Below are positions 1 through 64,000 of a stretch of 64,000 nucleotides of DNA, piece after piece. This stretch comes from an uncultured Gammaproteobacteria bacterium (lineage in GTDB: Bacteria > Patescibacteriota > Patescibacteriia > Magasanikbacterales > GWA2-37-8): contig CAZEDL010000003.1 of the NCBI GenBank assembly GCA_964510885.1, positions 31,686-95,685 of the forward strand, written 5' to 3'. Every line of letters begins with the position of its first letter. Within the stretch, counting starts at the first letter, position 1. Below the pieces are notes generated by a model. It was not told the origin of the DNA, did not search any database, and saw nothing but the letters and a program-made list of their open reading frames with translations. Both the position numbers and the translations under genes were made by a program.

Positions 1-1
1 C

Positions 2-292
2 TTGTCGTATTCAGGGCAGACGGCTCGGCTGATTAGTCAGGTTCGTCCGCGGCTTCCGATTGTGATTGGGGTTACCTCAGAGCGGGTGAGGCGGCAATTA
101 AATCTATCGTGGGGAGTTAAGCCTTTTTTACTTGGAGAGTGTTCAGATTTATCCCAATTTATTACCTTGGCTTCAGATTTTATAAAACAGAAATCCTGGG
201 TTCATCCGGGTGAAGTAGTAGTGATTGCAGCTAGCGACCCGCTTGGTCAAGAAGGGGTCGTTAATTTGGTGGAAGTGGTGACTATTTCATAA
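2..292 (+). CDS. pyk: Pyruvate kinase, C-terminal domain only (5' end lies outside the window)
   Basis: The ORF translation matches the PK C-terminal regulatory domain (...GVTSERVRRQLNLSWGVKPFL...GEVVVIAASDPLG...). The ORF runs into the window edge, and a hairpin terminator follows. Confidence 0.8.
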   Translation: MSYSGQTARLISQVRPRLPIVIGVTSERVRRQLNLSWGVKPFLLGECSDLSQFITLASDFIKQKSWVHPGEVVVIAASDPLGQEGVVNLVEVVTIS

Positions 293-306
293 TTATCAAG
301 GTGTAT

Positions 307-336
307 AAAAAAGCAGCGATTGGGCTGCTTTTTTAG
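307..336. terminator. Bidirectional intrinsic terminator between convergent pyk and glyA
   Basis: GC hairpin aagcagc...gctgctt flanked by an A-run upstream and a T-run downstream (aaaaaagcagcgattgggctgctttttt). Confidence 0.6.
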
Positions 337-350
337 TATCGGTTATTTTT

Positions 351-1625
351 TTAAGCTGGCAAAGGGAATTGCTGACACAGCTCTGTTACTTCATCGTGGA
401 TTTTTTTCAAGTCTGATTCAGACTGATAGTTCGAGATGGCGCGATCAATCCAGGCGGCAACTTGTTTCATTTCAGCTTCCTTCATGCCACGGGTGGTGAG
501 CGCTGGCGTGCCGAGGCGAATGCCAGAGGGATCGAACGGAGAGCGTGGATCAAAGGGGACGGTATTTTTATTTACGGTGATTCCGGCCTTGCCAAGCGCG
601 GCTTCGCCATCTTTGCCACTAACCCCTTTGCTGTTAAGGTTTATTAGTAAGAGGTGCGTTTCGGTGCCACCGGTAACAAGTTCAAAACCTTTGCTAAGAA
701 GCTCGTCAGCGAGAACGGCCGCATTTTTTATAATCTGTCTTGCATATTCTTTAAAAGCTGGTTCGGAAGCTTCTTTTAGGGCCACAGCGATGGCAGCAGT
801 TTGATGGTTGTGTGGGCCGCCCTGTAGACCTGGGATAAGAGCCCGATCGATAAGTGTCGGAATATTTTCATGGGTGCGGTCGGCTTTTTTGAGTGGAGTC
901 GATGGGTTGCCATTGCAGAGGATGATGGCGCCGCGCGGGCCGCGGAGGGTTTTGTGGGTGGTCGTGGTCACAACATCAGCAATGCCGACCGGATTTGGGT
1001 AGACGCCGCCAGCGATGAGGCCAGCTACATGGCTCATGTCGGCCACAAACCAGGCGCCGATACTGTCGGCAATTTCTTTGTATTTGGCCCATTCATAGGT
1101 GCGCGGATAGGCACTGCCACCGCCAATGATTAATTTTGGTTTATGTTCTTTGGCCAGGCGCCACATTTCGTCGATATCAATATAGCCATCGGCTCGGCAA
1201 TGGTACGAAATGCTTTTGTAGAACGTGCTTGAAAAATTTAGCTTGAGGCCATGGGTCATGTGCCCACCGTGGAATAGGTCAAGGCCCATGAGCATGTCAC
1301 CTGGGTCAAGTAGTGCATAGTAGGTGATTAGATTGGCGGGGCAGCCTGAATGTGGCTGGACATTAGCATGGGTGGCGCCAAACAGAGCTTTGGCCCGGTC
1401 GCGAGCTAGATTTTCGACGGCATCGACATTCTCACAGCCGCCATAATAGCGCATGCCAGGGTAGCCTTCGGAGTATTTATCGGTCAGACGCGAACCAAGA
1501 GCTTGAAGCACTGCGCCCGAGGTGTGGTTTTCGGAAGGGATCATTTCGAGGCCTTCGGATTGGCGATTGATTTCTGTCTCGATGAGATTATAAATATCTG
1601 GGTCGTAGGTTTTAATATCTTTCAT
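351..1625 (-). CDS. glyA: Serine hydroxymethyltransferase
   Basis: Full-length SHMT signature (MKDIKTYDPDIYNLIE...SENHTSGAVLQALGS...YYGGCE...) with the PLP-lysine region (TTTTHKTLRGPRG). Start is set at the ATG of MKDIK (cat at 1623-1625) rather than the longer ORF start. Confidence 0.95.
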   Translation of the reverse strand: MKDIKTYDPDIYNLIETEINRQSEGLEMIPSENHTSGAVLQALGSRLTDKYSEGYPGMRYYGGCENVDAVENLARDRAKALFGATHANVQPHSGCPANLITYYALLDPGDMLMGLDLFHGGHMTHGLKLNFSSTFYKSISYHCRADGYIDIDEMWRLAKEHKPKLIIGGGSAYPRTYEWAKYKEIADSIGAWFVADMSHVAGLIAGGVYPNPVGIADVVTTTTHKTLRGPRGAIILCNGNPSTPLKKADRTHENIPTLIDRALIPGLQGGPHNHQTAAIAVALKEASEPAFKEYARQIIKNAAVLADELLSKGFELVTGGTETHLLLINLNSKGVSGKDGEAALGKAGITVNKNTVPFDPRSPFDPSGIRLGTPALTTRGMKEAEMKQVAAWIDRAISNYQSESDLKKIHDEVTELCQQFPLPA

Positions 1626-1799
1626 AGTAAAAATAACAAAGCAGATGTTAACAGTGAGAGATCCTTGCTCCGCCACGCGGATCAGGATAGCAGCTGCGAC
1701 TGTTACTTAAATTCGAGTGATTCATAGATCATAGCCGGTGTGGATAGTTGTAGGTTTATACTAGTTTATGGTAGCATTGCGGCGTATTTTAGACAACCT

Positions 1800-2804
1800 A
1801 TGAATCGTGATTACTCGTTACTTGATGCTAATCTTGGCCGGGCACGGGAGGGTCTCCGAGTGCTTGATGAGACGGCCCGTTTTTTATGGTCTGACCGTGA
1901 ATTATTTAAGCAGATTAAAGACGTGCGGCATCAGCTAGTAGAGATTGAACAGGTGATTGGTGCGGCACATTTATTGTCTGGTCGCCATGGTGAAGATGTG
2001 GGTGGTCCGGATAATGAAATAGTGTTTACTATGTCAGCACCATCGCTCTGGAGTATTATTCAGGCGAATAGTAATCGGGTGACGGAAGCGATGCGAGTGT
2101 TAGAACAGGTGGGGCCGATTTATTTTCCAACCGTGGTAGAAAAAATAATTAGGTTGCGTTATGAAGTTTATGGTTTGCAAAAAATACTTAGTGAAAAAAC
2201 ACCGCACTATTGGCTCCGCTATTATTTTGAACAGGGTATTGTGTATCCAATTTCAGACAGCGTAACCGAGCTTGAGTGGCTGGTGCTTCATGGGGCGCGG
2301 GTTACTCAGCTGAGAGATAAACAATCGGATGGAGTTGCTCTGTTTGAAAAGGCTAAACAGTTGGTGGCGTTTATTGCAGATTTCGAGCGCAGGAAAAAAG
2401 AAAAAGTATTGCTATTTATAAATGATAATATAGCAGTGGCGGAATTGTTGCCCGTGGCAGGGGTTCATATTGGTCAGGCCGATAATGAAATTTCTACAGT
2501 CCGTCGACGCGTTGGAATGCTCAAATTAATTGGTCGATCAAATCAGTCGCTTGAGCAGATGCAAAAATCAGCAGTCGATGGTGCCGATTATGTTAGTATC
2601 GGGCCAGTGTTCGATACGCCGCTCAAGCCAGAGCGGGCTCCGGTGGGCCTTGAGATGGTGCGGGCTGCGGCGGCCACGGTGCAGGCTCCGTGGGTAGTAA
2701 TTGGTGGTATTGATCAAGCACGGGCTGACGAAGTCAGGCAAGCTGGTGCCAAGAATATGGCGGTTATTCGAGCAGCACGCGATTTTTTTCCGGCTCATTT
2801 TTGA
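1800..2804 (+). CDS. Thiamine-phosphate synthase (ThiE/TenI fold) with an uncharacterised ~160-aa N-terminal extension
   Basis: The C-terminal ~190 aa carry ThiE motifs (VYPISD..., VTQLRDK, LFINDNIAVA, GVHIGQAD, GADYVSIGPVFDTPLKP, VIGGI). The N-terminal part has no match I recognise. Start chosen at ATG 1800 (MNRDYS), though an upstream GTG at 1740 is possible. Confidence 0.7.
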   Translation: MNRDYSLLDANLGRAREGLRVLDETARFLWSDRELFKQIKDVRHQLVEIEQVIGAAHLLSGRHGEDVGGPDNEIVFTMSAPSLWSIIQANSNRVTEAMRVLEQVGPIYFPTVVEKIIRLRYEVYGLQKILSEKTPHYWLRYYFEQGIVYPISDSVTELEWLVLHGARVTQLRDKQSDGVALFEKAKQLVAFIADFERRKKEKVLLFINDNIAVAELLPVAGVHIGQADNEISTVRRRVGMLKLIGRSNQSLEQMQKSAVDGADYVSIGPVFDTPLKPERAPVGLEMVRAAAATVQAPWVVIGGIDQARADEVRQAGAKNMAVIRAARDFFPAHF

Positions 2805-2828
2805 TTAGTCTAATACGTTAGTACTCGT

Positions 2829-3728
2829 ATGTCGTGGATTTTTATCGCCATCTGCGGTCACTTTTTTTGGAGTCTCAGCAATGTTGGTGATAAGTATTTG
2901 CTGAATAACCGATTTACTAACCCCTACGTTTATTTGGGGTATTTTGTTTTATTTGGAACGCTTAGTATCGTAGCGGTTCCGTTCATAGATTTTTTTTGGC
3001 CAGCTCCATGGCTACTAATGCAGCTGATCTTGGCTGGAGTCATCTATTTTTTGGCTAATTTATTGTATTACCGGGCTATTCAAATTGAAGAAGTGAGCCG
3101 CATTAATATTTGGTGGTCCATGGTGCCGCTGTTTAGTTTGGGCTTAAGTTTTTTAATTACCGCTGATCGTTTGTCAGCTCTGCAATTGGTAGCCGTTCTG
3201 CTGTTGATAGCGGCTTCGATTGTCGGCAGCTTGCATGGAACGAGCCGAGTGTTTACTTTTTCAAAAGCATTACCGACGATGATGGTGTGCTGTTTTTTAT
3301 TGGCCGTATTTGGCATTATCTTTCACGAGGTGACGGCAGTGGTTCCGGTGGCTAGCGCTTTTATTATCGTAAATGTGGTAATGAGCCTGTGCTTAGTTAT
3401 TTGGTTTATAACTAGTCATTCGTTTCGCCAGGCATTTATCAGCGACAGCGCCCGTTTGCCCTGGAAAGTAATCGGCTTGGTATTTTTAATTGATGCGCTT
3501 GATCGCGCCGGAATATTTTTTAATTACTGGGCTCTGTCGCTTAATCAGTCATCTCTCGTCTTTGCTATGGAAGCCACGCAAGCGTTATTTGTATTTATTA
3601 TTGTAGCGTTGGTCGGGATTAAAAACCCTCGATTATTATCAGAACAATTCAATCGGCAGAACATTATTTTCAAAATTAGTGCCCTCGTATTAATGGTTAT
3701 CGGTATTATTATTCTGGCGGTGGGTTAG
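2829..3728 (+). CDS. EamA/DMT-superfamily membrane transporter (10 TM predicted)
   Basis: Highly hydrophobic 299-aa protein with two EamA-like halves. It is a paralogue of the frameshifted gene at 8709. Confidence 0.75.
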   Translation: MSWIFIAICGHFFWSLSNVGDKYLLNNRFTNPYVYLGYFVLFGTLSIVAVPFIDFFWPAPWLLMQLILAGVIYFLANLLYYRAIQIEEVSRINIWWSMVPLFSLGLSFLITADRLSALQLVAVLLLIAASIVGSLHGTSRVFTFSKALPTMMVCCFLLAVFGIIFHEVTAVVPVASAFIIVNVVMSLCLVIWFITSHSFRQAFISDSARLPWKVIGLVFLIDALDRAGIFFNYWALSLNQSSLVFAMEATQALFVFIIVALVGIKNPRLLSEQFNRQNIIFKISALVLMVIGIIILAVG

Positions 3729-3750
3729 CTTAATTTCAGTTGGAATTAAA

Positions 3751-3778
3751 ACTGGCGCCGATGGCGTCGGTTTTTTAA
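3751..3778. terminator. Bidirectional intrinsic terminator (convergent EamA / elp3)
   Basis: aactggcgcc-gat-ggcgtcggtt forms a ~10-bp stem followed by TTTTTT. The reverse complement also ends in a T-run. Confidence 0.6.
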
Positions 3779-5403
3779 ATTAATTTTTTTACCATGTAGG
3801 TCTTATCTAGCTCATATTCCCATTTGCGATAGTAGCCCCGCACTCCAACACCCGAGATAACGGCGAGTTCAGGTACTTTATTTTTTCGACAGATATCTTC
3901 GGCAGCGGCCACTAATTTCTGGCCGAGACCTTTGTGTTGACTGTGTTCTTCACTCCGTTCACCCAAGTGCAGAAGCTGTCCATACGTGTGTAGTTCGCGA
4001 ATATAGGCTGGGAAGCGAACTTGTTCTTTCGCCAATTCTTCGGCATCCGGGCCGACAATGCGCAGGCGGCAGAACGCGAATACAATCTGGCGATCTTTAT
4101 CTTCAAAACTTAAAAAATATTCTGTACCGCCGCGCGTGGCATATTCATCGATGAATAATATGGGCGTTAAATCGGGGATGGTGCCGAGATCAACATGGCC
4201 AACTTCGCGGCACCGCAAACAGCGGCAGCGTTGTCCGATTTTTTTCAGCCGGTTTTGTACTACTTGGCGCAGGTTAGTTACTTTATTACCTTCTTCAATA
4301 TATTGGCCCGGGATATCGCGGATCAGGCGCGAAATGCGCGCGTAATAGGGAATGGTGGGTTTGAATTTGACTAAGATGTCGATTAGATCTTCGACTTCGT
4401 AGGCTTTATATTTTCCGGCAACAAACCAATCATAGAGCTCAGAATTTTTTACTACCGTGCAGGGATAGATTTTAATCATGTCGGGGCGGTATCCTGGGTC
4501 AGAAAAAATCGTTTGCATCATTTCTAAATCTGCTGCGGGGGTTGCCCCTGGCAGCTGAGGCATCAAGTGCGCATCAACTTTGAAACCGTAATTGCGCAAT
4601 TGTTCCATGGCGCGTTTGGCTTCGGCGCTGCCATGGCCGCGCTTGGTGAGTTTTAAAATATCGTCGTCGGTGTGTTGGATGCCCAGCTCAATACGGGTGC
4701 ATCCCATTTCGCGCATGTGCCAAATGGTGTGATAGTTGATGCAGTCGGGCCGCGTTTCGAGGGTGAGACCGATAATCCGGTGGGCGGCTGTTTCGTTAAT
4801 TGTCTGTTGTTCAAACAGAGCGGCCCGAAGTTGGTCGAGAGGTGAGTTTTCAGTCAGGGTAATTTTGGGGCCGCTGAGATCGTTGCACGCTTCAAACGAT
4901 TTGAGAATAAACCAATACTGGTATTGTAAAGTATACGAATTCCAGGTGCCGCCCTTGATGATAAATTCAATTTTGTCAGTCGGGTGGCCATTGTTTTCGA
5001 GTGCCTCAATGCGGCGGGCCATTTGTTCGTAGGGGTCGAATTGCAAGAGGAGCGCGCGCATGGCAGCCGGCTCTTCGGAGAGGTAGCTTTTTGGCATGCG
5101 CTCATCAAGGGGGCAATAGACACATTGGCCAGGGCACGGGTAAGGCTTGATGAGTGAGGTGATAACTGCTACGCCCGATAGGCTGCGGACGGCGCGGCGC
5201 ATTAGGATTTTTTCAAGTGCTGGGTTTTTTTCAACCTTGTTTTCCGCAACTAACCTGTGATATGCTGACAATAATTCAGTTTTATTAGGGAGGCTGGCGC
5301 TAGTATTTTTGCCTAATAATTCGCGTTTAAGCGCATTAAAATCAGCTTCTGAGCGGGGAAGATTCTGAGCCAGGCTAAGGATAATTTGGTCGGCGAGAGA
5401 CAT
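3775..5403 (-). CDS. elp3: Elongator Elp3 homologue (radical-SAM + GNAT tRNA U34 carboxymethyl/acetyl-transferase family)
   Basis: Radical-SAM CxxxCxxC (PCPGQCVYCP), the Elp3 Zn-Cys cluster (QRCRCLRC), and a C-terminal GNAT Q/RxxGxG motif (HKGLGQKL). Length ~540 aa. Start chosen at ATG 5403 (MSLADQI); the longer ORF begins at GTG 5421. Confidence 0.9.
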   Translation of the reverse strand: MSLADQIILSLAQNLPRSEADFNALKRELLGKNTSASLPNKTELLSAYHRLVAENKVEKNPALEKILMRRAVRSLSGVAVITSLIKPYPCPGQCVYCPLDERMPKSYLSEEPAAMRALLLQFDPYEQMARRIEALENNGHPTDKIEFIIKGGTWNSYTLQYQYWFILKSFEACNDLSGPKITLTENSPLDQLRAALFEQQTINETAAHRIIGLTLETRPDCINYHTIWHMREMGCTRIELGIQHTDDDILKLTKRGHGSAEAKRAMEQLRNYGFKVDAHLMPQLPGATPAADLEMMQTIFSDPGYRPDMIKIYPCTVVKNSELYDWFVAGKYKAYEVEDLIDILVKFKPTIPYYARISRLIRDIPGQYIEEGNKVTNLRQVVQNRLKKIGQRCRCLRCREVGHVDLGTIPDLTPILFIDEYATRGGTEYFLSFEDKDRQIVFAFCRLRIVGPDAEELAKEQVRFPAYIRELHTYGQLLHLGERSEEHSQHKGLGQKLVAAAEDICRKNKVPELAVISGVGVRGYYRKWEYELDKTYMVKKLI

Positions 5404-5429
5404 ATTTTTCACATTTTTCACATAACACG

Positions 5430-5455
5430 TAGCAGATTCAATTGTTACGTGTTAC
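5430..5455. promoter_or_regulatory. Repeat-containing divergent promoter region between elp3 and the Trm9-like gene
   Basis: AACACGT and three tandem copies of its reverse complement (GTTACGT GTTACGT GTTACGT) sit directly at the methyltransferase start. TTTTTCACA occurs twice at the elp3 start. Confidence 0.35.
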
Positions 5456-6166
5456 GTGTTACGTGCTATGGATTTGATTGCTAAAACTCGTGATGATTAT
5501 AATCGGATTGCACCCTATTTTTCGGGTACCCGGTATGCATTATGGCCAGAATTAAAGCAGTGTAAACAATATCTTACAAATGGTCAACGTATCCTTGATT
5601 GGGGCTGTGGTAATGGGCGGCTAACGTCGTTGTTCGAATCCCACCGTGAGATTGAATATTATGGCGTAGATCAGAGCGAAGAATTGCTCAAAATAGCAGC
5701 TCGGGAACATCCATATCAGGCCTCGTTTGGTACCGTGTCATTTATTTCAACGGCTGATGCGGCCAGCAATTTTGCGCCAGACTTTTTTGACCTAATTTTT
5801 TTAATCGCCTCGTTCCATCATTTACCTGATGAAGCGAGCCGGTTGTCGGTCTTAAAAAAAATGTATACGGAACTTAAAACAGGCGGTCGGATTATTATGA
5901 CGGTGTGGAATTTGGATAGTGATTGGGCAGATAATAAAAAGAAACAAGATTGGAAACAGATGGGTGAGCGGGATTTTTTGATTCCGTGGAAGAATCCGAA
6001 CGGCGAAGTACTGTGTGATCGATATTACCATTCGTTTGAAAAACAAGAGCTCCGGGCGCTGATTGAACAAGCTGGATTTGTGATTACAACTATGGAGTAT
6101 GGCGACGGTGAATGGACTGATAGTAAAGAAGGCCGGAATTTAATGTGTGTGGCTCAAAAGATATGA
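5456..6166 (+). CDS. Trm9-like class I SAM methyltransferase (tRNA mcm5U34 methyltransferase family)
   Basis: Collinear with yeast Trm9/ALKBH8 MT as I remember it: DYNRIAPYFSGTRYALWP ~ VYNEIAPHFSQTRYKPWP, DWGCGNGR ~ DVGCGNGK, FHHLPDEASRLSVLKKMYTELKTGGRIIMTVWN ~ VHHWSTRERRVEVIRHVLSKLRQGGQALIYCWA, and DFLIPW / RYYHSFEKQELRALIEQAG ~ RYYHLYREGELAEDCRQAG. Start is GTG 5456 or ATG 5468. Confidence 0.8.
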   Translation: MLRAMDLIAKTRDDYNRIAPYFSGTRYALWPELKQCKQYLTNGQRILDWGCGNGRLTSLFESHREIEYYGVDQSEELLKIAAREHPYQASFGTVSFISTADAASNFAPDFFDLIFLIASFHHLPDEASRLSVLKKMYTELKTGGRIIMTVWNLDSDWADNKKKQDWKQMGERDFLIPWKNPNGEVLCDRYYHSFEKQELRALIEQAGFVITTMEYGDGEWTDSKEGRNLMCVAQKI

Positions 6167-7380
6167 GAATTTTGCAAGCTAATAAATTTTTTTATCGCCG
6201 CGGTGGAGCAGAGGTGGTATTTTTTGATACGATTAATGGCCTCAGGAAGCGAGGCCATGACGTAGCCGAATTTTCCATGGAGTCGGCGCAAAATGTGCCG
6301 AGTGATTATGCACGGTATTTTGCCGAGCCCGTAGCGGAACTCTTGGCCGATAAGGATTGGGGGAGCGCGCTCAAGATTTTTAAGCGCTTATTTTATTCCA
6401 AGGACGTAGAACAGAAATTGAAGGCGTTGATTTTGGCCACGGAGCCAGAAGTGGCGCATCTGCATAATATTTATCATCATTTGTCAGCGAGTACCTTTTT
6501 GACCCTGCGCAAGCAGAAGGTGCCGATGGTAATGACTGTGCACGATGTGTTTCCGCTCTGCCCCAACCATAGTTTTTTATATCAGGGTCAACTGCGCGAA
6601 GATTTATTTAAGAAAAAATTATACAATTGCACGCGCTATCGTTGTATTGATGGTCGCTTCGGCCCAAGTCTAGCCGGGACACTCGAAGCTTATTACTATC
6701 GGTATCGCGGCGTGTGGGAGGCGATTAGTTTGTTTATCTGCCCTAGTCAATTTATGGCCGATAAACTGGTGGAGTATGGGTTCCCGGGTGCGAAAATGCG
6801 AGTGCTGCCCAATCCATTCCCGCTGGTAACAAATCCTCCAGTACTTGGCAGCTCAGTGGTATACCTCGGCCGCACGTATTATGAAAAAGGGGTTCGCGTA
6901 TTTATGGAAGCAGTGCGTGAGCTACGGGATTTTCCAGTGATCGTAGCTGGCAGTGGGCCGGAAGATAAATGGATTGAGCATTATATTCGCCAATATGGGC
7001 TAAATCAGGTGGAGCGACAACAGTGGGTGGAGGGCGAAGCTTGGCAGCAGGTGATGGCGCGGGCGCGGGTGGTGGTGTTGCCATCGATCGTATATGAAAA
7101 TTGTTCGCTGACGGTTCTTGAGGCGCTGAGTTACGGGCGGATTGTGGTAGGGGTGAAACTCGGGGGCACGCCGGAACTTATTATCAATGGGAAAACCGGT
7201 TGGTTGGCTGAAGCGGCTAATCCATCTGATTTGGCACGGGTGATTAAGCAGGCGATGAGTATGGCTCCGGCGGAGGCGGAACGAATGACGCAGGCGGGGC
7301 GGGAGCTGGTGAAGGCTAATCATGATTTAGATATTTATTTGGAGAAGTTAGAGGGGATTTATCGCGAAGTAATTATATAG
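6163..7380 (+). CDS. GT4-family glycosyltransferase
   Basis: GT-B N-terminal domain (MRILQANKFFYRRGGAE...) and C-terminal Glycos_transf_1 (EG...YENCSLTVLEALSYGRIVVG). The ATG overlaps the upstream stop as ATGA (6163-6166). Confidence 0.85.
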   Translation: MRILQANKFFYRRGGAEVVFFDTINGLRKRGHDVAEFSMESAQNVPSDYARYFAEPVAELLADKDWGSALKIFKRLFYSKDVEQKLKALILATEPEVAHLHNIYHHLSASTFLTLRKQKVPMVMTVHDVFPLCPNHSFLYQGQLREDLFKKKLYNCTRYRCIDGRFGPSLAGTLEAYYYRYRGVWEAISLFICPSQFMADKLVEYGFPGAKMRVLPNPFPLVTNPPVLGSSVVYLGRTYYEKGVRVFMEAVRELRDFPVIVAGSGPEDKWIEHYIRQYGLNQVERQQWVEGEAWQQVMARARVVVLPSIVYENCSLTVLEALSYGRIVVGVKLGGTPELIINGKTGWLAEAANPSDLARVIKQAMSMAPAEAERMTQAGRELVKANHDLDIYLEKLEGIYREVII

Positions 7381-7426
7381 TTTAAATAAAAAACTATCCG
7401 CCCAGGGCGGATAGTTTTGGAAGTAG

Positions 7427-8596
7427 TTAGGCTTTGCTGGTGTGAAGTTCGGGGACGGGGCTGGTGGGTTTAGCAACCAATTTAGTGTACTCCGCTATGA
7501 TGTTCTCGCTAATGGTGTCCCAGTGGTATTCTTTGGTGACAAGCTGCTGATTAGCCTCTCCAGAGGTTTTGAGCAGATCTTGATTAGAGATCAGGCGGAC
7601 AATTTTTTCAGCTAGTGAGGCCGCGTCGGCGCTGCGGAACAGGAATTGTTTGTCGCGCACGATTTCTTGGTGTTCAGGAATATCAGAGACCAGCACTGGG
7701 CGGGCGTAGGACATGGCCTGAAGCACGGTCAGTGGCAACCCTTCGTTTTCAGAGGGGTGCACCAAACAAGCGGTGTTGGCATACAGCTGGTGCAATTCAA
7801 TACCAGACAACCAGCCGGTCAACACGATGTCTTTATGATCAGCGGCGGTCCCTTTGAGCTCGGCCACATAATCGTCGGTAAAGGCGCTGTCGCCTACGAT
7901 CACGAGTTTGTAATCGGCGGCGATGTCTGGGAAATTTTGCTTGAAGCGGCGCCACGCATCGATGAGGTAGTGGGCGCCTTTGTGTTTAACTAGGCGCGAT
8001 ACCATGAGCAGGTATTTATTCGGTTTGATACCCCATTGATTAAGGGTGTCGGTTCCCATTTTTTCCGGCATCCCGACCCCATTTGGAATATAGGCTGTGT
8101 CGGCGCGGTATTCGTTGAAACAATAATTCTGAATCGTTTTGGAGACCGAAATAGTTTGGTGCGGAAATAGACAAGCCGCCCGTTCACCGATCTTCAATAA
8201 GAAGCGGGCGAGAGCCCCCCATTTCTGGTGGTAGCGGTCGATACAGTGGAACGTCACGACGACTTTAACTTTGGGCGCGAATAAACGCGGAATAAAACTT
8301 AACAAGGCCGGCCCAACGCCATGATAATGAATAATATCTGGCTGCTGGAACAAAGCATGAATGGTAGCAGTAAGCGTGTGCACGATAGCATCAAGATGTT
8401 TGCTGTGCAGTGTTGGAGCGCGAAGCAGCTTAACCCCTTGGTAGGTAGCAAGTGGTAACGGTGTATACCAGTTACGCACGTATGCCGAAACATCGTGGCC
8501 TTCGGCCGCCAAGCGGATACTAAGCTCTTCTACATGGCGTTCAATACCGCCGTAGATGGTAGGGATCCCTTTTTGTCCGATCATGACTATTCGCAT
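7427..8596 (-). CDS. GT4-family glycosyltransferase
   Basis: MRIVMIGQKGIPTIYGGIERHVEEL... with C-terminal ENEGLPLTVLQAMSYARPVLVSDI. Start at the ATG of MRIVM (cat 8594-8596). Confidence 0.85.
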   Translation of the reverse strand: MRIVMIGQKGIPTIYGGIERHVEELSIRLAAEGHDVSAYVRNWYTPLPLATYQGVKLLRAPTLHSKHLDAIVHTLTATIHALFQQPDIIHYHGVGPALLSFIPRLFAPKVKVVVTFHCIDRYHQKWGALARFLLKIGERAACLFPHQTISVSKTIQNYCFNEYRADTAYIPNGVGMPEKMGTDTLNQWGIKPNKYLLMVSRLVKHKGAHYLIDAWRRFKQNFPDIAADYKLVIVGDSAFTDDYVAELKGTAADHKDIVLTGWLSGIELHQLYANTACLVHPSENEGLPLTVLQAMSYARPVLVSDIPEHQEIVRDKQFLFRSADAASLAEKIVRLISNQDLLKTSGEANQQLVTKEYHWDTISENIIAEYTKLVAKPTSPVPELHTSKA

Positions 8597-8708
8597 AATT
8601 TTGGCTGGATCTACATAATAAACATCAAACAATAGCACATTTTAAGGATTTTGTCAAGAGGCGGTGCCCATGGTAAAATAGGCTTGTTTGGCTTAAATCA
8701 GCTTAAAT

Positions 8709-9627
8709 TTGGCTATGTATATTGCGTTTGCGCTGCTTGGATATGGGGTGCTCGCGGGTGTTTCAGTGCTTGATAAGTACATTGTATCCGAAACGGGGAC
8801 TAAACTGGCGTTGCCGCCGGCGGTATTCGTGTTTTATTCCACGGTGTTTATCCTGCCCGTTTTTTTACTCAGATTGGTTGGCGCCAGCGGGCTCTCAAGT
8901 GCCTGGGATTATGGGCGGCCTCATATTTCTCCTCGGGATGTGGAGTTTATACCGCAGTGTCACGGAGGGTTCTGTGAGCCAGATGGGTCCGCTCGTTGGG
9001 GCGATTGTGCCGGTGTGTATTATGTTATTTGGGAGGGTGGCGCTGAATGTCCAGTTCGATCTAGAACAGCTCGCCGCAGTAGCCCTTTTAATTTTAGGAT
9101 CAGTGATCATTGCGGCAGAAAAAAGATCACGCACGATTTCTTTTCAACGTAGCGGTTGGTATGCGCTGCTGGCTGGTGTGTGTTTTGCAATCGCGCATCT
9201 GACGAGCAAATATTTTTATGTCCGATATGATTTTTTGACCGGACTGGTGTGGACCAAAGGGCCGATGGCTCTCGGAGGATTTTTGTTGATTTGTTTGCCA
9301 TCGGTGAGGGCTTTCCTGTTTGCGCCGAAGTCGAAACAGATTTCAGTGCCGGAAGCGCGCCACAGCCGGTTTGCTGCCTTAGCGTTTGTTGATCAGAGTT
9401 TCGGGGCGATTGGAACACTTTGCCTGGAATACGCCATGAATCTTGGTAACATTGCCGTGGTGAATGCTTTGAATGGAGTGCAGTATGTGGTGTTGATCGG
9501 GTTGGTCGCTGTATTTTCGCGGTTGAACCCGAAGATAATTAAGGAAGAATATACCCGGTTTAAAATTGCGCAGGAAATCGTAGCGGTGGTATTAATCGGT
9601 GCTGGATTATGGCTGCTCATGTTTTAA
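8709..9627 (+). pseudogene. EamA/DMT transporter paralogue interrupted by a +1 frameshift in a T7 homopolymer (8860-8866)
   Basis: The N-terminus (MAMYIAFALLGYGVLAGVSVLDKYIV...FILPVF) is in the frame of ORF 8709. The remainder (YSDWLAPAGSQVPGIMGGLIFLLG...LWLLMF) is in the frame of ORF 8722. Removing one T from ttttttt restores a protein collinear with the 2829 paralogue (VPFIDFFWPAPW ~ LPVFYSDWLAPAG). Confidence 0.6.
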
Positions 9628-9637
9628 TATCTTAATT

Positions 9638-10630
9638 ATGCGGCGATTACTGATCTTTGGTGGTTTATTGTTTATTGCTTATTCGCTGTACCGATTTTGG
9701 CCGCGGACAGATGCGCTTGTGTCGAGTCGCCAGATATATGGCGTTAGTTTTAGTAGCGACCATGCGCGGTATCTTGGGCTTGATCCCTCGGCGGTGTATC
9801 GGACAATTCTTAATGAATGGGGTTTTAAGTATGTGCGCCTCAGTGCCCAGTGGAATCTGATTGAGCCGGAGCGGGGAATGTATGTGTGGCAGGAGTTAGA
9901 TAATTTTTTTGCCGAAGCCGCTGCTCATGGCGCAAAAATTATTTTGGTGGTGGGAGAAAAAACGCCACGCTGGCCAGAGTGTCATCTGCCGGTCTGGGCA
10001 AGAGATTTATCAGATAGTGATCGCAGAAGTGCTCGCGTAGAAATGATGACAACAGTGGTCGATCATTTTAAAGATCATCCGGCGCTCGAGATGTGGCAGG
10101 TGGAAAATGAACCGTTATTTACGTTTGGCGAATGTACTGGTTTGACCTCTGAACAATTAGCCGAGGAAATAAAATTAGTCAAAGACCGTGATCCTCATCA
10201 TCCGACCTTGGTCACTGATAGCGGCGAATTAAGCCTGTGGCGGCAGACGGCGCGGGCGGCCGATTGGTTTGGCGCCACGCTGTACCGGGTCGTATGGAAT
10301 GAGAAGTGGGGATATACGAACTATGATTGGTGGCTGCCGGCGGCAACATACCGCTGGAAGCTGTGGCTCAACAATCGCGCGCCGAGTACAGCCATGATCA
10401 GCGAATTGCAGGCCGAACCATGGGCGCCAAATAAAGACATATTTATAACGCCGCTTGAAGAGCAAGAAAAATCGATGACCGTGACGCGGCTTGAGAAAAC
10501 TATTCGCGTGGCAGAGGAAACTGGCTTTGCCCGGGCGTATCTGTGGGGAGCGGAGTGGTGGTATTGGATGCACCAGAAGCACGGCCGAGATGAGTTTTTC
10601 GAGTTTGTTAAAACTCTCAAAAAAGGATAA
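9638..10630 (+). CDS. Membrane-anchored or secreted glycoside hydrolase, clan GH-A (GH5/cellulase-like)
   Basis: N-terminal hydrophobic anchor (RRLLIFGGLLFIAYSLY), the catalytic-acid motif WQVENEP, and a (beta/alpha)8-like spacing of conserved W/E residues. Start at ATG 9638; the longer GTG 9599 would overlap the upstream gene. Confidence 0.65.
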   Translation: MRRLLIFGGLLFIAYSLYRFWPRTDALVSSRQIYGVSFSSDHARYLGLDPSAVYRTILNEWGFKYVRLSAQWNLIEPERGMYVWQELDNFFAEAAAHGAKIILVVGEKTPRWPECHLPVWARDLSDSDRRSARVEMMTTVVDHFKDHPALEMWQVENEPLFTFGECTGLTSEQLAEEIKLVKDRDPHHPTLVTDSGELSLWRQTARAADWFGATLYRVVWNEKWGYTNYDWWLPAATYRWKLWLNNRAPSTAMISELQAEPWAPNKDIFITPLEEQEKSMTVTRLEKTIRVAEETGFARAYLWGAEWWYWMHQKHGRDEFFEFVKTLKKG

Positions 10631-10641
10631 AGGATCCAGTG

Positions 10642-10670
10642 TTGACTTTTATTGCTAGGTCAGTTAGTAT
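10642..10670 (+). promoter_or_regulatory. Sigma-70-type promoter upstream of the tRNA region
   Basis: TTGACT-N17-TAGTAT (gttgacttttattgctaggtcagttagtat). Confidence 0.5.
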
Positions 10671-10701
10671 TTATTTCTAAATAAGTAAAGTGTTTGGTTT
10701 A

Positions 10702-10758
10702 GGGTACTTAGCTCAGTTTCAGCCAAAAGCTGATTCGCCTGTGGCTAAAAGTTAGAGC
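10702..10758 (+). other. tRNA-like 5' fragment in the tRNA-Val leader (acceptor plus D-arm with a ~32-nt insertion in the D-loop; no matching 3' half)
   Basis: gggtact-ta-gctcagtt[tcagccaaaagctgattcgcctgtggctaaaa]gttagagc. The flanking D-arm halves are identical to the D-arm of the downstream tRNA-Val, but the acceptor differs and no T-arm or 3' acceptor follows. Confidence 0.3.
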
Positions 10759-10794
10759 TATAAACAAAAATAGTAAAAAATTTTATTTAAAAAT

Positions 10795-10868
10795 GCACGC
10801 CTAGCTCAGTTGGTTAGAGCACCTCGTTTACACCGAGGGGGTCAGGGGTTCGAATCCCTTGGCGTGCA
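10795..10868 (+). tRNA. tRNA-Val (anticodon TAC)
   Basis: Cloverleaf read by eye: acceptor gcacgcc/ggcgtgc plus discriminator A, D-arm gctcagttggttagagc, anticodon stem cctcg/cgagg with loop ttTACac, T-arm aggggttcgaatccctt. CCA is not encoded. Confidence 0.9.
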
Positions 10869-10872
10869 CACT

Positions 10873-10898
10873 AAAAGATTCCTAAGCGGAATCTTTTT
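10873..10898. terminator. Intrinsic terminator after tRNA-Val (also serves the convergent KamA-like gene)
   Basis: aaaagattcc-taagc-ggaatcttttt. Confidence 0.7.
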
Positions 10899-10901
10899 AT
10901 A

Positions 10902-12140
10902 TTACTCGCCATCTGGAAATTCTTCCCACTTGCCGGTAACATCGCTCAAGAATTTAATAATTGGATACCGCTGTCCGGCTTTCTCTGCTGTGGTTTCGTA
11001 AAAATAATCGGTCATGGTATCTGGCACCAGTTGTTTACCGGTGTGATGCGATAATTCAAGGTGGGGGAGTTGGCCGCGGAATTCTGCAAATTTTTTTAGC
11101 CCCCGCATAACTTCTTGGGCGCGGCGCACCGAGGTGCGGAAATGTCCGGTGCGCGGAACGCTCATGGCGACTGACAGATAATGCAGTCGAACATTCTCGG
11201 TGCGGAGGCGGTGGAATAATGTGCGTAAGATAGTCGCATCATCGTTGATACCTTTTAGCAGCACAGTTTGGTTGTAGACGTGTAGTCCGGCTTGCTGCAG
11301 TGTGTGAATAGCGGTTATAGCATCCGGCCCTAGTTCATTCGGATGATTAAAGTGTGAGCCAATCTGAATTTCCACCCCGCGCGCTTTAGTTTGCCAACTG
11401 TGGGTTTGAATGGTGGCCAGCGCAGTGGCTAATTCGGGGGTGAGTCTAAAAGGGTTATGCAGGAAGCTGCGAGTATTAATACGGATAGTAGTGATCTGCG
11501 GAATGGCAGCGAGCGCACTGATACGGGCGACGAGAATTTCATCGGGCATGATAAGCGGGTCGCCACCGCTCACTAAAATTTGCCGAATGAGTGGAGCGGC
11601 AGAAATTTTTTCCACAGCCGCTTTGAATTCTTGGGGGCCGGCATTAGTTGGTACATCATGGCGCAGGGTGCGCTCTTTTTCAAAACAAAATCGGCAGAAA
11701 GAGTGGCAGGTATTTGATAGGCGCAAGACACAGATGTCCGGATATTTTTGTTGCAGCAGACGATTGGTGCCGTCGAGAAAATCAGCCGACTTTTCCCAGA
11801 CTTCATTAAATAAAAAATTGTCTGAAGCGCTTTCTTGTAGTGATGGTAGGTGCTGCAGAGCGATTGGATCATTTGGGTTAGTCCAGTCGATGAGGGAGAT
11901 AAGATAGGGGGTAAGGCGCATCTGATCGGCTCTGTTTCCATAACGGGTGGTACTGACGGCATCGATCGCTTGGGCTTGATCGCTCGGTAGCGGCACGAGG
12001 CGCGCCAGTTCAGTGCCCGAAGTGATGCAGTGAGTAAGCTGCCAGCGCCAAGATACCCAGTGGCTACTAGTCACGCCTCGGGCTTGGTAATAGGGTGGAA
12101 TAATTACTTCATTAGGCATATAAGTGATTCTTGGCACCAT
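10902..12140 (-). CDS. KamA-family radical-SAM aminomutase (lysine 2,3-aminomutase-like)
   Basis: Radical-SAM CxxxCxxC (SNTCHSFCRFCF), KamA-type N-terminal region (WQLTHCITSGTELARL...TPYLISLIDWTNPNDP), 412 aa. Confidence 0.8.
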   Translation of the reverse strand: MVPRITYMPNEVIIPPYYQARGVTSSHWVSWRWQLTHCITSGTELARLVPLPSDQAQAIDAVSTTRYGNRADQMRLTPYLISLIDWTNPNDPIALQHLPSLQESASDNFLFNEVWEKSADFLDGTNRLLQQKYPDICVLRLSNTCHSFCRFCFEKERTLRHDVPTNAGPQEFKAAVEKISAAPLIRQILVSGGDPLIMPDEILVARISALAAIPQITTIRINTRSFLHNPFRLTPELATALATIQTHSWQTKARGVEIQIGSHFNHPNELGPDAITAIHTLQQAGLHVYNQTVLLKGINDDATILRTLFHRLRTENVRLHYLSVAMSVPRTGHFRTSVRRAQEVMRGLKKFAEFRGQLPHLELSHHTGKQLVPDTMTDYFYETTAEKAGQRYPIIKFLSDVTGKWEEFPDGE

Positions 12141-12219
12141 AGCAGAAGTATCATAAAAACACTAGTTTAATCTAGCGATTAGGTATGTTTTATAGTATAC
12201 TTGGTTTTATGATTACTGT

Positions 12220-13392
12220 ATGAATGTAGCTAAAAAAAAATTCCCACCTTTAGGTGCACCACTTCGATCCACAGGCAGCTTGTCCGAGGCGGTGTTTTTG
12301 ATTACTGGTCTCACGATTGGGGCGGGTGTGCTTGGTTTGCCATATGTGATCGCGCAGGTGGGTATTAGGATAGGGGTAGGGTATATTTTAGGGCTTGGCT
12401 TAATCATGCTCCTGCTCAATAGATTAATCGGTGAGGTGGCGCTGGCGGTGGGCGGTAATTATCAGCTCGGCGGATTAGCTGGAAAATATTTGAGTCGCGG
12501 CGCAGCCGAATTTTTTAATCTTACGATTGTAGTGCGCGACAGCGGCGTGCTCCTTGCTTATTTAATCGGCGAAGGTGCAGCGCTGCAGGCTCTGTTTGGC
12601 GGCAAGGCTGAATGGTGGAGCATAGTGTTTTGGATGATAATGAGCCTGGTAGTGGCGGCGGGATTGGAGCGGCTTAAAACCGTGGAAAAATATATTAGTA
12701 TTGGAGTGATTAGTTTGCTTGTTGGGATTTCATTATTTGTATTTGGTCAATTCGAGCCAGCGTATGTAGCGTTTACTGAGGTGCGCAATTGGCTGTTGCC
12801 GTATGGCGTGATTTTATTTGCTTTGCATGCGTCGCCGGCAATTATCGAAGCGCACTCACTGATGCCAGATAATCCGAGGCGTTTCCGCCTCGCGATTGTG
12901 ATTGGGACGCTCGTGCCAATAGCTGTTTATATATTGTTTAGTGTGGCGGTCGTGGGGGCGCTTGGCCCCAAGACTACGGAGATCGCCACGGTGGGCCTTA
13001 GCCAGGCATTTGGGCCGATTTTATCGATAGTCATAAATGTGCTGGCGGTGCTGGCGATGAGCACCGGATTTATGGGGCTTGCCACCGCGTTTAAAGAAAC
13101 GCTGGTGTGGGATGAAAAAGTGCCGAATCTGTGGGCGCTATTGGTGGTGCTTGGTATCCCGTTGTTATTATTTTTATTCGGGTGGCGGGGATTTGTAACT
13201 ATTCTTGGATTAGTCGGCGGATTATTTGTTAGTCTGGAAGCACTAATACTCGTGACAGTATATGCACGAATTAATTGTCAGGCATCGGGGGACAGGAGCT
13301 ATCGTTGGCTTGGGCTTGTGCTGCCGGTGGCAGTGGCGTTTATTTGTTTTGGTGCTGTAACGGTATATCAAATAGGACAACGGTTTTTTTAA
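12220..13392 (+). CDS. Amino-acid permease (APC/aromatic-amino-acid permease-like, ~11 TM)
   Basis: Polytopic membrane protein whose N-terminal motif (EAVFLITGLTIGAGVLGLPYVIAQ) is typical of amino-acid transporters. It is divergent from the KamA-like gene. Confidence 0.7.
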   Translation: MNVAKKKFPPLGAPLRSTGSLSEAVFLITGLTIGAGVLGLPYVIAQVGIRIGVGYILGLGLIMLLLNRLIGEVALAVGGNYQLGGLAGKYLSRGAAEFFNLTIVVRDSGVLLAYLIGEGAALQALFGGKAEWWSIVFWMIMSLVVAAGLERLKTVEKYISIGVISLLVGISLFVFGQFEPAYVAFTEVRNWLLPYGVILFALHASPAIIEAHSLMPDNPRRFRLAIVIGTLVPIAVYILFSVAVVGALGPKTTEIATVGLSQAFGPILSIVINVLAVLAMSTGFMGLATAFKETLVWDEKVPNLWALLVVLGIPLLLFLFGWRGFVTILGLVGGLFVSLEALILVTVYARINCQASGDRSYRWLGLVLPVAVAFICFGAVTVYQIGQRFF

Positions 13393-13400
13393 ATTGAAAT

Positions 13401-13429
13401 AAAAAAGAGAGCCTTGCGGCTCTTTTTTA
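13401..13429. terminator. Intrinsic terminator after the permease gene
   Basis: aaaaaagagagcc-ttgc-ggctctttttt. Confidence 0.7.
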
Positions 13430-13537
13430 TTTAGCTCAGTCCGGCACATCAGGAGTGCTCCTCCCTTGATACATGGTGGTGGGCCAAGGGGGAAGGATGT
13501 GCGGGGTGGCGGGGTAGAGCGGAGGGTCGGGCGCAGG

Positions 13538-13972
13538 TTAGTTCGCGTCCTGGCAGTCCTTGATCTCGGAGGCGCAGCGGCTTTTGTCCTTGATCTGTTC
13601 GAGGCAGGCGGGGCAGTCGATGCTGCGATCCGGGTGGTTCGAGTTGCAGGCTACGTCGATGTCGAACCTCGGGCCGCAGGTGTCGTGCGTACAGGCGATC
13701 ACGTTCTGGTAGGCGGCGAGGGCCTGGGGGTGCTGGCCGTCGTTGACCTTGGCGGTGCAGGCGAGTACGCAGTCCGTCTGCCCGGTGTCGCAGTGCGACT
13801 GGCACTGGATGGCCGCCCAGCAGGTCGAATCGGCCGGCTTCAGGTCGGGCCCCGGCTTCAGGTCGGGCGTCGGCTCCATGGTGCCCGCTGTGCCTGGCGG
13901 GGGCGTGCTGCTGCACGCGGTGAGTAGGAGCCAGCAAGCTCCGGCGACAATCGGACTCGTTCGGGTGTGCAT
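13538..13972 (-). CDS. Cysteine-rich lipoprotein encoded on a high-GC islet
   Basis: Strong SD (GGAGGA, 5 nt before the ATG). Signal peptide plus lipobox (MHTRTSPIVAGACWLLLTAC|SS). Fourteen further Cys residues and a Pro-rich linker with tandem PDLKPG/PDLKPA encoded by an 18-bp DNA tandem repeat. Local GC is roughly 65% against ~47% in the flanks. Confidence 0.7.
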   Translation of the reverse strand: MHTRTSPIVAGACWLLLTACSSTPPPGTAGTMEPTPDLKPGPDLKPADSTCWAAIQCQSHCDTGQTDCVLACTAKVNDGQHPQALAAYQNVIACTHDTCGPRFDIDVACNSNHPDRSIDCPACLEQIKDKSRCASEIKDCQDAN

Positions 13973-14221
13973 GGGGATCCTCCACTATCATATGCCCATT
14001 GGGGCGGCCATATCATACGCTAAAAATCATATAATATCAAGGGGAGGCTTGAATTATCGTAGGTTTTACCGTATACTCGTTTCTAACGAGAGGGGTATTA
14101 TTTATTGCCATGAAATGGTGTTGGTTGCCTGCTGATTCATCGCTGTCGGTCGATGGTGCGATTATTGCCAGGCAACTTCCGGGCTTTTAGCCCCTGCTAT
14201 TTCTGGCATAACAAATTTTTT

Positions 14222-15370
14222 ATGGCTCAGAATTTTATTTTTACGTCGGAATCAGTGACCGAAGGTCATCCTGATAAAATTTGCGATCAGATTTCGGATG
14301 CCGTGCTTGATGCACTGTTAACTCAAGACAAGCATTCACATGTGGCGGTAGAATGTTTTACCACTACTGGCCTCGTGATCGTGGGTGGCGAAGTCACCAC
14401 GCGTGGGTATGTGGATGTGCAAAAGATTACGCGCGAGGTGATTGAATCGATCGGATACACTGATCCGGCCTACGGCATTGATGCGGAGCATGCCGGGATT
14501 TTGGTGTCGATTCATGAGCAGTCTCCAGATATTGCCCAGGGTGTTGATAAAAAAACGGTGGAACAGCAGGGGGCCGGGGATCAGGGTTTGATGTTTGGGT
14601 ATGCTTGCAATGAAACGCCGGATTTAATGCCTCTCCCGATCGATCTGTCGCATCGCTTGGCGCGCCGGCTTACCGAGGTGCGCAAGAAAGGTGTTATTCC
14701 GTATCTTCGGCCGGACGGAAAAACGCAGGTGGCAATCGAGTATGCTGATAATAAACCGGTACGACTTAAAAATGTGGTAGTGTCGGCGCAGCATCATCCG
14801 GAAATAAAAACGACGCAAATTCGCGCTGATATTATTAAGCACGTGATCGAGCCGGTATGTAAAGAATACCTCGATGCAAAAACTGAATTTTTTGTGAATA
14901 TGACCGGTCGCTTTGTGGTGGGTGGTCCGCAGGGTGATACTGGCTTAACTGGCCGCAAAATTATTGTTGATACGTATGGCGGTATGGGCCGACATGGGGG
15001 CGGCTGTTTCTCGGGAAAAGATCCATCGAAGGTGGACAGGAGCGGTGCCTATATGGCTCGCTATGTGGCCAAAAATATTGTGGCCGCGGGGCTCGCGGAG
15101 CGCTGCGAGGTGCAGGTGTCGTATGTGATTGGGAAAGCAGAGCCGACGAGTGTAGCGGTGAATACGTTTGGTACGGGCCGGGTGTCGGATGAAGAGTTGG
15201 TGCGCATCGTGACCAAGTTATTTGATTTCCGTCCGGGTAAGATTATCGAGCATTTGAAATTACTCCGCCCGATTTATCGCGCCACCTCGGCCTATGGCCA
15301 TTTTGGACGCCATGAATTTCCGTGGGAAAAGACGGATATGGTGAAAAAACTTAAGGCGGCGGCTAAATAA
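14222..15370 (+). CDS. metK: S-adenosylmethionine synthetase
   Basis: [31 protein letters not shown]..., [19 protein letters not shown]. Start at ATG 14222 within the longer ORF. Confidence 0.95.
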
Positions 15371-15390
15371 TAACTTCAAAATAAATTACT

Positions 15391-15416
15391 AAAACCTCCG
15401 GATTACGGAGGTTTTA
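15391..15416 (+). terminator. Putative metK terminator hairpin
   Basis: aaaacctccg-gatta-cggaggtttt. Confidence 0.5.
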
Positions 15417-15483
15417 GCTCGGTGCTTTCGATCGTCGTTTTAGGTGAGGTGATAAATTCAAGAGTTAGATACTTGGCAGTTAA

Positions 15484-15521
15484 ATAAAAAATCCTGCTCA
15501 CTATAGAGCAGGATTTTTTTA
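15484..15521. terminator. Bidirectional intrinsic terminator
   Basis: aaaaaatcctgctc-actata-gagcaggattttttt. Confidence 0.65.
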
Positions 15522-15524
15522 ATT

Positions 15525-17264
15525 TTATTTAGTTCTTACTTTTGACCCGTTTCTAGCTCCCCGATCATCGGCTCTCAGAATATTATTTATTTGTCCCGTT
15601 TTTAGGTCGAATAGCTTGCCGACTTTTTTATCCTTGGCAACAAATGAAACGTTGTTGAGTAGAGTGAGCGATCTACCTACCATTACCTCGGTCGGCACCA
15701 CTGATACTTCAAAATACCAGCCCGTTTTGCTCTGCGCGGGGATGTCGAGGATGCTCCAGGTGAGTGTGCGCGTTTCAGCACTCCATTTGAGCGGGGCCCC
15801 GAGAGTCACGCTTTGTTTGCCGGTCGGTGTGACGCCTTCTGGGAGGGTGATAGTAAGCGCAGTATCTTCGATTGGATTAACGGTATTTATAGCCTCAACA
15901 AATATCCAGTACTTGGTCACACTGCCGACTTCCGGAGGTAGCGGTCCACGACCCACCTGATCACCATCGGCAGTGAAGTAACGCGGTGTGGCTGAAAGGG
16001 TAAGGTCTGTGGCAAGCGGAAGGCTGATGCCGTCACCTGTTTCGGAGTATACTTGTCCGTTGACACTATCGCTTTCAGTTTCGATTGTAGGAGTGAGCCG
16101 GAATTCAGAGATGGTTTTATCGGTAAGATTGAAACTCGAATTTAGAATCAGATTGAGTGTAAAGTCTTCGGAGCGTTGATTGGTGTCGGCTAAAGCGGTG
16201 CGGCTGCTGCTATCAATCACGAGGTCGGTGCCGTCTACTTTAATATTATTTTCTTTGGCCGTAGCTTTCAGGTCGGCGAGGCCCTCTGGCATAGATAGAC
16301 GCAGTGTAAGGTTTTTAACCGGGAAGGCGCTGCTATTTCTCCAGTTAATTTGGAGTGGAAGTGTTTGGCCTGGTTCGAGGTAGGTCTCGCTGCCAATAGC
16401 GCGCACCCCGATAGCAAGCGATGGTTTGATGGTGGTTATCTTTTGCTGAAGGGTGCTCTGGGTCACTGGTTGATTATTTGGTACCACTTGCGTGATAAAA
16501 GTGATCGTCTTGGCGCTGTCATTTCCAGTTTGCGACACGGTCCCGCTAATGACACGAATTTCATCATCTGTGAGCGTAATATTTTTTAGTGTTGTGCTGG
16601 CAGTGTAGGTCACGGCTACACCACTTTCTAGTACAGTGATGCCGGTAATAGAGCGTGAACTGTTATTTTTAAGCGTGAGCGTGAAAGGGGTAGGCACATT
16701 GGGAAATGTTGAAGAAGCTAACGCAAGCGAAGCGGTGAGGATGCTTTCTGGTAAGGTGGCCAGGTATACGCTGGCTTTTTGGTCGCGGTCGCTTGTGTTT
16801 TCAGTCTGATACGACAAGAGGGCGGTGATGCGTTCTTCTTTGCCTGGTTCGGTCCAGAGCTGTCCGGTGACGCCGACCTGGCCAGTGGCTCCAGGCGCGA
16901 GGTCATCAAGTGTAAAAATAGAAGTGGTAGAAAATACTGAGGTGGGGGTGGCGTTCCGGTCTATGATAAATCCTGGAGGCAGGTGCAGGGCGAGTGTGGG
17001 GTGTAATAGACGGTGCTTGCTGCGGTTGGTGTAGTTGATGGTGATGCGGGCCATGTCGCCACTCTTGAGGCGGGCATCGCCGAGTGAAATGTCGAGATCG
17101 ATTAAATTGGTGATGCCAGGTTTCCAGAAAAAAAAGACGGCGCTGAGGGCGAATAATCCGATGGCAAAGGTGAGTAAAATGAGGTCAAAAATAAATAATT
17201 TTTTGGGGTTGGTATACACACCATGATAATGGCGATGGTAGTGACGATGAAGAAAACTAGACAT
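15525..17264 (-). CDS. Membrane-anchored surface protein with repeated beta-sandwich (DUF11/CARDB-like) segments
   Basis: His-rich cytoplasmic N-terminus (HRHYHRHYH), a single TM (LILLTFAIGLFALSAVFFFW), then ~520 aa that are extracytoplasmic and T/S/N-rich with repeated LTL/ITL motifs. Confidence 0.55.
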   Translation of the reverse strand: MSSFLHRHYHRHYHGVYTNPKKLFIFDLILLTFAIGLFALSAVFFFWKPGITNLIDLDISLGDARLKSGDMARITINYTNRSKHRLLHPTLALHLPPGFIIDRNATPTSVFSTTSIFTLDDLAPGATGQVGVTGQLWTEPGKEERITALLSYQTENTSDRDQKASVYLATLPESILTASLALASSTFPNVPTPFTLTLKNNSSRSITGITVLESGVAVTYTASTTLKNITLTDDEIRVISGTVSQTGNDSAKTITFITQVVPNNQPVTQSTLQQKITTIKPSLAIGVRAIGSETYLEPGQTLPLQINWRNSSAFPVKNLTLRLSMPEGLADLKATAKENNIKVDGTDLVIDSSSRTALADTNQRSEDFTLNLILNSSFNLTDKTISEFRLTPTIETESDSVNGQVYSETGDGISLPLATDLTLSATPRYFTADGDQVGRGPLPPEVGSVTKYWIFVEAINTVNPIEDTALTITLPEGVTPTGKQSVTLGAPLKWSAETRTLTWSILDIPAQSKTGWYFEVSVVPTEVMVGRSLTLLNNVSFVAKDKKVGKLFDLKTGQINNILRADDRGARNGSKVRTK

Positions 17265-17321
17265 ATAACGTATTAAAAACAGATGGGTTAATTATGGATT
17301 TATTGCTGGTCTTTGTCAAAC

Positions 17322-17350
17322 AAAAACCTCCTCTTTTTAGGAGAGGAGGT
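17322..17350 (-). terminator. Intrinsic terminator of the HTH gene (minus strand)
   Basis: The reverse complement reads acctcctctcc-taaaa-agaggaggtttttgttt. Confidence 0.6.
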
Positions 17351-17359
17351 AATAGTTGG

Positions 17360-17689
17360 TTATTCTTTTGTCGCTTCAGAATTTTTGTCTGCGGCCGGAG
17401 TTAAAGATTTCGGGTTCGGGGAGTAGAGGGGGTTTTTGATTTTCCATTTATCGACAAATTGACCGATGCCTTTTTTTACTAATTTATTTTTGATGGTGGT
17501 GTGGCGTTGTGACCATTTGACCAGGCTCTCAAAGTTTAGTTTATAGCGGCCGCTGACAATGACGTAGGTCACTTCTTGAGCTTTAATAGCGCGGCGAATA
17601 GTTTGGGTATTTACCCCGAATAAGCGGGCGGCTTCGGAGATTGAAACACGAATAATTTCTTTGGCTGGAAGGGAGGCCTCCATATTCAA
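17360..17689 (-). CDS. HTH_17 (excisionase/MerR-like) DNA-binding protein
   Basis: ISEAARLFGVNTQTIRRAIKAQEVTYVIVSGRYKL is a classic excisionase-family helix-turn-helix. 109 aa, no integrase nearby. Confidence 0.75.
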   Translation of the reverse strand: MNMEASLPAKEIIRVSISEAARLFGVNTQTIRRAIKAQEVTYVIVSGRYKLNFESLVKWSQRHTTIKNKLVKKGIGQFVDKWKIKNPLYSPNPKSLTPAADKNSEATKE

Positions 17690-17732
17690 GCGGGGCTATT
17701 TGTCTATATATTTCTAAACAAAATCGACTATA

Positions 17733-17761
17733 GTATAGCAGAAAATGGGCGGATTGTCAAA
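17733..17761 (-). promoter_or_regulatory. Near-consensus sigma-70 promoter for the HTH gene
   Basis: On the minus strand, TTGACA (reverse complement of 17756-17761), N17, TATACT (reverse complement of 17733-17738), about 40 nt upstream of the start codon. Confidence 0.55.
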
Positions 17762-17799
17762 CGTTGTAGCGGCAACAGCGCAGCAAGAAAGTGCTGTTT

Positions 17800-17827
17800 T
17801 TGTATACAATAGTCTATACAAAAATAG
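17800..17827. promoter_or_regulatory. Operator-like site 1: perfect 10-bp palindrome TTGTATACAA plus an adjacent half-site (TTGTATACAATAGTCTATACAAAA)
   Basis: Seen directly in the sequence. The core is its own reverse complement. Confidence 0.5.
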
Positions 17828-17875
17828 AAATTTTAGCTTACTGTGTCGGAATGTTCTTTGTTTAAAAATATTTTT

Positions 17876-17903
17876 TGTATACAATAATCTATACAAAATT
17901 GCA
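17876..17903. promoter_or_regulatory. Operator-like site 2: near-identical copy (TTGTATACAATAATCTATACAAAA), 76 bp from site 1
   Basis: Direct repeat of site 1 with a single mismatch. Both lie upstream of the HTH promoter. Confidence 0.5.
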
Positions 17904-17952
17904 TTTTTATCGATCTGGATCAGGGCCTTCTCGTTAAAAAGCGAAGGGATTC

Positions 17953-18120
17953 TTCCTAAGCCTTGAATTACGAAGCTCACCTGTCATCCCATTCGGCTGC
18001 GACGCCTCAGGGCAGGCTCTGAACGAACGTGAAGGCTCTCTGTCCAATTGGCCACTATACCGACCGACAGAGATTCTTCGTTTCACTCAGAATGACAAAA
18101 TTGGTAGTTTCGTAATTCAG
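17953..18120. repeat. 168-bp element bounded by 11-bp inverted repeats (TGAATTACGAA...TTCGTAATTCA); candidate MITE or structured ncRNA
   Basis: The terminal IRs are exact. The interior has further helices (tgtcat/atgaca, ggctctctgtc/gacagagat) and is more GC-rich than the surrounding AT-rich spacer. Confidence 0.4.
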
Positions 18121-18327
18121 AGCTAAACCGGCCTTAATTATATTGACTTTTTTACCTTTTTTTGGTAGTGTGGCGCGTATGTTCTACTGGCTTGTACTGC
18201 TTTAAAAATAGCTTAGTAACAGCCTTTAGCAAGATAGTATATGGTATACTGGGAGCACTGCAGCGCTGCCGTACCTGCTAAGGATAGGTAAGGGTGTAAC
18301 GCACAGCCTTTTTTTTCGTCTTCTACA

Positions 18328-18882
18328 ATGAACAAGCTCACTGAAAAATTAATTCTCTTTCGCATTGGAACCAAGCGGGACCCAGAAGCATATGCTGAAT
18401 TATACGATGCATATGTCAAACAGATCTACCGCTTTGTATTTTTCAAAGTGAATAATCGGGAGCAGGCTGAAGACATTACGGCCGACGTTTTTTTGAAAGC
18501 GTGGAATTATCTCCAAGAGAATGCCGATATAAAAAGTTTCAGTGGACTGCTATACCGGATGGCACGCAATGCAATCATCGACCTGTACCGAGCGCGCACC
18601 GGCCAAGCTGAGCTCATCGGTGAAAACGATGATATCAGTGATAATGGAGAGTGGTATCGCGAAACGCATTTAAAAATTGCGAATCAAACAATTTTATCTG
18701 CCCTCCAAAAATTAAAACAAGAATATCAAGAAGTAATCACACTCAGATTTGTCGAAGAGCTCGACATTCCGGAAATCGCCGCAATCATGAATAAAAAAAA
18801 TGTGGCGGTCCGGGTGACACTGCACCGCGCTCTCAAAAAGCTGCAAGATGTGCTCGGAGAATCACCGTATGATGAAAAGTAA
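18328..18882 (+). CDS. ECF-type sigma-70 family RNA polymerase sigma factor
   Basis: Region 2 (YVKQIYRFVFFKVNNREQAEDITADVFLKAW) and region 4 HTH (ITLRFVEELDIPEIAAIMNKKNVAVRVTLHRALKKL). Confidence 0.85.
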   Translation: MNKLTEKLILFRIGTKRDPEAYAELYDAYVKQIYRFVFFKVNNREQAEDITADVFLKAWNYLQENADIKSFSGLLYRMARNAIIDLYRARTGQAELIGENDDISDNGEWYRETHLKIANQTILSALQKLKQEYQEVITLRFVEELDIPEIAAIMNKKNVAVRVTLHRALKKLQDVLGESPYDEK

Positions 18883-20245
18883 TCTTATCTCACAATTACA
18901 ACAGCTTCGTCATGGCGAAGTAAGCCCGCGTCCGGAATGGGTAGCGAAGAATCGTGCCGTGCTCCTCAGCCAGATCAAGAACACCTTACCGCATGAAGCT
19001 GAGGTTAGTGTGCCATTATCCGAACAAGTCTGGTCGGCTATGGCTTTATTTTTGCCGCGCCAACTGGTGTATAGCGTGGTGCGTCCGGTGGTGGTGGTCC
19101 TTATGGTATCGCTCTTAGGTACAGGAGGATTTGTGGCAACTAGCTCAGCTTCGAATGAAGCGCTCCCCGGCGACCGGTTATATCCCGTCAAGATTGCTCT
19201 AGAAAAAACCAAAGTAGCCCTGGTTGAAACAGTGGGCAATGAAAATGTCCGCACTCAGGCTCACATTGAGTACGCCAGTAATCGCGTGACCGAAATCAAA
19301 CGTATCACGGCGGGCAGCGCTGATCCCAATAAAAATTTTCATATTGCCGAAGCAGTATCTAATTTAAAAGAAGGGGTAGAGCGGGTTAACAACAGCTTGA
19401 ATCAGAATTTGTCGGGCGAAGTTATTAAAGATGTAAAAGCTAATACGGATGAAGTTAAGTCGGCTCTGAAGCAGGTGAGTAGCAATCTCGAGACGGTCAG
19501 CACGACCAGTGTCGATACGGCGGATCTGAATAAAGAATTAGTAGCTACTACTAACTTGGCCAAAGATACGGCGGTAAAAGCTATCGAAGTATTTGTCCAA
19601 AAAGTAGATGATAAATCAGTGTCTGCTGAAGCAGCCAAAGATGTACTCGCTGACGCACTCACCACTATTACGAGTGATGTCGACAGCTCTAAGCAAAATA
19701 TTGCGTTGGTAAAAAATATTGCCCAAGCAGCCGAAGCCGGAGTGAAAGATTTACAAACTGAAATTAAAAAGCAAAATTTAACCACTGTCATTCAGACTGA
19801 TCAAATTTCCCAAGAGTTATCAAAAGAATTGTCAAATGTGGCAACTCAAGCGACAGCAGCCGCCACTTCGATTGAACTGAAATCGGCTGAAGTCGGCAAA
19901 AAGATTAGTGAAGTGCAAGCACTTGTCCAGACTGACCAGCTCCAGGCGGCAGTGGATAAATTAAAAGAAGTAAATAATGATACGAAAAATATTTCTGCGA
20001 CAGCTGATTCGGCCATTAAGAAAGCTAATGATTTATTGCCAGTAACACCTGTTATAAAAGAGGCGGTGGGAAATACAGCTAGCACCACGGACGTTCATGT
20101 GGTGTTGACAACCACTACTTCAGTATTGCCGAAGATGCCGGATGTGCCGGTGATTACGGTGGTGGTGTCTGGAACCGTTTCGGCTACAAAAGTTTTGGTC
20201 GTGCCAAGTTCTACTCCGCCCACCACAACACTACTAAAAAATTAA
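18869..20245 (+). CDS. Anti-sigma-factor-like single-pass membrane protein with a long coiled-coil/DUF5667-like extracytoplasmic domain
   Basis: It overlaps the sigma-gene stop. There is one TM (VVVVLMVSLLGTGGFVATSSA), followed by low-complexity A/K/E/T-rich helices. The arrangement is typical of sigma/anti-sigma pairs. Confidence 0.6.
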   Translation: MMKSNLISQLQQLRHGEVSPRPEWVAKNRAVLLSQIKNTLPHEAEVSVPLSEQVWSAMALFLPRQLVYSVVRPVVVVLMVSLLGTGGFVATSSASNEALPGDRLYPVKIALEKTKVALVETVGNENVRTQAHIEYASNRVTEIKRITAGSADPNKNFHIAEAVSNLKEGVERVNNSLNQNLSGEVIKDVKANTDEVKSALKQVSSNLETVSTTSVDTADLNKELVATTNLAKDTAVKAIEVFVQKVDDKSVSAEAAKDVLADALTTITSDVDSSKQNIALVKNIAQAAEAGVKDLQTEIKKQNLTTVIQTDQISQELSKELSNVATQATAAATSIELKSAEVGKKISEVQALVQTDQLQAAVDKLKEVNNDTKNISATADSAIKKANDLLPVTPVIKEAVGNTASTTDVHVVLTTTTSVLPKMPDVPVITVVVSGTVSATKVLVVPSSTPPTTTLLKN

Positions 20246-20443
20246 TGCTGTTGTCTTTTGCTGACACTAGTATCACACTAGGTGATGCTAGTTCAGGGAG
20301 AGAGAATAGTTCGTTTGAGTCCTGGCCAGTGCTATAGGTCGAAAGCTCGTATGAGCTTGCCTGGTCGTTGTGTGCTTCTACTACTGTGCCACAAGTGCAG
20401 ATAGGGGAGCCGACCTTAATTCGTTTGACGTGCAGGTTACTGC

Positions 20444-23400
20444 ATGCGCAGGCGATTAAGGATTTATATTAATTTTATTATGAATAAATTAGGAACGAAA
20501 ATCCTGAATTCCGTTGTAACGTTGGCCGTTACGGTGGTCTTCTCCGGTTTGAATCTCCTCGCGCCAGTAGCTGCTAACGCCGCTGTCTGTCCGACGCTCA
20601 ACCCTGGAGACATGATCAAAGTAACCGGCAAACCGGCTATTTATGTAGTCAACAACAATCTTCAGGTACAATATTTCCCAAGTGGATATGTATTCAAGAG
20701 CTGGCGCCCGACCTACGGTGGTTACACCTCCGTATCGATGGCTTGCTTTGATTCTTTGAATCTTCCAACCAACCCTCCATACGGCGTTAACTTTGCCCCA
20801 GGGTCCTATGTCATCAAGCGTCCGTCTTCGGATCAGCTTTATGTCGTTGAACCAGGCAACGTTAAAGCGAAGATCACCACTGAAGCTGCTAAAGCTCTCT
20901 ATGGTAACTTCTTCCAGCCGCAAGTAATCAATGATGAATTCTGGCCAAACTACCCAGTACTTGGTAACGATGTTACCGAAGCCAAACCATTCCCTGGTTT
21001 CCTCTTCAGCAACAAAGGCACCACTTGGTACATGGATGTAGATGGCAAAGCTCGTCAGGTTACTGCCACTGGCTTAACTGCTAATGGCTTCCAGACTGCT
21101 TTTGTCCACCCAGTGGCTGATGCAGTTGTAGCTGGTCTTCAGACCGGTGCTACGATTGATGCTGAAGTTAAATCGATCACCGACAAAACCCAGAGTGGTG
21201 GTGTCGCTGCTCCTTCTAACCCAAGCAACCCAAGCAACCCAAGCACTCCAGGCGGATCTTTGAGCGTTTCGCTCTCTTCCGACAACCCATTTGCTGCGAC
21301 TGTTGTTTCCGATTCTGGCACCAATGGTGCACAGGCTATGGTTCCAGTGTTGAAACTTAACTTCTCTGCTGACAACAGCGGTGATGTCAAAGTTACCACA
21401 TTGAGTTTGAAGCGCGCTGGCGTATCGGCTGATACTGATATTGCCAACATGTACCTTTATGATGATGCTGGTGTACGCTTAGCTGGTAACCCGAGTGTTG
21501 CTAACAATATTATTAGCTTCACCAACAGCTCTGGCCTCTTCACTGTCACCAAAGGCACCACGAAATCCGTTAAAGTCCTCTTGGACCTCAAGAACGCGGT
21601 TTCTGCAGGCAAGACCTTCCAGTTCGTTGTAGCTGACGCTGCAAGCGTTACTTCTAACGCCACTGGTTCGGTTGGCGGCACCTTCCCATTAACGGGTAAT
21701 GTGTTCACCACCGCTTCAGTTACTGATCTTGGTAAATTAACTGTTTCTAGCGTGTCCCCGTCTTCCAACACTACTGTTGATCCGGGCACCACTGGTTACG
21801 AAATTTGGAGACTCCAGGCTGTAAGCAGCAACCAGGATATTGAAGTCCGCAAGCTTGTTTTCACCATCGTTGGTTCTATCAACGTTGGCGATATTCAGAA
21901 CATCTCCCTCTGGGATGGTTCCAAGCAGCTTGGCGCCACTGTGGTTGACATGGCTGCAGACAAGACGGTCACTTTTGATCTCGCTGCTGCTCCATACGTA
22001 ATTACCAAAGGACAGACTAAAACCCTCAGCCTTAAAGCTGATATCAAAGGCGGCACTAACCGCAGCTTCCGCGCTTCTCTTCAGAATGGCAGCGATGTAG
22101 TTAGCTATGACAAAAACTACAATGTCTACCTGAAGACGAATGGTACGGACAGCTTCTCAATCGTTCAGCCAAATACCGCTGGTACCGCTGTTAACATTTC
22201 CGTTAACACCGGCACCTTGACGCAGACTTTGGCCGCGGATTCTCCGACCGGAAATATCGCTTTGAACGCTACGGGTGTAACGCTTGCACGCTTTGCGTGG
22301 CAGGCTAATGGTGAAGATATAAAAGTCAGCTCGCTGAACGTTTCATCCACCATTTCTTCAAGCCGCACTCTTACCAATGTACGCTTGATGGTTAACGATA
22401 ACCAAGTTGGTACGACTATCAGCACTTTGACCGGTAACGGCGTTTCCAACTCTGGTTGGGGCACCTTTGGCAACAGCTTCATCATTAAAGCTGGCACCAC
22501 GGCTAAAGTAGAAGTTAGAGCTGATCTGACTGGTTCTGCCGCCCTCAATGACACTGTCGTTGTTGGTCTCCCAGCTGGTTCAAGCAATGCTCAGGGTGTT
22601 GTATCTCTCAGCTCACTTAGCACTTCTGAAAAGAATGCTAACACGTTGACCGTTAAATCCGGTACGGTATCGGTATCTCTTGACACCTCTTTTGGTAACA
22701 AGACTGCCAGCAATCCGAACGGTACGATCAATGCTTCAGGAGCTAAAGTTGGTTCCTTCATTATCACCTCTGGTGCTGGTGAATTCGTTAAAGTCAGCGG
22801 AATTACGTTGACCGAAACTGCTTCCAACAACGGTTCGACCTGTGTTGGTAGCTATATGCAGAACTTGACGCTTAAGGATGCTGCAGGCAAGACTCTTGGT
22901 ACTGCCTATGCAAATCCGTCGGCTACTTGTTCTAGTGCTAATTCCTTCAACTTTACGTTCCCTGAGGTAACGATCGAAAAAGGTGCTCAGTATGTCGTTG
23001 GCGTCTACGCTGACCTCAAAGCTGCTTTCAGCACGGCTGCTACCTCTCTTATTAAAGTTGATGCCGTAACTGCTACGGGTGGTGACACTAATGGCACTGC
23101 CAGCGTATCTGGTCAGGCTTTGGCCCTCCAGTACAACTACATTTCGACTGCCGGTAACTTCACTGTTGCCACCGATTCCAACACTCCGGTTTCCCGCAAC
23201 TTGCTTATGGGTGCCGTAGATCAGGAACTTGGTCGCTTCAACATTACTGCCAGCACGACTGAAGCTATCAACATCACGGAACTTGTGCTCAGCAACCGCG
23301 TCAGCTCTGCTGCCACCGGTACGCTCCGCAACGTCCGTTTGTACGACAACGACAATGGCGCTCTCATCGGCTCTGCTGTCCCGTCGTTCACCAACACGAA

Positions 23401-24190
23401 CTCCAACGGCACCTTGGTGCACGCGGTGTTCAGCGGCCTGAAATTCCAGGTACCGAAAGGAAACTCCAAAGTCGTTATCGTTAAGGCTGACCTTACGACC
23501 TACGATGATTTGGGTTCCCCAGCTACCACTGGTCAGACTGCCAATCTTGCTATCTTGAAGAACTACACTGGTAGCACCCTGTCTATCACTGCTACTGGCG
23601 CTTCTTCCGGTGTATCTATCACCCCGACGGTGATCAACTCTGGTACGAATATCCCGGATATCACTGGTAACTTCGTGGCTTACACGAACACCAGCACGTT
23701 ATACCGCGCTAAACTTACCACTGCTTGGAGCACGGATACTCCGTCCGGTGCTGCTGGCGGATCAGCTTCCCAGATCGTAGGCAAATTCGTTATCACGAAC
23801 CTTGCTAACGCTGGTAACTACTCCGCTACTGTCCAGTCGATCAACTTCGACTTGTCGACCACGATCTCCAACACTGCTGACCGCGCTTTGACTGTCTATA
23901 AAGACTCCATTGCTACGGGCAACATCGTTGCGACGACCTCTTGGCTCGCTGCTGGTAACCAGAACTTCTCTGACACTGCGATTACTGATGCCGGTTTCAC
24001 CGATGTCAGCATCTCGTCTGGTCAGGCTAAGACTTTCTGGGTCACCTTGGACACCAGCAATGCCGCTTCTACGAAGAATCTTTCCATCCGCATTGGTTCG
24101 AGCGACGTATCTTGGACCGACGGTGTAAACAGTGGCCTCACTGTTATGGATCAGGATCTTCCGCTTCAATTCAGGACCTTCACCTACTAA
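20444..24190 (+). CDS. Giant secreted surface-layer-like protein (1248 aa) with Ig-like repeats
   Basis: Signal peptide (…LAVTVVFSGLNLLAPVAANA|AV), a PSNPSNPSNPSTP linker, and repeated ~100-aa units (…DIKVSSLNVSS…, …DIEVRKLVFTIVGS…). It is Thr/Ser/Asn/Gly/Val-rich. Codon usage is markedly biased toward ggt/gct/act/cgt/aac/ttc/tac, unlike the neighbours, which suggests very high expression. An alternative start lies at ATG 20480. Confidence 0.7.
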   Translation: MRRRLRIYINFIMNKLGTKILNSVVTLAVTVVFSGLNLLAPVAANAAVCPTLNPGDMIKVTGKPAIYVVNNNLQVQYFPSGYVFKSWRPTYGGYTSVSMACFDSLNLPTNPPYGVNFAPGSYVIKRPSSDQLYVVEPGNVKAKITTEAAKALYGNFFQPQVINDEFWPNYPVLGNDVTEAKPFPGFLFSNKGTTWYMDVDGKARQVTATGLTANGFQTAFVHPVADAVVAGLQTGATIDAEVKSITDKTQSGGVAAPSNPSNPSNPSTPGGSLSVSLSSDNPFAATVVSDSGTNGAQAMVPVLKLNFSADNSGDVKVTTLSLKRAGVSADTDIANMYLYDDAGVRLAGNPSVANNIISFTNSSGLFTVTKGTTKSVKVLLDLKNAVSAGKTFQFVVADAASVTSNATGSVGGTFPLTGNVFTTASVTDLGKLTVSSVSPSSNTTVDPGTTGYEIWRLQAVSSNQDIEVRKLVFTIVGSINVGDIQNISLWDGSKQLGATVVDMAADKTVTFDLAAAPYVITKGQTKTLSLKADIKGGTNRSFRASLQNGSDVVSYDKNYNVYLKTNGTDSFSIVQPNTAGTAVNISVNTGTLTQTLAADSPTGNIALNATGVTLARFAWQANGEDIKVSSLNVSSTISSSRTLTNVRLMVNDNQVGTTISTLTGNGVSNSGWGTFGNSFIIKAGTTAKVEVRADLTGSAALNDTVVVGLPAGSSNAQGVVSLSSLSTSEKNANTLTVKSGTVSVSLDTSFGNKTASNPNGTINASGAKVGSFIITSGAGEFVKVSGITLTETASNNGSTCVGSYMQNLTLKDAAGKTLGTAYANPSATCSSANSFNFTFPEVTIEKGAQYVVGVYADLKAAFSTAATSLIKVDAVTATGGDTNGTASVSGQALALQYNYISTAGNFTVATDSNTPVSRNLLMGAVDQELGRFNITASTTEAINITELVLSNRVSSAATGTLRNVRLYDNDNGALIGSAVPSFTNTNSNGTLVHAVFSGLKFQVPKGNSKVVIVKADLTTYDDLGSPATTGQTANLAILKNYTGSTLSITATGASSGVSITPTVINSGTNIPDITGNFVAYTNTSTLYRAKLTTAWSTDTPSGAAGGSASQIVGKFVITNLANAGNYSATVQSINFDLSTTISNTADRALTVYKDSIATGNIVATTSWLAAGNQNFSDTAITDAGFTDVSISSGQAKTFWVTLDTSNAASTKNLSIRIGSSDVSWTDGVNSGLTVMDQDLPLQFRTFTY

Positions 24191-24231
24191 TCGTTTAGTA
24201 GTCTGAACTTGAGTTAGCGAAAGCGACTAAC

Positions 24232-24267
24232 ACCCCCCTCCGGGAAACCGGAGGGGGGTTGTTTTTT
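24232..24267 (+). terminator. Strong intrinsic terminator after the surface-protein gene
   Basis: cacccccctccgg-gaaa-ccggaggggggtt followed by TTTTTT. Confidence 0.8.
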
Positions 24268-24314
24268 AGGGGCCGTCTGGTACCATATCGCTATATTTTC
24301 GTGGTTATTTTTTT

Positions 24315-26549
24315 ATGCTGATTCGTTATAGCTCAAAAATTTTAAACATTTTGCTTCTGGCTAGTCTGTGTTTGCCGCTTCTATTCACACCGGCTACCAT
24401 GTTTCCGTGGCATTTTGGCAAAACGATGGTGTTTCAAATAATGGTAGAAGCGGCGACCCTATGCTACACAATTAGCCTGCTTGGTGGGTTACGGTCAGTC
24501 CGGCGATTATCGTTACTTGATTGGTCGTTAGTTATTTTTTTGTTGTTTAGCGTAGTTACGGCTTTGATCGGTGGATCGTTTGGGTTTAGCTGGTGGGGGA
24601 ATCAGAGCCGCGCCAATGGAATTTTTGTATTTATTCATTTTGCGGCCTGGTATGCGCTCCTTAGCCACGAGTGGCGAACCAAAGAAGACTGGGTGCTCGG
24701 CTGTATGATCGCTGTCGGGGTCGGACTAGTGGTAAGCTTTACTGGATTTTTTCCAGCCGTGCTTCCGGGTGCCTGGATAGGTGTCGGTGGCGGGCGTGCC
24801 AGTGGGATCGTGGGCAATCCAGCTTTTTTGGCGTCCTATCTGGTCCCAGTCATAGCAATTTCTTTTTTAGGGTGTCTAATAAGTGTTAAACAGTGGCAGC
24901 GCTATGTGTTTTTAGCTGCTGTGCCTGTCTTCGTAACAGCGATTATATATACGGCCACACGCGGGGCCTGGCTGGGTCTGCTGGCTGGGAGTGCTACGGC
25001 GCTTGTAGTAGCGAGCCTACATCTGCCGAGATGCCGAACTAAACAGGTAACGCTTGGCTTGCTCACAGCTGGTGTATTGGCTGCTGGGACCCTGTGGGTG
25101 TTGGTTGCTACGAATTCGACACTTCTCGCTGTAGTGCCACGTCTCAAGAGCCTGAGTGCTATTTCGTTCACGAGTGGTACGGCAGCAACTCGCCTCATGG
25201 CGTGGCATATTGCTTGGGAGGGGATACGGCTCAAGCCGGTTACTGGGTACGGTTGGGGAAATTACGGGATCGTGTTTAATCAGTTTTATAATCCGCATTT
25301 TTTACGTTCTGGGTTGAGCGAGACGGTGTGGGACAAGCCGCACAATTGGGTATTGGAGTTGGCTGTGAACGGTGGAGTCATTTTGGTGCTCAGTTATCTG
25401 GCGATCGTTGCGATCGCAGCTTATTATGTGGTGCGGGGCCGAATGGTGTTCCTTGGCGAACAGCCAGTTATGACAGCACTCGTCAGAGCGGTACTAGTCG
25501 GGGGCTTAGTAGCCTGTTTGGTGCAAGGATTGTTTTTGTTTGAAACTAGTTTTTCGCTGTGGGGATGGTTTTTCCTCTTGGCATTTATTAACGCCTTGAT
25601 CCTTATGCCGACCACCGATTCTGGGCGTACATTTAGATTGCAACCAGAAATATGTGCGGGAATTAGTATCGTGTCGGCCGTAGCGGTTGTGTGTCTCGTT
25701 TATTATGGTTCGATTATTCCACTGCGCGCTTCGCATCAGCTTCTGTTAGCTGACAATGAACGCGATATTCAGGCTTGGGCAACGTTTGGCAAACAGGCAC
25801 TTTTGGCACCAAAACCGTGGCGCGAGGAAGTTGCCGTATTACTAGCTCGCAGACTCACACGTTTTAACAATCAGCCTAACTTTCAACTGACTGACCGGGC
25901 TAAAATTACAGCAGAGGCGGTGATTACTGAGCTTGATGCAGCTTCTATTCGTGCGCCTCGTGTACTCGATTTTCCACTTTGGGCCGGCCAGGTGTACCAG
26001 GTGCTTGGGCAACAAACAACCACTACGGATTATTATGTTCGAGCCGAGTCTGAGTTTGCCCGGGCGAGAGCAATTTCTCCGCGTAAACAAGAGGTATTAT
26101 TTTTGCTGACAAAATTATATTTATCGGAGCAGAAATTTGAGCAGGCAATCGCCATGCAAACAGAAGCGATTGCCCTTGATCCTGAGATTGGTCTTAGTCA
26201 TTGGTTACTCGGAATCGCATATGCTGCCGCTCAAAAGCCAGCTGAGGCAGTAGCGGCGATTGAGGCGGCAGAGCAGAAAGAGTTTGCCTTGACTCGAGCC
26301 CAAGAATTGTATGTAATTGAGTTGTATGCCGGACTTAAGCGGTATGACCAGGTGATAGTCCGCTTTAAGCGGATTCATGAAGCAGAACCGACGAATTTGG
26401 AATGGGCAGTAAAATTAGCTACGGCCTATGCTCTTGGTGGGCAAAAGGCAGAGGCACTGGCCTTGGCTAGGCAGATTGCCACTGACAAACCAGATATGGC
26501 CGATGAAGTGGCGGCTTTTATCAAGCAATATCGGCTTGATATTCCTTAA
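24315..26549 (+). CDS. Wzy_C (O-antigen ligase / O-oligosaccharyltransferase family) polytopic membrane protein with a C-terminal TPR domain
   Basis: About 12 TM with the Wzy_C loop region (YTATRGAWLGLLAG...TRLMAWHIAWEGIRLKPVTGYGWGNY). The C-terminal ~300 aa are TPR-like (LGIAYAAAQKPAEAVAAIEAAEQ...). Confidence 0.8.
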   Translation: MLIRYSSKILNILLLASLCLPLLFTPATMFPWHFGKTMVFQIMVEAATLCYTISLLGGLRSVRRLSLLDWSLVIFLLFSVVTALIGGSFGFSWWGNQSRANGIFVFIHFAAWYALLSHEWRTKEDWVLGCMIAVGVGLVVSFTGFFPAVLPGAWIGVGGGRASGIVGNPAFLASYLVPVIAISFLGCLISVKQWQRYVFLAAVPVFVTAIIYTATRGAWLGLLAGSATALVVASLHLPRCRTKQVTLGLLTAGVLAAGTLWVLVATNSTLLAVVPRLKSLSAISFTSGTAATRLMAWHIAWEGIRLKPVTGYGWGNYGIVFNQFYNPHFLRSGLSETVWDKPHNWVLELAVNGGVILVLSYLAIVAIAAYYVVRGRMVFLGEQPVMTALVRAVLVGGLVACLVQGLFLFETSFSLWGWFFLLAFINALILMPTTDSGRTFRLQPEICAGISIVSAVAVVCLVYYGSIIPLRASHQLLLADNERDIQAWATFGKQALLAPKPWREEVAVLLARRLTRFNNQPNFQLTDRAKITAEAVITELDAASIRAPRVLDFPLWAGQVYQVLGQQTTTTDYYVRAESEFARARAISPRKQEVLFLLTKLYLSEQKFEQAIAMQTEAIALDPEIGLSHWLLGIAYAAAQKPAEAVAAIEAAEQKEFALTRAQELYVIELYAGLKRYDQVIVRFKRIHEAEPTNLEWAVKLATAYALGGQKAEALALARQIATDKPDMADEVAAFIKQYRLDIP

Positions 26550-26566
26550 ATTTATTTTTCACTAGT

Positions 26567-27271
26567 ATGTCTCGTAAAAAAATTATTACCCTACTTGCAG
26601 TGGTTGCGGGGCTAGCTTTCGCCATTGCGATCGTGATGCGTCTCGTGACTCAAGGTGTGATTGGCGATCCTAACCGTGCTTTATTTAACCGTATAAAAGA
26701 TAAACCGCAATTAGTGGAGCTCTATCGAATGGCTGAAGACGAAGACGAAAAAATGCGCGCCGAACCAGAAAATCCGTCACGGTATCTGAATGCAGGTTTG
26801 GCCTGGAAAGGGCTGGGAGATGGATCTCGCGAGCGGGTATTTTTGGAAAAGTCGTTGGCTATTTATGAAGACGGTATGGAGCGTTTTGGTCAGAAGAATA
26901 TTTTATTTTATCTGAATGCGGGCAAGGTAGCTGAGTCGCTTGGTGATTATGCTAAGGCGGAACAGTATTATCGAACAGCGATCACAATTTCTCCGCTAGA
27001 TGAAAGCAGCTATCTCTACATTGCTGACATGTATATCTATAAGATGAAGAAAACTAACGAGGAGATTTTGGCAGTGTTCAATGATGCTGAGCAGAAGGTT
27101 AGTGATAAGCTGGCAGTGATTTGGGCGCGTGGCACGTATCTACGGCGGATTAATGATTATGAGAAGGCGCTCAAAGATTATGAGGCTTTGGTAGAGAATT
27201 TTCCCCAAGAGGCGGGTTACAAGCAGATCGTAGCAGAGCTGAAGGCTAAAATTTCGGCCGGTAAAAAATAG
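26567..27271 (+). CDS. TPR-repeat protein with an N-terminal membrane anchor
   Basis: TM (IITLLAVVAGLAFAIAIVM) followed by TPR-like repeats (AGLAWKGLGD..., LNAGKVAESLGDYAKAEQYYRTAI...). Confidence 0.7.
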   Translation: MSRKKIITLLAVVAGLAFAIAIVMRLVTQGVIGDPNRALFNRIKDKPQLVELYRMAEDEDEKMRAEPENPSRYLNAGLAWKGLGDGSRERVFLEKSLAIYEDGMERFGQKNILFYLNAGKVAESLGDYAKAEQYYRTAITISPLDESSYLYIADMYIYKMKKTNEEILAVFNDAEQKVSDKLAVIWARGTYLRRINDYEKALKDYEALVENFPQEAGYKQIVAELKAKISAGKK

Positions 27272-27349
27272 TATGAGGTACTTATCCACAGATTATATTT
27301 TTCTCCTGGCGATTTAGAGTATACAATGCTTGGTTAGAGGAGGAAAAAA

Positions 27350-27398
27350 ATCTCGACTGTTTAGGTTGCTTTGGCAAACAGTAAGTCGAGATTTTTTT
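27350..27398. terminator. Bidirectional long-hairpin terminator
   Basis: aaaaaaatctcgactgttt...aaacagtaagtcgagattttttt. Confidence 0.6.
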
Positions 27399-27669
27399 GT
27401 AGGTTAAAGATGCCTTAGGAGTTCGAAAGATCAAAAACAGTGGTTACGCTATATTTTCTACTGTCGCTGGTTGAATTTTGTCGACTTTTTTAAAACAAGT
27501 GGGGAATTGGAGCGTTAGCTTACTTTTGAATAAGCTTGTGCTCAGTGACAGATTCTGGCTGGTGCAAAAATTGATTTTTGCTTTGATTTTACTAGTATAG
27601 ATTGACGGTAGTGCCCTTTTGCTTTACACTGAAAGAGTTGTAATTTATAGTGTTTGTCTTTGTCTACTT

Positions 27670-29718
27670 ATGAAAAAAATTATTGAATGGTTTGTCAAGC
27701 TGACCATTTATGCCACCTTTGTTATGCCGCTCGTGCTGTTGCCGAGCTCATTTATTTTTCCGTTTATTGTTCCGAAGATTTTATTTTTCCGTTCGCTGAT
27801 ACTGCTCCTTGTCGCCGGGTATATCGCTCTTCTGGTTTTGAATTTTCAGGAATATCGGCCACGCCTAACTTGGGTGACTGTGGGAGTTGGGTTGTTCTTG
27901 GCAAGTTTTTTACTGTCGACATTTATCGGCGTCGATTCGTACCATAGTTTTTGGGACAATCATGAGCGCATGCTGGGGTTATTTACCCTTTTTCATTATG
28001 TGATTTACTATCTGATTGCAACGGCGGTTTTCAAACGCTACGCTGATTGGCGGATTGCATTGCAGGTGTTTTTGGCGCTCGGATCAGTGGTGATGTTTAT
28101 CGGGGTGATTCAGCATTTTAATCCTGATTTTTTACTTAATCAGGGGAGTGTGCGCGTCTCAAGTACGCTCGGCAACGCTATTTATGTTGGTGGGTACGGC
28201 TTGTTTTTGGCCTTTGTCGGTCTGCTGCTGTTCATGAAAGAAAAAGTTCCTCAGCTCCGGTTGCTCCAGGGGGTATTTATTTTATTGGCATTAGTCGGGA
28301 TGATACTCAGTGGAACGCGCGGTTCACTGCTCGGTTTTTTTGCGGGTATTGGCGGTGTGTTGCTCGGTTACGGGTTATTAGCAAAGGATCATCCTCGCCT
28401 CAGGCAAGCAACACTTGGTGCTGTTGCTCTTTTGGTGGCGGTGCTTGGTATATTGTATATTAATCGCCAGACTACATTTGTCCGTAGTATTCCGACATTA
28501 GGAGGGCTCTTAAATATTTCGCTTAGCGGGGGTACGGCCAGTACACGGTTAATCGCTTGGAAAATTGCTATTGAAAGCTGGAAGGAGAGGCCGGTATTTG
28601 GCTGGGGGCCCAATAATTTTTTCTATGCCTTTAACAAATACTATAACCCGGCCTCACTCGAGCATGGCTATGGTGAAACTTGGTTCGATAATGCGCATAA
28701 TATTATTTTGAACACCCTGACAGTACAGGGACTGTTCGGAGTGATTAGTTATCTTGCTATGTTTGGCCTGGGGTGGTTCACGCTCCTTAGCAGATCGCGT
28801 AAACCAGGAGCAGATCTGCATGTAGTTATAATCGGGTCTGGGTTTTTACTTGCGCACTTGGTGCAAAATATTACGGTGTTTGAAAATCCGACTTCATATC
28901 TTTATTTTTTCTTTTGGCTCGCGATGGTGAATCGCCTTGGCAGTCCGCAGTTTGAAGCGAGTTCTAAGATCGAACACCACGCCCCCGACCGCCCGCTTAA
29001 TGCTGGTGTTCTCGGAGTGATCGGAGTCACAGCGGTACTTTTTATTTATATCTTCAATATTCAACCGGCCCGTGCCAATCAAAAAACGTTACTGGCTTTA
29101 CAAAAGTTGAATCAGGATCCAGTAGGGGAGGGGCTCGCCACGATGCAATCTGCGCTGCAGTTTAATTCGCCTCATATTGATGATATTAGAAGCGATGTGT
29201 CTCGCACAGCAGCTGAAGTGTTGAGCCGATATTATCAAAAATTGACCAAAGAACAAAGCAATCAGTTGATTGACATAGCGGTTGCAGCTCTGCAGAAAAA
29301 TATTTCTCTCCATACTGCCGATATTCGCACATATTTACTGCTTGGCCAACTGCTCCAGACCAAGGCGATAGTGAATAATGATGGTCAATATGTAATGCAA
29401 GCTGAGCAGTACCTTGAAACCGCACTCGGGTATAGCCCGAAACGGCAGCAAATATTATTTACGCTAGCTAATTTAAAGGTGCAGATTAATAAAGTGGATC
29501 AGGCGGCTGCACTTCTTGAACAGGCTATAAAAGACAACCCGAAGATTTCTGAAAGTTATTGGCGTTTGGCCTATTTGTATAAGCTTGCTAACCGTCAGGA
29601 TTTAGCGAAGGCGGTATTTGCGAAAGCCCATGCGGACGGTGTGATATTTGACGATCAGGGGAAGCAAGTAGAAGCTATGATTGCTGCCGAGCCGAGCGCA
29701 GCGACTGATAAAAAGTAA
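27670..29718 (+). CDS. Second Wzy_C-family membrane protein with a C-terminal TPR domain (paralogue of 24315)
   Basis: SGTRGSLLGFFAG...TRLIAWKIAIESWKERPVFGWGPNNF parallels the 24315 protein. It also has a TPR tail. Start at ATG 27670 (MKKIIEWFV). Confidence 0.8.
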   Translation: MKKIIEWFVKLTIYATFVMPLVLLPSSFIFPFIVPKILFFRSLILLLVAGYIALLVLNFQEYRPRLTWVTVGVGLFLASFLLSTFIGVDSYHSFWDNHERMLGLFTLFHYVIYYLIATAVFKRYADWRIALQVFLALGSVVMFIGVIQHFNPDFLLNQGSVRVSSTLGNAIYVGGYGLFLAFVGLLLFMKEKVPQLRLLQGVFILLALVGMILSGTRGSLLGFFAGIGGVLLGYGLLAKDHPRLRQATLGAVALLVAVLGILYINRQTTFVRSIPTLGGLLNISLSGGTASTRLIAWKIAIESWKERPVFGWGPNNFFYAFNKYYNPASLEHGYGETWFDNAHNIILNTLTVQGLFGVISYLAMFGLGWFTLLSRSRKPGADLHVVIIGSGFLLAHLVQNITVFENPTSYLYFFFWLAMVNRLGSPQFEASSKIEHHAPDRPLNAGVLGVIGVTAVLFIYIFNIQPARANQKTLLALQKLNQDPVGEGLATMQSALQFNSPHIDDIRSDVSRTAAEVLSRYYQKLTKEQSNQLIDIAVAALQKNISLHTADIRTYLLLGQLLQTKAIVNNDGQYVMQAEQYLETALGYSPKRQQILFTLANLKVQINKVDQAAALLEQAIKDNPKISESYWRLAYLYKLANRQDLAKAVFAKAHADGVIFDDQGKQVEAMIAAEPSAATDKK

Positions 29719-30883
29719 GAGTGGAAGAGAGGCTTGAAGGTAGCTGGAAATCAGTAGTAATTTTTGTCTTGAGAGCGGCTCCGAAATGGGCCGCTTTAGT
29801 TTGATCAGACAGCGCTTCTTTGATTGCCGCAGCCAATCTCGCTGGATCGCGCGCGGGCACTAGCCAGCCGGTTTCGCCAGGCATAACAATTTCCGGGATG
29901 CCGCCAACTGCAGTTGCAACTACGGGAAGACCAGCCCGACCGGCTTCGAGAAGTGTGTAGGGTAAGCCTTCTTTTCGTGACGGGATAATAAGCATCTGAC
30001 AAGCTGGTAGTAGGCGGGCCGCTTCGGGGATTGGTCCGCACCAACTGATAATCGAATCTAGCCCGCTTGCGGTGGCTAGGCGGTGTAAATTGTTTTTATC
30101 TGGCCCAGAACCAATCAGCGCGACCGTAGTATCTGCCAGATCTGCTTTTATAGTAGCGAGGGCTGTAATTAAAATATCCAATCCTTTGGTTTTGTAAAAA
30201 TTAGCAATCACACCGATTATTTTTTTGGCATTTTTTCCGGTGGAAGATAAGTAGGGGTTAAGCTCATTTCGTGCGGCTAGTGATGAGAGTGCCGGTGTTT
30301 GCATATCAATACCGAGCGGGATAAGCCGAAGTTTTGACACAGGGATAGTAAGCTTTGTTTTTGCCACAGCTTGATCTGCTTCTGACAGGGTGATAATGCC
30401 GTCTTTATACCTGGCAGTGTGTTTTTCAAGAGAGCGGTAAATTAAAGGCAGTGGCCAATAGAGTGGTTCGTTGAACACCCAGCCGTGAGCGGTGTAGATG
30501 ACTGAGAAGGTGTTTGGTTTTAGGTGTTTGGTTTTAGGTGGCGAGTTGTGATTGATGGTGGCGAGTGAGCCGATGATGCCGGCTTTGCTGCTGTTGAGGT
30601 GAACAATGTTGGGAGATACTTCGTTTATTAATGTGTTCAATTCTGCGATAGCGGCGAAGTCGCGTGGTGATATAGCGCGTACTAGGTGAGTTAGTTGCAC
30701 TACTTTTACCGATCCATGTTGTTTCAGTCGTTCTTGCAGGTCGGCTGACCCGCCTGGTTCGCCAACAGCGACCGTCACGTCATGTTCGCTGGCATAGGCG
30801 GTCGCCAAATCATAGACGTAGCGCTGTGCCCCGCCCCAGGTGCCTTGGGTAATAATATAGAGAATTTTAAGTCGAGGATTCAT
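29675..30883 (-). CDS. GT4-family glycosyltransferase
   Basis: MNPRLKILYIITQGTWGGAQRYVYDL... with C-terminal EGLPYTLLEAGRAGLPVVATAVGGIPEIV. The 3' end overlaps the convergent gene by 44 nt. It contains a 14-nt tandem repeat (30515-30548) that stays in frame. Confidence 0.85.
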   Translation of the reverse strand: MNPRLKILYIITQGTWGGAQRYVYDLATAYASEHDVTVAVGEPGGSADLQERLKQHGSVKVVQLTHLVRAISPRDFAAIAELNTLINEVSPNIVHLNSSKAGIIGSLATINHNSPPKTKHLKPNTFSVIYTAHGWVFNEPLYWPLPLIYRSLEKHTARYKDGIITLSEADQAVAKTKLTIPVSKLRLIPLGIDMQTPALSSLAARNELNPYLSSTGKNAKKIIGVIANFYKTKGLDILITALATIKADLADTTVALIGSGPDKNNLHRLATASGLDSIISWCGPIPEAARLLPACQMLIIPSRKEGLPYTLLEAGRAGLPVVATAVGGIPEIVMPGETGWLVPARDPARLAAAIKEALSDQTKAAHFGAALKTKITTDFQLPSSLSSTLTFYQSLRSARQQS

Positions 30884-31033
30884 GTTGACTTTTTAGGCTA
30901 ACAATAGCATACTATAAGCATAAAATAATGTCTAAAATGTGTTCGAATCTATAATTTATAATATAGAATTTAGCCATTAAATAAGAAATTATTTTCTATT
31001 TTCCAAATTCTAGATTCTAAATTTTTCACTCGT

Positions 31034-31981
31034 ATGCGTATTTTAGTCACTGGTGGCGCAGGTTTTATCGGTTCTCATTTGGTAGAGCGCCTGCTTGAGG
31101 CTGGGCATGCGGTGGTAGTAGTAGATAATTTATTTACTGGCTCGCTTGATAATTTAGCGGCGGCTGCAGCTAATCCAAAATTCACTTTTGTTGAACACGA
31201 TATTGTGGAACCGTTATTTTTGGAAGGAAAGATTGACCAAGTATATAACTTGGCTTGTCCGGCTTCGACACCTCACTATCAATCAAATCCGGTGCACACG
31301 ATCAAGACTAATACGCTTGGCCTTATTAACATGCTTGGGCTGGCCCGCCACCATGGCGCCCGATTTTTGCAAACTTCCACTTCTGAGATTTATGGTGATC
31401 CGGAAGTCCATCCTCAAGTCGAAGAATACTGGGGACATGTAAATCCGATCGGCCCCCGGGCCTGTTATGATGAAGGTAAGCGCTGTGCTGAAGCGCTGTG
31501 CTTTGATTATCACCGGATGCACGATATGGAAATAAAGATCGTGCGTATTTTTAACACCTATGGCCCCCGCATGTCATTTACTGATGGTCGGGTAATTTCG
31601 AATTTTGTGGTGCAGGCGTTGCAAAATCAACCGATTACTATTTATGGTAATGGCGAGCAAACGCGCAGTTTTTGTTTTGTTGATGATTTAGTATTGGGAC
31701 TTATCAAAATGATGGGTAGCGATGGTGCATTTATGGGGCCAGTGAACCTCGGCAATCCAGGCGAACGCACGATGCGTGAGATGGCGGAAAAAATTGTGGC
31801 GTTAACTAATTCACAGAGTGAGATCGTCTACCGTGATCTGCCCGTTGACGACCCGCGGCGGCGCTGCCCGGATATTGCCAAAGCTAAAACTAAGCTCGAT
31901 TGGCAGCCGACGATTGATTTAGAACCAGGTCTTGTTCGTACGATTGCCAACTTTCGCGAGCGCCTGAAGTCCGGTAGCTAG
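31034..31981 (+). CDS. UDP-glucuronate decarboxylase (UDP-xylose synthase)-like extended SDR
   Basis: [16 protein letters not shown]..., [28 protein letters not shown], and the catalytic YxxxK context. 315 aa. Confidence 0.85.
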
Positions 31982-31988
31982 TCTGGCT

Positions 31989-33122
31989 ATGAAAAAAAGA
32001 GTGCTTATTTTTTCTACGGCATATCATCCGTTTATTGGTGGGGCTGAAGTGGCGGTGAAAGAAATTACGGATCGGTTGGGTGATATGTTTGAGTTTGAAA
32101 TGGTGACGGCACGCATGCGCAGATCTGTGCCAACCAAAGAAAAGATCGGCAACATATTAGTACATCGGTTAGGTTTGGGGGTTCCGTTTATTGATAAATT
32201 ATGGCTGGCTTTTTGCGGAGCTTCTCGTGCAAAAAAGCTAAATGATTTTGATATCGTATGGGGAATAATGGCCAGCTATGGTGGGCTCGCAGCTTCTAAT
32301 TATAAAAAGAAACACCCGTTGGTTAAATTTTTACTTACTCTCCAAGAAGGAGACAGTAAGGAGCATATTTATAAAAGATCCCGATGGCTCGGAGGTGCAT
32401 TCATTGACATTTTTAAAAGAGCGGATCGGATTCAGGCGATTAGCGCATATTTGGCGGAGTGGGCACAGGAAATGGGGGTAACTTGTCCGGTTGTGGTGGT
32501 TCCAAATGGAATTACTATTCAGCAATTTGACCATCATGGTAGAAAAGCTGACATAAAAAGAGTAATTACTGCCTCTCGTTTAGTAGAAAAGAATGGCCTT
32601 GAATATTTAATTAAAGCAATGAAGATTGTTAAAGATAGTTCTTCGAAGCCGGTTGTTTTAAAGATTCTTGGAGATGGTGAATTGAAGCAAGATTTAGAAA
32701 AATTAGCGTCTGATTTAGGCTTAACAGATAAGTTTGTCATTAGAAATGTTCAGTTTCAGGGTTTTGTCCCAAATAAATTGGTGTATGATTATTTAAACCA
32801 AGCTGATGTTTTTGTCAGGCCTTCTTTGTCCGAGGGGCTTGGTAATTCGTTTCTTGAGGCCATGGCGGCCGGTGTTCCGGTGGTAGCCACTCCAGTCGGG
32901 GGCATACCTGATTTTTTAAAAGATGGACAGACTGGTTGGTTTTGCAAGGTAAAAGATCCTGGCAGTGTCGCTGAAAAAATACTGTATATATTGGATGAGA
33001 AAAATAAAGAACCTGTTTCTCAGGTGGTTAAAAATGCTAAAGAGCTGGTTGAAACACGCTATCGTTGGGAAACTATCGCAGGAGACATGAGAAATATCTT
33101 GAATCTTTTATGCGTTTTTTAA
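31989..33122 (+). CDS. GT4-family glycosyltransferase (low-GC gene)
   Basis: MKKRVLIFSTAYHPFIGGAEVAV... and SEGLGNSFLEAMAAGVPVVATPVGGIPDFL. Confidence 0.8.
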   Translation: MKKRVLIFSTAYHPFIGGAEVAVKEITDRLGDMFEFEMVTARMRRSVPTKEKIGNILVHRLGLGVPFIDKLWLAFCGASRAKKLNDFDIVWGIMASYGGLAASNYKKKHPLVKFLLTLQEGDSKEHIYKRSRWLGGAFIDIFKRADRIQAISAYLAEWAQEMGVTCPVVVVPNGITIQQFDHHGRKADIKRVITASRLVEKNGLEYLIKAMKIVKDSSSKPVVLKILGDGELKQDLEKLASDLGLTDKFVIRNVQFQGFVPNKLVYDYLNQADVFVRPSLSEGLGNSFLEAMAAGVPVVATPVGGIPDFLKDGQTGWFCKVKDPGSVAEKILYILDEKNKEPVSQVVKNAKELVETRYRWETIAGDMRNILNLLCVF

Positions 33123-34228
33123 TTGCAGCTGATATATTCCCTCCAGAATCAGGCGGGCCGGCTACGTATTCGGTGACGCTCGCTAATGAATTAGTTAAGC
33201 TTGGCGACAGTGTTACGATTGTGTCTCTTAATCCAGAATCTGATAGAAAAATTTTAGATATAAGCGTTGAATTATTCCGAGTTGCTTTTAAAAATAAATT
33301 ACTTCGCTACGCTCACTATTTTTGGCTGCTTTTTAAACATGCTAAGCAAGTTGATGTTGTATATGCGATGGGGCCAGTGAATGCCGGGTGGCCGGCTTCG
33401 GTTGTGGCTCGTCTGAGGCATAAAAAATTTGTCGTAAAAGTGGTGGGCGACTATGCCTGGGAACAGGGGCAAGTTTTGCAGCTGGTGTCTGATGACATTG
33501 ATAGTTTTCAGAACAAAGATTATGGCGGAAAAGTCGGTCGTCTCAAAAGGATAGAGCGCCAAACTGTCCTCAGGGCTGATAGGGTTATAACTCCTTCAGA
33601 GTATTTGAGACGAATGGTCACTGGATGGGGCGTCCCTGAAGATAAAGTTATGGTAGTATACAATTCGGTTGCTGTCTCGACAGTTGCACCGGCTGCTAAG
33701 CCAACGGGCGAGCAGTGGCTTGTCAGTGTTGCTAGGCTCACGCCATGGAAAGGTTTCCCAGCGTTAATTGAAGCACTGGCAATTTTTTTGCCGCACCGCC
33801 CACAGTTAAAGTTGAAAATAATCGGAACTGGACCGGAGCTCCAAAAATTGCAGTCGTTAGTGCAGACGAAAGGTTTGGCTGCGTCGGTAGGTTTTTTAGG
33901 TAATATGCCGCGCAAAGAAGCGCTGTCGTATGTTAAGGCAGCGGACATTTTTATACTTAATAGCGGTTACGAAGGTCTGTCTCATGTAATTTTAGAGGCG
34001 CAGGCGCTTGGCATCACCGTTTTGGCAAGCAAAAAGGGTGGGAATGTTGAATTGCTTGATGCTGCGCATTTGTTTGAATTTAATAATAGTAAAGAAATTG
34101 CTAATAAGGTAGATAGCGTGCTCAATGGGTCGTTAGGTAATTCGACGCTGCCAGAATTTAAGAATACGTCGATGGCAGACATGGTTATGAAAACTAAACA
34201 AATACTTCAATCGGTATGCGCCAACTAA
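33110..34228 (+). CDS. GT4-family glycosyltransferase
   Basis: MRFLIAADIFPPESGGPATYSV... and YEGLSHVILEAQALGITVLASKKGGNVELL. Start at ATG 33110, overlapping the upstream gene. Confidence 0.8.
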   Translation: MRFLIAADIFPPESGGPATYSVTLANELVKLGDSVTIVSLNPESDRKILDISVELFRVAFKNKLLRYAHYFWLLFKHAKQVDVVYAMGPVNAGWPASVVARLRHKKFVVKVVGDYAWEQGQVLQLVSDDIDSFQNKDYGGKVGRLKRIERQTVLRADRVITPSEYLRRMVTGWGVPEDKVMVVYNSVAVSTVAPAAKPTGEQWLVSVARLTPWKGFPALIEALAIFLPHRPQLKLKIIGTGPELQKLQSLVQTKGLAASVGFLGNMPRKEALSYVKAADIFILNSGYEGLSHVILEAQALGITVLASKKGGNVELLDAAHLFEFNNSKEIANKVDSVLNGSLGNSTLPEFKNTSMADMVMKTKQILQSVCAN

Positions 34229-35232
34229 TGATTAGCCTTGATCGTAAAATAATCGAAGAGTCCAGGGTTGCTCAAAGAATGAAAGAGTATGGAAATAAGG
34301 ATAAGATATTTATTTTAATACCTGGGCCTACGAAAAAAATGAACACTAGCATTAGTGAGAATGTTAAGGTTGAAATGATTTCTGGTTCAAAGTTCGTTCA
34401 ATTTTTTTCTTTGATATGGAAGGGGCTTCAGTATGTTTCTAGTAATGATGTAACTTTTATTACTACACAAGATCCCTTTTTTACTGGTTTAGTGGGCTTG
34501 CTAATTCGTTTTTTTTCGAGTGTCCTTTTAAAAGACATTACTCTTGAAGTCCAGCTTCATGGCGATTTTTATAGTAATTCTTATTATAAGAAAAGTATTA
34601 GGTATTTTTTAGGAAAATTTGTAATTAAAAGAGCTGATAAAATAAGAGTTGCGAGCAAGAGAGCTAGGGTCAGTCTCGAAAATCGAACTGACCTTAAGAT
34701 AGGGAAAGGAAAAGTGCGCATCAAACCAGTTTTTATTGATGAACGTTCGTTCGTTGATTATGGAGGAGAAAAAAATTACTTGAGGAAACGTTACCATACT
34801 ATAAATACTGGAAAAATTTTCCTTTGGGTTGGAAGGATGGAACCTGTAAAAAATCTTGAATTTCTTTTAAATATTTTTGTAAAGGCTGTAAAACAGTGGG
34901 GCCATTCAGACTGGTTGCTTGTTTTAGTCGGAGAAGGAAGTCAGAGGAAAGAATTGGAAGATATTGTTGATAAATCGGGTTTATTAAATACAAATATCCA
35001 GTTTGAGTCTTGGACTGAAGAACCTGTTAAATATTATAAGAGCGCAGATTGTCTTGTTTTTCCGAGCCTTAGTGAGGGTTATGGTCAGGTTCCAATGGAA
35101 GCATACTATTCTGGTTGTCCTGTTATTATGTCAGATGTAGGTGTGGCAAATTACGAACTCAAACCTAGCGACCGAGTTAAAATTTTACCTTTTGACGAAC
35201 GCGCCTGGATTGAGGCGATGAGTAAGATATAG
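34216..35232 (+). CDS. GT-B glycosyltransferase (Glycos_transf_1-like C-terminus), markedly AT-rich
   Basis: The C-terminal motif SLSEGYGQVPMEAYYSGCPVIMSDVG is typical of GT4. GC is about 33% against ~50% in neighbouring genes. Confidence 0.65.
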   Translation: MRQLMISLDRKIIEESRVAQRMKEYGNKDKIFILIPGPTKKMNTSISENVKVEMISGSKFVQFFSLIWKGLQYVSSNDVTFITTQDPFFTGLVGLLIRFFSSVLLKDITLEVQLHGDFYSNSYYKKSIRYFLGKFVIKRADKIRVASKRARVSLENRTDLKIGKGKVRIKPVFIDERSFVDYGGEKNYLRKRYHTINTGKIFLWVGRMEPVKNLEFLLNIFVKAVKQWGHSDWLLVLVGEGSQRKELEDIVDKSGLLNTNIQFESWTEEPVKYYKSADCLVFPSLSEGYGQVPMEAYYSGCPVIMSDVGVANYELKPSDRVKILPFDERAWIEAMSKI

Positions 35233-35236
35233 TTAT

Positions 35237-35848
35237 ATGTTGACAGCCTGGGATCAATTTTTTCAAGATAAAATGAAACAGATTTTCACACCTGGGAAAA
35301 CGGTGATTGATATTGGCGGCGGACTCCGGGTTGATGCGAAGCGCAACAACCGGGAATCCGAAGCCCCGGCGTGGCTGGCGGAGTATATTAAACAAGTGGA
35401 TTATAAAATTTTAGATAAAGTGCCGGATTATCATCCAGATATTGTGGGGGATATTCACGCGCTGCCGTTTGCTGATAGTAGTGTCGACGCGATTGTGTGT
35501 ATTGCCGTGCTAGAGCATGTGGAGGAGCCGGCAAAAGCGGTGGCCGAAGTATATCGGGTATTGAAGCCGGGCGGCCAGGCATTTTTTTATGCGCCATTTC
35601 TGTTCTATTATCATCCGCTCAAGGGGTATTACAAAGATTTTTTCCGCTTCACGAGTGATGGCTGGCGATATCTGACCCGCCATTTTAAGATAGTAGAGCT
35701 TCAGAATGTGCGCGGAGCGCTCGCCACGGTGCTTAATTTATTTCCATGGTTGTCGAAGCGAACACGGTTTGTAGATGTAATTGATCGTTTGTTCCATAAA
35801 GATGCGAGCGAACAAACCAGTGGATATAATGTGTTTTGCGTAAAATAA
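35237..35848 (+). CDS. Class I SAM-dependent methyltransferase (Methyltransf_11-like)
   Basis: VIDIGGG..., DIHALPFADSSVDAIVCIAVLEHVEEP, VLKPGGQAFFY. Confidence 0.7.
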   Translation: MLTAWDQFFQDKMKQIFTPGKTVIDIGGGLRVDAKRNNRESEAPAWLAEYIKQVDYKILDKVPDYHPDIVGDIHALPFADSSVDAIVCIAVLEHVEEPAKAVAEVYRVLKPGGQAFFYAPFLFYYHPLKGYYKDFFRFTSDGWRYLTRHFKIVELQNVRGALATVLNLFPWLSKRTRFVDVIDRLFHKDASEQTSGYNVFCVK

Positions 35849-35854
35849 TTTGGT

Positions 35855-36886
35855 ATGAGGCTATTGATATTTACACAGTCAGTTAACAAGCACGATACGA
35901 ATCTTGGCTTTTTTCATGAATGGCTGGTTAGACTTGCGGCGCACGTAGAAGAATTGACGGTGGTTGCGTTGTCGGTGGGGGAGTATGATGTGCCAGCCAA
36001 CGTGCGCGTGTTGTCGCTGGGTAAAGAACAGTATCGGTCTCGGCTGCAGTATCTGTGGCGTCTCTGGAAATATTTGTTACGTTTTCATCAGCACTATGAT
36101 CGAGTGCTGGTGCATATGAATCCGGAATATGTAGTGTTGTTTGGGTGGTGGTGGTGCTTGTCTCGGAAAAAAATATTTTTGTGGTATGTCCATCGGTCGG
36201 TGGATTGGAAGCTTGTAATCGCTGAATTATTCGTACATGCTATTTTCACGGCTTCGCCGGAAAGCTGCCGTATCGAGAGTAAAAAAATTCAGATCGCGGG
36301 GCACGGTGTCGACAGTGATTTTTTTTCTCCGGGTACAAATCCCGGGTCTCAACAGAGTGTGATTAACCTTCTTAGTATTGGCCGAATTACCCCGCGTAAG
36401 GATATTCTGTTTTCGCTAATGGCCTTGAAACAGCTGCATAGTTTGTTTCCGGGCAGATTCAAGCTTGATATTGTGGGCGATCCGGTGGTGCGGTCGGATT
36501 TTGAGTATTACCGGGAATTAAAAGAGTTTGTTACCACTAACGAGCTTCAGGCTGTCGTACATTTTCTTGGTGGTTGCCGCTACGAAGAGTTGCCTGGCAT
36601 CTACCGGGCGCATCAGGCACTCATCCATACCAGCCGCACCGGTAGCATTGATAAGGTGGTGCTTGAAGCCTTGGCGTCTGGCCTTACGGTCTTTAGCTCG
36701 AGTGATGCCTATGCGAACTGGCCAGATTTTGTAATTAAATTTCCGCCCGGGGATGCTGTGGCATTGGGGCGAGCGGTACAGGCCCATCTTCTTGAGGCGG
36801 CAGTACCGATCGGGGGGCGCGAGTATGTGGTTAAAAATTTTAATTTGAGCGATTTAATTTCACGGATTGTCGCTATGATGAAATAG
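35855..36886 (+). CDS. GT-B glycosyltransferase (group-1 C-terminal domain)
   Basis: ...IGRITPRKDI...HTSRTGSIDKVVLEALASGLTVFSS. Confidence 0.65.
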   Translation: MRLLIFTQSVNKHDTNLGFFHEWLVRLAAHVEELTVVALSVGEYDVPANVRVLSLGKEQYRSRLQYLWRLWKYLLRFHQHYDRVLVHMNPEYVVLFGWWWCLSRKKIFLWYVHRSVDWKLVIAELFVHAIFTASPESCRIESKKIQIAGHGVDSDFFSPGTNPGSQQSVINLLSIGRITPRKDILFSLMALKQLHSLFPGRFKLDIVGDPVVRSDFEYYRELKEFVTTNELQAVVHFLGGCRYEELPGIYRAHQALIHTSRTGSIDKVVLEALASGLTVFSSSDAYANWPDFVIKFPPGDAVALGRAVQAHLLEAAVPIGGREYVVKNFNLSDLISRIVAMMK

Positions 36887-36891
36887 TTGGT

Positions 36892-38298
36892 ATGTTTTCA
36901 CGATTACTCGGCTTCGTTAAAATTCGACCCGTTGCCGTTATCGTAGTGGCCGCTCTCTTACTACGCGTTCTCATTTTTTTAAGTGTCGCCAATCAGTATC
37001 AGTTTGATAGCGAGCGGGTTGCGGGGCATCTAGCAGCGGATGGGTACTATCAGATCGCCGAAAATTTGCGGCAGCACGGTATCTTTTCGCTTAATTCAAG
37101 TGAGCCGCTGCTTCCGGACTCGTTCCGCACGCCGGGGTATCCGCTATTATTGTGGCTTAGCTTGGTGGTGAGTGGTACGGTAGTGCCACTGGTGATTGTG
37201 CAGATTATGGCCGCCGGTGCCATACTTGGGCTCACAGCCCGGCTGGCAGAGCGAATCGGTGTGTCGGGGTGGGTTAGAATATGTATCTTGCTTGTTCTCG
37301 CTATTGATCCGCTCGGGCTTAGTTTGTCGATAAAATTATTAACTGAAATATTTTTTACACTATTCTTTTTACTTGGGGTTGAGCAAGTCTTAGTATTTAT
37401 GGAAGATTTGCACAGGACAGGTGTCGATCGCCCTTGGTATAAGGGTGCAGCGTTTCGGGCTGGAGCGTGGTTCGGGATAGCCACTCTGTTTCGGCCTACC
37501 ACCATGTACTTTGCGATTGCTTTTTCAGTGTTGTGGATTTTATATCGTCTGATTCGAAGGGTTCCGTTCCGGCTGAGGAGCGTTGCGTTATTTTTTGTGG
37601 TGTCTACTGTGCCGCTTGTGCCCTGGATGGTTCGGAATTACCTGGCCTTTGGAGTGTTTAGTTATTCATCGGCCAAAGAGCATGTGGCGTATGCGACACT
37701 CGCTCCGTCGATCTTGATGAGAGTAGAACACCGGCCATATATTGAGGTACAGCGAGATTGGTTTACCAGCCATGGTTTTTCTGAGTTACCGGCTCCGACG
37801 GTGGCTACGGCCCCCTGGTTTAAAGAAAAGGTTACGGCTGTTATAAAGCAGCATCGGCGTGAGTTTGCAGAAGTAGCCGGCATTAGTGTACTAACTTTTT
37901 TTACCCATGACGGAGCGTTGGATTTATTAACGCTGCTTCATCCGAATCAGAAATTGGCCGGTATGTCCTCAGTGTTAGCTATGATGCATATGCCGATTAC
38001 CGAACAGGTACGTTCGGTTGCAAAGTTTCTATCTTCGCCGGCGGCTGCGGTGGTGGTTGCCCGGATGATCTGGAGTATGTTTGCCCTCGGCTTTGTGACC
38101 ACGATAGGGTATCTGGTTATTAGACGTCGATTGACGATTGGAGTAGCTTTTTTTGTTTTAGCTATCGGGTATTTTAGCGCCACCACCTTGACAAATGGGG
38201 TGGCAGTGAACGCCCGGTTTCGGTTCCCGGTGGATAGCCTGTTACTGATAGTGGTTGGCGCCGGAGTAGCTGCTTTTGGAGGCCGCAGGGCGACTTGA
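36892..38298 (+). CDS. GT-C superfamily membrane glycosyltransferase (ArnT/PMT, GT39/GT83-like)
   Basis: About 12 TM. The first periplasmic loop has DGYYQIAENL...FRTPGYPLLL, which is characteristic of polyprenyl-phosphate-sugar-dependent transferases. It is a paralogue of 58631. Confidence 0.7.
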   Translation: MFSRLLGFVKIRPVAVIVVAALLLRVLIFLSVANQYQFDSERVAGHLAADGYYQIAENLRQHGIFSLNSSEPLLPDSFRTPGYPLLLWLSLVVSGTVVPLVIVQIMAAGAILGLTARLAERIGVSGWVRICILLVLAIDPLGLSLSIKLLTEIFFTLFFLLGVEQVLVFMEDLHRTGVDRPWYKGAAFRAGAWFGIATLFRPTTMYFAIAFSVLWILYRLIRRVPFRLRSVALFFVVSTVPLVPWMVRNYLAFGVFSYSSAKEHVAYATLAPSILMRVEHRPYIEVQRDWFTSHGFSELPAPTVATAPWFKEKVTAVIKQHRREFAEVAGISVLTFFTHDGALDLLTLLHPNQKLAGMSSVLAMMHMPITEQVRSVAKFLSSPAAAVVVARMIWSMFALGFVTTIGYLVIRRRLTIGVAFFVLAIGYFSATTLTNGVAVNARFRFPVDSLLLIVVGAGVAAFGGRRAT

Positions 38299-38348
38299 AA
38301 GGCAGGGATTTTTTTGGTAGAATATAAAGAAATTTAGCCTTATTTCCT

Positions 38349-39050
38349 ATGCTCACGTTGTCGATTGTTATCCCGGTTTTTAATGAAAAAAATACGATTT
38401 TAAAACTGCTTGAAGCGGTGGAAGCTGTAGGGTTGCCTATGCTGCAAAAACAAGTTGTGATTGTTGATGATTGTTCCACGGATGGCACGCGCGATATTTT
38501 ACACACATTGAAGGGAGATTCTTACAAAATTTTGTTCCAGGAAAAAAATCAGGGCAAAGGGGCGGCACTCCGGCGCGGTTTTGCCGAAGCAACCGGAGAT
38601 TTTATTATTATCCAGGATGCAGACCTTGAGTATGATCCGGCTGAATATCCATTACTCCTCGAACCCTTATTATCAGGCAAAGCTGATGCGGTGTTCGGGT
38701 CACGTTTTATCGGCGACCGGGCGCATCGGATTTTATTTTTTTGGCACTCGGTAGGCAACAAGTTTTTGACCTTGTTGTCGAATATGCTGACCAACCTGAA
38801 TTTAACCGATATGGAGGTATGTTATAAAGCATTCACTCGCGGGGCCATGAAAAAGATTCTGCCAACTCTCACCTCTAATCGGTTTAATATTGAGCCCGAG
38901 CTTGCTGCCCGGGTGGCCCAGGCGCACCTGCGTTTGTATGAAGTGGGGATTTCGTATCATGGACGCACCTATGCCGAAGGCAAAAAGATTGGTTGGAAAG
39001 ATGGCGTCAGTGCTATTTGGTCAATTTTTAAATTTAACTTGTTCTCGTAA
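38349..39050 (+). CDS. GT2 polyprenyl-phosphate sugar synthase (DPM1/ArnC-like)
   Basis: [10 protein letters not shown]...[11 protein letters not shown]...[11 protein letters not shown]...[10 protein letters not shown]. The DxD and GT-A features are present. Confidence 0.85.
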
Positions 39051-39061
39051 TTTTAGGGGGT

Positions 39062-39907
39062 ATGCCAGAGCAGTCCTTGCAAACTCGCATTCAAGCTTGG
39101 TGGAATGATAATCCGTTTATTTATAGTTTTGAAAAAACAGAGCCAGATCTGACTCCTCATTTTTTCGCCGAGATCAACCGCAAATTTATCAAATGGACGC
39201 CCTGGACACAAACTGACGACCGACCTCTCTCGGGAGTGATTGATTTTACAGCTTTGAAAGGTAAACGCGTGCTTGATATTGCAATCGGTACTGGCTGGAG
39301 CACCGAGCGATTCGTGCGCGCTGGAGCAGTGGCAACCGGCCTTGATTTAACGCCCAAGGCCATTGAGATTTCTAAGGTCCGCTTTAAACAAGCTGGGTTG
39401 CCTGAGCCAGAATTGATAGTTGGTGATGCCCAGCATTTGCCCTTTGCCGAGGGAACTTTTGATTTTGTACTGGCGTGGGGCTGCCTCATGCATATGCCAG
39501 ATACGCAGCAAGCGATTAATGAAATTCATCGCGTGCTGAAACCGGGTGGTAAAGCGGCTGCCATGATGTACAACAAACATTCGCTTCACTGGTGGTATTA
39601 CATTTTTTTAAGCAAAGGAATTTTACGCGGCAAGCTGTTGTCAATGAGTCGACAGGAATTGAGCAATCGCTATACAGATGGCGTATACCAGGGCGGTAAT
39701 CAGTTAACTAAGTTTTTCAGTTCGAATGAAGTAGGTGAGTTGTTTAAAAAATTCACTTCTTGCCAAGTGTCGGTGCATGATACCACCACCCCGATTGATC
39801 ATTTTCCGCACCGCCGGTTGCCGCTCGGGAGTTTGTTGCCGCGGCGTTGGCGCGAATATCTCGCGACTAAATTTGGCCAAAGTTTATGGATACAGGTAAC
39901 TAAATAA
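39062..39907 (+). CDS. Class I SAM-dependent methyltransferase
   Basis: VLDIAIGTGWST, GDAQHLPFAEGTFDFV, VLKPGGKAAAMMYN. Confidence 0.75.
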   Translation: MPEQSLQTRIQAWWNDNPFIYSFEKTEPDLTPHFFAEINRKFIKWTPWTQTDDRPLSGVIDFTALKGKRVLDIAIGTGWSTERFVRAGAVATGLDLTPKAIEISKVRFKQAGLPEPELIVGDAQHLPFAEGTFDFVLAWGCLMHMPDTQQAINEIHRVLKPGGKAAAMMYNKHSLHWWYYIFLSKGILRGKLLSMSRQELSNRYTDGVYQGGNQLTKFFSSNEVGELFKKFTSCQVSVHDTTTPIDHFPHRRLPLGSLLPRRWREYLATKFGQSLWIQVTK

Positions 39908-39923
39908 CTAGCCGGTACGAATT

Positions 39924-41273
39924 ATGAGCGCTCTTCAGCTCGCTAAACAATTCTGCCATAGACACGCCGCACCGATTATCGTGGCGGTGTCTTTTTTTCT
40001 GGTTTTTGGGTATGCACTATGGCATCAGATTGAGCCAGCGGTGGATGCCTATGCCTATGACCAAATTGCCCAGAATATTGTAGCCGGGCACGGTTTTAAA
40101 GAATTGCCCGAGGTTGATTTTGATCATGATATGGCGATTACCCGCGCTGGCCCGGGGTATGAATATTTTTTGGCAGGTATCTTTCGCGTGTTTGGACATC
40201 ACTATGCAGTAGTTTGGTTTATCCAAGCGCTCTTACATGCGCTTACCGCCTATATTATTATTCTCATGGGGAGGCGATTGTGGCCAGAGCGCTCAAAAAT
40301 TGCTTTGTTAGCTGGGATTATATTTGGTTGGCATCCTGACCTGATTGAAATTGGGTCGATGCTGATGACCGAAACCCTGTATTTGTTCTTGGTGACGGTG
40401 CCGGTGTATCTGTTTATCCGGCTATACCAGGAACCGATGCAGTCGTTGAAATGGTCCGTATATATGGGAGTGAGCCTGGTCTTGGCGATTTTGAGTCGGC
40501 CAACGGTGGTACTCTTTGTACCGATTATGGGGCTGTGGTATTGGTGTAATAGGCAGTTCAAGGCTGCGGCTCTGCTCCTTATCATTTTGACTGCCGGATT
40601 AACGCCGTGGACACTACGCAACTGGTATCGGTTTCATGAGTTTATCCCGACTACCCTGATTGGTTCGTATAATATTTGGCTCGGCAATACGCTCGAGAGT
40701 GTGGGCGGTCAATTTTCGGCTGAAAAAAATCCACTGAATGATTTTGCAGCCGCCCATGGATATGTCGCGATGAAGTATGAAGCCAGTCGACAATTTAAGC
40801 AGTTTATTGTTACTCATCCGGTTAGTTTTATTCACTTATCATTTGTCAGAGTGGTGAGGTATTTCAGTTTAATTAGGCCAATGGGTTTTTGGTTTTATCA
40901 GCATGGATTACCGCAGCTTATTTTTGTTGTCTGTTCAGCGACGGCAATTGCACTGCTCTGGGTCAGTGGTTTTTCAGGGCTGATTGGGTGGTGGGGTAAA
41001 CGCGACACGTTGCTGCGTTACCTCATAGCTTTGGCTATTACTGCACCACTGCCGTTATTGTTAACCGTTGTACAATCGCGGTATCGATTTCAAATTTATC
41101 CCTTTTTGGCGCTTAGCGGCGCCTGGTGGCTGGCTTCTTGGCGACAGGATTTGAGGTTGCGATATATTGGGTATGGGGTAGTAGCGAGTTTGCTAGTTAT
41201 AAGTCTGATCGATGCTCGGGTATTTTTACCCGTTATTATAGAGCGGCTACATCAGATTGGATTGTTTATTTAA
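39924..41273 (+). CDS. GT-C superfamily membrane glycosyltransferase (ArnT/PMT-like)
   Basis: Polytopic protein whose N-terminal loop has DAYAYDQIAQNIVAGHGF... and a conserved Arg/Pro-rich TM pattern. Confidence 0.7.
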   Translation: MSALQLAKQFCHRHAAPIIVAVSFFLVFGYALWHQIEPAVDAYAYDQIAQNIVAGHGFKELPEVDFDHDMAITRAGPGYEYFLAGIFRVFGHHYAVVWFIQALLHALTAYIIILMGRRLWPERSKIALLAGIIFGWHPDLIEIGSMLMTETLYLFLVTVPVYLFIRLYQEPMQSLKWSVYMGVSLVLAILSRPTVVLFVPIMGLWYWCNRQFKAAALLLIILTAGLTPWTLRNWYRFHEFIPTTLIGSYNIWLGNTLESVGGQFSAEKNPLNDFAAAHGYVAMKYEASRQFKQFIVTHPVSFIHLSFVRVVRYFSLIRPMGFWFYQHGLPQLIFVVCSATAIALLWVSGFSGLIGWWGKRDTLLRYLIALAITAPLPLLLTVVQSRYRFQIYPFLALSGAWWLASWRQDLRLRYIGYGVVASLLVISLIDARVFLPVIIERLHQIGLFI

Positions 41274-41277
41274 AGGT

Positions 41278-43158
41278 ATGTGCGGAATTAACGGTTTTAC
41301 TTTTAGTGATGAACAGCTGGTTGCTCGCATGAATGCAGTGACGCAGCATCGGGGCCCCGATCAAACTCGATCGGTAGTATTGCCGCGCATTTCTTTTGGT
41401 CATAACCGTTTGGCGATTATTGATTTGAGCCCGCGTGGCAGCCAGCCGATGTGGGATGCTGCTAAAGAACTGGTGATCGTATTCAACGGAGAAATCTATA
41501 ATTATAAAGAATTAAAAAAGGAACTGCAGACTGATTTTCAATTTCAGTCTGATAGTGACACCGAAGTGATTCTGTATGCGTATAAAAAATATGGGGCCGA
41601 GTGTTTGCATAAGTTGAATGGTATTTTTGCCTTTGCGATTTGGAACGAGCGTACGGCCGAATTATTTGTGGCTCGCGACCGCATGGGCGTTAATCCGTTT
41701 TATTATTATGAAGATAATCGAGGGTTAATTTTTTCTTCGGAAATAAAAGCGATTTTTGAACATGGGGTGCCACGCAGTGTGGATAGACAGGCATTCAACC
41801 TTTATTTTCAGCTTCTCTATGTGCCGGAACCCTTGACCATGTTTGCCGGTATTAAGAAATTACCGGCTGCAAGTTATGGTGTGTGGAGGGCTGGCCAGCA
41901 GCTTGAGGTTAAGCGCTATTGGTCGGTAACCAATTTTTCTAATTTTGAAAATAAATCAGAGACTGTTCAGTCTATTAAATCTACCTTTACTGCTGCAGTT
42001 AACGATCAGTTGGTGTCAGACAGGCCAGTCGGTGTTTTTTTAAGTGGTGGTATGGATTCAACCGCGGTGCTCGGAGCGGCGGCTGGAGCAGTGTCTGGCC
42101 CGATAAAAACATTTTCTGTTGGTTTTACAGACAGTCTTAATCCAGAGAAGTTTAATGCTGATGCAATGCTGGCGCAAAAAACCGCTGCCTATTATGGTGC
42201 CAATCATACTGAACTTATGATTGGGCCGACCGATATCAAAAATAATTTAGAAAAAATTGCCTGGCATCTGGATGAGCCAAATAGTAATCCAACTGCTGGA
42301 GCGATGTATTTATTGGCGCAAGAGGCAAAAAAACAGGTGGCGGTAGTACTCGGAGGAGATGGTGGGGATGAATTATTTGGTGGTTATCCGCGTTATTTTT
42401 ATAGCCGATTAATAACTCTGTTCCAGCGCTCACCACGGGCTTTGCAGGCAGTGTTAGTGGGTGCCGGCGGGTTGATAGGGGGTAGTCGAGTTAGAAAGGC
42501 GCTTCTCACCGGGCCCGGTGCTGAGCGAATTACCTTGTTTCTAGGGCAAAAGAAATCAGAATGGGGGCAATTTTTGGCGGCTGGAATTCAGGAGCCTGGA
42601 GCGAGCGAGCGCTATATTGCGGAGCGATTTTTTACTGATGCAACCTTTACCGGACAAGCTGATTTTGCCGTTGATTTTGAAAAATATTTTATGCAGGTTG
42701 ATCGCCAGAGCTGGCTGGTGGATGAATCGCTCCAGCGTACTAATAAAATGTGCTTGGGTTTTGGGCTCGAACCGCGGGTGCCGGTGCTTGATTATCAGTT
42801 GGTAGAATTGTCGGCCCGGATTCCATCACGTTGGAAGTTTGGAATAATTGGTAATAGCGGCCGTCAATTTCAAGGTAAACAGATTTGGAAACAGGCGATT
42901 GAAGGCTACTTGCCAGCTCATGTCAGAGACCAGCAGAAACGCGGCTGGTTTACCCCGATGTCCAAATGGATGCGCGGCGGGCTCAAAGATACGGTGGAGA
43001 CTATGTTGTCACCGAGTGAGCTGTCATCAGAATTTTTTGACCCAGCGGGTGTGCAGACGTTGCTTACAGAACATATGGAGAGTAAGGCGTATCATTTGCC
43101 GAGCCTGTGGGCGCTCGTGATGTGGCAGTTATGGTATCGAACATTTATTAAAAAATAG
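41278..43158 (+). CDS. Asparagine synthase (glutamine-hydrolysing) family amidotransferase
   Basis: N-terminal nucleophile MCGI(NGF), GPD, and the PP-loop SGGMDST. Start at ATG 41278, which gives Cys2. Confidence 0.85.
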
Positions 43159-43163
43159 GATAT

Positions 43164-43865
43164 ATGGGAGAAGGTGTATTATCGGTGGTAATCCCGGTCT
43201 ATAATGAGGCCAAGACTATTCAACTGGTGGTTGATAAGGTTCGCGCTGCAGCAACACCCGGGATGACCAAAGAAATTATTATTGTTGATGATGGTTCGAC
43301 GGACGGCACACGCGAGGTGATCGCTGCTTTCACTGATTGCAAAATTATTTTGCAGGATACCAATCAAGGCAAAGGGGCGGCTCTGCGCCGCGGTTTTGCA
43401 GCGGCTACGGGGGGGTGGGTGATTGTGCAGGATGCTGATCTTGAATATGACCCCGCTGACTATGCGGCGTTGCTCACTGTGGCCAGAGAAAAAGGTGTTA
43501 GTGTTGTCTACGGATCGCGACTGCGCGGCCGATCATGGCGGGAGATTAAAACGTCAGGATTTGGATTTTTACTCGGTGGCCTTTTTTTGACTGCGTTGAC
43601 TGATATATTGTATGCAGCACGATTGACCGATGAACCAACCTGTTACAAATTATTCCGGCGTGAAGTGCTCTCCACGATACCGTTATCGTGCCAGCGGTTT
43701 GAATTTTGCCCAGAAGTAACGGCCAAAATTTTAAAACGGCATATTAAGATTGCTGAAGCCCCGATTCATTATTATCCCCGCACGGTGGCACAGGGTAAAA
43801 AGATACGATTGCGTGATGGATGGGATGCGATTTGGACGTTGATTAAATACCGTTTTGTTGATTAA
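43164..43865 (+). CDS. GT2 polyprenyl-phosphate sugar synthase (DPM1/ArnC-like), paralogue of 38349
   Basis: [10 protein letters not shown]...[11 protein letters not shown]...[11 protein letters not shown]...[10 protein letters not shown]. Confidence 0.85.
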
Positions 43866-43874
43866 TGCGCGCCT

Positions 43875-45023
43875 ATGGAGATTATTTATCCAGCCGTGAT
43901 TAGATTCCCAACCGAGAAAGCACACGGCATTCAGATTGCGAAAACTGTCGAAGCGCTCGCAGCGCTTGGGCATTCTGTGACGTTGATAATCCCTGATCGT
44001 CAAAACGAAATAGTGGCTGATCCAGTTGTTTTTTACGGTTTAAAACAGGCTATTTTGGTAAAAAAGGTGTGGTGTGTTGATTTGTTTAAGTTGGGTTTGA
44101 AACACTCGATAGGATACGCAGTGCTCACCCTCACATTTGTATGGTCGCTGTTATTAACCTTATCGCTTAAACATAATTCGTCACGAATTTATTATACTCG
44201 TGATTGGTTTGTGGCACTGGTTTTATCTTTTTTTACCGCTCAGGTACATTATGAAATCCATACTATTCCAAGTCGGGTTAGGTGGTGGCATCGGGCTGCA
44301 TGGCGCCGGAGTCGGGGTATTGTGGCTATTAGCGAAGGTCTGAAGCAGGTGTTGGTAGCTGAAGGGGTGGCGCACGATAAAATTTTAATAGCTCATGATG
44401 GTGTTGATCTGTCTGAGTTTGTGAGTACATTGAATCAGCGAGAGTGCCGGCATCAGCTTAATCTGCCGGTTAATAAAAAAATTGTTGTGTATCTCGGCCA
44501 GCTCTATGCCTGGAAAGGCGCGCCGATTTTGGCTGAAGCCAGTAAGCAGCTGGTTGATTTAAAAGATGTTTTAGTTTGTATCGTCGGAGGATCGGCTTTA
44601 GAAGTTGCTGATTTTAAATCCCGTTGGCCACATGATACGCTCTGTCTGCCTGGGAGGCAGTCGCGCGATCTGGCTCCACTGTGGCTTGGGGCGGCTGATG
44701 TTTTGGTGGTGCCTAATAGTGCTAAAGATAAGATGGCTAGCATATTTACTTCGCCGCTCAAATTATTTGAATATTTAGCAGTTGGTAAGCCTATTATCGC
44801 AAGCGATGTACCGGCGCTAAGAGCGGTCTTAAAAGAAGGGGTTGCCACATGGGTTAATCCCGATGATGCAATAGAGCTTGCGGCTGGAATTAAGAAAGTG
44901 CTTGGAGGGTACACAGAGGCTGCTAGAAGAGCGCAGTTAGGACAGGAGTTGGTTAAGGAGTATAGTTGGGAAAAACGTGCTCAGAAGATTAGTCTTTTTT
45001 TACAACGATCGATAGTGTGTTAG
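43875..45023 (+). CDS. GT4-family glycosyltransferase
   Basis: MEIIYPAVIRFPTEKAHGIQIAKTVEAL...GQLYAWKGAP... Confidence 0.8.
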   Translation: MEIIYPAVIRFPTEKAHGIQIAKTVEALAALGHSVTLIIPDRQNEIVADPVVFYGLKQAILVKKVWCVDLFKLGLKHSIGYAVLTLTFVWSLLLTLSLKHNSSRIYYTRDWFVALVLSFFTAQVHYEIHTIPSRVRWWHRAAWRRSRGIVAISEGLKQVLVAEGVAHDKILIAHDGVDLSEFVSTLNQRECRHQLNLPVNKKIVVYLGQLYAWKGAPILAEASKQLVDLKDVLVCIVGGSALEVADFKSRWPHDTLCLPGRQSRDLAPLWLGAADVLVVPNSAKDKMASIFTSPLKLFEYLAVGKPIIASDVPALRAVLKEGVATWVNPDDAIELAAGIKKVLGGYTEAARRAQLGQELVKEYSWEKRAQKISLFLQRSIVC

Positions 45024-45092
45024 TATCGAAATTCCTTAATATTTAGTTGGGAAAAAACAGCTGAATTTTATATAAAATCAGCCAAAATTGCC

Positions 45093-45121
45093 TTGACACC
45101 CCAATCAAATTATTAGATAAT
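45093..45121 (+). promoter_or_regulatory. Near-consensus sigma-70 promoter inside the glycosylation island
   Basis: TTGACA-N17-GATAAT (ccttgacaccccaatcaaattattagataat), 38 nt upstream of the next ATG. Confidence 0.55.
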
Positions 45122-45158
45122 ATTCGGGTATTTAGATATTTGCATGTAATTTTCCGCT

Positions 45159-46115
45159 ATGATAAGGCCAAAAATTGGACAAAAAGGTGTGGGCTGGGTG
45201 GGTCGCCAAGTTATGAACTATTTTGTTGATACGCTTGGGTATCAGGTTGGAGTTGATTATTTTCCTTACGATATCGATAAAGGCAAAGAGTTTAATTATG
45301 ATGTAAATCAGGCTGATTGGGTTGTTATCACAGTCCCGTCACCTCGTCGGGCTGATGGGAGTTGTGATGTATCGATTGTGGAAGATAGTATTAAAGATAT
45401 TGCTGATGGCAAAGTGGTAATAATTAAATCCACCGTCATCCCTGGCACTTCGGAAAGGCTGCAGCAGCAGTATCCAGGAAAATTAATTTTGTTTAACCCG
45501 GAATTTTTGACCGAGTCGCAGGCGAAGCATGATTTTTTTTATCCAGATCGTCAAATTGTGGGTTACACTGACAAAAGTCGTGCCATGTCAAGTTTGGTAT
45601 TATCATTACTTCCTGATGCTTTTTTCACTGCGCCTGGCATGAGCGATTGTTATAAATGGACCAATGTTACAGCTACAGAAGCTGAGCTTGGTAAATATGC
45701 TTGTAATATTTTTGGCAGTATTAAAGTTACATTTGGCAACATCTTTGCTGATGTCTGTGAGGCGATGACCGAACAATATGCAGCTGCAAAAACAGGCAGT
45801 GCAGTAGATTATGAAAAAGTCCGCCTGATTATGGCTCATGATAAGCGGATTAAAGATTCTTGGCTCGATATTTATCGGGGTAGTTACCGGGGATTTGGTG
45901 GGTACTGCTTCCCCAAAGATTTAGAAGCGTTTATTCGTTTCTTAGAATTGATTATTCCAGCGGTTGAAGATCAGGCGTTGGCGGAGTGTCTGCGAAAAGG
46001 GGTCGCCCTGTTTCGGGCGGTGTGGGACTATAACACTGCAGTATTGAAAAGGCAGGGATTGACGGTTGAGCAAGTTGCTCTCCATATCGACCAAACTGTG
46101 GGTATTAAAAAATAA
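45159..46115 (+). CDS. Compact nucleotide-sugar dehydrogenase (UDP-glucose/GDP-mannose 6-dehydrogenase family), lacking most of the C-terminal domain
   Basis: GVGWVG Rossmann motif, NPEFLTE, and the catalytic Cys motif GFGGYCFPKD. It is only 318 aa, and the protein ends about 60 aa after the catalytic Cys. Confidence 0.7.
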   Translation: MIRPKIGQKGVGWVGRQVMNYFVDTLGYQVGVDYFPYDIDKGKEFNYDVNQADWVVITVPSPRRADGSCDVSIVEDSIKDIADGKVVIIKSTVIPGTSERLQQQYPGKLILFNPEFLTESQAKHDFFYPDRQIVGYTDKSRAMSSLVLSLLPDAFFTAPGMSDCYKWTNVTATEAELGKYACNIFGSIKVTFGNIFADVCEAMTEQYAAAKTGSAVDYEKVRLIMAHDKRIKDSWLDIYRGSYRGFGGYCFPKDLEAFIRFLELIIPAVEDQALAECLRKGVALFRAVWDYNTAVLKRQGLTVEQVALHIDQTVGIKK

Positions 46116-46128
46116 TTTTAAGCATGAT

Positions 46129-47100
46129 ATGCGCACTCTTATTACCGGTGGAGCTGGATTTATCGGTAGTCATTTGGCAGATAAGCTGATAGCGGCAGGT
46201 GATAGCGTAACGGTTTTTGATGATTTCTCCACGGGTAATCGCGCTAATATTAAGGCATTGTTAAAAAGCAATCGGTTTAAATTAGTAAAAGGGACGGTGC
46301 TTGATAAAAAAGCCCTGGCACCGCTAGTCAAAAAGTCTGACCGAATTTTTCATCTAGCGGCAGCGGTCGGGGTCAAGCTCGTGGTGGCTAAACCGCTTCA
46401 ATCTTTGATTACTAATTTAGATGGTACGCGGGTTGTACTGGATTTGGCGGCCAAACAAGGGTGTCTGACACTGATTGCTTCAACCTCTGAAGTGTACGGA
46501 AAAAATCCTAAACTGCCTTTTTCTGAGAATGATGATCGGGTGTATGGATCGGTATACCACGAACGCTGGGGCTATGCGCTGGCTAAAACAATCGATGAAT
46601 TAATGGGGGTATTATATTGGAGAGAAAAAAAATTGCCGACAGTGATGGTGCGATTTTTTAATACCACTGGGCCGCGTCAATCAAGCGCCTATGGTATGGT
46701 GGTGCCAACGTTTGTGCGCCAGGCCCTCGCTAACCAGCCATTGACTATTCATGCCGATGGTTTGCAGGTTAGATCGTTTAGTTATGTTGATGATATTGTG
46801 CGCGGCATCACTACTTTGATTGCTGCGCCCAAGGCGTACGGTGAAGTGATTAATCTTGGGTCTAATGAACCGGTAACTATTCGAGAGCTGGCCGAACGTA
46901 TTATTGCCAAAACAGACAGTCGGTCGAAGATTGTGTATGTGCCGTATCACAAAGCGTTTAATAAAACATTTGAAGATACCCCCAAACGTATCCCTGATAT
47001 TGCTAAAGCCAAACGATTAATTGGCTATCAACCTCAATTTTCTCTCGATATGATTCTCGATGAGGCGATTCGTTTTCAACGTCAATATGTAGCCAAATAA
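46129..47100 (+). CDS. NAD-dependent nucleotide-sugar epimerase/dehydratase (extended SDR; UXS/GalE-like)
   Basis: [16 protein letters not shown]..., STSEVYG, YALAKT. Start at ATG 46129. Confidence 0.85.
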   Translation: MRTLITGGAGFIGSHLADKLIAAGDSVTVFDDFSTGNRANIKALLKSNRFKLVKGTVLDKKALAPLVKKSDRIFHLAAAVGVKLVVAKPLQSLITNLDGTRVVLDLAAKQGCLTLIASTSEVYGKNPKLPFSENDDRVYGSVYHERWGYALAKTIDELMGVLYWREKKLPTVMVRFFNTTGPRQSSAYGMVVPTFVRQALANQPLTIHADGLQVRSFSYVDDIVRGITTLIAAPKAYGEVINLGSNEPVTIRELAERIIAKTDSRSKIVYVPYHKAFNKTFEDTPKRIPDIAKAKRLIGYQPQFSLDMILDEAIRFQRQYVAK

Positions 47101-47109
47101 AGACATTTT

Positions 47110-47850
47110 ATGCAGCCTTTTGTCTCGATCGTAATTCCTTGTTACAACGAAACCAAGCGCTTAGTAACTTTTTTTGATCCATGGATTAAGCGAGTAGACG
47201 CGACTGGTCTTGATTATGAGTGTCTACTTGTAGATGATGGTAGCCGCGATAGTACGTATATAGCTCTTCAAGAACGGGCAGCTATTAATCCGCGCCTTAA
47301 GCCTTTGACTCATCTGCCTAATCGCGGACGTGGTTATAGTGTACGTCAGGGAATGATGGCTGCTAACGGCCGATATATTTTTGAAACGGATGTTGATGGC
47401 TCATACGATGTGCCTGAGATGGTGCGGTTTATTAATTTTCTAGAGAGCCATCCGGAGTATGATATGGTGATTGCTTCGCGTGAGCAAAATGATGCCAAAG
47501 CATTGATTAATCAGCCGCCGCTTAGGATTGTGGCGGGTAAAATTTTTCATGCGCTATTCTTTTTATTTTTTGGAGGGGAATTCACTGATGTAATGGCTGG
47601 GTGCAAAATATACCGCCGGGATGCTGCCAAGGTTATTTTTTCGCATCAGTATGATAACGAATTTTTAGGAGCTGCAGAGACAGTATACGCTGCGAATAAA
47701 CTTGGTTTTAAGATAAAAGAATTACCGGTCACCTGGACCGATGATCCAGAAGGGTCAAAAGTTAACGCATGGCGCGCCGCCCGCCGTACGCTGATTGGCA
47801 TGATCCAGATGAAATGGCGGGGTCTACGGGGGATGTATCGACGAGTTTAA
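47110..47850 (+). CDS. GT2 glycosyltransferase (DPM1-like)
   Basis: VSIVIPCYNE...LLVDDGSRDST...NRGRGYSV...DVDGSYD. Confidence 0.8.
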   Translation: MQPFVSIVIPCYNETKRLVTFFDPWIKRVDATGLDYECLLVDDGSRDSTYIALQERAAINPRLKPLTHLPNRGRGYSVRQGMMAANGRYIFETDVDGSYDVPEMVRFINFLESHPEYDMVIASREQNDAKALINQPPLRIVAGKIFHALFFLFFGGEFTDVMAGCKIYRRDAAKVIFSHQYDNEFLGAAETVYAANKLGFKIKELPVTWTDDPEGSKVNAWRAARRTLIGMIQMKWRGLRGMYRRV

Positions 47851-47859
47851 TAGTGCCCT

Positions 47860-49635
47860 ATGGTCAAGGCTGGATTTAAGCGATTATACACAGTACTTCG
47901 GGCCGCGCTGCGCCTACATTGGCACGCGCTTTTTTTATCGCTTATCTGCGCCTGCATTATTGGGATTCCAAGTGTGGGGTTCCGGTTTGAACCAGCATTT
48001 CAGGGGGTAGATTTGCTTGGAACTGATGCTGAAGAAAATTATGTCGCCCAGATTCGTTCCGTCTATAACGGCGATTTTTCGTTTGGCAATGTTTTTTTGT
48101 ACGAGGGCAAGGATGAGCCATATCTAAAACAGCCTTTACCAGCAATACTGACAGCAGTGCTTGGAAAATCATTGGGTCTATCAGTGGCCGATGCGTCGGT
48201 GGCGGCAAAATTTTTCTTTCCGGTGGTGGTTTTTTGGTTGGTGTATGGCTTGTATTTTACAATTTCTAAGCGTCGTTTACTGTCGCTGCTTGGGGCTGTG
48301 TTTGTGCTTATGTCACCGGCAACTTCGGCCTTATTGGATCCGCACACGTGGTTACCGCTTCTTCAAACGGGAGTTTTCCCCGTCAACGATGCTCAGTTTT
48401 TACTGTATGCTCGGACGATTAACCCGCAAGTAAGTAGTGTAATATTTTTCGCCTATTTATTGGCTTTGTGGCGATTGCTAAGAGCTTATGGTAAGAGTGA
48501 TAACCGGGCCGCAATCGGTATTGCAACAGCGACGTTATTAGGAGCTTCTTTTTATACCTACATTTATTCGTTTACTCTACTGCTCGCTATAACTGGGTGC
48601 CTAGGTTTATATTTTTTAGTTTGTAAAGAGTGGGGTCGCTTTAAGTTGGTGGGCGCGATAACTGGTGGGGGAGTGACGATTGGAATTCCGTATATTATAA
48701 ATATGGTAGAAGCGCTGCGCTCGCCTTATTATCCTGAATTGGCGGTTCGGGCAGGTCAACTGGCCAGCCACGCTCCAGTGATTAGTTCGGTATGGTGTGG
48801 AATTATTTTGCTTCTAATTATTTTTTATCGACGCCTAGATTCATTTGGATTATTTGCCCTAAGTTTTTTGGGGGGTATATTCTTGGTGTCTAATCAGCAA
48901 ATAATAACCGGTCGGACAATTCCGATCCCGTCACATTTCCATTGGTATTATATGGCGCCTGTGGCCGGATTTTTATTAGGTTATATTTTTATTTCGATTG
49001 TACAAAAGTACTTAACAGAACGTGTTATCGGATTGCTGCAATTATTAGCTATCATTATTTTTATCGGAGTTGGTATCCAATTTCAACGGTGGTCTTACAC
49101 AGAGCATAAAGGTGAGGCACTAGTTGTACAGAGGTATAGTCCGGCGCTGACGTGGCTCGCAGATCATACTAACGAAGATGATGTTATCTTCTCAGAAGAC
49201 GATTTTGCTTTATTGGCATTGGTATATACGCCTGCTAACAATTATTACAATCGATATATTGGTGAGAATTTGGTGTCATCGGAGCGCCTTAGACGGGCAG
49301 ATTATACCTATATGTATTTGAATGGGGTACAGGCCAAAGATGCGGAAGCGTATTTTGCTGATCCGGTGAACCGTGATCTTTTCGGCCGACATCAGTTTGG
49401 TAATTATTACCGGGCGATAAAAGGGTGCTATGATTGTTACCCGGATGAATATAACCAGCAGTTTATCCGGGAGTATAAAGAGTTCGCTAGCCAGCCGTTT
49501 ATTGATAATTTGAAAAAATACCGGATTACCTATGCGGTGCAAGATAAGAAGAGTGAGCATCAGTGGAATCTCGGACGTTACTTTTCGGAAATTGTGTTTG
49601 AGGATGATCAGGTAATTATTTATCGTGTGCCATAG
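47860..49635 (+). CDS. Large polytopic membrane protein (possible GT-C-like transferase or glycan polymerase); family unresolved
   Basis: About 13 hydrophobic segments with a soluble C-terminal ~170 aa. No motif I can name with confidence. Confidence 0.45.
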   Translation: MVKAGFKRLYTVLRAALRLHWHALFLSLICACIIGIPSVGFRFEPAFQGVDLLGTDAEENYVAQIRSVYNGDFSFGNVFLYEGKDEPYLKQPLPAILTAVLGKSLGLSVADASVAAKFFFPVVVFWLVYGLYFTISKRRLLSLLGAVFVLMSPATSALLDPHTWLPLLQTGVFPVNDAQFLLYARTINPQVSSVIFFAYLLALWRLLRAYGKSDNRAAIGIATATLLGASFYTYIYSFTLLLAITGCLGLYFLVCKEWGRFKLVGAITGGGVTIGIPYIINMVEALRSPYYPELAVRAGQLASHAPVISSVWCGIILLLIIFYRRLDSFGLFALSFLGGIFLVSNQQIITGRTIPIPSHFHWYYMAPVAGFLLGYIFISIVQKYLTERVIGLLQLLAIIIFIGVGIQFQRWSYTEHKGEALVVQRYSPALTWLADHTNEDDVIFSEDDFALLALVYTPANNYYNRYIGENLVSSERLRRADYTYMYLNGVQAKDAEAYFADPVNRDLFGRHQFGNYYRAIKGCYDCYPDEYNQQFIREYKEFASQPFIDNLKKYRITYAVQDKKSEHQWNLGRYFSEIVFEDDQVIIYRVP

Positions 49636-49651
49636 CAATTTTAAATATCAT

Positions 49652-49888
49652 ATGAAATCTATCAAATATATTTTATCTGGTCTGCTGCTAGGCTGGAAAA
49701 AATTTTCGCATGTGCTTGGCTGGGTTAATTCCCGGATTATTTTTAGTATTATTTATTTGGTGTTATTTGGAGTGTATAATGCAGTCATGAGGCTAATAGC
49801 TGTGGTTGGGCGCCAGAAAAAATCAGAGACTTTTTGGGTTGACAAAAAGTATACCGAGCCGACCGTGTCTATGCAGCGGCAATTCTAA
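49652..49888 (+). CDS. SxtJ-like small membrane protein (carbamoyltransferase-associated)
   Basis: NSRIIFSIIYLVLFGVYNAVMRLIAVVGRQKK...FWV resembles the C-terminal half of SxtJ-family proteins that accompany NodU/SxtI carbamoyltransferases. It sits directly upstream of the carbamoyltransferase. Confidence 0.5.
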   Translation: MKSIKYILSGLLLGWKKFSHVLGWVNSRIIFSIIYLVLFGVYNAVMRLIAVVGRQKKSETFWVDKKYTEPTVSMQRQF

Positions 49889-49894
49889 TGTTTT

Positions 49895-51685
49895 ATGGAT
49901 ACTAAACCAATTCGCATTCTTGGTCTATCGTTTTTCTATCATGACGCTGCTGCGGCAGTGATTGTGGATGGAAAAGTGATAGCGGCTGCCCAGGAAGAGC
50001 GGTTTACCCGCATTAAACAGGATGATGGGTTCCCAAAATTGTCCATTGAAAAATGTCTAAAATTAGCCGGCCTCACGCTGAAAGATATTGATTATATCGT
50101 ATTTTATGAAAAGCCGATTTTGAAGTTTGAGCGGTTGATCATGACGTATCTGCATACCTGGCCGAAGGGGCTCCGCTCTTTCATCAAAGCAATGCAGAGT
50201 TTTTTTAAGGATAAATTTTGGGTAGAGAAAGAGATTCGGGAGCAATTGAATTATGAAGGCGAAGTATTATTTGCTGAGCATCATTATTCACATGCGGCCA
50301 GTGCCTATTATGCCTCTGATTTTGACGATGCGCTCGTGATCACTATGGATGGGGTGGGGGAATGGGATACCACGACGATTGGGCGGGGTCAGGGTAACCG
50401 GCTAAAATTAACTAAATCGATTAGGTTTCCGCATTCACTCGGCATGTTATATTCCGCGCTGACATATTATTTAGGATTTAAGGTGAATAGTGCAGAGTAT
50501 AAAGTGATGGGTCTTGCGCCATATGGTAATCCAGCTACCTATCGCGAACAACTTAGAAAACTAGTACATCTAAGAGATGATGGCAGCTTTGAATTGACGC
50601 GTAAGTATTTTGCTTACGAGTATGGGCTGACCATGACTAATAGAAAATTTGATGAATTATTTGGTGGGCCGCCACGCGCACCAGAAAGCCCGTTGACGCA
50701 GCGTGAGAAAGATATTGCAGCTAGCTTGCAGGAATTAACTGAGGACATGGTGCTTAAGATTGTAGCCGAGGCGCGCCGGCTGTATCCGGAGTGTAAAAAG
50801 GTATGTTTGGCTGGAGGGGTCGCCCTCAATTGTGTGGCTAATGGCAAGATTCTACGGAGTGGCCTGGTTGATGATATCTATATCCAGCCTGCCGCAGGGG
50901 ACGCTGGTGGTGCTGTCGGGGCGGCATTATATGCTTACTATGACATGCTTGATAAGCCCAAGCAGGTCGGCGTTATGCCCACGGCTTTTCTTGGTACAAC
51001 TTATACCGATTTTGAAATTGAAACTTTTTTAGAAAGTGAGGCCCCGGGATTAATCGGAAATGGTAAAAAAATAATTTTTACCAAAGTCCCAGAGGCTGAG
51101 CTGATTACTCGTGTGGCCCCGCTCATTGCCGGAAATAATGTGGTCGGTTGGTTTCAGGGGAGAATGGAATTTGGGCCACGGTCGCTTGGTAGTCGCTCTA
51201 TTATTGCTGATGCTCGTAATAAAGAGAATTGGCAGAAAGTTAATTTGAAAATTAAATTCCGTGAGAGTTTTCGACCGTTTGCCCCCACGATACTTGAAGA
51301 AGAAGCCGCGAATTATTTTGAGCTTGATCGCCCGAGTCCGTATATGCTGCTCGTAGCGCCAGTTAAGAATGGCTCTGTCCCGGCAGTTACCCATGTCGAT
51401 GCGTCGGCCCGGGTCCAGACGATTAGCGCTTCGCAGCATCCGCGCTATTACGGCCTGATAAAAGAATTTTTCCGTCTCACTGGCTGTCCGGTTATCATTA
51501 ATACTTCGTTTAATGTCCGTGGCGAACCGATCGTAGAGAGCCCGCGCGATGCATTCAATTGCTTTATTAATACCTATATGGATTATCTAGTTCTTGGAAA
51601 CTATATTATTTCTAAGCAGGATAATCCCGGGTTGGTTGACGAGGCGCGCCTCAAGGCGTATCTCGGTAGCTTTTCATTAGATTAA
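49895..51685 (+). CDS. NodU/CmcH-family O-carbamoyltransferase
   Basis: ILGLSFFYHDAAAAVIVDGKVIAAAQEERFTRIK (ASKHA-like N-domain) and the C-terminal YrdC/Kae1-like domain (...GGVALNCVANGKI...). 596 aa. Confidence 0.9.
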   Translation: MDTKPIRILGLSFFYHDAAAAVIVDGKVIAAAQEERFTRIKQDDGFPKLSIEKCLKLAGLTLKDIDYIVFYEKPILKFERLIMTYLHTWPKGLRSFIKAMQSFFKDKFWVEKEIREQLNYEGEVLFAEHHYSHAASAYYASDFDDALVITMDGVGEWDTTTIGRGQGNRLKLTKSIRFPHSLGMLYSALTYYLGFKVNSAEYKVMGLAPYGNPATYREQLRKLVHLRDDGSFELTRKYFAYEYGLTMTNRKFDELFGGPPRAPESPLTQREKDIAASLQELTEDMVLKIVAEARRLYPECKKVCLAGGVALNCVANGKILRSGLVDDIYIQPAAGDAGGAVGAALYAYYDMLDKPKQVGVMPTAFLGTTYTDFEIETFLESEAPGLIGNGKKIIFTKVPEAELITRVAPLIAGNNVVGWFQGRMEFGPRSLGSRSIIADARNKENWQKVNLKIKFRESFRPFAPTILEEEAANYFELDRPSPYMLLVAPVKNGSVPAVTHVDASARVQTISASQHPRYYGLIKEFFRLTGCPVIINTSFNVRGEPIVESPRDAFNCFINTYMDYLVLGNYIISKQDNPGLVDEARLKAYLGSFSLD

Positions 51686-51691
51686 ATTTCT

Positions 51692-51856
51692 ATGGCTTCA
51701 AGTAAAATGCGCGCTCTACAGCAATTGTGGCTGTTTATGAAAGAGCATAAAAAATGGTGGCTTTTGCCGCTTGTCATTGTGGTGGTGTTATTTGGTTTGC
51801 TACTTATTTTTGCCCAAGGATCGGTGTGGGCCCCCTTCATTTATACGCTTTTTTAA
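51692..51856 (+). CDS. DUF5989/SxtK-like small membrane protein (54 aa). Not in the supplied ORF track, as it is shorter than 60 aa
   Basis: My own translation is MASSKMRALQQLWLFMKEHKKWWLLPLVIVVVLFGLLLIFAQGSVWAPFIYTLF*. The C-terminal APFIYTLF and the KKWWLLP motif match my memory of the small proteins that follow NodU-type carbamoyltransferases. Confidence 0.6.
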   Translation: MASSKMRALQQLWLFMKEHKKWWLLPLVIVVVLFGLLLIFAQGSVWAPFIYTLF

Positions 51857-51880
51857 GCTGCCTTCCTGCCCTCGTTTCTT

Positions 51881-53584
51881 ATGAAAGAGCTGTGCAGAAC
51901 ATATCTTAAGAATCCGGTCTGTTGGCTGTTGCTGGCCGGTTTTTTGGTACGTGTTTTTGGGATCAGCTTTGGCTTGCCGCACCATTTGATTGGCGATGAA
52001 GAAGCAGAAATTTTTGGCGCGCTTAAGATGTTGGAGCTTAAAACGTTGCTGCCGGTATTTTACAGCGCTGAGTTCCAGGGGCTACTCTATTATCCGCCGT
52101 TCCTGTGTTACATCTACCTGATCCTATTTTTGCCGGTTCTGGCACTGCAGTATTTAGGAGTCGGCTTTCCTTCATTAGTATTGTTCAAACACCAGTTATT
52201 GTTTGATTCGACATGGTTATGGTATACGGCGCGATTTTCCGGCCTGTTGTTTGGGCTTGCCAATGTATATTTGGTCTACCGGCTGGCACGGTTTTTGTTT
52301 AAGGATCAGGGCGCAGCCATCGCGGCAGCTGGTTTTTTTAATTTTAGTTTTTTGGTTGTCACGTTGTCGCATACTTCCAGGCACTGGATGGCTGGATTAT
52401 TTTTTAGTTTGCTTGGGATAGTGTTGGCGATTGAATCTGCAGAGCGCCATAGTCGGCGACAACTGATTATAGCCGGTTTGTTATTTGGTGTATCTTTTGG
52501 CATCAGTTATCTGGTGTTTTACTTTCCGGTGATTCTTATATTACTCTGGCAACAATCCGATAAAAATTATCGGCTATTGCTTCGTCAGCTAGTTTATTTT
52601 TTGGTTCCCTTTGCAGTGGTATCGGTACTGGCACTCGCCCTCTATCCACAACCATTTGTGCAGCAAATTTTTCTCCACCGCGTGGGCGACTCGGAGGGGG
52701 TGAAAACCGTGGGGCGATTCGCAGTGTTCTATCTGCGAGCACTTTGGAATTATGAAGCTCCATTATTTGTATTTGGCTTAATCGGCACAGCTTTATTATG
52801 GTATAAACGCCGGAGTGCGGCCCTTTTTTTAACCGTCATATATATCTTTTTGGCTGCAATCATATATATATATTTTTGGAACATTCCTCGGTATCTAATT
52901 CCATTAGTGCCGTTTATCGCTTGTGCTGCTGGCTATGGATTCTCTCAGGTATACGCTTTTATAAAAGGCTACTCACGGTATGCAGCGTATGCACTGCTGT
53001 TTGTCTTGGTGTTGTATACTGCAGTTTTATTTGGTCGTTATAACGGTTTGCTTCTCAAGGGGGATACGCGCTTGGCGGCCATACACTGGCTTGAATCTAC
53101 CGTATTAGAAGGTGATTCGGTGTTAATCTATTCGGAACGAGTCCGGCCAGTGCCTACCCCAACGGCGGCCCGTGAACAAGAGGTCATCAGCCCTGAATCA
53201 CTGCGTTCTCGCGAGCGTAGTGTGCTCTTGTCGCCGCCACCGGTTATAGACGAACCACAGCTCCGGGCCTATAATTTATTTTATGTCACTAATCCAAAAC
53301 AGAAAGACTTGCTGATAGAGGTTGCCAGACGCAATGCAACTCAAGTCTATGTGGTGGTTGATTCTTGGGCAATTCCTGATCAAAACATACGAGCATTACT
53401 GGCAACATCTGAGTTGATTACCGTTATTTATGGTAGTGATGCAGTCGCTGGGTCATTAATTCCTGAGGGCGGTGGCGGTTCTTTTATTGCTGGAGAATCG
53501 CATACGTTGCCGAACCCTTTGCTTAAAGCGTTGTGGCAGATACCTCAATTTGGTCCGGATGTTATGATTTATAAGCTTAAGTAG
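51881..53584 (+). CDS. GT-C superfamily membrane glycosyltransferase (PMT_2/ArnT-like)
   Basis: The N-terminal loop FGISFGLPHHLIGDEEAE...LLYYPPF is followed by about 11 TM and a C-terminal soluble domain. Confidence 0.7.
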   Translation: MKELCRTYLKNPVCWLLLAGFLVRVFGISFGLPHHLIGDEEAEIFGALKMLELKTLLPVFYSAEFQGLLYYPPFLCYIYLILFLPVLALQYLGVGFPSLVLFKHQLLFDSTWLWYTARFSGLLFGLANVYLVYRLARFLFKDQGAAIAAAGFFNFSFLVVTLSHTSRHWMAGLFFSLLGIVLAIESAERHSRRQLIIAGLLFGVSFGISYLVFYFPVILILLWQQSDKNYRLLLRQLVYFLVPFAVVSVLALALYPQPFVQQIFLHRVGDSEGVKTVGRFAVFYLRALWNYEAPLFVFGLIGTALLWYKRRSAALFLTVIYIFLAAIIYIYFWNIPRYLIPLVPFIACAAGYGFSQVYAFIKGYSRYAAYALLFVLVLYTAVLFGRYNGLLLKGDTRLAAIHWLESTVLEGDSVLIYSERVRPVPTPTAAREQEVISPESLRSRERSVLLSPPPVIDEPQLRAYNLFYVTNPKQKDLLIEVARRNATQVYVVVDSWAIPDQNIRALLATSELITVIYGSDAVAGSLIPEGGGGSFIAGESHTLPNPLLKALWQIPQFGPDVMIYKLK

Positions 53585-53600
53585 TGGCTGAAAATTTTTT

Positions 53601-55049
53601 ATGGTTAATTTTATTAAACGGGAATGGGTAGCTTTTTTCATCATGTTGTTTGTGGTTGTAATGTGTTTTTGGCAGCTTACGACCAATCCGCCGGTTTGGT
53701 ATGATGAAGGTATTTATCACCAGGTAGTGCGTAATTTGGCGACTGATCATCGCTATGGATTATACCTGGGGGCCGGGGAATACACGGACATGGGTTTTGT
53801 TTCAGTTGGCTATCCGGTATTTTTCCCGGCGGCTATTAGTGCTGTACTATTTGGTAACGGAGTCGTCGTGCTTCGCATGGTGGCAGTGGCTTTTTTAATA
53901 GGGTTTGTCTTATTATTTTATCTGCTGACACGGCGGTTGTATGGATCATATGTGGCAACCTGGTCACTGGCACTGCTGGCTACATTTTCTCCCTTATATG
54001 GCAATGGCAAAACATTTATCGGTGAAGTGCCGGGGTTGATGTATTTGATGGCAGGCTGTTTATTTTTACTGCCTTCGCCACGAAGTACTCGGCCGCATGT
54101 GCGGGTTGTTGGTGCTGGTTTATTTTTAGGATTAGCAGCCAGCTCAAAACCATTATATTTATTATTACTTCCCGCGCTAGCGGCAGCAGTACTTTTTCAC
54201 TATCGGTCGTATCTTAGTAACCGATTTGGTCAGATTCGGCTTTTATTGCTTGGCTTTGGTGGAATAGTAGCGCTTTTTATTTGGTTTGCGACACAGTTTG
54301 GTTTACCCTCCGACCGCGGAGCATTATTACAGCACTATCGTAACCCAAATGCTGTCGCGGCCACGGGGAGCGTGATTGTGGCAAATGCCAAACGATTTGT
54401 GACTGAAGCTACCCCGGCCCACTTTGCTGGTTTATTGGGCTTAGCGTTGGTTTTATTAATTATTAAATACAAAAAACGGCAGCCAATCACTGAGGTTGAG
54501 GTAGTGCTGATATTTTTTTCTTTGTTAACAGTCGCGTTTTATGTGCGTACTGCCGGTTGGTACCGATATTTGTTTCCAGCTCAGGCGGTGTTGTTTTTAT
54601 TTTTTCCGTCGACTCTCCAAGCACTCATCACTCGGTTTAAGGCTATCGAACCCTTTGCTAGATATATGGTGGCTGCAGTGTGCACTCTCTTATTGTTAGT
54701 TCAAATCTATCCGTTTTATCAGGAGCGTTTAAAGGCTAGAACTGATGATGTGGTTTTTTTTGAATCCTTGTTTACATCGATCGGGAGCGGTGAGCGGGTT
54801 TTATTCTATAATACCCCAACGCTGGCAGCTCGCTTCAATCGGCCGGAATTTTTTCAACATATTGCCTTTAGCCCCGCTATTGCGTATGGGCAAAAAAATC
54901 TCGCCGGGATTGCCCGCGGCGAGTATGAGTTTGTTTTTGCTCTGATTAATGACCTGCCAAAGATAGTGATTCCTACGTGTTATGACCAAGCTGGCGAACA
55001 AGCTGGAGTCCGCGTTTTTCGGTTAAATAAGCAGAAGATTTGTAAGTAG
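53601..55049 (+). CDS. GT-C superfamily membrane glycosyltransferase (ArnT-like)
   Basis: PPVWYDEGIYHQVVRNL... is the DE-motif loop typical of ArnT/PMT. The protein is polytopic. Confidence 0.7.
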   Translation: MVNFIKREWVAFFIMLFVVVMCFWQLTTNPPVWYDEGIYHQVVRNLATDHRYGLYLGAGEYTDMGFVSVGYPVFFPAAISAVLFGNGVVVLRMVAVAFLIGFVLLFYLLTRRLYGSYVATWSLALLATFSPLYGNGKTFIGEVPGLMYLMAGCLFLLPSPRSTRPHVRVVGAGLFLGLAASSKPLYLLLLPALAAAVLFHYRSYLSNRFGQIRLLLLGFGGIVALFIWFATQFGLPSDRGALLQHYRNPNAVAATGSVIVANAKRFVTEATPAHFAGLLGLALVLLIIKYKKRQPITEVEVVLIFFSLLTVAFYVRTAGWYRYLFPAQAVLFLFFPSTLQALITRFKAIEPFARYMVAAVCTLLLLVQIYPFYQERLKARTDDVVFFESLFTSIGSGERVLFYNTPTLAARFNRPEFFQHIAFSPAIAYGQKNLAGIARGEYEFVFALINDLPKIVIPTCYDQAGEQAGVRVFRLNKQKICK

Positions 55050-56258
55050 CTATCGTTTTGAGGGTTTTGTTTTTACAGCTATCGGCAGGTAGCTGTTGTT
55101 TTTTAGATGCTCGGTGATTGCGCGCGATAGGTAGCTTGACATGGCTGGATTATAATGGACAGAGTCTACGTAGAGCGGCTCTTTTTTATCCGCTTGAAGA
55201 TCTGCCAGCCAGAGAAAGTTGTTGCCAAGAGAGATTTGGTTATTTTTAATTAATGCAGCCAAGGCCGGGTAGGTGTATCTCGAAAATTGGTGCGTGTCGT
55301 TATCGGTGTCGGCTTCTTTTCCAAAGAGGTGGTAGCTTAAATTATATTTATATAGGGGAACCGGTTGCCAGACAAACAGGGTTTTTATGCCAAGATTTCC
55401 AGCCGCCGCTTCGGTAATTTTTTTGTTAGTAAGATACCGATTAAGAATCGATGTGACGATCTCTGGGTCACCGAAATTTTTGGCGGCTTGGTCGGTAGAG
55501 GTGACTGTACGATTCGTGGAAAATCTTTTATTTAGGCGTTGTTGAAAAGAGATGAACGCCCGGCCGAGCGGAATTTTGGGTAGAATCAGGCCGGCGAGAT
55601 TGCCTTTCTCTTCGGCTTCGGCAATTGAAGTTTTATTGGCTTCACCATCAGCGTGGTATTCGTTTAATCCGTCTACAAAAATTGCCAGATTAGGCTTGTG
55701 TCCGCTTAATACCATTTTTTCAAACAGAATACGTTCTTGGGCTGAGAACCAGGCGCCTTGGCCAAAATTATAGACCGCAGTGGTGGTGGCTCCGGCGGCA
55801 CGTAGATCTGCCTGTAGATAGGAACTCACGGTTTCATGGTTAGCAATACCGTAGCCAAACATGGTGGAGCCGCCGAATACAAAAACATTGTAGTGCTTTG
55901 GGTTTGGCGGCCAGGGAGCTTGACCCGCGATGTGGCGGAAACCGGCGGGATCTACAGTCACATAGGTGCCGTTGAAGGGGCGTTCGCGCGAACCGGTGAA
56001 CGTATCAAATTGCATCGGGCGCGACCAGAGTTCATTAAGTTCGACGGTGATGTCGGCATCACTCTTGTCCGGGTAGGCTGGTCTAAGGCGGTCGAGACCG
56101 TATTTGTTAATGACTGGGTTAGGCTTAAAGTGTGCATCTCTGATTTTGAAGATAATATACAGGCCGCTATTTATAAGCAGCAAAAAAATAATGGTATTTA
56201 GCGTTACAATGGCGACGGTCGTATATTTTTCGAGCGCTGAGCGCAGCCAGGTGGTCAT
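55050..56258 (-). CDS. Membrane-anchored SGNH/GDSL-like hydrolase (AlgJ/AlgX/DltD-like glycan O-acyl esterase or acyltransferase)
   Basis: N-terminal TM, then FVFGGSTMFGYG (block I Ser) and DSVHYNP (block V DxxH). Confidence 0.6.
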   Translation of the reverse strand: MTTWLRSALEKYTTVAIVTLNTIIFLLLINSGLYIIFKIRDAHFKPNPVINKYGLDRLRPAYPDKSDADITVELNELWSRPMQFDTFTGSRERPFNGTYVTVDPAGFRHIAGQAPWPPNPKHYNVFVFGGSTMFGYGIANHETVSSYLQADLRAAGATTTAVYNFGQGAWFSAQERILFEKMVLSGHKPNLAIFVDGLNEYHADGEANKTSIAEAEEKGNLAGLILPKIPLGRAFISFQQRLNKRFSTNRTVTSTDQAAKNFGDPEIVTSILNRYLTNKKITEAAAGNLGIKTLFVWQPVPLYKYNLSYHLFGKEADTDNDTHQFSRYTYPALAALIKNNQISLGNNFLWLADLQADKKEPLYVDSVHYNPAMSSYLSRAITEHLKNNSYLPIAVKTKPSKR

Positions 56259-56261
56259 AGT

Positions 56262-56957
56262 TTAACGCTTGGTTATTTTCCAGGTAATCAACCGCCAGAG
56301 ATGTTTTAAAAAATTTACGCTCTCACGCAGCCCCATTTTGCTTTTGCCGAGGTAGCGATTGCGAAATATATAAGCCACTTCAGCGATTTTCGTAACGCCG
56401 CTTTTTACCACAATTTCCAAAAGGATTTTATAGCCGAGCGGTGAGAAGTTTTTTCCGTTAAGAAGGGTTTTCTTTAGGAAGAAATAACCGGACATCGGAT
56501 CGGTGATCGCTACGCCAAGTGGCCGGGTGAGGAGGGTGGCGAAACGCGACGAAAGTTTACGATACCAGGGCCAGTTTTCAACGAGGCCACCAGGAAGATT
56601 GCGGCTGCCGATCGCAAGATCCGCTGTTTCTAATTTTTTTAGTAGTAGGGGAATCAGATCTGGCGGATGCGAGAGGTCGGCATCCATCACTCCAACTATA
56701 TCGTATTTGGCTTTGGCAAAGCCGGTTAAGACGGCGGTAGCTAGCCCGCGGGTGGTCCGCTCAATGATTATAATAGGATAGGCGAGTTGCAAACTGTGCA
56801 GATGTGCAACGGTTCCATCGGTGGAGCCGTCGTCAACAATGATTAATTCGGCCTCGTTAACAAGCGGGCTTTTGGCCAGAGTGGCTGCTACATCAGTGAG
56901 CAATTTTTCGATACTATCCCGCTCATTTAGTGTCGGGATAACGAGCGAAACATTCAT
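56262..56957 (-). CDS. GT2 polyprenyl-phosphate sugar synthase (DPM1-like)
   Basis: VSLVIPTLNE...[11 protein letters not shown]...MDADLSHPP. Start at ATG 56957. Confidence 0.8.
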   Translation of the reverse strand: MNVSLVIPTLNERDSIEKLLTDVAATLAKSPLVNEAELIIVDDGSTDGTVAHLHSLQLAYPIIIIERTTRGLATAVLTGFAKAKYDIVGVMDADLSHPPDLIPLLLKKLETADLAIGSRNLPGGLVENWPWYRKLSSRFATLLTRPLGVAITDPMSGYFFLKKTLLNGKNFSPLGYKILLEIVVKSGVTKIAEVAYIFRNRYLGKSKMGLRESVNFLKHLWRLITWKITKR

Positions 56958-56961
56958 AGTG

Positions 56962-57669
56962 TTAGCGAGGTTGCCAGCGATCAATCACAAATCGTTTGCC
57001 GCGCCAAATTTCGAGCAAAAATGTTCGTAGCACACGCCAGCCGGTTGGAAGCGTGTAGGCGGTACTATGGCCGCCAATCCGATCGCCCTCAGTTGTCGGA
57101 AATTCAACTACTTTGAAACCGAGTTTCAGGGCGCGAATCGACATTTGGAATTCAATGGCAAATCCTGGTTCGTCGGTATTTAATTCTAATAATTTATCTT
57201 TACGGATTGATCGGTAGCCGTTGATGGTGTCGGTGATGGTGCCACCCCAAAATAATTTAACGAGACCGGTAAAACCTTTGTTGGCCCAGGCACGCGGGCG
57301 ATACCATGAAACATCTTCTTCATTACGGGCGCCCGGTAGGAAGCGAGAAGCAATAGCCATGTCGGCTCCGTTAATAATAGCGTCGCGTAATTTTAACAGG
57401 TCATCTGGGTTTTCATTGCCGTCGGGAGCAAAGAACACCATTATATCGCTTGTGGCATTGGCGGCTGCTAAGCGGATGGCATTGCCGCGACCGGGCGTAA
57501 CCTGTGGAATTACTTTAATATTATGATCATGAAAAAATTTGAGCGTGCCGTCGGTAGAGTTGAGGTCAATCGCCAACACCTCATCAAAAGCTGATAAAGG
57601 GATGCGAGGAAATAAACTGGTCACGCCGTTAATTTCATTGCGAGTAGTGATGATGAGGGTAGAGGTCAT
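56962..57669 (-). CDS. GT2 glycosyltransferase (DPM1-like)
   Basis: LIITTRNE...AIDLNSTDGT...FFAPDGNENPDD. Confidence 0.8.
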   Translation of the reverse strand: MTSTLIITTRNEINGVTSLFPRIPLSAFDEVLAIDLNSTDGTLKFFHDHNIKVIPQVTPGRGNAIRLAAANATSDIMVFFAPDGNENPDDLLKLRDAIINGADMAIASRFLPGARNEEDVSWYRPRAWANKGFTGLVKLFWGGTITDTINGYRSIRKDKLLELNTDEPGFAIEFQMSIRALKLGFKVVEFPTTEGDRIGGHSTAYTLPTGWRVLRTFLLEIWRGKRFVIDRWQPR

Positions 57670-57672
57670 AGC

Positions 57673-58623
57673 TTAAGAATAATGAAGCGAATCACGATTT
57701 ACTTTATACCATTCAATAGTTGCTCGGAGCCCAACCTCAAGACTGGTGACGGCTTTGAATCCTAGAATTTTTTCGGCTTTACTCGTATCAACTGACCGAC
57801 GGGCTTGGCCATTTGGTTGCGATGTATCATAGGCAACCGTGCCCGTGTGGCCAGTTAAGGATCGGATGAAGTCGACTAATTCTTTGATACTAGTTTCGGT
57901 ACCGGAACCAAGATTAATCGGCTCGGATGATTCTAGTTGCTCGGCGGCTAATATTACCCCTTCGGCAAAGTCATCAACATAGAAAAAATCACGGGTCGGT
58001 GTCCCATCGCCCCAGACAATTAATGGGTCATCGCCACGGAGGCATTTTTGGATGAGCGAGGGAATGACATGCGAATATTCGGGGTGAAAACTGTCGCCTG
58101 GGCCATAGGCATTATTGGGAATGACTACTACTGCATTAGTCCCGTATTGTTCACGATAGGCGCTGGCTTGGACGGTCATCAATCGTTTGCCAACTCCATA
58201 GGCGAGATTGGTTTCTTGTGGTAGTCCTGACCATAAATTTTCTTCGGTCAGTGGGTAGGTGGTATTTTTTGGGTACGCACAGGCGCTCGACACCATGACG
58301 ATTTTTTTGACGTTGGCATTTTTAGCAGTTTCCATGATTTGTAGGTCCATCAAAATATTTTGATAGTACTGCATCGCGGGGAATGAGCTGCTGTACCCGA
58401 CCCCACCAAGCCGGGCGGCCAGATGAATAACAACGTCAATCTTATGTTCTGAAAAGAGCCGGGCGCAATTTGATTGGTGGCTCAGATCGTCACGTTTAGA
58501 ATCAGGAATAATAATCTGATTTGGTGTCAAACCACGTTTTTCGATAAGATTTTTGACAACTGAGTGCCCGATAAAACCAGATCCGCCGGTAACGAGAACG
58601 GTGAGATTACGAAGGTCAAGCAT
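57673..58623 (-). CDS. fcl: GDP-L-fucose synthase (GDP-4-keto-6-deoxy-D-mannose 3,5-epimerase/4-reductase)
   Basis: VLVTGGSGFIGHSV..., KIDVVIHLAARLGG, SSACAYP, YGVGKRLM. Start at ATG 58623. Confidence 0.85.
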   Translation of the reverse strand: MLDLRNLTVLVTGGSGFIGHSVVKNLIEKRGLTPNQIIIPDSKRDDLSHQSNCARLFSEHKIDVVIHLAARLGGVGYSSSFPAMQYYQNILMDLQIMETAKNANVKKIVMVSSACAYPKNTTYPLTEENLWSGLPQETNLAYGVGKRLMTVQASAYREQYGTNAVVVIPNNAYGPGDSFHPEYSHVIPSLIQKCLRGDDPLIVWGDGTPTRDFFYVDDFAEGVILAAEQLESSEPINLGSGTETSIKELVDFIRSLTGHTGTVAYDTSQPNGQARRSVDTSKAEKILGFKAVTSLEVGLRATIEWYKVNRDSLHYS

Positions 58624-58630
58624 AGAAAAG

Positions 58631-59959
58631 TTACACAGTGGTCGGTTTATAATAGCGATATATCTTTGAAAGTGAATCAAAGGCTACGATAAACAGTAAA
58701 AAGTTAATCGGAATGCGCAGCCGAGCGCCACCAATTGGCGAGGCTAAGATAGTATATCCTAGTAGGACAGCCACGATAATAAGTGATTCTTTGGGCCATC
58801 GTTTGAGTAAGCGGTACTGTATTATTGGGTTGATAAAGGCGAATACTGCGAGGAGTCCCCATAATAGATCCGGAACTAACAGCAGTAGTAAGTTCGGATT
58901 ATGTGTAAATTGTCGGACTGTCTGGATTGGATGGGACACTTCTAGGCGATAAAAATACTTGCCATCCACGAGGTCAAAATGGATACCTGGCACATTTAAA
59001 CCGTTGGCAATATTAGACAAACCAGAATCAAGAAACAGGTAGGGCAGGCGCACAGTGTGGTATGCTAAGTATTCGCCAAAATGCGACTTAATGTAGCCAA
59101 TTCCGATAGATTTTAGCAGTGCTATAGGGCGCGCGTCAAATGTATTATTAACCTGATTTAGGTCTAATTCAGGCAGTCTGTCAGTTGCGCCCCGCTCGGC
59201 CCGCCAGGTATCAAAATAGACACCATGATAGGCATAGAGGTCAAAACTACCAAGCGAGCTAAATTCGTTGGTCTTAATGATAAATTTACTATAGTAGGCC
59301 CAGGGGCTAATGACGATAAAAAAAGCGGTGAGCGCCAATAGTCCTTGTTTCCAGTACTGTTTTAGGCCCATAAGTAGGATCGTAATTGGGATTATTACTC
59401 CAATATATAGGGCAACTGGTTTGGTAAGGGCTGACAAGCCAAGTAGGGTAGCCCCAGCTATTAAAAATTTGGGCCGCGATTCGCGGGCAGCCACGGCGAG
59501 ACAAAGGATGCTGATTGTAAACAGTGTAGTAAAGAGCGGTTCAGTCATGACTTGACTGCTGATGAGCGCAGTCATCGGTTCGATACCAATAGCAGCGGTT
59601 GCCAAGAGGGCGATAGGGTTCGGGAATAGCCGCCGTGATAAGAGGTAATAGCCGATGAGTCCGAGCGCAAAAATGAGATTTTGGATAATTACGGGTGTAT
59701 ACAGGTTGGTTTTTGCCGCTACGAACGGGACCAGGAATAAGGGGTAGAGCGGGGTTCGAAAATTATCAGGGTGAGGGGTGGGTGAAAATTCCATCGAGAA
59801 TACGCCGTGGTTAATCACATTGTGAGCTACTTGCAGGTAGGTGATGCTGTCAGAAATATATAGCAAGGAACGTTCGTTTTTAAACGAAAATAGCGCCAGA
59901 GAGCGCATGCCAAGAGTGGCGATAATAATTAAAACAAGTAAGCGAAAGCTCGATTTCAC
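58631..59959 (-). CDS. GT-C superfamily membrane glycosyltransferase (ArnT/PMT-like), paralogue of 36892
   Basis: DSITYLQVAHNVINHGVFS...FRTPLYPLFL (compare FRTPGYPLLL in 36892). Polytopic. Confidence 0.7.
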   Translation of the reverse strand: MKSSFRLLVLIIIATLGMRSLALFSFKNERSLLYISDSITYLQVAHNVINHGVFSMEFSPTPHPDNFRTPLYPLFLVPFVAAKTNLYTPVIIQNLIFALGLIGYYLLSRRLFPNPIALLATAAIGIEPMTALISSQVMTEPLFTTLFTISILCLAVAARESRPKFLIAGATLLGLSALTKPVALYIGVIIPITILLMGLKQYWKQGLLALTAFFIVISPWAYYSKFIIKTNEFSSLGSFDLYAYHGVYFDTWRAERGATDRLPELDLNQVNNTFDARPIALLKSIGIGYIKSHFGEYLAYHTVRLPYLFLDSGLSNIANGLNVPGIHFDLVDGKYFYRLEVSHPIQTVRQFTHNPNLLLLLVPDLLWGLLAVFAFINPIIQYRLLKRWPKESLIIVAVLLGYTILASPIGGARLRIPINFLLFIVAFDSLSKIYRYYKPTTV

Positions 59960-60064
59960 ACAATCAGTTTGGTGATATTAGTATACCTGACGAGCTAGCT
60001 TTTCGGCAACCGCTAGATCAGTTGGTTGCATCTTGCTGCGGCCTTGTGGTACCGTACTCACGCT

Positions 60065-61222
60065 ATGCGAATTATTTTTATCGCCTATAAATTGAATTTT
60101 GGAGGAGGGGGTGGTTCTACTATCGAAATGGATTCTAAGGCTAGGGCATTATTGTCTGCGGGTCATTCGGTGTCTGTCGTGACGCTCGCGTCGCAGTATA
60201 ACTTCTTGGCTGGGGAACGGCCATATCAAGTCTATGAAGAACATCTTGTCGCGACTGATTTTTTTTCTTTACAGCGCGGGGCGGTAAGGGTGCTGCGTGC
60301 TTATGAGGCAAAGGCCGATATATTCCATTTAGAAGGCCATTTTGGCTATGGTGGAGGATGGTATCGAATGACTGGTGGTAGAGCAAAAACGGTCGTCCAT
60401 TTTAATCGTGAACTTTCTTCGTTTCCTGAGTATACGCGAGCCGCATATCGCCCGCGGCTACCAAGCCCGAAGCATTTGGTGAGGTTTTATGCTGAGCGAA
60501 TATTCGGAGTGCCGCTAATAAATAAAAACAACAGGCTTACATTTACTTCGCCACTGTTGGCTGATGCGTTTGCTCGGTTTGGTTTAAGGCGGTCACTTAT
60601 GACGGTGGCGCCTGATTTTCCAAGCTCTTCAGAGGTGGTCCCGGGAGAGGAAGATCAGCAGCGAATTTTGTCGCTGCGACGCGAAAGCAGGTCTCCACTG
60701 ACACTTTTGTCCGGAGGTCGAATGGTAAAGGAAAAAGGGTTTGATGTTATTTTAGCAGCGGTAGCACGGTTGCCGGCTACATGCCCATATTTTTTACATC
60801 TCACTGGTGACGGGCCCGAACGGGAAGCCTTGCAAGATCAGGCAGTGCGACTTGGTATTTCCGAACGAGTAAAATTTTTGGGTTGGTTGACAAAGGAACA
60901 GTTGCGCGAGGAATATCAGCGTGCTGATTTATTCATAGTTCCGCGGTGGCGGCCTGAGTTGACGTCGATGCTAGTTCTCGAAGCGGCAGCTTATGGGTTG
61001 CCACAAATAGTGACAGCCAATTCAGCTATCGCCTGGCAAGCTGGTGATCAAGTGTTAGTATTTGACGATGAGGATTCTGAGGCTCTAGCAAGGCAAATTT
61101 TACGTTACGCATTGGACAGCGAGAGTCGTGTCGGCGCTGTTCGGTCGGGGTTTAAACGATTGTCTGAATTAAGCGCTGCCGAAAGTCTGAAAGTGCTTAA
61201 TGAAGTTTTTTTAAAGGCGTAA
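60065..61222 (+). CDS. GT4-family glycosyltransferase
   Basis: MRIIFIAYKLNFGGGGGSTIE... plus the C-terminal group-1 domain. Start at ATG 60065. Confidence 0.8.
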   Translation: MRIIFIAYKLNFGGGGGSTIEMDSKARALLSAGHSVSVVTLASQYNFLAGERPYQVYEEHLVATDFFSLQRGAVRVLRAYEAKADIFHLEGHFGYGGGWYRMTGGRAKTVVHFNRELSSFPEYTRAAYRPRLPSPKHLVRFYAERIFGVPLINKNNRLTFTSPLLADAFARFGLRRSLMTVAPDFPSSSEVVPGEEDQQRILSLRRESRSPLTLLSGGRMVKEKGFDVILAAVARLPATCPYFLHLTGDGPEREALQDQAVRLGISERVKFLGWLTKEQLREEYQRADLFIVPRWRPELTSMLVLEAAAYGLPQIVTANSAIAWQAGDQVLVFDDEDSEALARQILRYALDSESRVGAVRSGFKRLSELSAAESLKVLNEVFLKA

Positions 61223-61259
61223 CGCAGCTCTGAGCTAGGCGAATTTTTTTTCTTTAACT

Positions 61260-62318
61260 TTATATTTTCGTCCAGATTTTCTTGGCCGCCGATTGTTTTA
61301 TTGCTTCAATAATTTTTTGTGTACGTAGGCCTTCACGAATAGTGGGTAACGATGAGTTTGGTGTTTGAAGGTTTTTGATAAAAGAAGACGCTAGTTTTGA
61401 AAACGGCTCAAGCCGCCCATCGACTTTGGATTTGTTCAGATTTTTTTGAGCTGCTTGGGTAATATTTTTTGGCTCGCCATCACCGATAGTTTGCCAGAGC
61501 TCAAAGCCTTTTATAAAATCAAACAGGTTTTTATTCTCAAGTTTGAGCGTTCCGTGCTCGCCATAAATTATACAGCGATGACCGTCGCCTCCGTATACTA
61601 CATTTGTCAGGTTTATAGTGCCCGGTGTTTTATCCTTTAAAACACACAAAATTTGGGCGGTGTCTTCAGCTGTTGGCAGTGGTTGGTCGGTGGGGTAGGT
61701 TTTTTTAGTGCGTGAGAGCGAGGCCGACACTTTTCCTATCGGGCCCAGCAGCCATTCAACGTAGTCAAAAATATGCGGCCCGTAGTTTAATACTATGCCG
61801 CCCCCGAATTTTTTATAATTCGACCAAGCGAGAGGGGTATTTGGTTTGGCTCGGCCACCTCCGCAATAAGTGATTTGGAAGCTGCGAATGGCCCCAATTA
61901 CACCGCTGTCAAGAATTTTTTTAGCATGCTCGAATACGGGTACGAAACGCATTTCAAAGTCGATTGCATGAGGTAACTTTTTGGCGGTGATTAGGCGAGC
62001 GAGCTCAACTGCTGTTTTCAGATCGGTAGCGAGCGGTTTTTCGAACAGTATTGGTTTGTTAACACGGGCTGCAAGTTTAATAAGCCGCGCTTGCGTGGAC
62101 GGGGGAACAGCGAGCGAGACTATATCTATATCAGGGTCATTAATCAGGTCTTCGGCGCGTTCAAAAGTGCGGGGAATGTGATATTTTTGGGCACAAGTTA
62201 AGGTTTTGTTGAAGTTTTTTCCAGCAATTCCGTGAACGATTGCGAGGTTGGTTGCAGTGTATCCCGGGTGTTGTATTTTTGCTCCGAAGCCTGTGCCAAT
62301 AATACCGATACGTTTCAT
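61260..62318 (-). CDS. Gfo/Idh/MocA-family NAD(P)-dependent oxidoreductase
   Basis: MKRIGIIGTGFGAKIQHPGY... with the conserved EKP motif (ILFEKPLA). Confidence 0.85.
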   Translation of the reverse strand: MKRIGIIGTGFGAKIQHPGYTATNLAIVHGIAGKNFNKTLTCAQKYHIPRTFERAEDLINDPDIDIVSLAVPPSTQARLIKLAARVNKPILFEKPLATDLKTAVELARLITAKKLPHAIDFEMRFVPVFEHAKKILDSGVIGAIRSFQITYCGGGRAKPNTPLAWSNYKKFGGGIVLNYGPHIFDYVEWLLGPIGKVSASLSRTKKTYPTDQPLPTAEDTAQILCVLKDKTPGTINLTNVVYGGDGHRCIIYGEHGTLKLENKNLFDFIKGFELWQTIGDGEPKNITQAAQKNLNKSKVDGRLEPFSKLASSFIKNLQTPNSSLPTIREGLRTQKIIEAIKQSAAKKIWTKI

Positions 62319-62320
62319 AA

Positions 62321-63565
62321 TTAAGGAGCTATAATTTTTACGTCGGGAAGTGGGCAAATGAATTTCCCACGGAAACCTTTTGCGCGTAGTTTCGTCATTA
62401 GTTCCTGGCCAATATGCCAGGATAGTAGTAGGCCATATTCCGGCTGTTCTGAAAGCAGTATCTCTTCATCAACAATTGGGATGTGGGTGCCGGGCGTGTA
62501 GAGTCCGATTTTCGGCGAGCCATTTTTTTCGAGGGCGTAGTCTATTAATTGATTATCTAGGTGGGCGAATTGAAGCAAGGTGTTGGAGCGACCTGGTGCG
62601 CCGATTCCAAATACACGGGCACCTTCTTGGCGGCACGCAACGATAGTTGCTATCAGGTCTTGTTTGGCCTTGATAAGTTTGCTTGAAAAATTTTCGAATA
62701 TGCGGCCGTCATATATCCCCATGGCTTCTTCGGCCGCCATAATTTTTTTGGCTCTCTCACTCATTACGTACTTGCCTTTTTTAGCATACACGCGGATAGA
62801 ACCGCCAGCTGCTTCGATTCGTTCGGCATCGATGAGCGATAGGCCGACGTTGTTAAGTAATTTTTGTAATGGTTTAAGTGAATAGTAACGCAAGTGTTCA
62901 TGATAAATAGTATCCAGTGCGTTTTTTTCTAGCATGTCGACCAGGTATTGTGATTCAGAAATAAAGAGGCCGCTGTCTTTTAGAAGGTTGGCAATTGCCT
63001 GCGCAAAGGGGAAAACGTTATTAACGTGTGCAAACATATTTGTTGCCGTAACGACATCGGCTTGGCCATTATTGGCGATAATTTTTTCAACAGAGTTCTG
63101 GGTAAAGAATTCTTGTACGGTAGGGATACCATGATCATTGGCGACTTTGGCCACGTTGGTAGGTTCGATGCCCAATACTTTGGCACCGATGTCTTTAAAG
63201 CCAGCGAGCAGGGTCCCATCGTTTGATCCAATATCGACTACGAGTGACTCGCTCGATAGCGGATGCATTTTTTGCACCTCATCTCGTAAATTGCGGAAGT
63301 TGTTAACGAGCATGGTGGTCATGCCTGTAAAATATGGGTATTCCGGATAAAAAATAGTCTTTGGGTCAACAATAAAATTTAGTTGAATAAGACCGCAAGC
63401 CGAACAGCGGCAGAGAGTGAGTGGGTACAGAGTTTCAGGTTGGTGCAAGGAGGTGCTGTTTAGGTGGGCATGCACCGGGGCTTGATGTCCAAGTGAAATT
63501 ATTTCAATAAGCGGCGATTGTCCGCAAAATTGACAGTTGTTGATCGGTCCGTGTTCGATAATCAT
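62321..63565 (-). CDS. NDP-hexose C-methyltransferase (TylC3/TcaB9-like)
   Basis: N-terminal Zn-ribbon (CQFCGQS...CRCSACGL), then a class I MT core (VVDIGSNDGTLL) and the C-terminal C-methyltransferase domain. Confidence 0.8.
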   Translation of the reverse strand: MIIEHGPINNCQFCGQSPLIEIISLGHQAPVHAHLNSTSLHQPETLYPLTLCRCSACGLIQLNFIVDPKTIFYPEYPYFTGMTTMLVNNFRNLRDEVQKMHPLSSESLVVDIGSNDGTLLAGFKDIGAKVLGIEPTNVAKVANDHGIPTVQEFFTQNSVEKIIANNGQADVVTATNMFAHVNNVFPFAQAIANLLKDSGLFISESQYLVDMLEKNALDTIYHEHLRYYSLKPLQKLLNNVGLSLIDAERIEAAGGSIRVYAKKGKYVMSERAKKIMAAEEAMGIYDGRIFENFSSKLIKAKQDLIATIVACRQEGARVFGIGAPGRSNTLLQFAHLDNQLIDYALEKNGSPKIGLYTPGTHIPIVDEEILLSEQPEYGLLLSWHIGQELMTKLRAKGFRGKFICPLPDVKIIAP

Positions 63566-63575
63566 AACAAAGTAG

Positions 63576-64000
63576 TTATTTGGTATTGCCGGGATTTTTT
63601 AAATCATGCTCGACCATGATTTTTACCAATTCTTTGAAGGTGGTAGTTGGTTTCCAGCCGAGGAGGCGCTTGGCCTTGCTAGCATCGCCGCACAGGTATT
63701 CAACTTCATTAGGGCGCAGATAGCGGTCGTTGACTTTGAGAATTTTTTTCCAGTCGAGACCAGCGAGGGCAGCGGCTTCCATCAAAAATTCTTTGACCGA
63801 GTGGGTTTCGCCGGTCGCAATCACAAAATCATCGGGTGTTTTTTGCTGCAACATGAGCCACATCGCTTCGACATATTCAGGTGCATAGCCCCAGTCGCGA
63901 CGAGCTTCAATATTGCCAAGTTTAATGAATTTTTCTTTGCCCATCACGATGTCGCGAATGCCAAGTGTTATTTTGCGGGTAACAAAATTCTCCCCGCGGC
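63576..64000 (-). CDS. gmd: GDP-mannose 4,6-dehydratase, C-terminal part (5' end beyond the window)
   Basis: KLGNIEARRDWGYAPEYVEAMWLMLQ is the canonical Gmd motif. The reading frame stays open to the window edge. Confidence 0.85.
   Translation of the reverse strand, partial: RGENFVTRKITLGIRDIVMGKEKFIKLGNIEARRDWGYAPEYVEAMWLMLQQKTPDDFVIATGETHSVKEFLMEAAALAGLDWKKILKVNDRYLRPNEVEYLCGDASKAKRLLGWKPTTTFKELVKIMVEHDLKNPGNTK

Follow-up and report, generated by a model that had tools for sequence, protein, structure and literature searches.

A divergent Elp3 and Trm9-type methyltransferase gene pair in Patescibacteria and its predicted role in wobble uridine modification

In textbooks and recent reviews, the xm5U34 modifications of bacteria are credited to MnmE and MnmG, and bacterial Elp3 is treated as a Dehalococcoides oddity whose product lacks evidence (PMC7663514). 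The main review of Trm112 reports in addition that bacterial genes resembling Trm112-dependent methyltransferases are not detectable (PMC5372719). The stretch of bacterial DNA analyzed here, which is 64 kb long and is referred to below as the window, raises the question of whether some bacteria possess both catalytic proteins of the pathway found in eukaryotes and archaea, as a sequence-only reading had proposed that an Elp3 homolog is encoded head to head with a Trm9-like methyltransferase.

Elp3 and the divergent arrangement

The elp3 gene occupies positions 3775 to 5403 of the minus strand and encodes a radical-SAM/GNAT protein of 542 aa, annotated from its TIGR01211 match and its homologs as a predicted tRNA U34 carboxymethyl (cm5U) synthase. 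Its open frame (3775-5421, minus strand) reaches a GTG at 5421, and the ATG at 5403 was chosen as the start from the N-termini of homologs. The match to NCBIfam TIGR01211 (523.4 bits, cut-off 350) covers residues 22-547 and model positions 11-522 of 522. The Pfam comparison suggested by the earlier reading was borne out for Radical_SAM and Radical_SAM_C, both of which were matched, but not for the GNAT model, which taken alone was sub-threshold (18.1 vs 20.7 bits). Among solved structures, the best relative is the reference bacterial Elp3 from Dehalococcoides mccartyi (DmcElp3; PDB 5L7J, 5L7L, and 6IA6), with 377 bits and an E value of 1e-111, and Elp3 of M. infernus is close behind (E 1e-110).

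The two bacterial proteins agree in the residues of their cluster, zinc site, and CoA site. The [4Fe-4S] radical-SAM motif CPGQCVYC (5113-5136, minus strand) aligns to C23/C27/C30 of DmcElp3 and shows no variation among the 12 bacterial Elp3 sequences compared. Between the two domains lie the zinc-site cysteines CRCLRC (4210-4227, minus strand), identified by translation and by alignment to DmcElp3. These cysteines are kept in prokaryotes and missing from eukaryotic Elp3 (PMC6367351), so that the window protein is of the prokaryotic type in this respect. The acetyl-CoA site of the KAT domain (3823-4002, minus strand) comprises IRELHTYG, equivalent to E386/H388 of DmcElp3, the QxxGxG motif QHKGLG (3922-3939), and GYYRK, which contains the Y441 equivalent. 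HPTDK (4972-4986, minus strand) and FKVDAH (4567-4584, minus strand) supply the equivalents of K77 and K193. As K77, K193, E386, and Y441 are the key residues of DmcElp3 (PMC6367351), the catalytic positions whose loss would have spoken against an active Elp3 are all kept. The window protein also has an N-terminal extension of ~73 residues that is conserved among its relatives; DmcElp3, which is without it, shows weak tRNA binding and very weak activity (PMC7663514, PMC6367351). The predicted product of 3775-5403 is a full-length Elp3 with the Fe-S, zinc, and CoA-site residues all present, and the full architecture claimed for it was found.

The methyltransferase gene lies on the plus strand, head to head with elp3, and translation placed both open frames where the earlier reading had put them. 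The divergent spacer measures 64 bp from ATG to ATG (5404-5467, no strand) and 34 bp between the longest open frames; we judged both values consistent with the 50-65 bp given previously. Three tandem copies of TTACGTG are present in the spacer at 5445-5465, with an inverted partner, ACACGTA, at 5425-5431, and no other copy of TTACGTG occurs anywhere in the window. A scan of the spacer for promoters and terminators returned sites only within coding sequence.

The methyltransferase and its resemblance to Trm9

The second gene (5468-6166, plus strand) encodes 232 aa and was annotated from its similarity to Trm9 and its linkage to elp3 as a Trm9-like class I SAM methyltransferase, predicted to form the ester that converts cm5U34 to mcm5U34. 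Its open frame runs from 5456 to 6166, and homologs begin at the ATG at 5468. When the protein was compared with 177,635 solved-structure sequences, the top match was Yarrowia Trm9 (5cm2_Z), both for the single sequence (62 bits, runner-up 36, with a full-length alignment) and for the family profile (85 bits, runner-up 69). In the reverse direction, an HMM of fungal Trm9 gave this protein 97 bits, compared with 21.6 and 18.0 bits for the two further Methyltransf_11 genes that the window contains. Within the window, the reciprocal test proposed for the Trm9 assignment thus picked out only this methyltransferase. The AlphaFold model (pLDDT 88.7) has a Rossmann-type fold, and a Foldseek search of the PDB also ranked Trm9 first, by margins that are narrow because the methyltransferase fold is generic.

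Residue-level comparison gives a more specific picture. The N-terminal Trm9 box YNRIAPYFSGTRYALWP (5498-5548, plus strand), recognized by translation and alignment to Trm9, holds Y11 and R22, which correspond to Y18 and R29 of yeast Trm9 (ScTrm9); R29 has been proposed to bind the carboxylate of cm5U (PMC4678810). It is followed by SAM motif I, LDWGCGNG, together with the acidic residue D68, equivalent to ScTrm9 D72 (5594-5672, plus strand). The remaining substrate and catalytic residues lie at 5816-6139 (plus strand) and were assigned from published mutagenesis (PMC4678810) and a MAFFT alignment to Yarrowia Trm9: H117/H118 correspond to ScTrm9 H115/H116, W147 to W145, W174 to W168, R185 and Y187 to R241 and Y243, and N224 to N271. 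R185 and Y187 form part of RYYH in the RYYH...EL box, which starts at 6020, so that both terminal boxes described in the earlier reading are in place. Ten Trm9 functional positions are identical between the window protein and Yarrowia Trm9 in the MAFFT alignment, and alanine mutagenesis of yeast Trm9 has identified eight of these ten as essential, with activity abolished or strongly lowered by substitution of R29, H116, W145, W168, R241, Y243, or N271 (PMC4678810). The comparison covered these seven residues together with Y18 and H115, and among 150 family representatives the equivalents of the seven are conserved, in the order given, in 147, 148, 149, 133, 146, 103, and 137 sequences. The runner-up solved match, 3sm3, is without six of the ten positions and scores 23 bits with the fungal Trm9 HMM.

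In Pfam and NCBIfam, this protein matches nothing more specific than generic families (Methyltransf_11/23/25/31 and UbiE-like, with Methyltransf_11 at 53.6 bits), and the NCBIfam matches are all far under their cut-offs and confined to the Rossmann core (~residues 37-150). Authentic Yarrowia Trm9, used as a control, yields the same picture in Pfam, and these generic matches are therefore uninformative and no argument against Trm9. Assignment to the UbiE, UbiG, BioC, or CpaM types was rejected, with core-only scores of 35 vs 216, 31.5 vs 103, 35.5 vs 185, and 51.5 vs 180 bits, respectively, and the grouping with ubiquinone or small-molecule methyltransferases that would have contradicted the earlier reading was not seen. 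CmoM was rejected as well: its NCBIfam model reaches 18.9 bits where 366 are required, and solved CmoM (8joz_A) reaches 24 bits in the family-profile search, compared with 85 for Trm9. Most relatives of the protein are annotated as “class I SAM-dependent methyltransferase” or “UbiE”, and a scan of longer family members for informative fusions found just two, both methyltransferase-NUDIX fusions that were of no interpretive help. Taken as a whole, the evidence supports a Trm9-type methyltransferase as the predicted product of 5468-6166.

Linkage and distribution of the pair

In 78 of 80 GTDB species-level genomes holding a relative of the methyltransferase, elp3 lies directly upstream and divergent, and the contigs of the other two end there, within 100 bp. 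The two start codons are 0-64 bp apart in the majority of genomes. Within Magasanikbacteria the entire neighborhood of the pair is syntenic. Among the 13 most distant loci, however, elp3 and the methyltransferase are the sole genes common to all, and the pair is retained in lineages that have no other flanking gene in common. A survey that started from elp3 gave a consistent result, as the methyltransferase was upstream and divergent in 59 of 80 metagenomic loci and downstream in one; 14 loci were without it, and six had no upstream sequence. It therefore accompanies elp3 at 60 of the 74 evaluable loci. Such recurrence, in the genomes as in the metagenomic loci, led us to reject chance adjacency. 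The coupling is not obligatory, as is apparent from the 14 loci without a methyltransferase and from one Chloroflexota locus (L089) where none is nearby.

The methyltransferase family comprises 604 clusters at 50% identity (E<=1e-30), and the divergent pair also occurs in D. mccartyi CP019867.1 and on three further Chloroflexota contigs. In D. mccartyi, a methyltransferase of 224 aa is encoded divergently, 43 bp upstream of the gene for the known DmcElp3, and has the motifs HH, VWN, PW, RYY, and RN. This protein has diverged further (31% identical to its counterpart in the window; 65 vs 97 bits with the fungal Trm9 HMM), and Trm9 ranks only seventh among its matches to solved structures. The pair is thus widespread in Patescibacteria and present in Dehalococcoides, and the view that such a module is rare in bacteria did not hold: it is common. 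The other expectation of the earlier reading, that the pair had not been described in bacteria, agrees with our search, since we found no paper describing it in the searchable literature; Glatt 2016 and Selvadurai 2014 were outside the reach of that search and may mention the Dehalococcoides neighbor.

A predicted mcm5U34 pathway and its alternatives

We consider it likely that Elp3 and the methyltransferase would form a two-step wobble-uridine pathway from U34 through cm5U34 to mcm5U34, possibly one independent of Trm112. The extended N-terminus and the central cleft of Elp3 would bind the tRNA, and the enzyme, using its [4Fe-4S]/SAM site and acetyl-CoA, would carboxymethylate U34 at C5, yielding cm5U34. 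The Trm9-type enzyme would then transfer the methyl group of SAM onto the carboxylate of cm5U34 to give mcm5U34, and the head-to-head layout would couple the expression of both steps. We infer the most likely product chemistry and tRNA substrates of the pair from the protein families, the conserved residues, and the gene linkage. The Elp3 model match, the Trm9 residues, and the reverse HMM search support the original Elp3-Trm9 interpretation at the sequence level, and on this evidence the pair is a bacterial version of an already known pathway. According to a 2020 review, there is no direct evidence of xcm5U34 in bacteria that carry Elp3 (PMC7663514). Other points that weigh against the reading are the low identity to Yarrowia Trm9 (27%), the purely generic matches in the curated libraries, the elp3 loci without a methyltransferase, the seventh rank of Trm9 for the Dehalococcoides protein, and the Trm112 requirement of known Trm9 enzymes.

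The closest parallels lie in the other two domains of life. In eukaryotes, Elongator and Trm9-Trm112 (ALKBH8-TRMT112 in mammals) produce mcm5U34 and mcm5s2U34, and the same two catalytic proteins are found here: the window Elp3 has both domains of the Elongator subunit, radical-SAM and KAT, together with every key residue, and the predicted chemistry, cm5U followed by its methyl ester, is the same. The window pair differs from the eukaryotic system in several ways, however. Elp1, Elp2, and Elp4-6 are missing, the methyltransferase is without the RRM and AlkB domains of ALKBH8, and the two genes are physically coupled. A stand-alone, N-terminally extended Elp3 together with a Trm9 ortholog is also the archaeal arrangement, as in Haloferax volcanii (HVO_1032), although the host here is a bacterium of the Patescibacteria, or candidate phyla radiation. 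Trm9-Trm112 of Haloferax has been shown experimentally to make mcm5U in a Trm112-dependent manner, and in Sulfolobus solfataricus the genes for Elp3 and Trm9 lie in one cluster (PMC6144793, PMC2584109). The term “eukaryote/archaea-type” is a name for the pathway and not for a proven origin.

Among the alternatives, the one that survives best accepts mcm5U34 as the product and supposes that the methyltransferase, as in eukaryotes and Haloferax, is active only in complex with a zinc-knuckle protein of the Trm112 type, whose gene would lie in another part of the genome. All characterized Trm9 enzymes require Trm112, short Trm112 homologs without a known function are common in bacteria (PMC5372719), and the equivalents of the interface residues F116 and D117 are kept in 130 and 127 of the 150 family representatives. 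In contrast to Trm9-Trm112, however, no partner is seen here. We found no Trm112-like open frame in the window, where a Pfam scan of three small ORFs was negative and 15 intergenic ORFs of 35-130 aa, inspected by eye, had no CPxC zinc-knuckle N-terminus, and the distant loci have no conserved third gene beside the pair. Moreover, two positions that make hydrophobic contacts in Yarrowia Trm9 are charged or polar in the bacterial family: the V59 position is K or R in 92 of 150 representatives, and the F78 position is mostly E, D, K, S, or N. This change in the family is what suggests to us that the bacterial enzyme is possibly Trm112-independent, and we regard the need for a distant Trm112 as rather unlikely.

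A lower probability attaches to the idea that the methyltransferase acts with Elp3 on tRNA but does not form the mcm5U ester. The enzyme might modify some other intermediate that Elp3 makes, or a different position, and the bacterial end product would then be unlike the eukaryotic one. Haloferax without Trm9 accumulates no cm5U, and unidentified related species arise instead, which indicates that xcm5U chemistry varies by lineage; the window protein, for its part, is a mere 27% identical to Yarrowia Trm9 and carries an inserted loop of ~10 residues ahead of the N224 strand. Against this, the protein keeps every residue that holds the carboxylate or the uracil ring in place in the Trm9 model (R29, H115/H116, W145, R241, Y243, and N271), and we find a different product distinctly improbable. 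A generic methyltransferase of small molecules or quinones, with its place beside elp3 a matter of inherited synteny without functional meaning, would fit the generic database matches and the Magasanikbacteria synteny but is very hard to reconcile with the far-below-cut-off, core-only NCBIfam scores, the equally generic Pfam result for authentic Trm9, the conserved Trm9-specific residues, the specificity of the fungal Trm9 HMM, and the survival of the pair amid otherwise different flanking genes and in Chloroflexota.

The mcm5U34 pathway predicted for the pair would also stand apart from the other bacterial systems that act on this base. MnmE-MnmG, with MnmC, produces cmnm5U/mnm5U34 and has the same target, C5 of U34, and the same decoding role, but its enzymes (a GTPase and an FAD enzyme) are unrelated and the side chain is another one. 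Neither mnmE nor mnmG lies within the window, and our literature search found no paper linking MnmG with Patescibacteria. CmoM, which converts cmo5U to mcmo5U in Gram-negatives, likewise is one of the class I SAM methyltransferases and forms an ester at a side-chain carboxyl of U34, but it belongs to a separate family and is partnered by CmoA and CmoB rather than Elp3.

A Trm9-type enzyme tightly coupled to Elp3 in many uncultivated bacteria and in the cultivable D. mccartyi predicts mcm5U in bacterial tRNA and bears on the question of whether the Elp3 pathway is older than the split between the domains. With its two genes, the pair is a simple system in which the pathway could be rebuilt in E. 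coli; it may supply a naturally Trm112-independent Trm9 for structures with tRNA, and it corrects the annotation of methyltransferases that carry the generic labels noted above. More tentatively, the Dehalococcoidia and large parts of the Patescibacteria, including at least Magasanik-, Komeili-, Pacei-, and Peribacteria, may decode with an mcm5U34-type modification made not by MnmE/MnmG but by a stand-alone Elp3 and a Trm9 that does without Trm112. If this is true, the supposedly archaeal and eukaryotic xcm5U pathway would be normal in a sizeable share of bacterial diversity, and its bacterial form would be either ancestral or anciently transferred.

Identity of the two enzymes

The minus-strand gene of the pair lies in an open reading frame at 3775-5421, for which comparison with homologues places the start at the ATG at 5403, giving a protein of 542 amino acids. 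This protein scored 523 bits against the NCBIfam Elp3 model TIGR01211 (curated cut-off, 350), covering nearly the whole model, and its nearest solved relatives were the Elp3 proteins of Dehalococcoides mccartyi (DmcElp3; E 1.6e-111) and Methanocaldococcus infernus (1.3e-110), followed by those of yeast and mouse (~1e-88). The Fe-S cysteines of the CxxxCxxC motif (CPGQCVYC), the prokaryote-type zinc cysteines (CRCLRC), and a CoA motif (QHKGLG) are all present, as are equivalents of K77, K193, E386, H388, and Y441, the key residues highlighted in DmcElp3 (PMC6367351). The full Elp3 architecture that the sequence-only reading had described is borne out, and the catalytic residues are kept. Compared to DmcElp3, the protein is longer by ~73 N-terminal residues, which are conserved in its relatives and fall within the TIGR01211 model. 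An N-terminal extension is required for tRNA binding in archaeal Elp3, and its absence is one proposed cause of the very weak activity of DmcElp3 (PMC7663514, PMC6367351).

The plus-strand methyltransferase gene (open reading frame 5456-6166, start at the ATG at 5468) encodes 232 amino acids, as does an identical database protein, P0001. Curated libraries (Pfam, NCBIfam) assign it to generic class I families only, but this is uninformative because authentic Yarrowia Trm9, used as a control, yields the same generic Pfam matches. A generic or ubiquinone methyltransferase identity was rejected, as all NCBIfam equivalog matches were far under cut-off and restricted to the Rossmann core, while the Trm9-specific tests favour Trm9. 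A single-sequence search of 177,635 distinct solved-structure sequences had Yarrowia lipolytica Trm9 as its top match (5cm2_Z; 62 bits, E 4.7e-16, 27% pairwise identity), aligned from the TRY box through the C-terminus, with the runner-up at 36 bits; a profile of 29 family sequences raised the Trm9 score to 85 bits (E 3e-23). The AlphaFold model (pLDDT 88.7) also had 5cm2_Z as its best Foldseek match (E 2e-14, TM 0.80 on target), with small margins over the next structures, as expected of this fold. Alanine mutants of yeast Trm9 at R29, D72, H116, W145, W168, R241, Y243, and N271 lose all or most activity (Letoquart et al., PMC4678810), and Y18 and H115 have also been implicated (PMC4678810). 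Identical residues occupy all of these positions in the window protein (Y11, R22, D68, H117, H118, W147, W174, R185, Y187, and N224), and they are conserved over 150 family representatives, while six are missing from the second-best solved match, 3sm3 of M. mazei. In the opposite direction, a fungal Trm9 HMM (60 sequences) gave the window protein 97 bits (E 1e-29) and 3sm3 23 bits; the window's other Methyltransf_11 genes, which outscore it with that Pfam model, reached only 21.6 (35237-35848) and 18.0 bits (39062-39907). Together, the five discriminating tests (two structure searches, predicted fold, residues, and reverse HMM) point to a Trm9-type enzyme, as had been proposed for this neighbour.

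Linkage of the pair across bacteria

By the labels of its closest homologues and related loci, the host belongs to the Patescibacteria (candidate phyla radiation), near Magasanikbacteria. A search of one genome for each GTDB species turned up 80 loci with a relative of the methyltransferase, labelled Magasanik-, Komeili-, Pacei-/Parcu-, and Peribacteria. In 78 of these, Elp3 was the adjacent upstream gene and divergent; the two remaining contigs stop less than 100 bp from the methyltransferase. In Magasanikbacteria the wider neighbourhood is also syntenic. The 13 most divergent loci have no genes in common other than Elp3 and the methyltransferase, and the linkage is therefore specific. In the converse test, which started from Elp3 in 80 loci on metagenome contigs, the methyltransferase was upstream and divergent in 59, nearly always within 350 bp, and downstream in one; six loci had no upstream sequence, and in 14 it was not found within 3 kb of Elp3. 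The methyltransferase family comprises 604 clusters at 50% identity (E<=1e-30), and two representatives (P0139 and P0182) carry a fused C-terminal NUDIX hydrolase domain. The deposited title of many genomes with this Patescibacteria-type locus is “uncultured Gammaproteobacteria bacterium” (L005, L006, L009-L011, and others); for one, L030, it reads “Candidatus Udaeobacter”. Because the loci show Magasanikbacteria synteny, these titles probably reflect placeholder naming or faulty binning.

In D. mccartyi (CP019867.1), Elp3 has a divergent neighbour 43 bp upstream that encodes a class I methyltransferase of 224 aa. The same arrangement occurs in a second Dehalococcoidia genome (L086) and on contig L088, a methyltransferase fragment is present at the end of contig L087, and no methyltransferase was present beside Elp3 in L089. 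These methyltransferases share 31% identity with the window protein and retain the FRH, HH, VWN, PW, RYY, and RN motifs; the fungal Trm9 HMM gives them 55-66 bits, although Trm9 ranks only seventh among their solved relatives. As D. mccartyi and other Dehalococcoidia and Chloroflexota carry the pair, it is a general feature of Elp3-bearing bacteria. The sequence-only reading had named Dehalococcoidia among the known bacterial homes of Elp3, and the pair is no peculiarity of this window. In Dehalococcoidia, a GNAT acetyltransferase and QueH, an epoxyqueuosine reductase that also acts on tRNA position 34, lie about 1-2 kb from the pair (L085, the D. mccartyi locus, 5140-6406; L086, 4767-5859). 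On the Chloroflexota contig L087 (4071-6527), the genes after Elp3 are those for MetK and S-adenosylhomocysteine hydrolase.

Gene layout and surroundings

The start codons of the two window genes are 64 bp apart, consistent with the 50-65 bp gap first estimated between them. This spacer (5404-5467) holds three tandem copies of TTACGTG (5445-5465) with an inverted partner, ACACGTA, at 5425. There is no further TTACGTG copy in the 64 kb, and the repeat was not found in spacers of related loci; it could be a candidate operator for a shared regulator. In many relatives (L006, L007, L009, L079, and others) the start codons abut or overlap, or are 10-25 bp apart, with CAT directly followed by ATG in L007 and a shared CATG in L079. 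Each promoter must therefore sit within the coding region of the partner gene, unless the transcripts are leaderless, and this head-to-head geometry is both unusually tight and conserved among relatives. In some genomes the spacer is taken up by a palindromic insertion, MITE-like and about 60-160 bp long (L005, 4160-4321; L010 and L024, about 5940-6000).

The neighbours of the pair are ordinary bacterial genes: SHMT, ThiE, EamA transporters, GT4 glycosyltransferases, an ECF sigma factor, and the SAM synthetase MetK (14153-15370, plus strand), 8 kb away; both members of the pair are SAM-consuming enzymes. The stop codon of the methyltransferase and the start codon of the GT4 gene that follows it overlap in ATGA (6163-6166), which suggests co-transcription and translational coupling with an envelope-glycosylation gene, and GT4 is found 3' of the methyltransferase in many Magasanikbacteria loci. 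A tRNA-Val(UAC) gene (10795-10869, plus strand), whose product has U34, adjoins a minus-strand 412-aa radical-SAM frame (10902-12140) with Pfam Radical_SAM as its sole match (44 bits). A 1248-aa frame without a Pfam match (20444-24190, plus strand) coincides with the sole GC-skew reversal (-0.04 to -0.11); elsewhere plus-strand skew is unusually strong and positive (+0.10 to +0.24), irrespective of gene orientation. The remainder (24315-64000) is a large envelope-polysaccharide cluster with two Wzy_C/TPR proteins, several GT4 and GT2-like genes, an epimerase/dehydratase, an AsnB-type amidotransferase, a carbamoyltransferase, and the two further Methyltransf_11 genes.

Predicted route to mcm5U34

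The best-supported prediction is a two-step route in which Elp3 would form cm5U34 and the Trm9-type enzyme would then esterify it to mcm5U34. There is experimental precedent in Haloferax (PMC6144793), and Elp3 and Trm9 genes cluster in Sulfolobus (PMC6144793, PMC2584109). No Trm112-like frame was found in the 64-kb window or conserved beside the pair in distant loci. Two hydrophobic residues through which Yarrowia Trm9 contacts Trm112 differ in the bacterial family: 92 of 150 representatives have K/R at V59, and acidic or polar residues prevail at F78. F116 and D117 are conserved. The pattern hints that the bacterial enzyme may be independent of Trm112.

Both enzymes and the pathway are of known kinds. 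A 2020 review placed bacterial Elp3 in Dehalococcoides only, noting that evidence for xcm5U there was lacking (PMC7663514), and a 2017 review considered bacterial genes resembling Trm112-dependent methyltransferases not detectable (PMC5372719). PGAP already names these Elp3 proteins, and a few records of the methyltransferase family are labelled “TRM9” or [quoted passage not shown]. In the literature searched, which missed some key papers, we found neither a description of a bacterial Elp3-Trm9 pair nor a paper linking Elp3 or Trm9 with Patescibacteria; the view that such neighbours are undescribed in bacteria holds for these papers, and the database labels count against novelty. What is new is the systematic and tightly linked presence of Elp3 and a Trm9-type enzyme in bacteria.

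Follow-up and report, generated by a model that had tools for sequence, protein, structure and literature searches.

What is made by the genes that follow a large, conserved surface-protein gene in a Patescibacteria (CPR) genome? The window considered here, 64,000 nucleotides of DNA, comes from a Magasanikbacteria-related member of that group, and a large cluster in its second half carries genes for coating the cell surface with decorated sugars. An earlier note had read positions 20444-64000 as one system producing a surface glycoprotein. When gene classes were assigned by scans against Pfam, NCBIfam and the PDB, nearly all of those proposed were borne out at their positions, and a contiguous locus of at least 40 kb for cell-surface glycoconjugate biosynthesis is indeed present. 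We describe it as two adjacent modules, A for the envelope (15.5-24.3 kb) and B for glycan assembly (24.3 to beyond 64 kb), which are probably coupled in function. From about 24.3 kb to the window end there are two Wzy_C-TPR proteins, one TPR-only protein, seven GT4, five short GT2 and six GT-C proteins. The same interval holds precursor genes (UXS, UXS-like, short UGDH-like, Fcl-like, Gmd, C-methyltransferase and GFO oxidoreductase) and tailoring genes (AsnB-like amidotransferase, two methyltransferases, carbamoyltransferase and a weak SGNH-like protein).

Module A begins at 15525, outside the coordinates of the earlier note, and runs in the order DUF11-like protein, HTH protein, ECF sigma factor, DUF5667 protein, structured leader and surface protein:

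15525..17264, minus strand: first gene, DUF11/CARDB-like membrane-anchored protein, 579 aa (Pfam DUF11)
17360..17689, minus strand: small HTH_17-like DNA-binding protein, 109 aa (ORF; syntenic HTH_17 genes)
18328..18882, plus strand: ECF-type sigma factor (Sigma70_r2 and r4_2)
18848..20245, plus strand: DUF5667 membrane protein, putative anti-sigma partner (Pfam DUF5667, 28.1 bits)
20324..20373, plus strand: P1/P2 core of the conserved structured 5' leader of the surface-protein mRNA (covariation)
20409..20460, plus strand: long leader hairpin with the Shine-Dalgarno sequence sequestered (covariation, RNAfold)
20444..24190, plus strand: secreted surface protein, 1,248 aa (signal peptide; likely true start 20480, giving 1,236 aa)
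24232..24259, plus strand: strong intrinsic-terminator-like hairpin 3' of the surface gene (12-bp stem, 10 G-C pairs, T-run)

The sigma factor gene lies directly upstream, and the DUF5667 protein (TM segment near residue 73) is kept, in all eight contexts. The DUF11-like gene has an ortholog of about 580 aa in the same place in L001, L082, L084, L085 and L100, where the HTH_17 gene is also syntenic. As a by-product, the analysis yielded a leader RNA with covarying pairs, in which the Shine-Dalgarno sequence of the surface gene is hidden. For its P1/P2 core (six sequences), the share of paired cells is 98.6%, and compensatory change is seen at 7 of 12 pairs; for the long hairpin (five sequences), where the anti-SD CCUUAAU pairs with AUUAAGG, the figures are 93.8% and 13 of 20. 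Neither observed score was reached by any of 500 shuffles, and RNAfold gives the same fold for the long hairpin. Searches with the covariance model give a single copy at each locus, and the leader has no match in Rfam.

The surface protein has no Pfam match. Besides its signal peptide it has an N-terminal alpha/beta domain, then a PSNPSNPS linker and some 9-10 beta-sandwich domains of Ig-like type. In the AF2 model (pLDDT 87) it is a string of Ig-like beads, and the Foldseek matches are strings of Ig-like domains, the N. maritimus S-layer among them. Its homologs, at least 198 of about 1,240 aa each, carry organism names only from Patescibacteria. Serine and threonine make up 23% of residues, without enrichment of N-x-S/T sequons (28 against 22.7 +/- 4.1 in shuffles). 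In the homolog P0023, PG_binding_1 takes the place of the N-terminal domain, which suggests a wall-binding module exchangeable with PG_binding_1.

Because the 12-bp-stem terminator closes it, the surface gene is a transcription unit separate from the island. In L084 and L085, BipA and housekeeping genes come after module A, and the 10 kb downstream contain no glycan genes. In the window, the surface gene is followed by the head of the island:

24315..26549, plus strand: membrane protein with Wzy_C and C-terminal TPR, 744 aa (Wzy_C 56.6 bits, TPR_19)
26567..27271, plus strand: membrane-anchored TPR-only protein, 234 aa (TPR families; RKK-TM N-terminus)
27619..29718, plus strand: second Wzy_C + TPR protein, 699 aa (Wzy_C 67.5 bits)
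29675..30883, minus strand: GT4 of the conserved head (Glycos_transf_1 117 bits)
31034..31981, plus strand: UDP-glucuronate decarboxylase (UXS) of the conserved head (human UXS1, E 1.8e-118)

The first Wzy_C-TPR gene, whose product is a candidate O-oligosaccharyltransferase, ligase or polymerase, stands directly 3' of the surface gene in six of eight lineages (the window, L082, L001, L100, L083 and L101), an adjacency kept across 76-35% protein identity. The TPR-only gene is kept in L001, L082, L100 and L101; because of the N-in topology of its anchor, the TPR should lie outside the membrane. The second Wzy_C-TPR protein (54-65% identical in L101, L001 and L082) is more conserved than the surface protein, and together with the GT4/UXS pair it forms a head conserved at 41-71% among relatives. 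Orthologs of this GT4 are found in L001, L082, L083 and L101, and the UXS is 64-71% identical in L001 and L082. The claim of one system stands in part: the Wzy_C-TPR adjacency and a tightly packed run of 20 genes favor it, but the surface gene is part of a conserved module of its own, with a terminator at the end and two of eight lineages lacking downstream glycan genes. Synteny across related genomes holds for the junction in six of eight lineages, but the remaining island is variable.

This layout resembles the slg clusters of Firmicutes, where a monocistronic S-layer gene adjoins a glycosylation cluster, WsfB is a Wzy_C+TPR O-OTase, WsaA is a TPR-only protein found with WsaB, and WsfH/WsfD form a lipid-P-Glc branch (PMC2943079). 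The likeness covers the neighboring surface gene, the Wzy_C+TPR enzyme, the TPR-only protein and lipid-P-sugar branching, whereas the window has many more modules for adding sugars outside the membrane.

A possible but less likely reading is that the island makes not a protein-linked glycan but a wall- or membrane-anchored glycopolymer, to which the surface protein is anchored by its N-terminal domain. Candidates for the product are a secondary cell-wall polysaccharide and molecules of teichoic-like or lipoglycan type. The roles of polymerase and ligase would then fall to the Wzy_C-TPR proteins, and outside the membrane the polymer would be lengthened or decorated by the GT2/GT-C modules, on the model of mycobacterial LM/LAM/arabinan and streptococcal rhamnose polysaccharides. 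Wzy_C is known chiefly as a domain of O-antigen ligases and polymerases, loci with several GT-C genes are usual for the synthesis of lipoglycans and arabinans, and the exchange of the N-terminal domain with PG_binding_1 points to wall binding; the separate transcription of the surface gene and its lack of linkage to glycan genes in L084 and L085 also fit. Firmicutes S-layer genes often adjoin the genes for their anchoring polymer, as with slpA and the AP locus in C. difficile or sap/eag and csaAB in B. anthracis. However, the window has no LCP (LytR-CpsA-Psr) ligase, polymer exporter or PGT, and the Wzy_C-TPR fusion with its outward TPR-only partner has its counterpart in WsfB and WsaA/WsaB, O-OTases that act on proteins. 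The succession of surface gene and Wzy_C-TPR gene in six of eight lineages also argues for a protein target.

Most of the enzymes that would supply, join and tailor the sugars lie beyond the head:

31989..36886, plus strand: four GT4 (31989, 33065, 34216, 35855) and a methyltransferase (35237), a low-GC stretch (0.35-0.44)
39062..39907, plus strand: SAM methyltransferase (Methyltransf_11 87 bits)
41257..43158, plus strand: AsnB-like glutamine amidotransferase (Asn_synthase 255 bits; TIGR01536 425 bits)
43875..45023, plus strand: GT4 (Glycos_transf_1)
45159..46115, plus strand: short UGDH-like dehydrogenase, 318 aa (GGYCFPKD catalytic motif; without the C-terminal UDP-binding domain)
46066..47100, plus strand: UXS-like SDR (UXS1, E 3.5e-52)
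49895..51685, plus strand: NodU/CmcH-type carbamoyltransferase (Carbam_trans_N 306 bits, Carbam_trans_C 235 bits)
55050..56258, minus strand: membrane-anchored SGNH/DltD-like protein, 402 aa, weak assignment (GGS and DxxH motifs)
57673..58680, minus strand: GDP-L-fucose synthase-like (Fcl-like) SDR (NF047922 237 bits, below the 500 cut-off)
60026..61222, plus strand: GT4 (Glycos_transf_1)
61260..64000, minus strand: GFO/IDH/MocA oxidoreductase (61260), NDP-hexose C-methyltransferase (62321) and Gmd C-terminus (63576) (Pfam)

The Gmd gene is cut by the window edge, and the island continues beyond it. With the GT4 of the head (29675, minus strand), the Glycos_transf_1 proteins number seven in the interval and nine in the whole window, fewer than the ten or so once counted. 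Seven cytoplasmic GT4 speak against the idea that most of the glycan's assembly takes place outside the cytoplasm, and to call it periplasmic is a misnomer, the CPR cell being presumably monoderm. Among the tailoring enzymes, the AsnB-like protein is likely a uronic-acid amidase. The amidotransferase, methyltransferases and carbamoyltransferase proposed earlier are confirmed, but the SGNH assignment is weak (Lipase_GDSL_2 E 0.007 and SGNH E 0.014, both below the Pfam threshold).

Interspersed with these are the genes proposed to make and use lipid-linked single sugars:

36892..38298, plus strand: GT-C, 468 aa, no Pfam match (BLAST to 58631-59959, E 3e-12; EL1 motif)
38349..39050, plus strand: GT2, polyprenyl-phosphate sugar synthase-like, 233 aa (PfDPMS 5mlz 1.6e-16; AglJ model 120.8 bits)
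39924..41273, plus strand: GT-C (PMT_2 37.8 bits), 449 aa
43164..43865, plus strand: GT2, polyprenyl-phosphate sugar synthase-like, 233 aa (Pfam, NCBIfam)
47110..47850, plus strand: GT2, polyprenyl-phosphate sugar synthase-like, 246 aa (Pfam, NCBIfam)
47860..49635, plus strand: large-family membrane protein, putative GT-C, 591 aa (hhalign, domain fusions, Foldseek)
51881..55049, plus strand: two tandem GT-C (PMT_2 36.4 and 37.3 bits), 567 and 482 aa
56262..57669, minus strand: two tandem GT2, polyprenyl-phosphate sugar synthase-like, 240 and 235 aa (Pfam, NCBIfam)
58631..59959, minus strand: GT-C (PMT_2 32.1 bits), 442 aa

The five GT2 predicted earlier are all present (38349, 43164, 47110 and, on the minus strand, 56262 and 56962; 233-246 aa). 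In NCBIfam and the PDB they come closest to polyprenyl-phosphate sugar synthases (AglJ, PgfS, ArnC, PpgS, PfDPMS and GtrB), with scores below every NCBIfam equivalog cut-off; for 38349, ArnC and GtrB rank after PfDPMS 5mlz in the PDB. The GT-C count of five or six also agrees with what was found: six, of which four (39924, 51881, 53601 and, on the minus strand, 58631) exceed the PMT_2 gathering score of 26.1 bits. The concern that these might be membrane proteins of another kind can be set aside, as they do look like GT-C. The tandem pair has GDEE and YDEG EL1 motifs, and the protein at 36892 is 41% identical to its L086 ortholog. The sixth member, at 47860, has no Pfam match even at E<=5, and there is no NCBIfam model for its family. 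It appears to be a GT-C: homologs are fused to GT2, GtrA_DPMS_TM or GT4, hhalign against the five PMT_2-like GT-C gives 90% probability (E 1.6e-6), and the top 17 Foldseek matches are all GT-C (TM about 0.2, model pLDDT 63). The GT2 at 47110 lies directly upstream, an adjacency repeated in L086. As a side result, the family, with 1,737 cluster representatives, is a large putative GT-C family without a Pfam model.

Such an architecture, described for few organisms according to the earlier note, is not rare in kind: it matches the slg clusters, and a related genome (L086) has a similar multi-GT-C island. There, about 10 orthologs are retained while whole cassettes are exchanged, and MBOAT+DUF1574, NTP_transferase and DegT are found where the window has the carbamoyltransferase. 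This exchange would suit an explanation that we consider unlikely, namely that the 44 kb are a hot-spot of independent envelope-glycosylation cassettes whose proximity to the surface gene is historical. Each GT2/GT-C module would then have its own acceptor, such as pilins, peptidoglycan, scavenged lipids or other surface proteins. The variable island tail, with carbamoyltransferase neighborhoods that are not collinear in other Magasanikbacteria, is in keeping with it, as are a GC content that varies from gene to gene between 0.35 and 0.50, changes of strand at 55 kb and 60-61 kb, and intergenic gaps of 135-259 bp. Yet 31034-55049 shows operon-like packing, with 20 consecutive plus-strand genes mostly no more than 16 bp apart, genes for precursors, transferases and tailoring are mixed in the manner of a single glycan locus, and the backbone order is partly kept in a relative at 63% identity.

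The explanation that we put forward, at about an even chance, is that module B is an slg-like glycan-assembly locus whose glycan is placed on the surface protein of module A. Several observations count against this explanation: the absence of a priming phosphoglycosyltransferase, Wzx, ABC exporter or GtrA/MATE flippase from the 64-kb window (none was found in the examined flanks of relatives either), module A without glycan genes in L084 and L085, the terminator between surface gene and island, sequons at chance level, the presence of Wzy_C in O-antigen ligases and polymerases, and GT2 scores below the equivalog cut-offs. Gene families, gene order, synteny and the terminator are established; what we infer is which sugars are involved, that the surface protein is the acceptor, in what order the steps occur, and that a priming enzyme and flippases from elsewhere in the genome are used.

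In the proposed scheme, the UXS, UGDH-like and UXS-like enzymes, Gmd, the Fcl-like enzyme, the C-methyltransferase and the GFO oxidoreductase would make the donors, UDP-Xyl or UDP-uronate and a GDP-6-deoxy/C-methyl-hexose. [quoted passage not shown] Once exported, it would be transferred en bloc to the surface protein by a Wzy_C-TPR enzyme with the assistance of the outward TPR-only protein; the second paralog may polymerize or ligate. The five soluble DPM1/ArnC-like GT2 would load single sugars onto polyprenyl phosphate, and the six GT-C would add them outside the membrane as branches or caps. The amidotransferase, methyltransferases, carbamoyltransferase and SGNH-like protein would tailor the sugars. 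The logic of the GT2/GT-C part is that of three-component glycosylation (PMC11127046), although the island lacks the flippase that defines those systems. The closest known systems to this Patescibacteria locus are the Firmicutes slg clusters combined with three-component GT2/GT-C glycosylation.

Our survey of genes, which combined an ORF map with Pfam and NCBIfam scans of nearly all ORFs of 120 aa or more, finds mainly housekeeping genes in the first 15 kb of the window (SHMT, ThiD2-ThiE, radical-SAM enzymes, MetK, a permease and tRNA-Val), with two GT4 genes, two EamA transporters and a GH42-like gene in addition. All genes past about 15.5 kb are envelope- or glycan-related. The G+C content of the window is about 46%. 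The GC skew of the + strand is positive throughout (about +0.10 to +0.24) irrespective of the coding strand, except at 20-24 kb, where it is negative: the gene for the surface protein (20444-24190) has a Thr/Ser/Ala-rich coding sequence, which makes this stretch C-rich. A glycan-related mini-cluster is also found at 5456-9627, made up of a methyltransferase gene, GT4 genes at 6145-7380 (+) and 7427-8638 (-), an EamA gene and the GH42-like gene. It is syntenic in L085, the context of a surface-protein homolog in a genome without the downstream island. The features needed in what follows are:

2829-3728: EamA (DMT) protein, upstream of the island
8722-9627: EamA (DMT) protein, upstream of the island
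10795-10869: tRNA-Val, anticodon TAC, the sole RNA gene in the window by Rfam and ARAGORN
15525-24190: conserved Patescibacteria module of a DUF11-like gene (-), an HTH_17 gene (-), an ECF sigma factor, a DUF5667 membrane protein and the surface protein; present in L001, L082, L083, L084, L085, L100 and L101, the contexts of surface-protein homologs

Homologs of the surface protein, about 1,240 aa in length, number at least 198, and those with a name all belong to Candidatus Magasanikbacteria, the Parcubacteria group or the "Patescibacteria group". An entry of 100% identity, P0001 (1,236 aa), begins 12 codons later, at MNKLGTK, which makes 20480 the probable true start. From 20480, the protein opens with a signal peptide and an AXA site (…APVAANA/AV). 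These are followed in the AF2 model (mean pLDDT 87) by an alpha/beta domain of about 200 residues, in which a pair of Cys is conserved, then by a disordered linker (PSNPSNPS) and about 9-10 beta-sandwich (Ig-like) domains. Foldseek matches the model to strings of Ig-like domains (PrgB, antigen I/II, the Nitrosopumilus S-layer and integrins), which are generic matches with adhesins among them. The predicted architecture would suit an S-layer protein as well as an adhesin, and is reminiscent of the "beads on a string" plan given for Bacilli S-layer proteins (PMC13635256). Ser and Thr together make up 23% of the residues. Enrichment of N-glycosylation sequons (N-x-S/T) was considered and rejected (28 observed vs. 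22.7 +/- 4.1 in shuffles). Pfam scans found no SLH, CWB2 or other known anchor domain in the protein. In the homolog P0023, PG_binding_1 stands in place of the N-terminal domain, residues 268-1248 aligning at 58% identity, and this substitution suggests from sequence that the N-domain may be a cell-wall anchor.

The neighborhood of the surface gene was compared in eight genomic contexts, the window included. The ECF sigma factor and the DUF5667 protein, its putative anti-sigma partner, are directly upstream in all eight. Since most of the contexts also keep the divergent HTH_17 gene and the DUF11-like protein of about 580 aa, the surface module begins at about 15525, outside the 20444-64000 stretch that the earlier note had read as one system.

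A conserved structured RNA occupies a stretch of about 230 nt between the DUF5667 gene and the surface gene (20296-20479 in the window), and copies are present upstream of the surface gene (position 10001) in L082, L001, L101, L084, L085 and L100. The structure was set by hand and then tested with pair counts. In the P1/P2 core (20324-20373), 98.6% of the cells are paired and 7 of the 12 pairs carry compensatory changes among six genomes; none of 500 shuffles reached the observed score, and slid controls paired at most 54%. In the 3′ hairpin (about 20409-20460), a conserved CCUUAAU pairs with the Shine-Dalgarno sequence AUUAAGG. Here the changes are compensatory in 13 of 20 pairs (five genomes), including one full swap of CCUU/AAGG to UUCC/GGAA. 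RNAfold yields both helices again; RNAalifold, run on a crude MAFFT alignment, predicted zero pairs. A covariance model of the leader, searched over 808 kb, finds one copy per locus and nowhere else, all six matches being training sequences, and Rfam has no match. The leader looks like a translational control element of the surface protein, and is a candidate cis-regulatory RNA that could be riboswitch-like or controlled by protein or temperature.

Downstream, a Wzy_C-TPR gene is immediately 3′ of the surface gene in six of the eight contexts: the window and relatives at 76%, 63%, 43%, 40% and 35% identity. Its usual companions are a TPR-only gene, a second Wzy_C(-TPR) gene, an antisense GT4 gene and a UXS gene. 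Conservation is higher for the second Wzy_C-TPR protein (54% in L101) than for the surface protein (32-35%). To this extent the single-system reading holds. What counts against it is the separateness of the surface module, a terminator at 24232-24259 (a 12-bp stem with 10 G-C pairs) between the surface gene and the Wzy_C-TPR gene starting at 24315, and the order in two Parcubacteria-group genomes (31-33% identity), where BipA is next after the surface gene and housekeeping genes follow. Conserved adjacency links the surface protein to the Wzy_C-TPR enzymes, its role as their substrate being putative. An ORF-free gap of 347 bp (27272-27618) separates the TPR-only gene from the second Wzy_C-TPR gene. 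The equivalent position in relatives holds differing insertions: a 134-aa RF-1-domain gene in L001, a 577-aa DUF2207 gene in L082, and two uncharacterized genes in L101.

The gene inventory of the earlier note was borne out by the Pfam and NCBIfam scans with small corrections. Both Wzy_C proteins carry C-terminal TPRs (Wzy_C scores of 56.6 and 67.5 bits) and flank the TPR-only protein. A search with a Wzy_C-TPR protein matched only TPR proteins (OGT, SPINDLY) and no WaaL. The GT4 enzymes had been put at about 10; there are seven Glycos_transf_1 proteins inside 20444-64000 and nine in the whole window. Among the precursor enzymes, 31034 is an unambiguous UXS (human UXS1, E 1.8e-118), with 46066 a more distant, UXS-like relative. 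The UGDH-like enzyme keeps the GGYCFPKD catalytic-Cys motif, but is short (318 aa) and lacks the C-terminal UDP-binding domain. Its gene (45159-46115) encodes a GxGxxG-like N-terminus, and the equivalent in L086, a related multi-GT-C locus, is fused to a methyltransferase (546 aa). The proposed SGNH esterase has GGS and DxxH motifs, but remains below the Pfam threshold (E 0.007-0.014).

The five DPM1-like GT2 proteins that had been proposed are all present, their best NCBIfam relatives being polyprenyl- or dolichyl-phosphate sugar synthases (AglJ, PgfS, ArnC, PpgS and a haloarchaeal Dol-P-hexose transferase). They are 233-246 aa long and lack C-terminal TM helices. For 38349, the one GT2 tested, the closest solved structures are P. 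furiosus DPMS, ArnC and GtrB. Sequence similarity thus supports the class of polyprenyl-phosphate sugar synthases; all five are below the NCBIfam equivalog cut-offs, and the sugars and activities assigned to them are putative.

"Five or six" GT-C enzymes had been proposed, and we count six. Four score above the PMT_2 gathering threshold of Pfam. A fifth, 36892 (468 aa), has no Pfam match and aligns to the PMT_2 protein 58631 (E 3e-12 over 260 residues). The sixth is the 591-aa membrane protein at 47860-49635, for which there is no Pfam or NCBIfam match even at E<=5. Sequence searches of the PDB with the GT-C proteins, 36892 and 47860 included, returned nothing. The gene for 47860 is directly 3′ of a GT2 gene both in the window and in L086, and a profile of its family picks up 1,737 cluster representatives at 50% identity. 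When 10 longer family members were scanned, an N-terminal GT2 was found in five, a GtrA/DPMS (GtrA_DPMS_TM) flippase domain in three and a GT4 in one; the fused domains are exactly the partners of three-component systems. By hhalign, the family profile matches the window's five PMT_2-like proteins (90% probability, E 1.6e-6, 210 columns), including an acidic first-loop motif. That motif is common to all six GT-C proteins: Asp/Glu (D-x-E) and then a Y-x-Q-[IV]-A-x-N-like helix after TM1 (overall D-x-E...Y-x-x-[IV]-A). The protein has 9-11 predicted TM segments, TM1 being followed by a loop of 76 aa. Its 11 closest homologs all keep D56 and E58; in an alignment of 37 sequences, P189 and H359 are the only invariant residues. 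The top 17 Foldseek matches of its AF2 model are all GT-C enzymes, which at a model pLDDT of 63 and TM-scores of about 0.2 is only suggestive. The 47860 family is probably an undescribed family of GT-C glycosyltransferases, remotely similar to PMT_2. The earlier note had allowed that its GT-C proteins might turn out to be non-GT membrane proteins; the PMT_2 scores, the match of 36892 to 58631 and the evidence on 47860 all point the other way.

From 31034 to 55049, 20 genes follow one another on one strand with gaps that are mostly 16 bp or less, only four being larger (50, 135, 259 and 195 bp). The GC content per gene falls to 0.35-0.44 in the GT4 block. The island continues past the end of the window, which falls inside gmd. 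In relatives, the head of the locus is conserved, and the gene content beyond the head is variable. A genome scan with the carbamoyltransferase yielded none that is close: the nearest are Magasanikbacteria MAGs at 64-67% identity (best 67%). Together with the named homologs of the surface protein, they place the window in an uncultured CPR bacterium. Their neighborhoods are not collinear with the window, which is evidence of island variability. A metagenome scan with the C-methyltransferase found only short contigs at 55% identity or less. L086, which is very probably on the same 248.8-kb contig as L001, keeps about 10 island orthologs in similar order (GT2 70%, PMT_2 45%, AsnB 56%, GT4 42%, 36892-like 41%, 47860-like 58% and C-methyltransferase 55% identity), with MBOAT+DUF1574, NTP-transferase and DegT aminotransferase genes swapped in. 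Counts of GT-C genes in relatives by tblastn were insensitive (the annotated PMT of L001 was missed) and were set aside for judging how unusual the number is. O-antigen, capsule and slg loci likewise combine a conserved head with a hypervariable cassette region. Weighed on this exchange of genes as well as on the close packing of 31034-55049, the reading that independent cassettes have simply been collected together appears quite improbable to us.

Several parts of a complete pathway were looked for. The 64-kb window has no priming phosphoglycosyltransferase (no match to Bac_transf or Glycos_transf_4 among ORFs of at least 120 aa), no Wzx or ABC exporter (no match to ABC2_membrane, ABC_tran or Polysacc_synt) and no LCP ligase. 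The priming enzyme for a lipid-linked glycan may be encoded elsewhere. Between 20 and 64 kb there is no GtrA, SMR or MATE flippase gene, and the gaps in the island without an assigned gene are all about 350 bp or less. The window's sole flippase candidates, speculatively, are the EamA proteins at 2829-3728 and 8722-9627.

The closest match to the locus is found in the slg clusters of Firmicutes, those of Geobacillus stearothermophilus NRS 2004/3a and Paenibacillus alvei CCM 2051T (PMC2943079). In G. stearothermophilus, a monocistronic S-layer gene adjoins the slg cluster. Among the proteins of the slg systems, WsfB consists of Wzy_C with a C-terminal TPR, the TPR-only WsaA is beside WsaB (Wzy_C), and a lipid-P-glucose branching step by WsfH/WsfD operates in a cluster without a flippase (PMC2943079). 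The likeness extends to an independently transcribed surface gene of S-layer type adjoining the cluster, to a putative O-OTase (predicted here) combining Wzy_C with a fused or neighboring TPR, to tightly packed and sometimes overlapping GT and nucleotide-sugar genes, to lower GC in the strain-specific central genes, and to a lipid-phosphate-sugar branch module. In contrast to slg, the window has no WbaP/WsaP-type priming enzyme and no Wzm/Wzt or Wzx exporter; it has two Wzy_C-TPR paralogs, five GT2 and six GT-C proteins rather than one pair, and carbamoyl, amido and C-methyl tailoring. The host belongs to the CPR, and the surface protein is known from its sequence, its S-layer and glycosylated status being putative.

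An slg-like pathway is the best-supported model, and we hold it with moderate confidence. In it, UDP-Xyl or UDP-uronate and GDP-6-deoxy/C-methyl-hexose would be the donors with which the cytoplasmic GT4 enzymes build an oligosaccharide on a lipid. Transfer of this oligosaccharide to the surface protein would fall to a Wzy_C-TPR enzyme, with help from a TPR protein that faces outward, and the five GT2 and six GT-C modules would attach single sugars on the outer side of the membrane. The pathway would end in amidation, methylation, carbamoylation and possibly (de)acylation. That the glycan is "assembled largely outside the cytoplasm", as had been proposed, is over-stated because seven GT4 genes are present, and "periplasmic" is to be read as "extracytoplasmic".

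The GT2/GT-C modules also invite comparison with the three-component logic of glycosylation (GtrA/GtrB/Gtr*), reportedly reviewed by Mann and Whitfield in 2016. Kelly et al. (2024) extend this logic and mention "more elaborate systems containing multiple ... GT-Cs" in Xanthomonas and Bacillus (PMC11127046). Shared features are the pairing of a GT2 of the polyprenyl-phosphate sugar synthase type with a GT-C transferase (adjacent here at 36892/38349, 38349/39924, 47110/47860 and 56262-56962/58631) and the fusion of homologs of the 591-aa protein to GT2 or GtrA domains. The differences are that the island has no GtrA, SMR or MATE flippase gene, only EamA proteins upstream; that the GT2 proteins are short, lacking the C-terminal TM helices of GtrB and ArnC and resembling DPM1, PpgS and Ppm1-D2; and that there are five or six modules per locus instead of one.

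In Corynebacteriales, too, many GT-C enzymes use polyprenyl-phosphate sugars for a complex envelope glycan outside the membrane, as in lipoglycan/arabinan synthesis and protein O-mannosylation (Ppm1; PimE, MptA-D, Aft, Emb, Pmt), and a soluble GT2 serves as polyprenyl-P-sugar synthase. The comparison is one of architecture. There the genes are scattered in the genome and serve lipid- or arabinogalactan-linked polymers, whereas here they are clustered beside a surface-protein gene with Wzy_C-TPR genes. The main rival to the slg-like pathway is a wall- or lipid-linked polymer that anchors the surface protein rather than decorating it. Weighed on the candidate wall-binding N-domain as well as on the adjacency of the Wzy_C-TPR genes, it is possible, if somewhat doubtful. 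In Haloferax Agl (AglJ/AglD Dol-P-sugar GT2, AglS GT-C), a lipid-phosphate sugar is likewise added to an S-layer glycan outside the membrane. AglJ (TIGR04182) is the best NCBIfam model for three of the five GT2 proteins at 83-121 bits, far under the 325-bit equivalog cut-off. The window differs in having no AglB/STT3-type OST, a bacterial carrier and transfer of the Wzy_C type. In sum, the locus departs from known systems in module number, the short soluble type of GT2, the two Wzy_C-TPR paralogs, the tailoring chemistry, the lack of PGT, exporter and flippase in cis, and the CPR host. We found no literature specific to CPR GT2/GT-C islands; in the CPR literature there is a general remark that many glycosyltransferases may mean a glycosylated S-layer (PMC5220378).

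Taken jointly, the results could describe a coat of Magasanikbacteria-type CPR: a conserved S-layer-like glycoprotein under sigma-factor and leader-RNA control, with five or more different polyprenyl-phosphate sugars feeding the assembly of much of its glycan outside the membrane by six GT-C enzymes, including a widespread GT-C family without a Pfam or NCBIfam model, and without dedicated Gtr-type flippases. We think this full reading unlikely as it stands. If it is true, organisms thought to be unable to make their own lipids would have a bacterial counterpart to the extension of glycans in the lumen and in archaea. If the locus is simply slg-like, it is ordinary biology in an unusual lineage.

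In closing, hardly anything of the envelope of CPR/Patescibacteria has been characterised; the locus provides a concrete, testable model of it. The pieces of the model are a conserved protein, the candidate major surface protein, that has a sigma/anti-sigma pair (the anti-sigma being putative) and a regulatory leader of its own, TPR-fused candidate O-oligosaccharyltransferases, and a large GT-C-like family (1,737 clusters at 50% identity) missed by current domain libraries. To these are added hypervariable cassettes with many lipid-phosphate-sugar/GT-C modules, a possible source of surface diversity in host attachment and phage recognition.

Follow-up and report, generated by a model that had tools for sequence, protein, structure and literature searches.

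Two Wzy_C-TPR membrane proteins of a Patescibacteria locus as candidate protein O-oligosaccharyltransferases

Directly downstream of the gene for a ~1250-aa surface protein, the 64-kb window (the whole stretch of DNA analysed, 64,000 nucleotides) encodes two membrane proteins, here called ligases A and B, in which a Wzy_C core is joined to a C-terminal TPR tail. Both belong to the WaaL/PglL (Wzy_C, GT-C-B) ligase branch, and we propose, with a probability of roughly 45%, that they attach a lipid-linked glycan to protein, most likely the upstream surface protein. The enzymes may in addition modify other surface proteins whose linkers are rich in Ser and Thr. The host, an ultra-small bacterium, belongs to the Patescibacteria (CPR) and is Magasanikbacteria-like, and all homologues that bear a name come from Patescibacteria/CPR. 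A preliminary description of the window had proposed the same role, which is favored by domain architecture, the CPR host and synteny, but sequence alone does not tell whether the acceptor is a protein, a glycan or a lipid. The features of the locus are as follows.

15525-17264 (-): 579-aa membrane-anchored protein, weak DUF11/CLIPPER-like match (Pfam DUF11, E 7e-6)
17360-17689 (-): 109-aa small ORF from the ORF list, at the position of a conserved HTH_17-like gene of relatives
18328-18882 (+): ECF-type sigma factor, regions 2 and 4 (Pfam Sigma70_r2, Sigma70_r4_2)
18848-20245 (+): 465-aa single-pass membrane protein, DUF5667 (Pfam E 2.9e-6; TM aa ~71-100)
20444-24190 (+): surface protein, 1248 aa, signal peptide; candidate acceptor
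24232-24259 (+): strong intrinsic terminator directly 3' of the surface-protein gene (12-bp stem, 10 GC pairs, T-run)
24315-26549 (+): ligase A, 744 aa; WaaL-like 12-TM core, TM13 at aa ~446-468, TPR solenoid at aa ~470-744
26567-27271 (+): TPR protein, 234 aa (Pfam TPR_8, TPR_2, TPR_1); N-terminal membrane anchor, TM aa 6-24
27350-27399 (+): terminator-like hairpin and T-run, read from the sequence and not flagged by the terminator scanner
27670-29718 (+): ligase B, 682 aa; Wzy_C (E 1.5e-18) and TPR
29675-30883 (-): GT4 glycosyltransferase (Pfam), convergent with B; the two genes share 44 bp at the 3' end of B
31034-31981 (+): NAD-dependent sugar epimerase/dehydratase (Pfam; synteny)
31989-63565 (.): variable glycan island of more than 25 genes, with GT4 and GT2 enzymes, epimerases, methyltransferases and a carbamoyltransferase

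Fold, active site and predicted topology

As the preliminary description had it, both reading frames carry Pfam Wzy_C and TPR matches. In ligase A, Wzy_C spans aa 206-361 (E 3.3e-15, 56.6 bits against a cut-off of 31.7 bits) and is followed by TPR_19, TPR_16 and TPR_2 at aa ~560-735. The frame of B opens at a TTG (27619), and its start is likely the ATG at 27670 (MKKIIEWF...), because from there the N-terminus matches A in alignment and there are promoter-like hexamers at 27602-27651. The two proteins share 29% identity over ~660 aa (E 3e-61) and, by sequence comparison, are the true paralogues that they had been taken for.

The AF2 model of A (pLDDT 92.3, pTM 0.89) has WaaL 7TPG as its best PDB match (E 3e-6, TM 0.62 on the target), and its TPR region superposes on the TPR domains of OGT (1w3b, 7ntf). 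The proposed membership of the WaaL/PglL fold is borne out by the active site: R216, R293 and H343 align with the catalytic TRGA, VRLKIW and HAHN motifs of WaaL 7tpg and with NSR, PRQIEW and HSHN of 9rmk ('Oligosaccharyltransferase'). These three residues are invariant in 22 sequences from across CPR lineages, in which position 410 is always Glu or Asp; judged by position rather than alignment, it may match E404 of PglL and E379 of PglS. A profile comparison of WaaL with the oligosaccharyltransferases, suggested in the preliminary description as a means of separating the two, came out in favor of WaaL: the membrane-core profile matched WaaL 7tpg (E 2e-12, 49.9 bits) better than 9rmk (E 1.2e-8, 37.4 bits), which argues against a protein acceptor. 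So does the absence of PglL_A (PF15864) from the Pfam families reported for A or its family. Wzy_C_2 (PF11846) gave no match in A or B, and in some relatives the only match was to a TPR-like segment and fell short of the threshold (26.0 bits versus 28.5).

Thirteen TM helices are predicted in both ligases and the loop charges obey the positive-inside rule, which together with the WaaL core topology places the TPR tail, by prediction, on the outside. Of the ~250-300-aa periplasmic tails described earlier, the outward orientation thus stands as a prediction, but the tails measure ~275 aa in A and ~218 aa in B and, in a CPR host, are better called extracytoplasmic. The TPR domain of the membrane-anchored 234-aa protein would face outward too.

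The surface protein and its conserved neighborhood

The candidate acceptor (1236 aa in the public record, which places its start at 20480) consists of a signal peptide, a ~205-aa modular anchoring domain, a Pro/Ser/Thr linker (aa 254-268) and a long array of Ig-like beta-sandwiches, and Ser and Thr make up 23% of the 1248 residues. Pfam and NCBIfam scans of the protein returned no match. Searching with its AF2 model (pLDDT 87), Foldseek found strings of Ig-like domains, including the S-layer proteins 8c8l and 5ftx; by analogy, this elongated, Ser/Thr-rich, Ig-like protein resembles S-layer and adhesin glycoproteins. It is 52-77% identical to its counterparts in loci L001-L004 and has 198 homologues, which among the matches listed are ~750-1350 aa long, mostly above 1150 aa, and unannotated or hypothetical. 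In related genomes, secreted proteins of other kinds carry the ~205-aa N-terminal domain at their C-terminus, the behavior of a wall-anchoring module that needs a ligand. Across loci, Ser/Thr richness of the linker did not track with presence of the ligase. When the window and 10 related loci were folded, each of the 11 sequences had a GC-rich hairpin with a T-run on the 3' side of the surface-protein gene.

The placement of the ligases between a Ser/Thr-rich surface protein and a sugar-biosynthesis island (29.7-63.5 kb) holds beyond this genome, as the order sigma factor, DUF5667 protein, ~1250-aa surface protein, Wzy_C-TPR, GT4 and epimerase recurs across CPR lineages. The sigma factor gene was found in 56 of the 63 loci with enough upstream sequence, and the DUF5667 gene that overlaps it, encoding a candidate anti-sigma or partner protein, in 55. 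The 579-aa protein is a conserved upstream neighbor of the cassette, with homologues at the matching position in many loci, and the gene at the position of the 109-aa ORF shows a weak or faint HTH_17 match in L001, L086 and L087. Between the end of the surface-protein gene and the first of one to four tandem Wzy_C-TPR genes lie less than 700 bp in 51 of 63 loci; the remaining 12 comprise nine with gaps of 0.7-1.3 kb and three with truncated surface-protein reading frames, likely frame artefacts. Not every such surface-protein gene has a ligase gene beside it: in eight distinct loci with sigma factor, DUF5667 and surface-protein genes, the 5-9 kb of sequence that could be read downstream contains no Wzy_C-TPR gene, which speaks against the proposed role of A and B.

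A and B flank a separate TPR protein, as the preliminary description had stated, and the gene for this protein always follows an A-type gene and co-occurs only with A-type genes. The spacer from it to B is 398 bp; relatives L001-L003 carry variable inserted genes there. B is the widespread and probably ancestral type: the sole gene of single-copy CPR lineages is 28-31% identical to B versus 24-27% to A, and the ligase gene of L102, L103, L116 and L119 reaches 48-55% identity to B versus 25-26% to A. A search with the membrane core only recovered, at E<=1e-30, 2042 cluster representatives, nearly all of them 640-860 aa long.

Downstream, 52 of 62 loci have the GT4 gene directly after their last Wzy_C gene. 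The epimerase gene comes directly after GT4 in the four closest loci, and most of the others have a weaker homologue in variable placement. The island includes an AsnB homologue (41257-43158), four PMT_2 proteins, two other unassigned multi-TM proteins judged GT-C-like by eye (36892-38298 and 47860-49635) and five ~235-aa GT2 proteins that, in our reading, resemble polyprenyl-phosphate sugar synthases. The PMT_2 and GT-C-like proteins could glycosylate protein directly, which would count against such a role for A and B. We found neither a Wzx flippase nor an ABC exporter nor a priming phosphoglycosyltransferase within the 64-kb window, a further point against a protein oligosaccharyltransferase.

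Comparison with characterized systems

WsfB and PglL have C-terminal TPR motifs, WsaB has none and is preceded by the TPR protein WsaA, and the S-layer glycosylation locus of P. alvei includes an Asn-synthase homologue (PMC2943079). The window has all three: a C-terminal TPR, a separate TPR protein and an Asn-synthase homologue. Going by the published description, WsfB of Paenibacillus alvei combines a Wzy_C core with a C-terminal TPR as A and B do, the small TPR protein encoded beside the transferase in the WsaB/WsaA system of Geobacillus stearothermophilus recalls the 234-aa protein, and both systems pair a monoderm host, as the A/B host probably is too, with a large glycan cluster drawn with the S-layer gene (PMC2943079). 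They differ in that the A/B family is confined to CPR and comes in one to four tandem copies, protein A combines a TPR tail of its own with a separate TPR partner, and the candidate acceptor is unrelated to SpaA or SgsE and bears its own anchoring domain instead of SLH motifs.

PglS has 13 TM helices and a large C-terminal periplasmic domain (PMC12800693). With the PglL/PglS/PilO-TfpO group, for which 9rmk is solved, A and B share a WaaL-like core, the catalytic His and Arg, 13 TM helices, a C-terminal domain placed outside and a conserved acidic residue that follows the catalytic His, although the profile match is weak and the C-terminal domain is a much longer, canonical TPR solenoid of ~220-275 aa. 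WaaL of Cupriavidus metallidurans (7TPG/7TPJ) is the best match in fold and profile and shares the Arg/Arg/His positions, but TM13 and the C-terminal domain are missing from it, and a lipid A-core acceptor is not expected in CPR. A core followed by a C-terminal domain predicted to face outward is the architecture of protein O-oligosaccharyltransferases (PglL/PglS, WsfB), not of WaaL. OGT likewise fuses a glycosyltransferase to a TPR solenoid, an analogy only, as the catalytic domains and sugar donors are unrelated. TMTC O-mannosyltransferases are also glycosyltransferases with a TPR solenoid, and in OGT and TMTC the solenoid binds protein substrates.

Alternative roles and the proposed mechanism

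The strongest rival reading, somewhat less likely, is that A and B instead ligate or polymerise a secondary cell-wall polysaccharide or lipid-anchored glycan that serves as the ligand of the surface protein's anchoring domain. The precedent is WpaA/WpaB of B. anthracis, whose depletion disturbs S-layer assembly and which are proposed to polymerise and ligate wall polysaccharide (PMC6030368). By description they resemble A and B as an S-layer-linked pair of Wzy/WaaL-clan members in a monoderm, but they belong to another Pfam family (PF13425), their proposed target is wall polysaccharide, and no TPR tail is mentioned (PMC6030368). An anchoring module in want of a ligand, the PG_binding_1 match on one surface-protein homologue (P0070), an island large enough for a complex polymer and the better core score on WaaL, a glycan-to-glycan ligase, are all consistent with this role. 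It leaves unexplained, however, the outward TPR solenoid and the additional membrane-anchored TPR protein, and among the characterized clan members covered in PMC2943079 and PMC12800693 such a tail is reported for protein-targeting enzymes. Moreover, no LytR-CpsA-Psr ligase, flippase or priming enzyme lies nearby in the window, and some lineages carry the anchoring domain on several proteins with no adjacent Wzy_C-TPR gene, which could lie elsewhere.

We consider it unlikely that the acceptor is another extracytoplasmic molecule, such as a glycolipid anchor (lipoglycan) or a protein-attached glycan core; in the latter case the first step of protein O-glycosylation would fall to the island's GT-C PMT_2 enzymes. 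The PMT_2, GT-C-like and small GT2 proteins would fit such a scheme, but from locus to locus the PMT_2 genes differ in how many there are and where they lie, unlike the conserved Wzy_C-TPR, GT4 and epimerase neighbors. Less probable still is a role as Wzy-type polymerases, in which A and B would do no more than lengthen a repeat-unit polysaccharide (capsule or EPS) and would serve no final acceptor. Some polymerases share the Wzy_C domain, the depositors' title for 7TPG is 'polysaccharide polymerase/ligase', and the tandem copy number varies; against this, the invariant His/Arg/Arg aligns with catalytic residues of WaaL and a PglL-type transferase, the window contains no Wzz-like chain-length regulator or Wzx flippase, and the TPR tail goes unexplained. 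Wzy polymerases, to our knowledge, lack the conserved His of the ligases. Classical WaaL ligation of O-antigen onto lipid A-core, despite the NCBI name of the relatives ('O-antigen ligase family protein') and the top structural and profile match, is very unlikely because the CPR cells described so far, few in number, are monoderm (PMC8871954) and all relatives are from CPR; the 64-kb window also contains no LPS genes (lipid A, core, Lpt), whose absence the preliminary description would count in favor of a protein transferase, and WaaL (403-413 aa) has neither TM13 nor a C-terminal domain.

If A and B are protein O-oligosaccharyltransferases, an oligosaccharide would be built on a polyprenyl-pyrophosphate carrier by GT4, the epimerase and the island enzymes and then flipped outward. 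The outward-facing active site (R216, R293, D340, H343 and E/D410) would pass the glycan en bloc to the protein's Ser, Thr or Tyr hydroxyls; the ~220-275-aa TPR solenoid after TM13 would grip that protein, in the case of A with the help of the co-encoded membrane-anchored TPR protein. A and its TPR protein would represent a later duplication placed between the surface-protein gene and B. Harding et al. in 2015 (cited in PMC6120980) reportedly described two O-oligosaccharyltransferases in one Acinetobacter genome, and by analogy A may serve a second glycan or an additional class of sites.

Two ligase-fold proteins with TPR tails predicted to face outward

The preliminary description placed two paralogous Wzy_C-plus-TPR membrane proteins downstream of a Ser/Thr-rich surface-protein gene, with a separate TPR protein between them, and the ORF map and a Pfam scan confirmed this arrangement for the two genes, called A and B here.

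Genes in the ligase region (window coordinates)
20444-24190, forward: surface protein, 1248 aa, the candidate acceptor
24315-26549, forward: A, 744 aa; Wzy_C at aa 206-361 (E 3.3e-15), TPR families at aa ~560-735
26567-27271: TPR protein between A and B, 234 aa, single N-terminal membrane anchor
27670-29718, forward: B, 682 aa from the likely start ATG 27670 (frame open from TTG 27619); Wzy_C (E 1.5e-18) and TPR

A and B are 29% identical over ~660 aa (E 3e-61) and match Wzy_C (PF04932) at 56.6 and 67.5 bits, respectively, against a gathering cut-off of 31.7 bits. The same domain was matched in 46/46 family members. In a 46-member alignment R99, N168, R293, D340 and H343 are invariant and R216 is nearly so, while among 22 sequences from diverse CPR lineages R216, R293, D340 and H343 are invariant in every one and residue 410 is always Glu or Asp. 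Searched alone against PDB sequences, A retrieved only TPR proteins; the O-antigen ligase WaaL (7tpg, E 2e-12) and 9rmk, a 610-aa protein deposited as ‘Oligosaccharyltransferase’ (E 1.2e-8), were reached only with a profile of the membrane half. R216, R293 and H343 align on the known Arg/Arg/His positions of both proteins (TRGA, VRLKIW and HAHN in 7tpg; NSR, PRQIEW and HSHN in 9rmk), and this alignment argues that A and B are ligase-type enzymes that would act on a polyprenyl-pyrophosphate-linked glycan. Wzy polymerases are not known to have that conserved His.

The profile comparison between protein O-oligosaccharyltransferases (O-OTases) and WaaL that the preliminary description had proposed went against the O-OTases: the core is somewhat nearer WaaL (49.9 bits) than 9rmk (37.4 bits), in a comparison where 9rmk stood for the O-OTases. 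PglL_A (PF15864) was unreported for A and B at E<=1 and does not occur among the family's Pfam matches. Wzy_C_2 (PF11846) was likewise missing from the matches of both proteins; at the same level it was reported in 13 of 46 relatives, where the best match reached 26.0 bits against a cut-off of 28.5 bits and covered only the TPR-like end segment, and being sub-threshold and confined to that segment it was rejected as evidence of kinship with PglL. O-antigen_lig (PF13425), the family of WpaA and WpaB, is not among the Pfam matches of A, B or the family, and an NCBIfam scan was uninformative, giving just sub-threshold matches to IctB and TPR families.

An AF2 model of A (pLDDT 92.3, pTM 0.89), searched with Foldseek against solved structures, found WaaL 7TPG as its top match (E 3e-6, TM 0.62 normalised on the target); its other structural matches were TPR solenoids, including that of O-GlcNAc transferase. 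Model and hydropathy together give A a 12-helix WaaL-like core, a basic loop (aa 433-445), a thirteenth transmembrane helix, TM13 (aa ~446-468), and then a 14-helix TPR-like solenoid; the helical solenoid after TM13 measures 275 aa in A and 218 aa in B. WaaL 7TPG, in contrast, has 403-413 aa and ends after its 12-TM core. As in WaaL, the catalytic loop (aa 275-345) is predicted to be external, the opposite face bearing short Arg/Lys-rich loops. Together with the TM count and WaaL homology, this charge bias would put the TPR tail outside the cell. The tail had earlier been called periplasmic; the TPR domain itself was borne out, but for a CPR host ‘extracytoplasmic’ is the better word. A core followed by TM13 and an outward C-terminal domain is the architecture described for O-OTases, PglS for example combining 13 TM helices with a large periplasmic domain at its C-terminus (PMC12800693). 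Searching 1.8 billion cluster representatives with the core of B returned 2042 proteins at E<=1e-30, and among the best 150 of these nearly all full-length members are 640-860 aa long, which marks the core-plus-tail design as a hallmark of a large family.

A conserved surface-protein cassette in Patescibacteria

Four relatives, in which A is 32-50% identical, share a gene order: a DUF11-like gene (reverse strand), a small HTH gene (reverse), an ECF sigma factor, a DUF5667 protein, the ~1250-aa surface protein, A, the TPR protein, a variable insert, B, a GT4 gene (reverse) and an epimerase. In the window the interval separating B from the TPR gene (27272-27669) is empty, with 398 bp that include a hairpin and a T-run; at this insertion spot the relatives carry a DUF2207 protein, a 758-aa protein or a 1084-aa protein (L001:13192-14925, L002:13255-15531 and L003:9419-12673, in related loci). 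An ECF-type sigma factor and an overlapping single-pass membrane DUF5667 protein occupy 18328-20245 and, in nearly all CPR loci, lie ahead of the gene for the surface protein; they may form a sigma/anti-sigma pair dedicated to the surface coat. Further upstream, 15525-17689 holds a small HTH-like ORF together with a divergent membrane protein of 579 aa that is DUF11-like.

By tBLASTn of window proteins against the retrieved loci, 63 of which had sufficient upstream sequence, the synteny could be followed across CPR lineages. The sigma factor was found in 56 of these and the DUF5667 protein in 55. The first Wzy_C-TPR gene begins <700 bp from the end of the surface-protein frame in 51/63 loci, upholding the position between the Ser/Thr-rich surface protein and the sugar island that had been described for the window; the distance is 0.7-1.3 kb in nine further loci, and in the remaining three the surface-protein frame came out truncated, probably as a frame artefact. 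A single locus that is not one of the 63 gave no surface-protein match by tBLASTn. A reverse-strand GT4 gene directly follows the last Wzy_C gene in 52/62 loci.

Copy number of the ligase gene varies. Behind the surface-protein gene, L030, L033, L035, L043, L049, L051 and L069 carry three or four Wzy_C-TPR paralogues in tandem; elsewhere there are one or two. Outside the Magasanikbacteria-like group there is usually a single Wzy_C-TPR gene, closer to B than to A, and in the retrieved loci A is invariably paired with the 234-aa TPR gene, a pattern suggesting that B is ancestral and that A and the TPR protein are an inserted duplicate. Seen from the surface-protein side, eight distinct loci have the sigma factor, DUF5667 protein and surface protein but, across the available 5-9 kb downstream, no Wzy_C gene; BipA or other genes come next. 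These loci, with neither a Wzy_C-TPR gene nor a glycan island in that stretch, belong to one CPR subgroup (L086, L087/L096, L090, L095, L099, L105, L114 and L118). In L086 and L087, the two for which genes were called, the gene that follows is that of the GTPase BipA. The ligase module would thus be accessory, varying by lineage. In L003 a UbiA-family prenyltransferase (17702-18628) follows the conserved epimerase, a hint that some cassette versions may draw on a polyprenyl-phosphate sugar donor pathway.

All homologues with meaningful names come from Candidatus Magasanikbacteria or other Patescibacteria, and the 80 loci retrieved from genomes that represent species all belong to CPR lineages (Magasanik-, Uhr-, Azam- and Falkowbacteria, Paceibacter, Parcubacteria and one Saccharibacteria). 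Many MAG entries with the cassette (L006, L007, L010-L017 and others) are titled ‘uncultured Gammaproteobacteria bacterium’, in conflict with their gene content and named relatives; these titles are probably generic submission labels.

The surface protein and a candidate anchoring domain

The 1248-aa protein upstream of A is secreted, contains 23% Ser+Thr and had zero matches in Pfam and NCBIfam scans. In the same four genomes it is better conserved (52-77% identity) than A, and its 198 homologues are, among those listed, ~750-1350 aa long, mostly >1150, and unannotated or named ‘hypothetical protein’. Its AF2 model (pLDDT 87) shows a ~205-aa alpha/beta domain at the N-terminus, a disordered Pro/Ser/Thr linker (aa 254-268) and a long beta-sandwich array. 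Foldseek matches were generic chains of Ig-like domains, with the S-layer proteins 8c8l and 5ftx among them. Presence of the ligase was not tracked by the Ser/Thr-rich linker.

Occurrences of the ~205-aa domain
Window 20576-21199: surface protein aa ~45-252, N-terminal; motif CPxLxxGDMxKVxGKxAIY...YFPSGxEFKSW, unmatched in Pfam
L120:3007-4665, L122:7924-9612, L123:6472-9612, L124:2-1984 and L125:1689-3683: unrelated secreted proteins of related CPR genomes, C-terminal

In the unrelated proteins the domain is usually preceded by a Ser/Thr/Gly-rich linker. By eye, their passenger regions resemble FN3-, beta-propeller- and Calx-type repeats. Because it recurs on unrelated secreted proteins, the ~205-aa domain appears to be a module for anchoring to the cell envelope, one so far undescribed.

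Directly 3′ of the surface-protein gene, at 24232-24259, lies a very strong terminator hairpin, GC-rich and with a T-run. It was the lone standout of promoter and terminator scans that, taken as a whole, showed no enrichment over shuffled sequence in the window. An equivalent hairpin was present in 11/11 folded sequences (the window, L001-L004, L011, L013, L014, L020, L023 and L028), its position kept and its sequence not. By analogy, this conservation suggests that the surface-protein gene is highly expressed, with attenuated read-through into the ligase genes.

Protein, wall polymer or other acceptors for the glycan

Downstream of B, 29.7-63.5 kb is a dense glycan island with many GT4 and GT2 genes, epimerases, methyltransferases, an asparagine-synthase homologue, a carbamoyltransferase and four PMT_2 proteins.

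Putative single-sugar transfer genes in the island (window coordinates)
36892-38298, 39924-41273, 47860-49635, 51881-53584, 53601-55049, 58631-59959: four PMT_2 proteins, and two unassigned multi-TM proteins that are GT-C-like by eye
38349-39050, 43164-43865, 47110-47850, 56262-56984, 56962-57669: five GT2 proteins of ~235 aa

The four PMT_2 and two multi-TM proteins share a D-x-Y-Y...A-x-N first-loop motif, seen by eye, and the five small GT2 proteins, on our reading, resemble polyprenyl-phosphate sugar synthases. As a set, they suggest extensive single-sugar addition outside the cell, possibly onto protein. Elsewhere in the window, Rfam and tRNA scans found only a tRNA-Val (10795-10869). Overlapping opposite-strand ORFs (13449-13991, reverse; 13466-13927, forward) sit in locally GC-rich sequence (0.527 for 12-14 kb), and the reverse-strand ORF, Arg/Pro/His-rich and Pfam-negative, is probably not a real gene.

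We put the probability that A and B are protein O-OTases at roughly 45%. The proposal made in the preliminary description is thus upheld in part: architecture, catalytic residues and linkage support it, while the PglL_A and Wzy_C_2 models and the test of whether the core is closer to O-OTases do not. In favour of a protein acceptor are the TPR tail with its predicted outward orientation, the additional TPR partner, parallels with WsfB and with WsaA/WsaB, and the ability of some lineages to dispense with the ligase. WsfB and PglL have C-terminal TPR motifs, WsaB has none and follows the small TPR protein WsaA, and the P. alvei locus also includes an Asn-synthase homologue (PMC2943079). The likeness of A and B to WsfB, with its TPR tail, and to WsaA/WsaB, with a separate TPR protein, is drawn from published descriptions.

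The strongest competitor, possible though on present evidence doubtful, is that A and B ligate or polymerise a wall glycopolymer. The ~205-aa anchoring domain of the surface protein and the size of the glycan island speak for it, and there is a precedent in B. anthracis, where assembly of the wall polysaccharide and attachment of the S-layer require WpaA and WpaB, a Wzy/WaaL-clan pair (PMC6030368); the features just listed in favour of a protein acceptor weigh on the other side. It is improbable that A and B act on some other acceptor or within a two-step scheme. Still less probable are pure Wzy polymerases, against which stands the lack of a Wzx-type flippase and a Wzz/PCP regulator among the scanned window proteins, where searches for a flippase (Polysacc_synt/MOP), Wzz, exporter, priming transferase or LCP ligase found none. 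A classical WaaL role in LPS was rejected as very remote, given the CPR lineage and the architecture with TM13 and a TPR domain; no LPS genes lie within the 64-kb window, and CPR cells, in the few cases described, are monoderm (PMC8871954).

Wzy_C ligases with TPR tails, WsfB for example, are an enzyme kind already known. The CPR Wzy_C-TPR family and its conserved cassette appear to be undescribed in the literature searched: text searches returned no paper on DUF5667 and none on an O-antigen-ligase family in Patescibacteria, and one preprint mentions unspecified S-layer protein candidates in this group.

The CPR, or Patescibacteria, make up a very large and mostly uncultured share of bacterial diversity and live attached to other cells. 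The CPR surface is therefore central to their biology, and its components are almost unknown. Tentatively, and with the odds against the scheme as a whole, the cassette could be the central system of the surface coat in much of the Patescibacteria. The ~1250-aa protein would then make up the S-layer or fibrils observed on CPR cells, held to the wall by its ~205-aa anchor, and the Wzy_C-TPR proteins, which number >2000 clusters at 50% identity, would count as the first O-OTases identified in CPR, their one to four tandem copies diversifying the glycan coat for host attachment or phage evasion. If A and B do glycosylate the surface protein, CPR surface glycosylation would gain a named acceptor and named enzymes, these compact TPR-bearing O-OTases could be tried in bioconjugation, and the cassette and anchoring domain would offer a genetic handle for CPR surface proteins in metagenomes. 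If their product is instead a wall polymer, A and B would identify the system that anchors those surface proteins.
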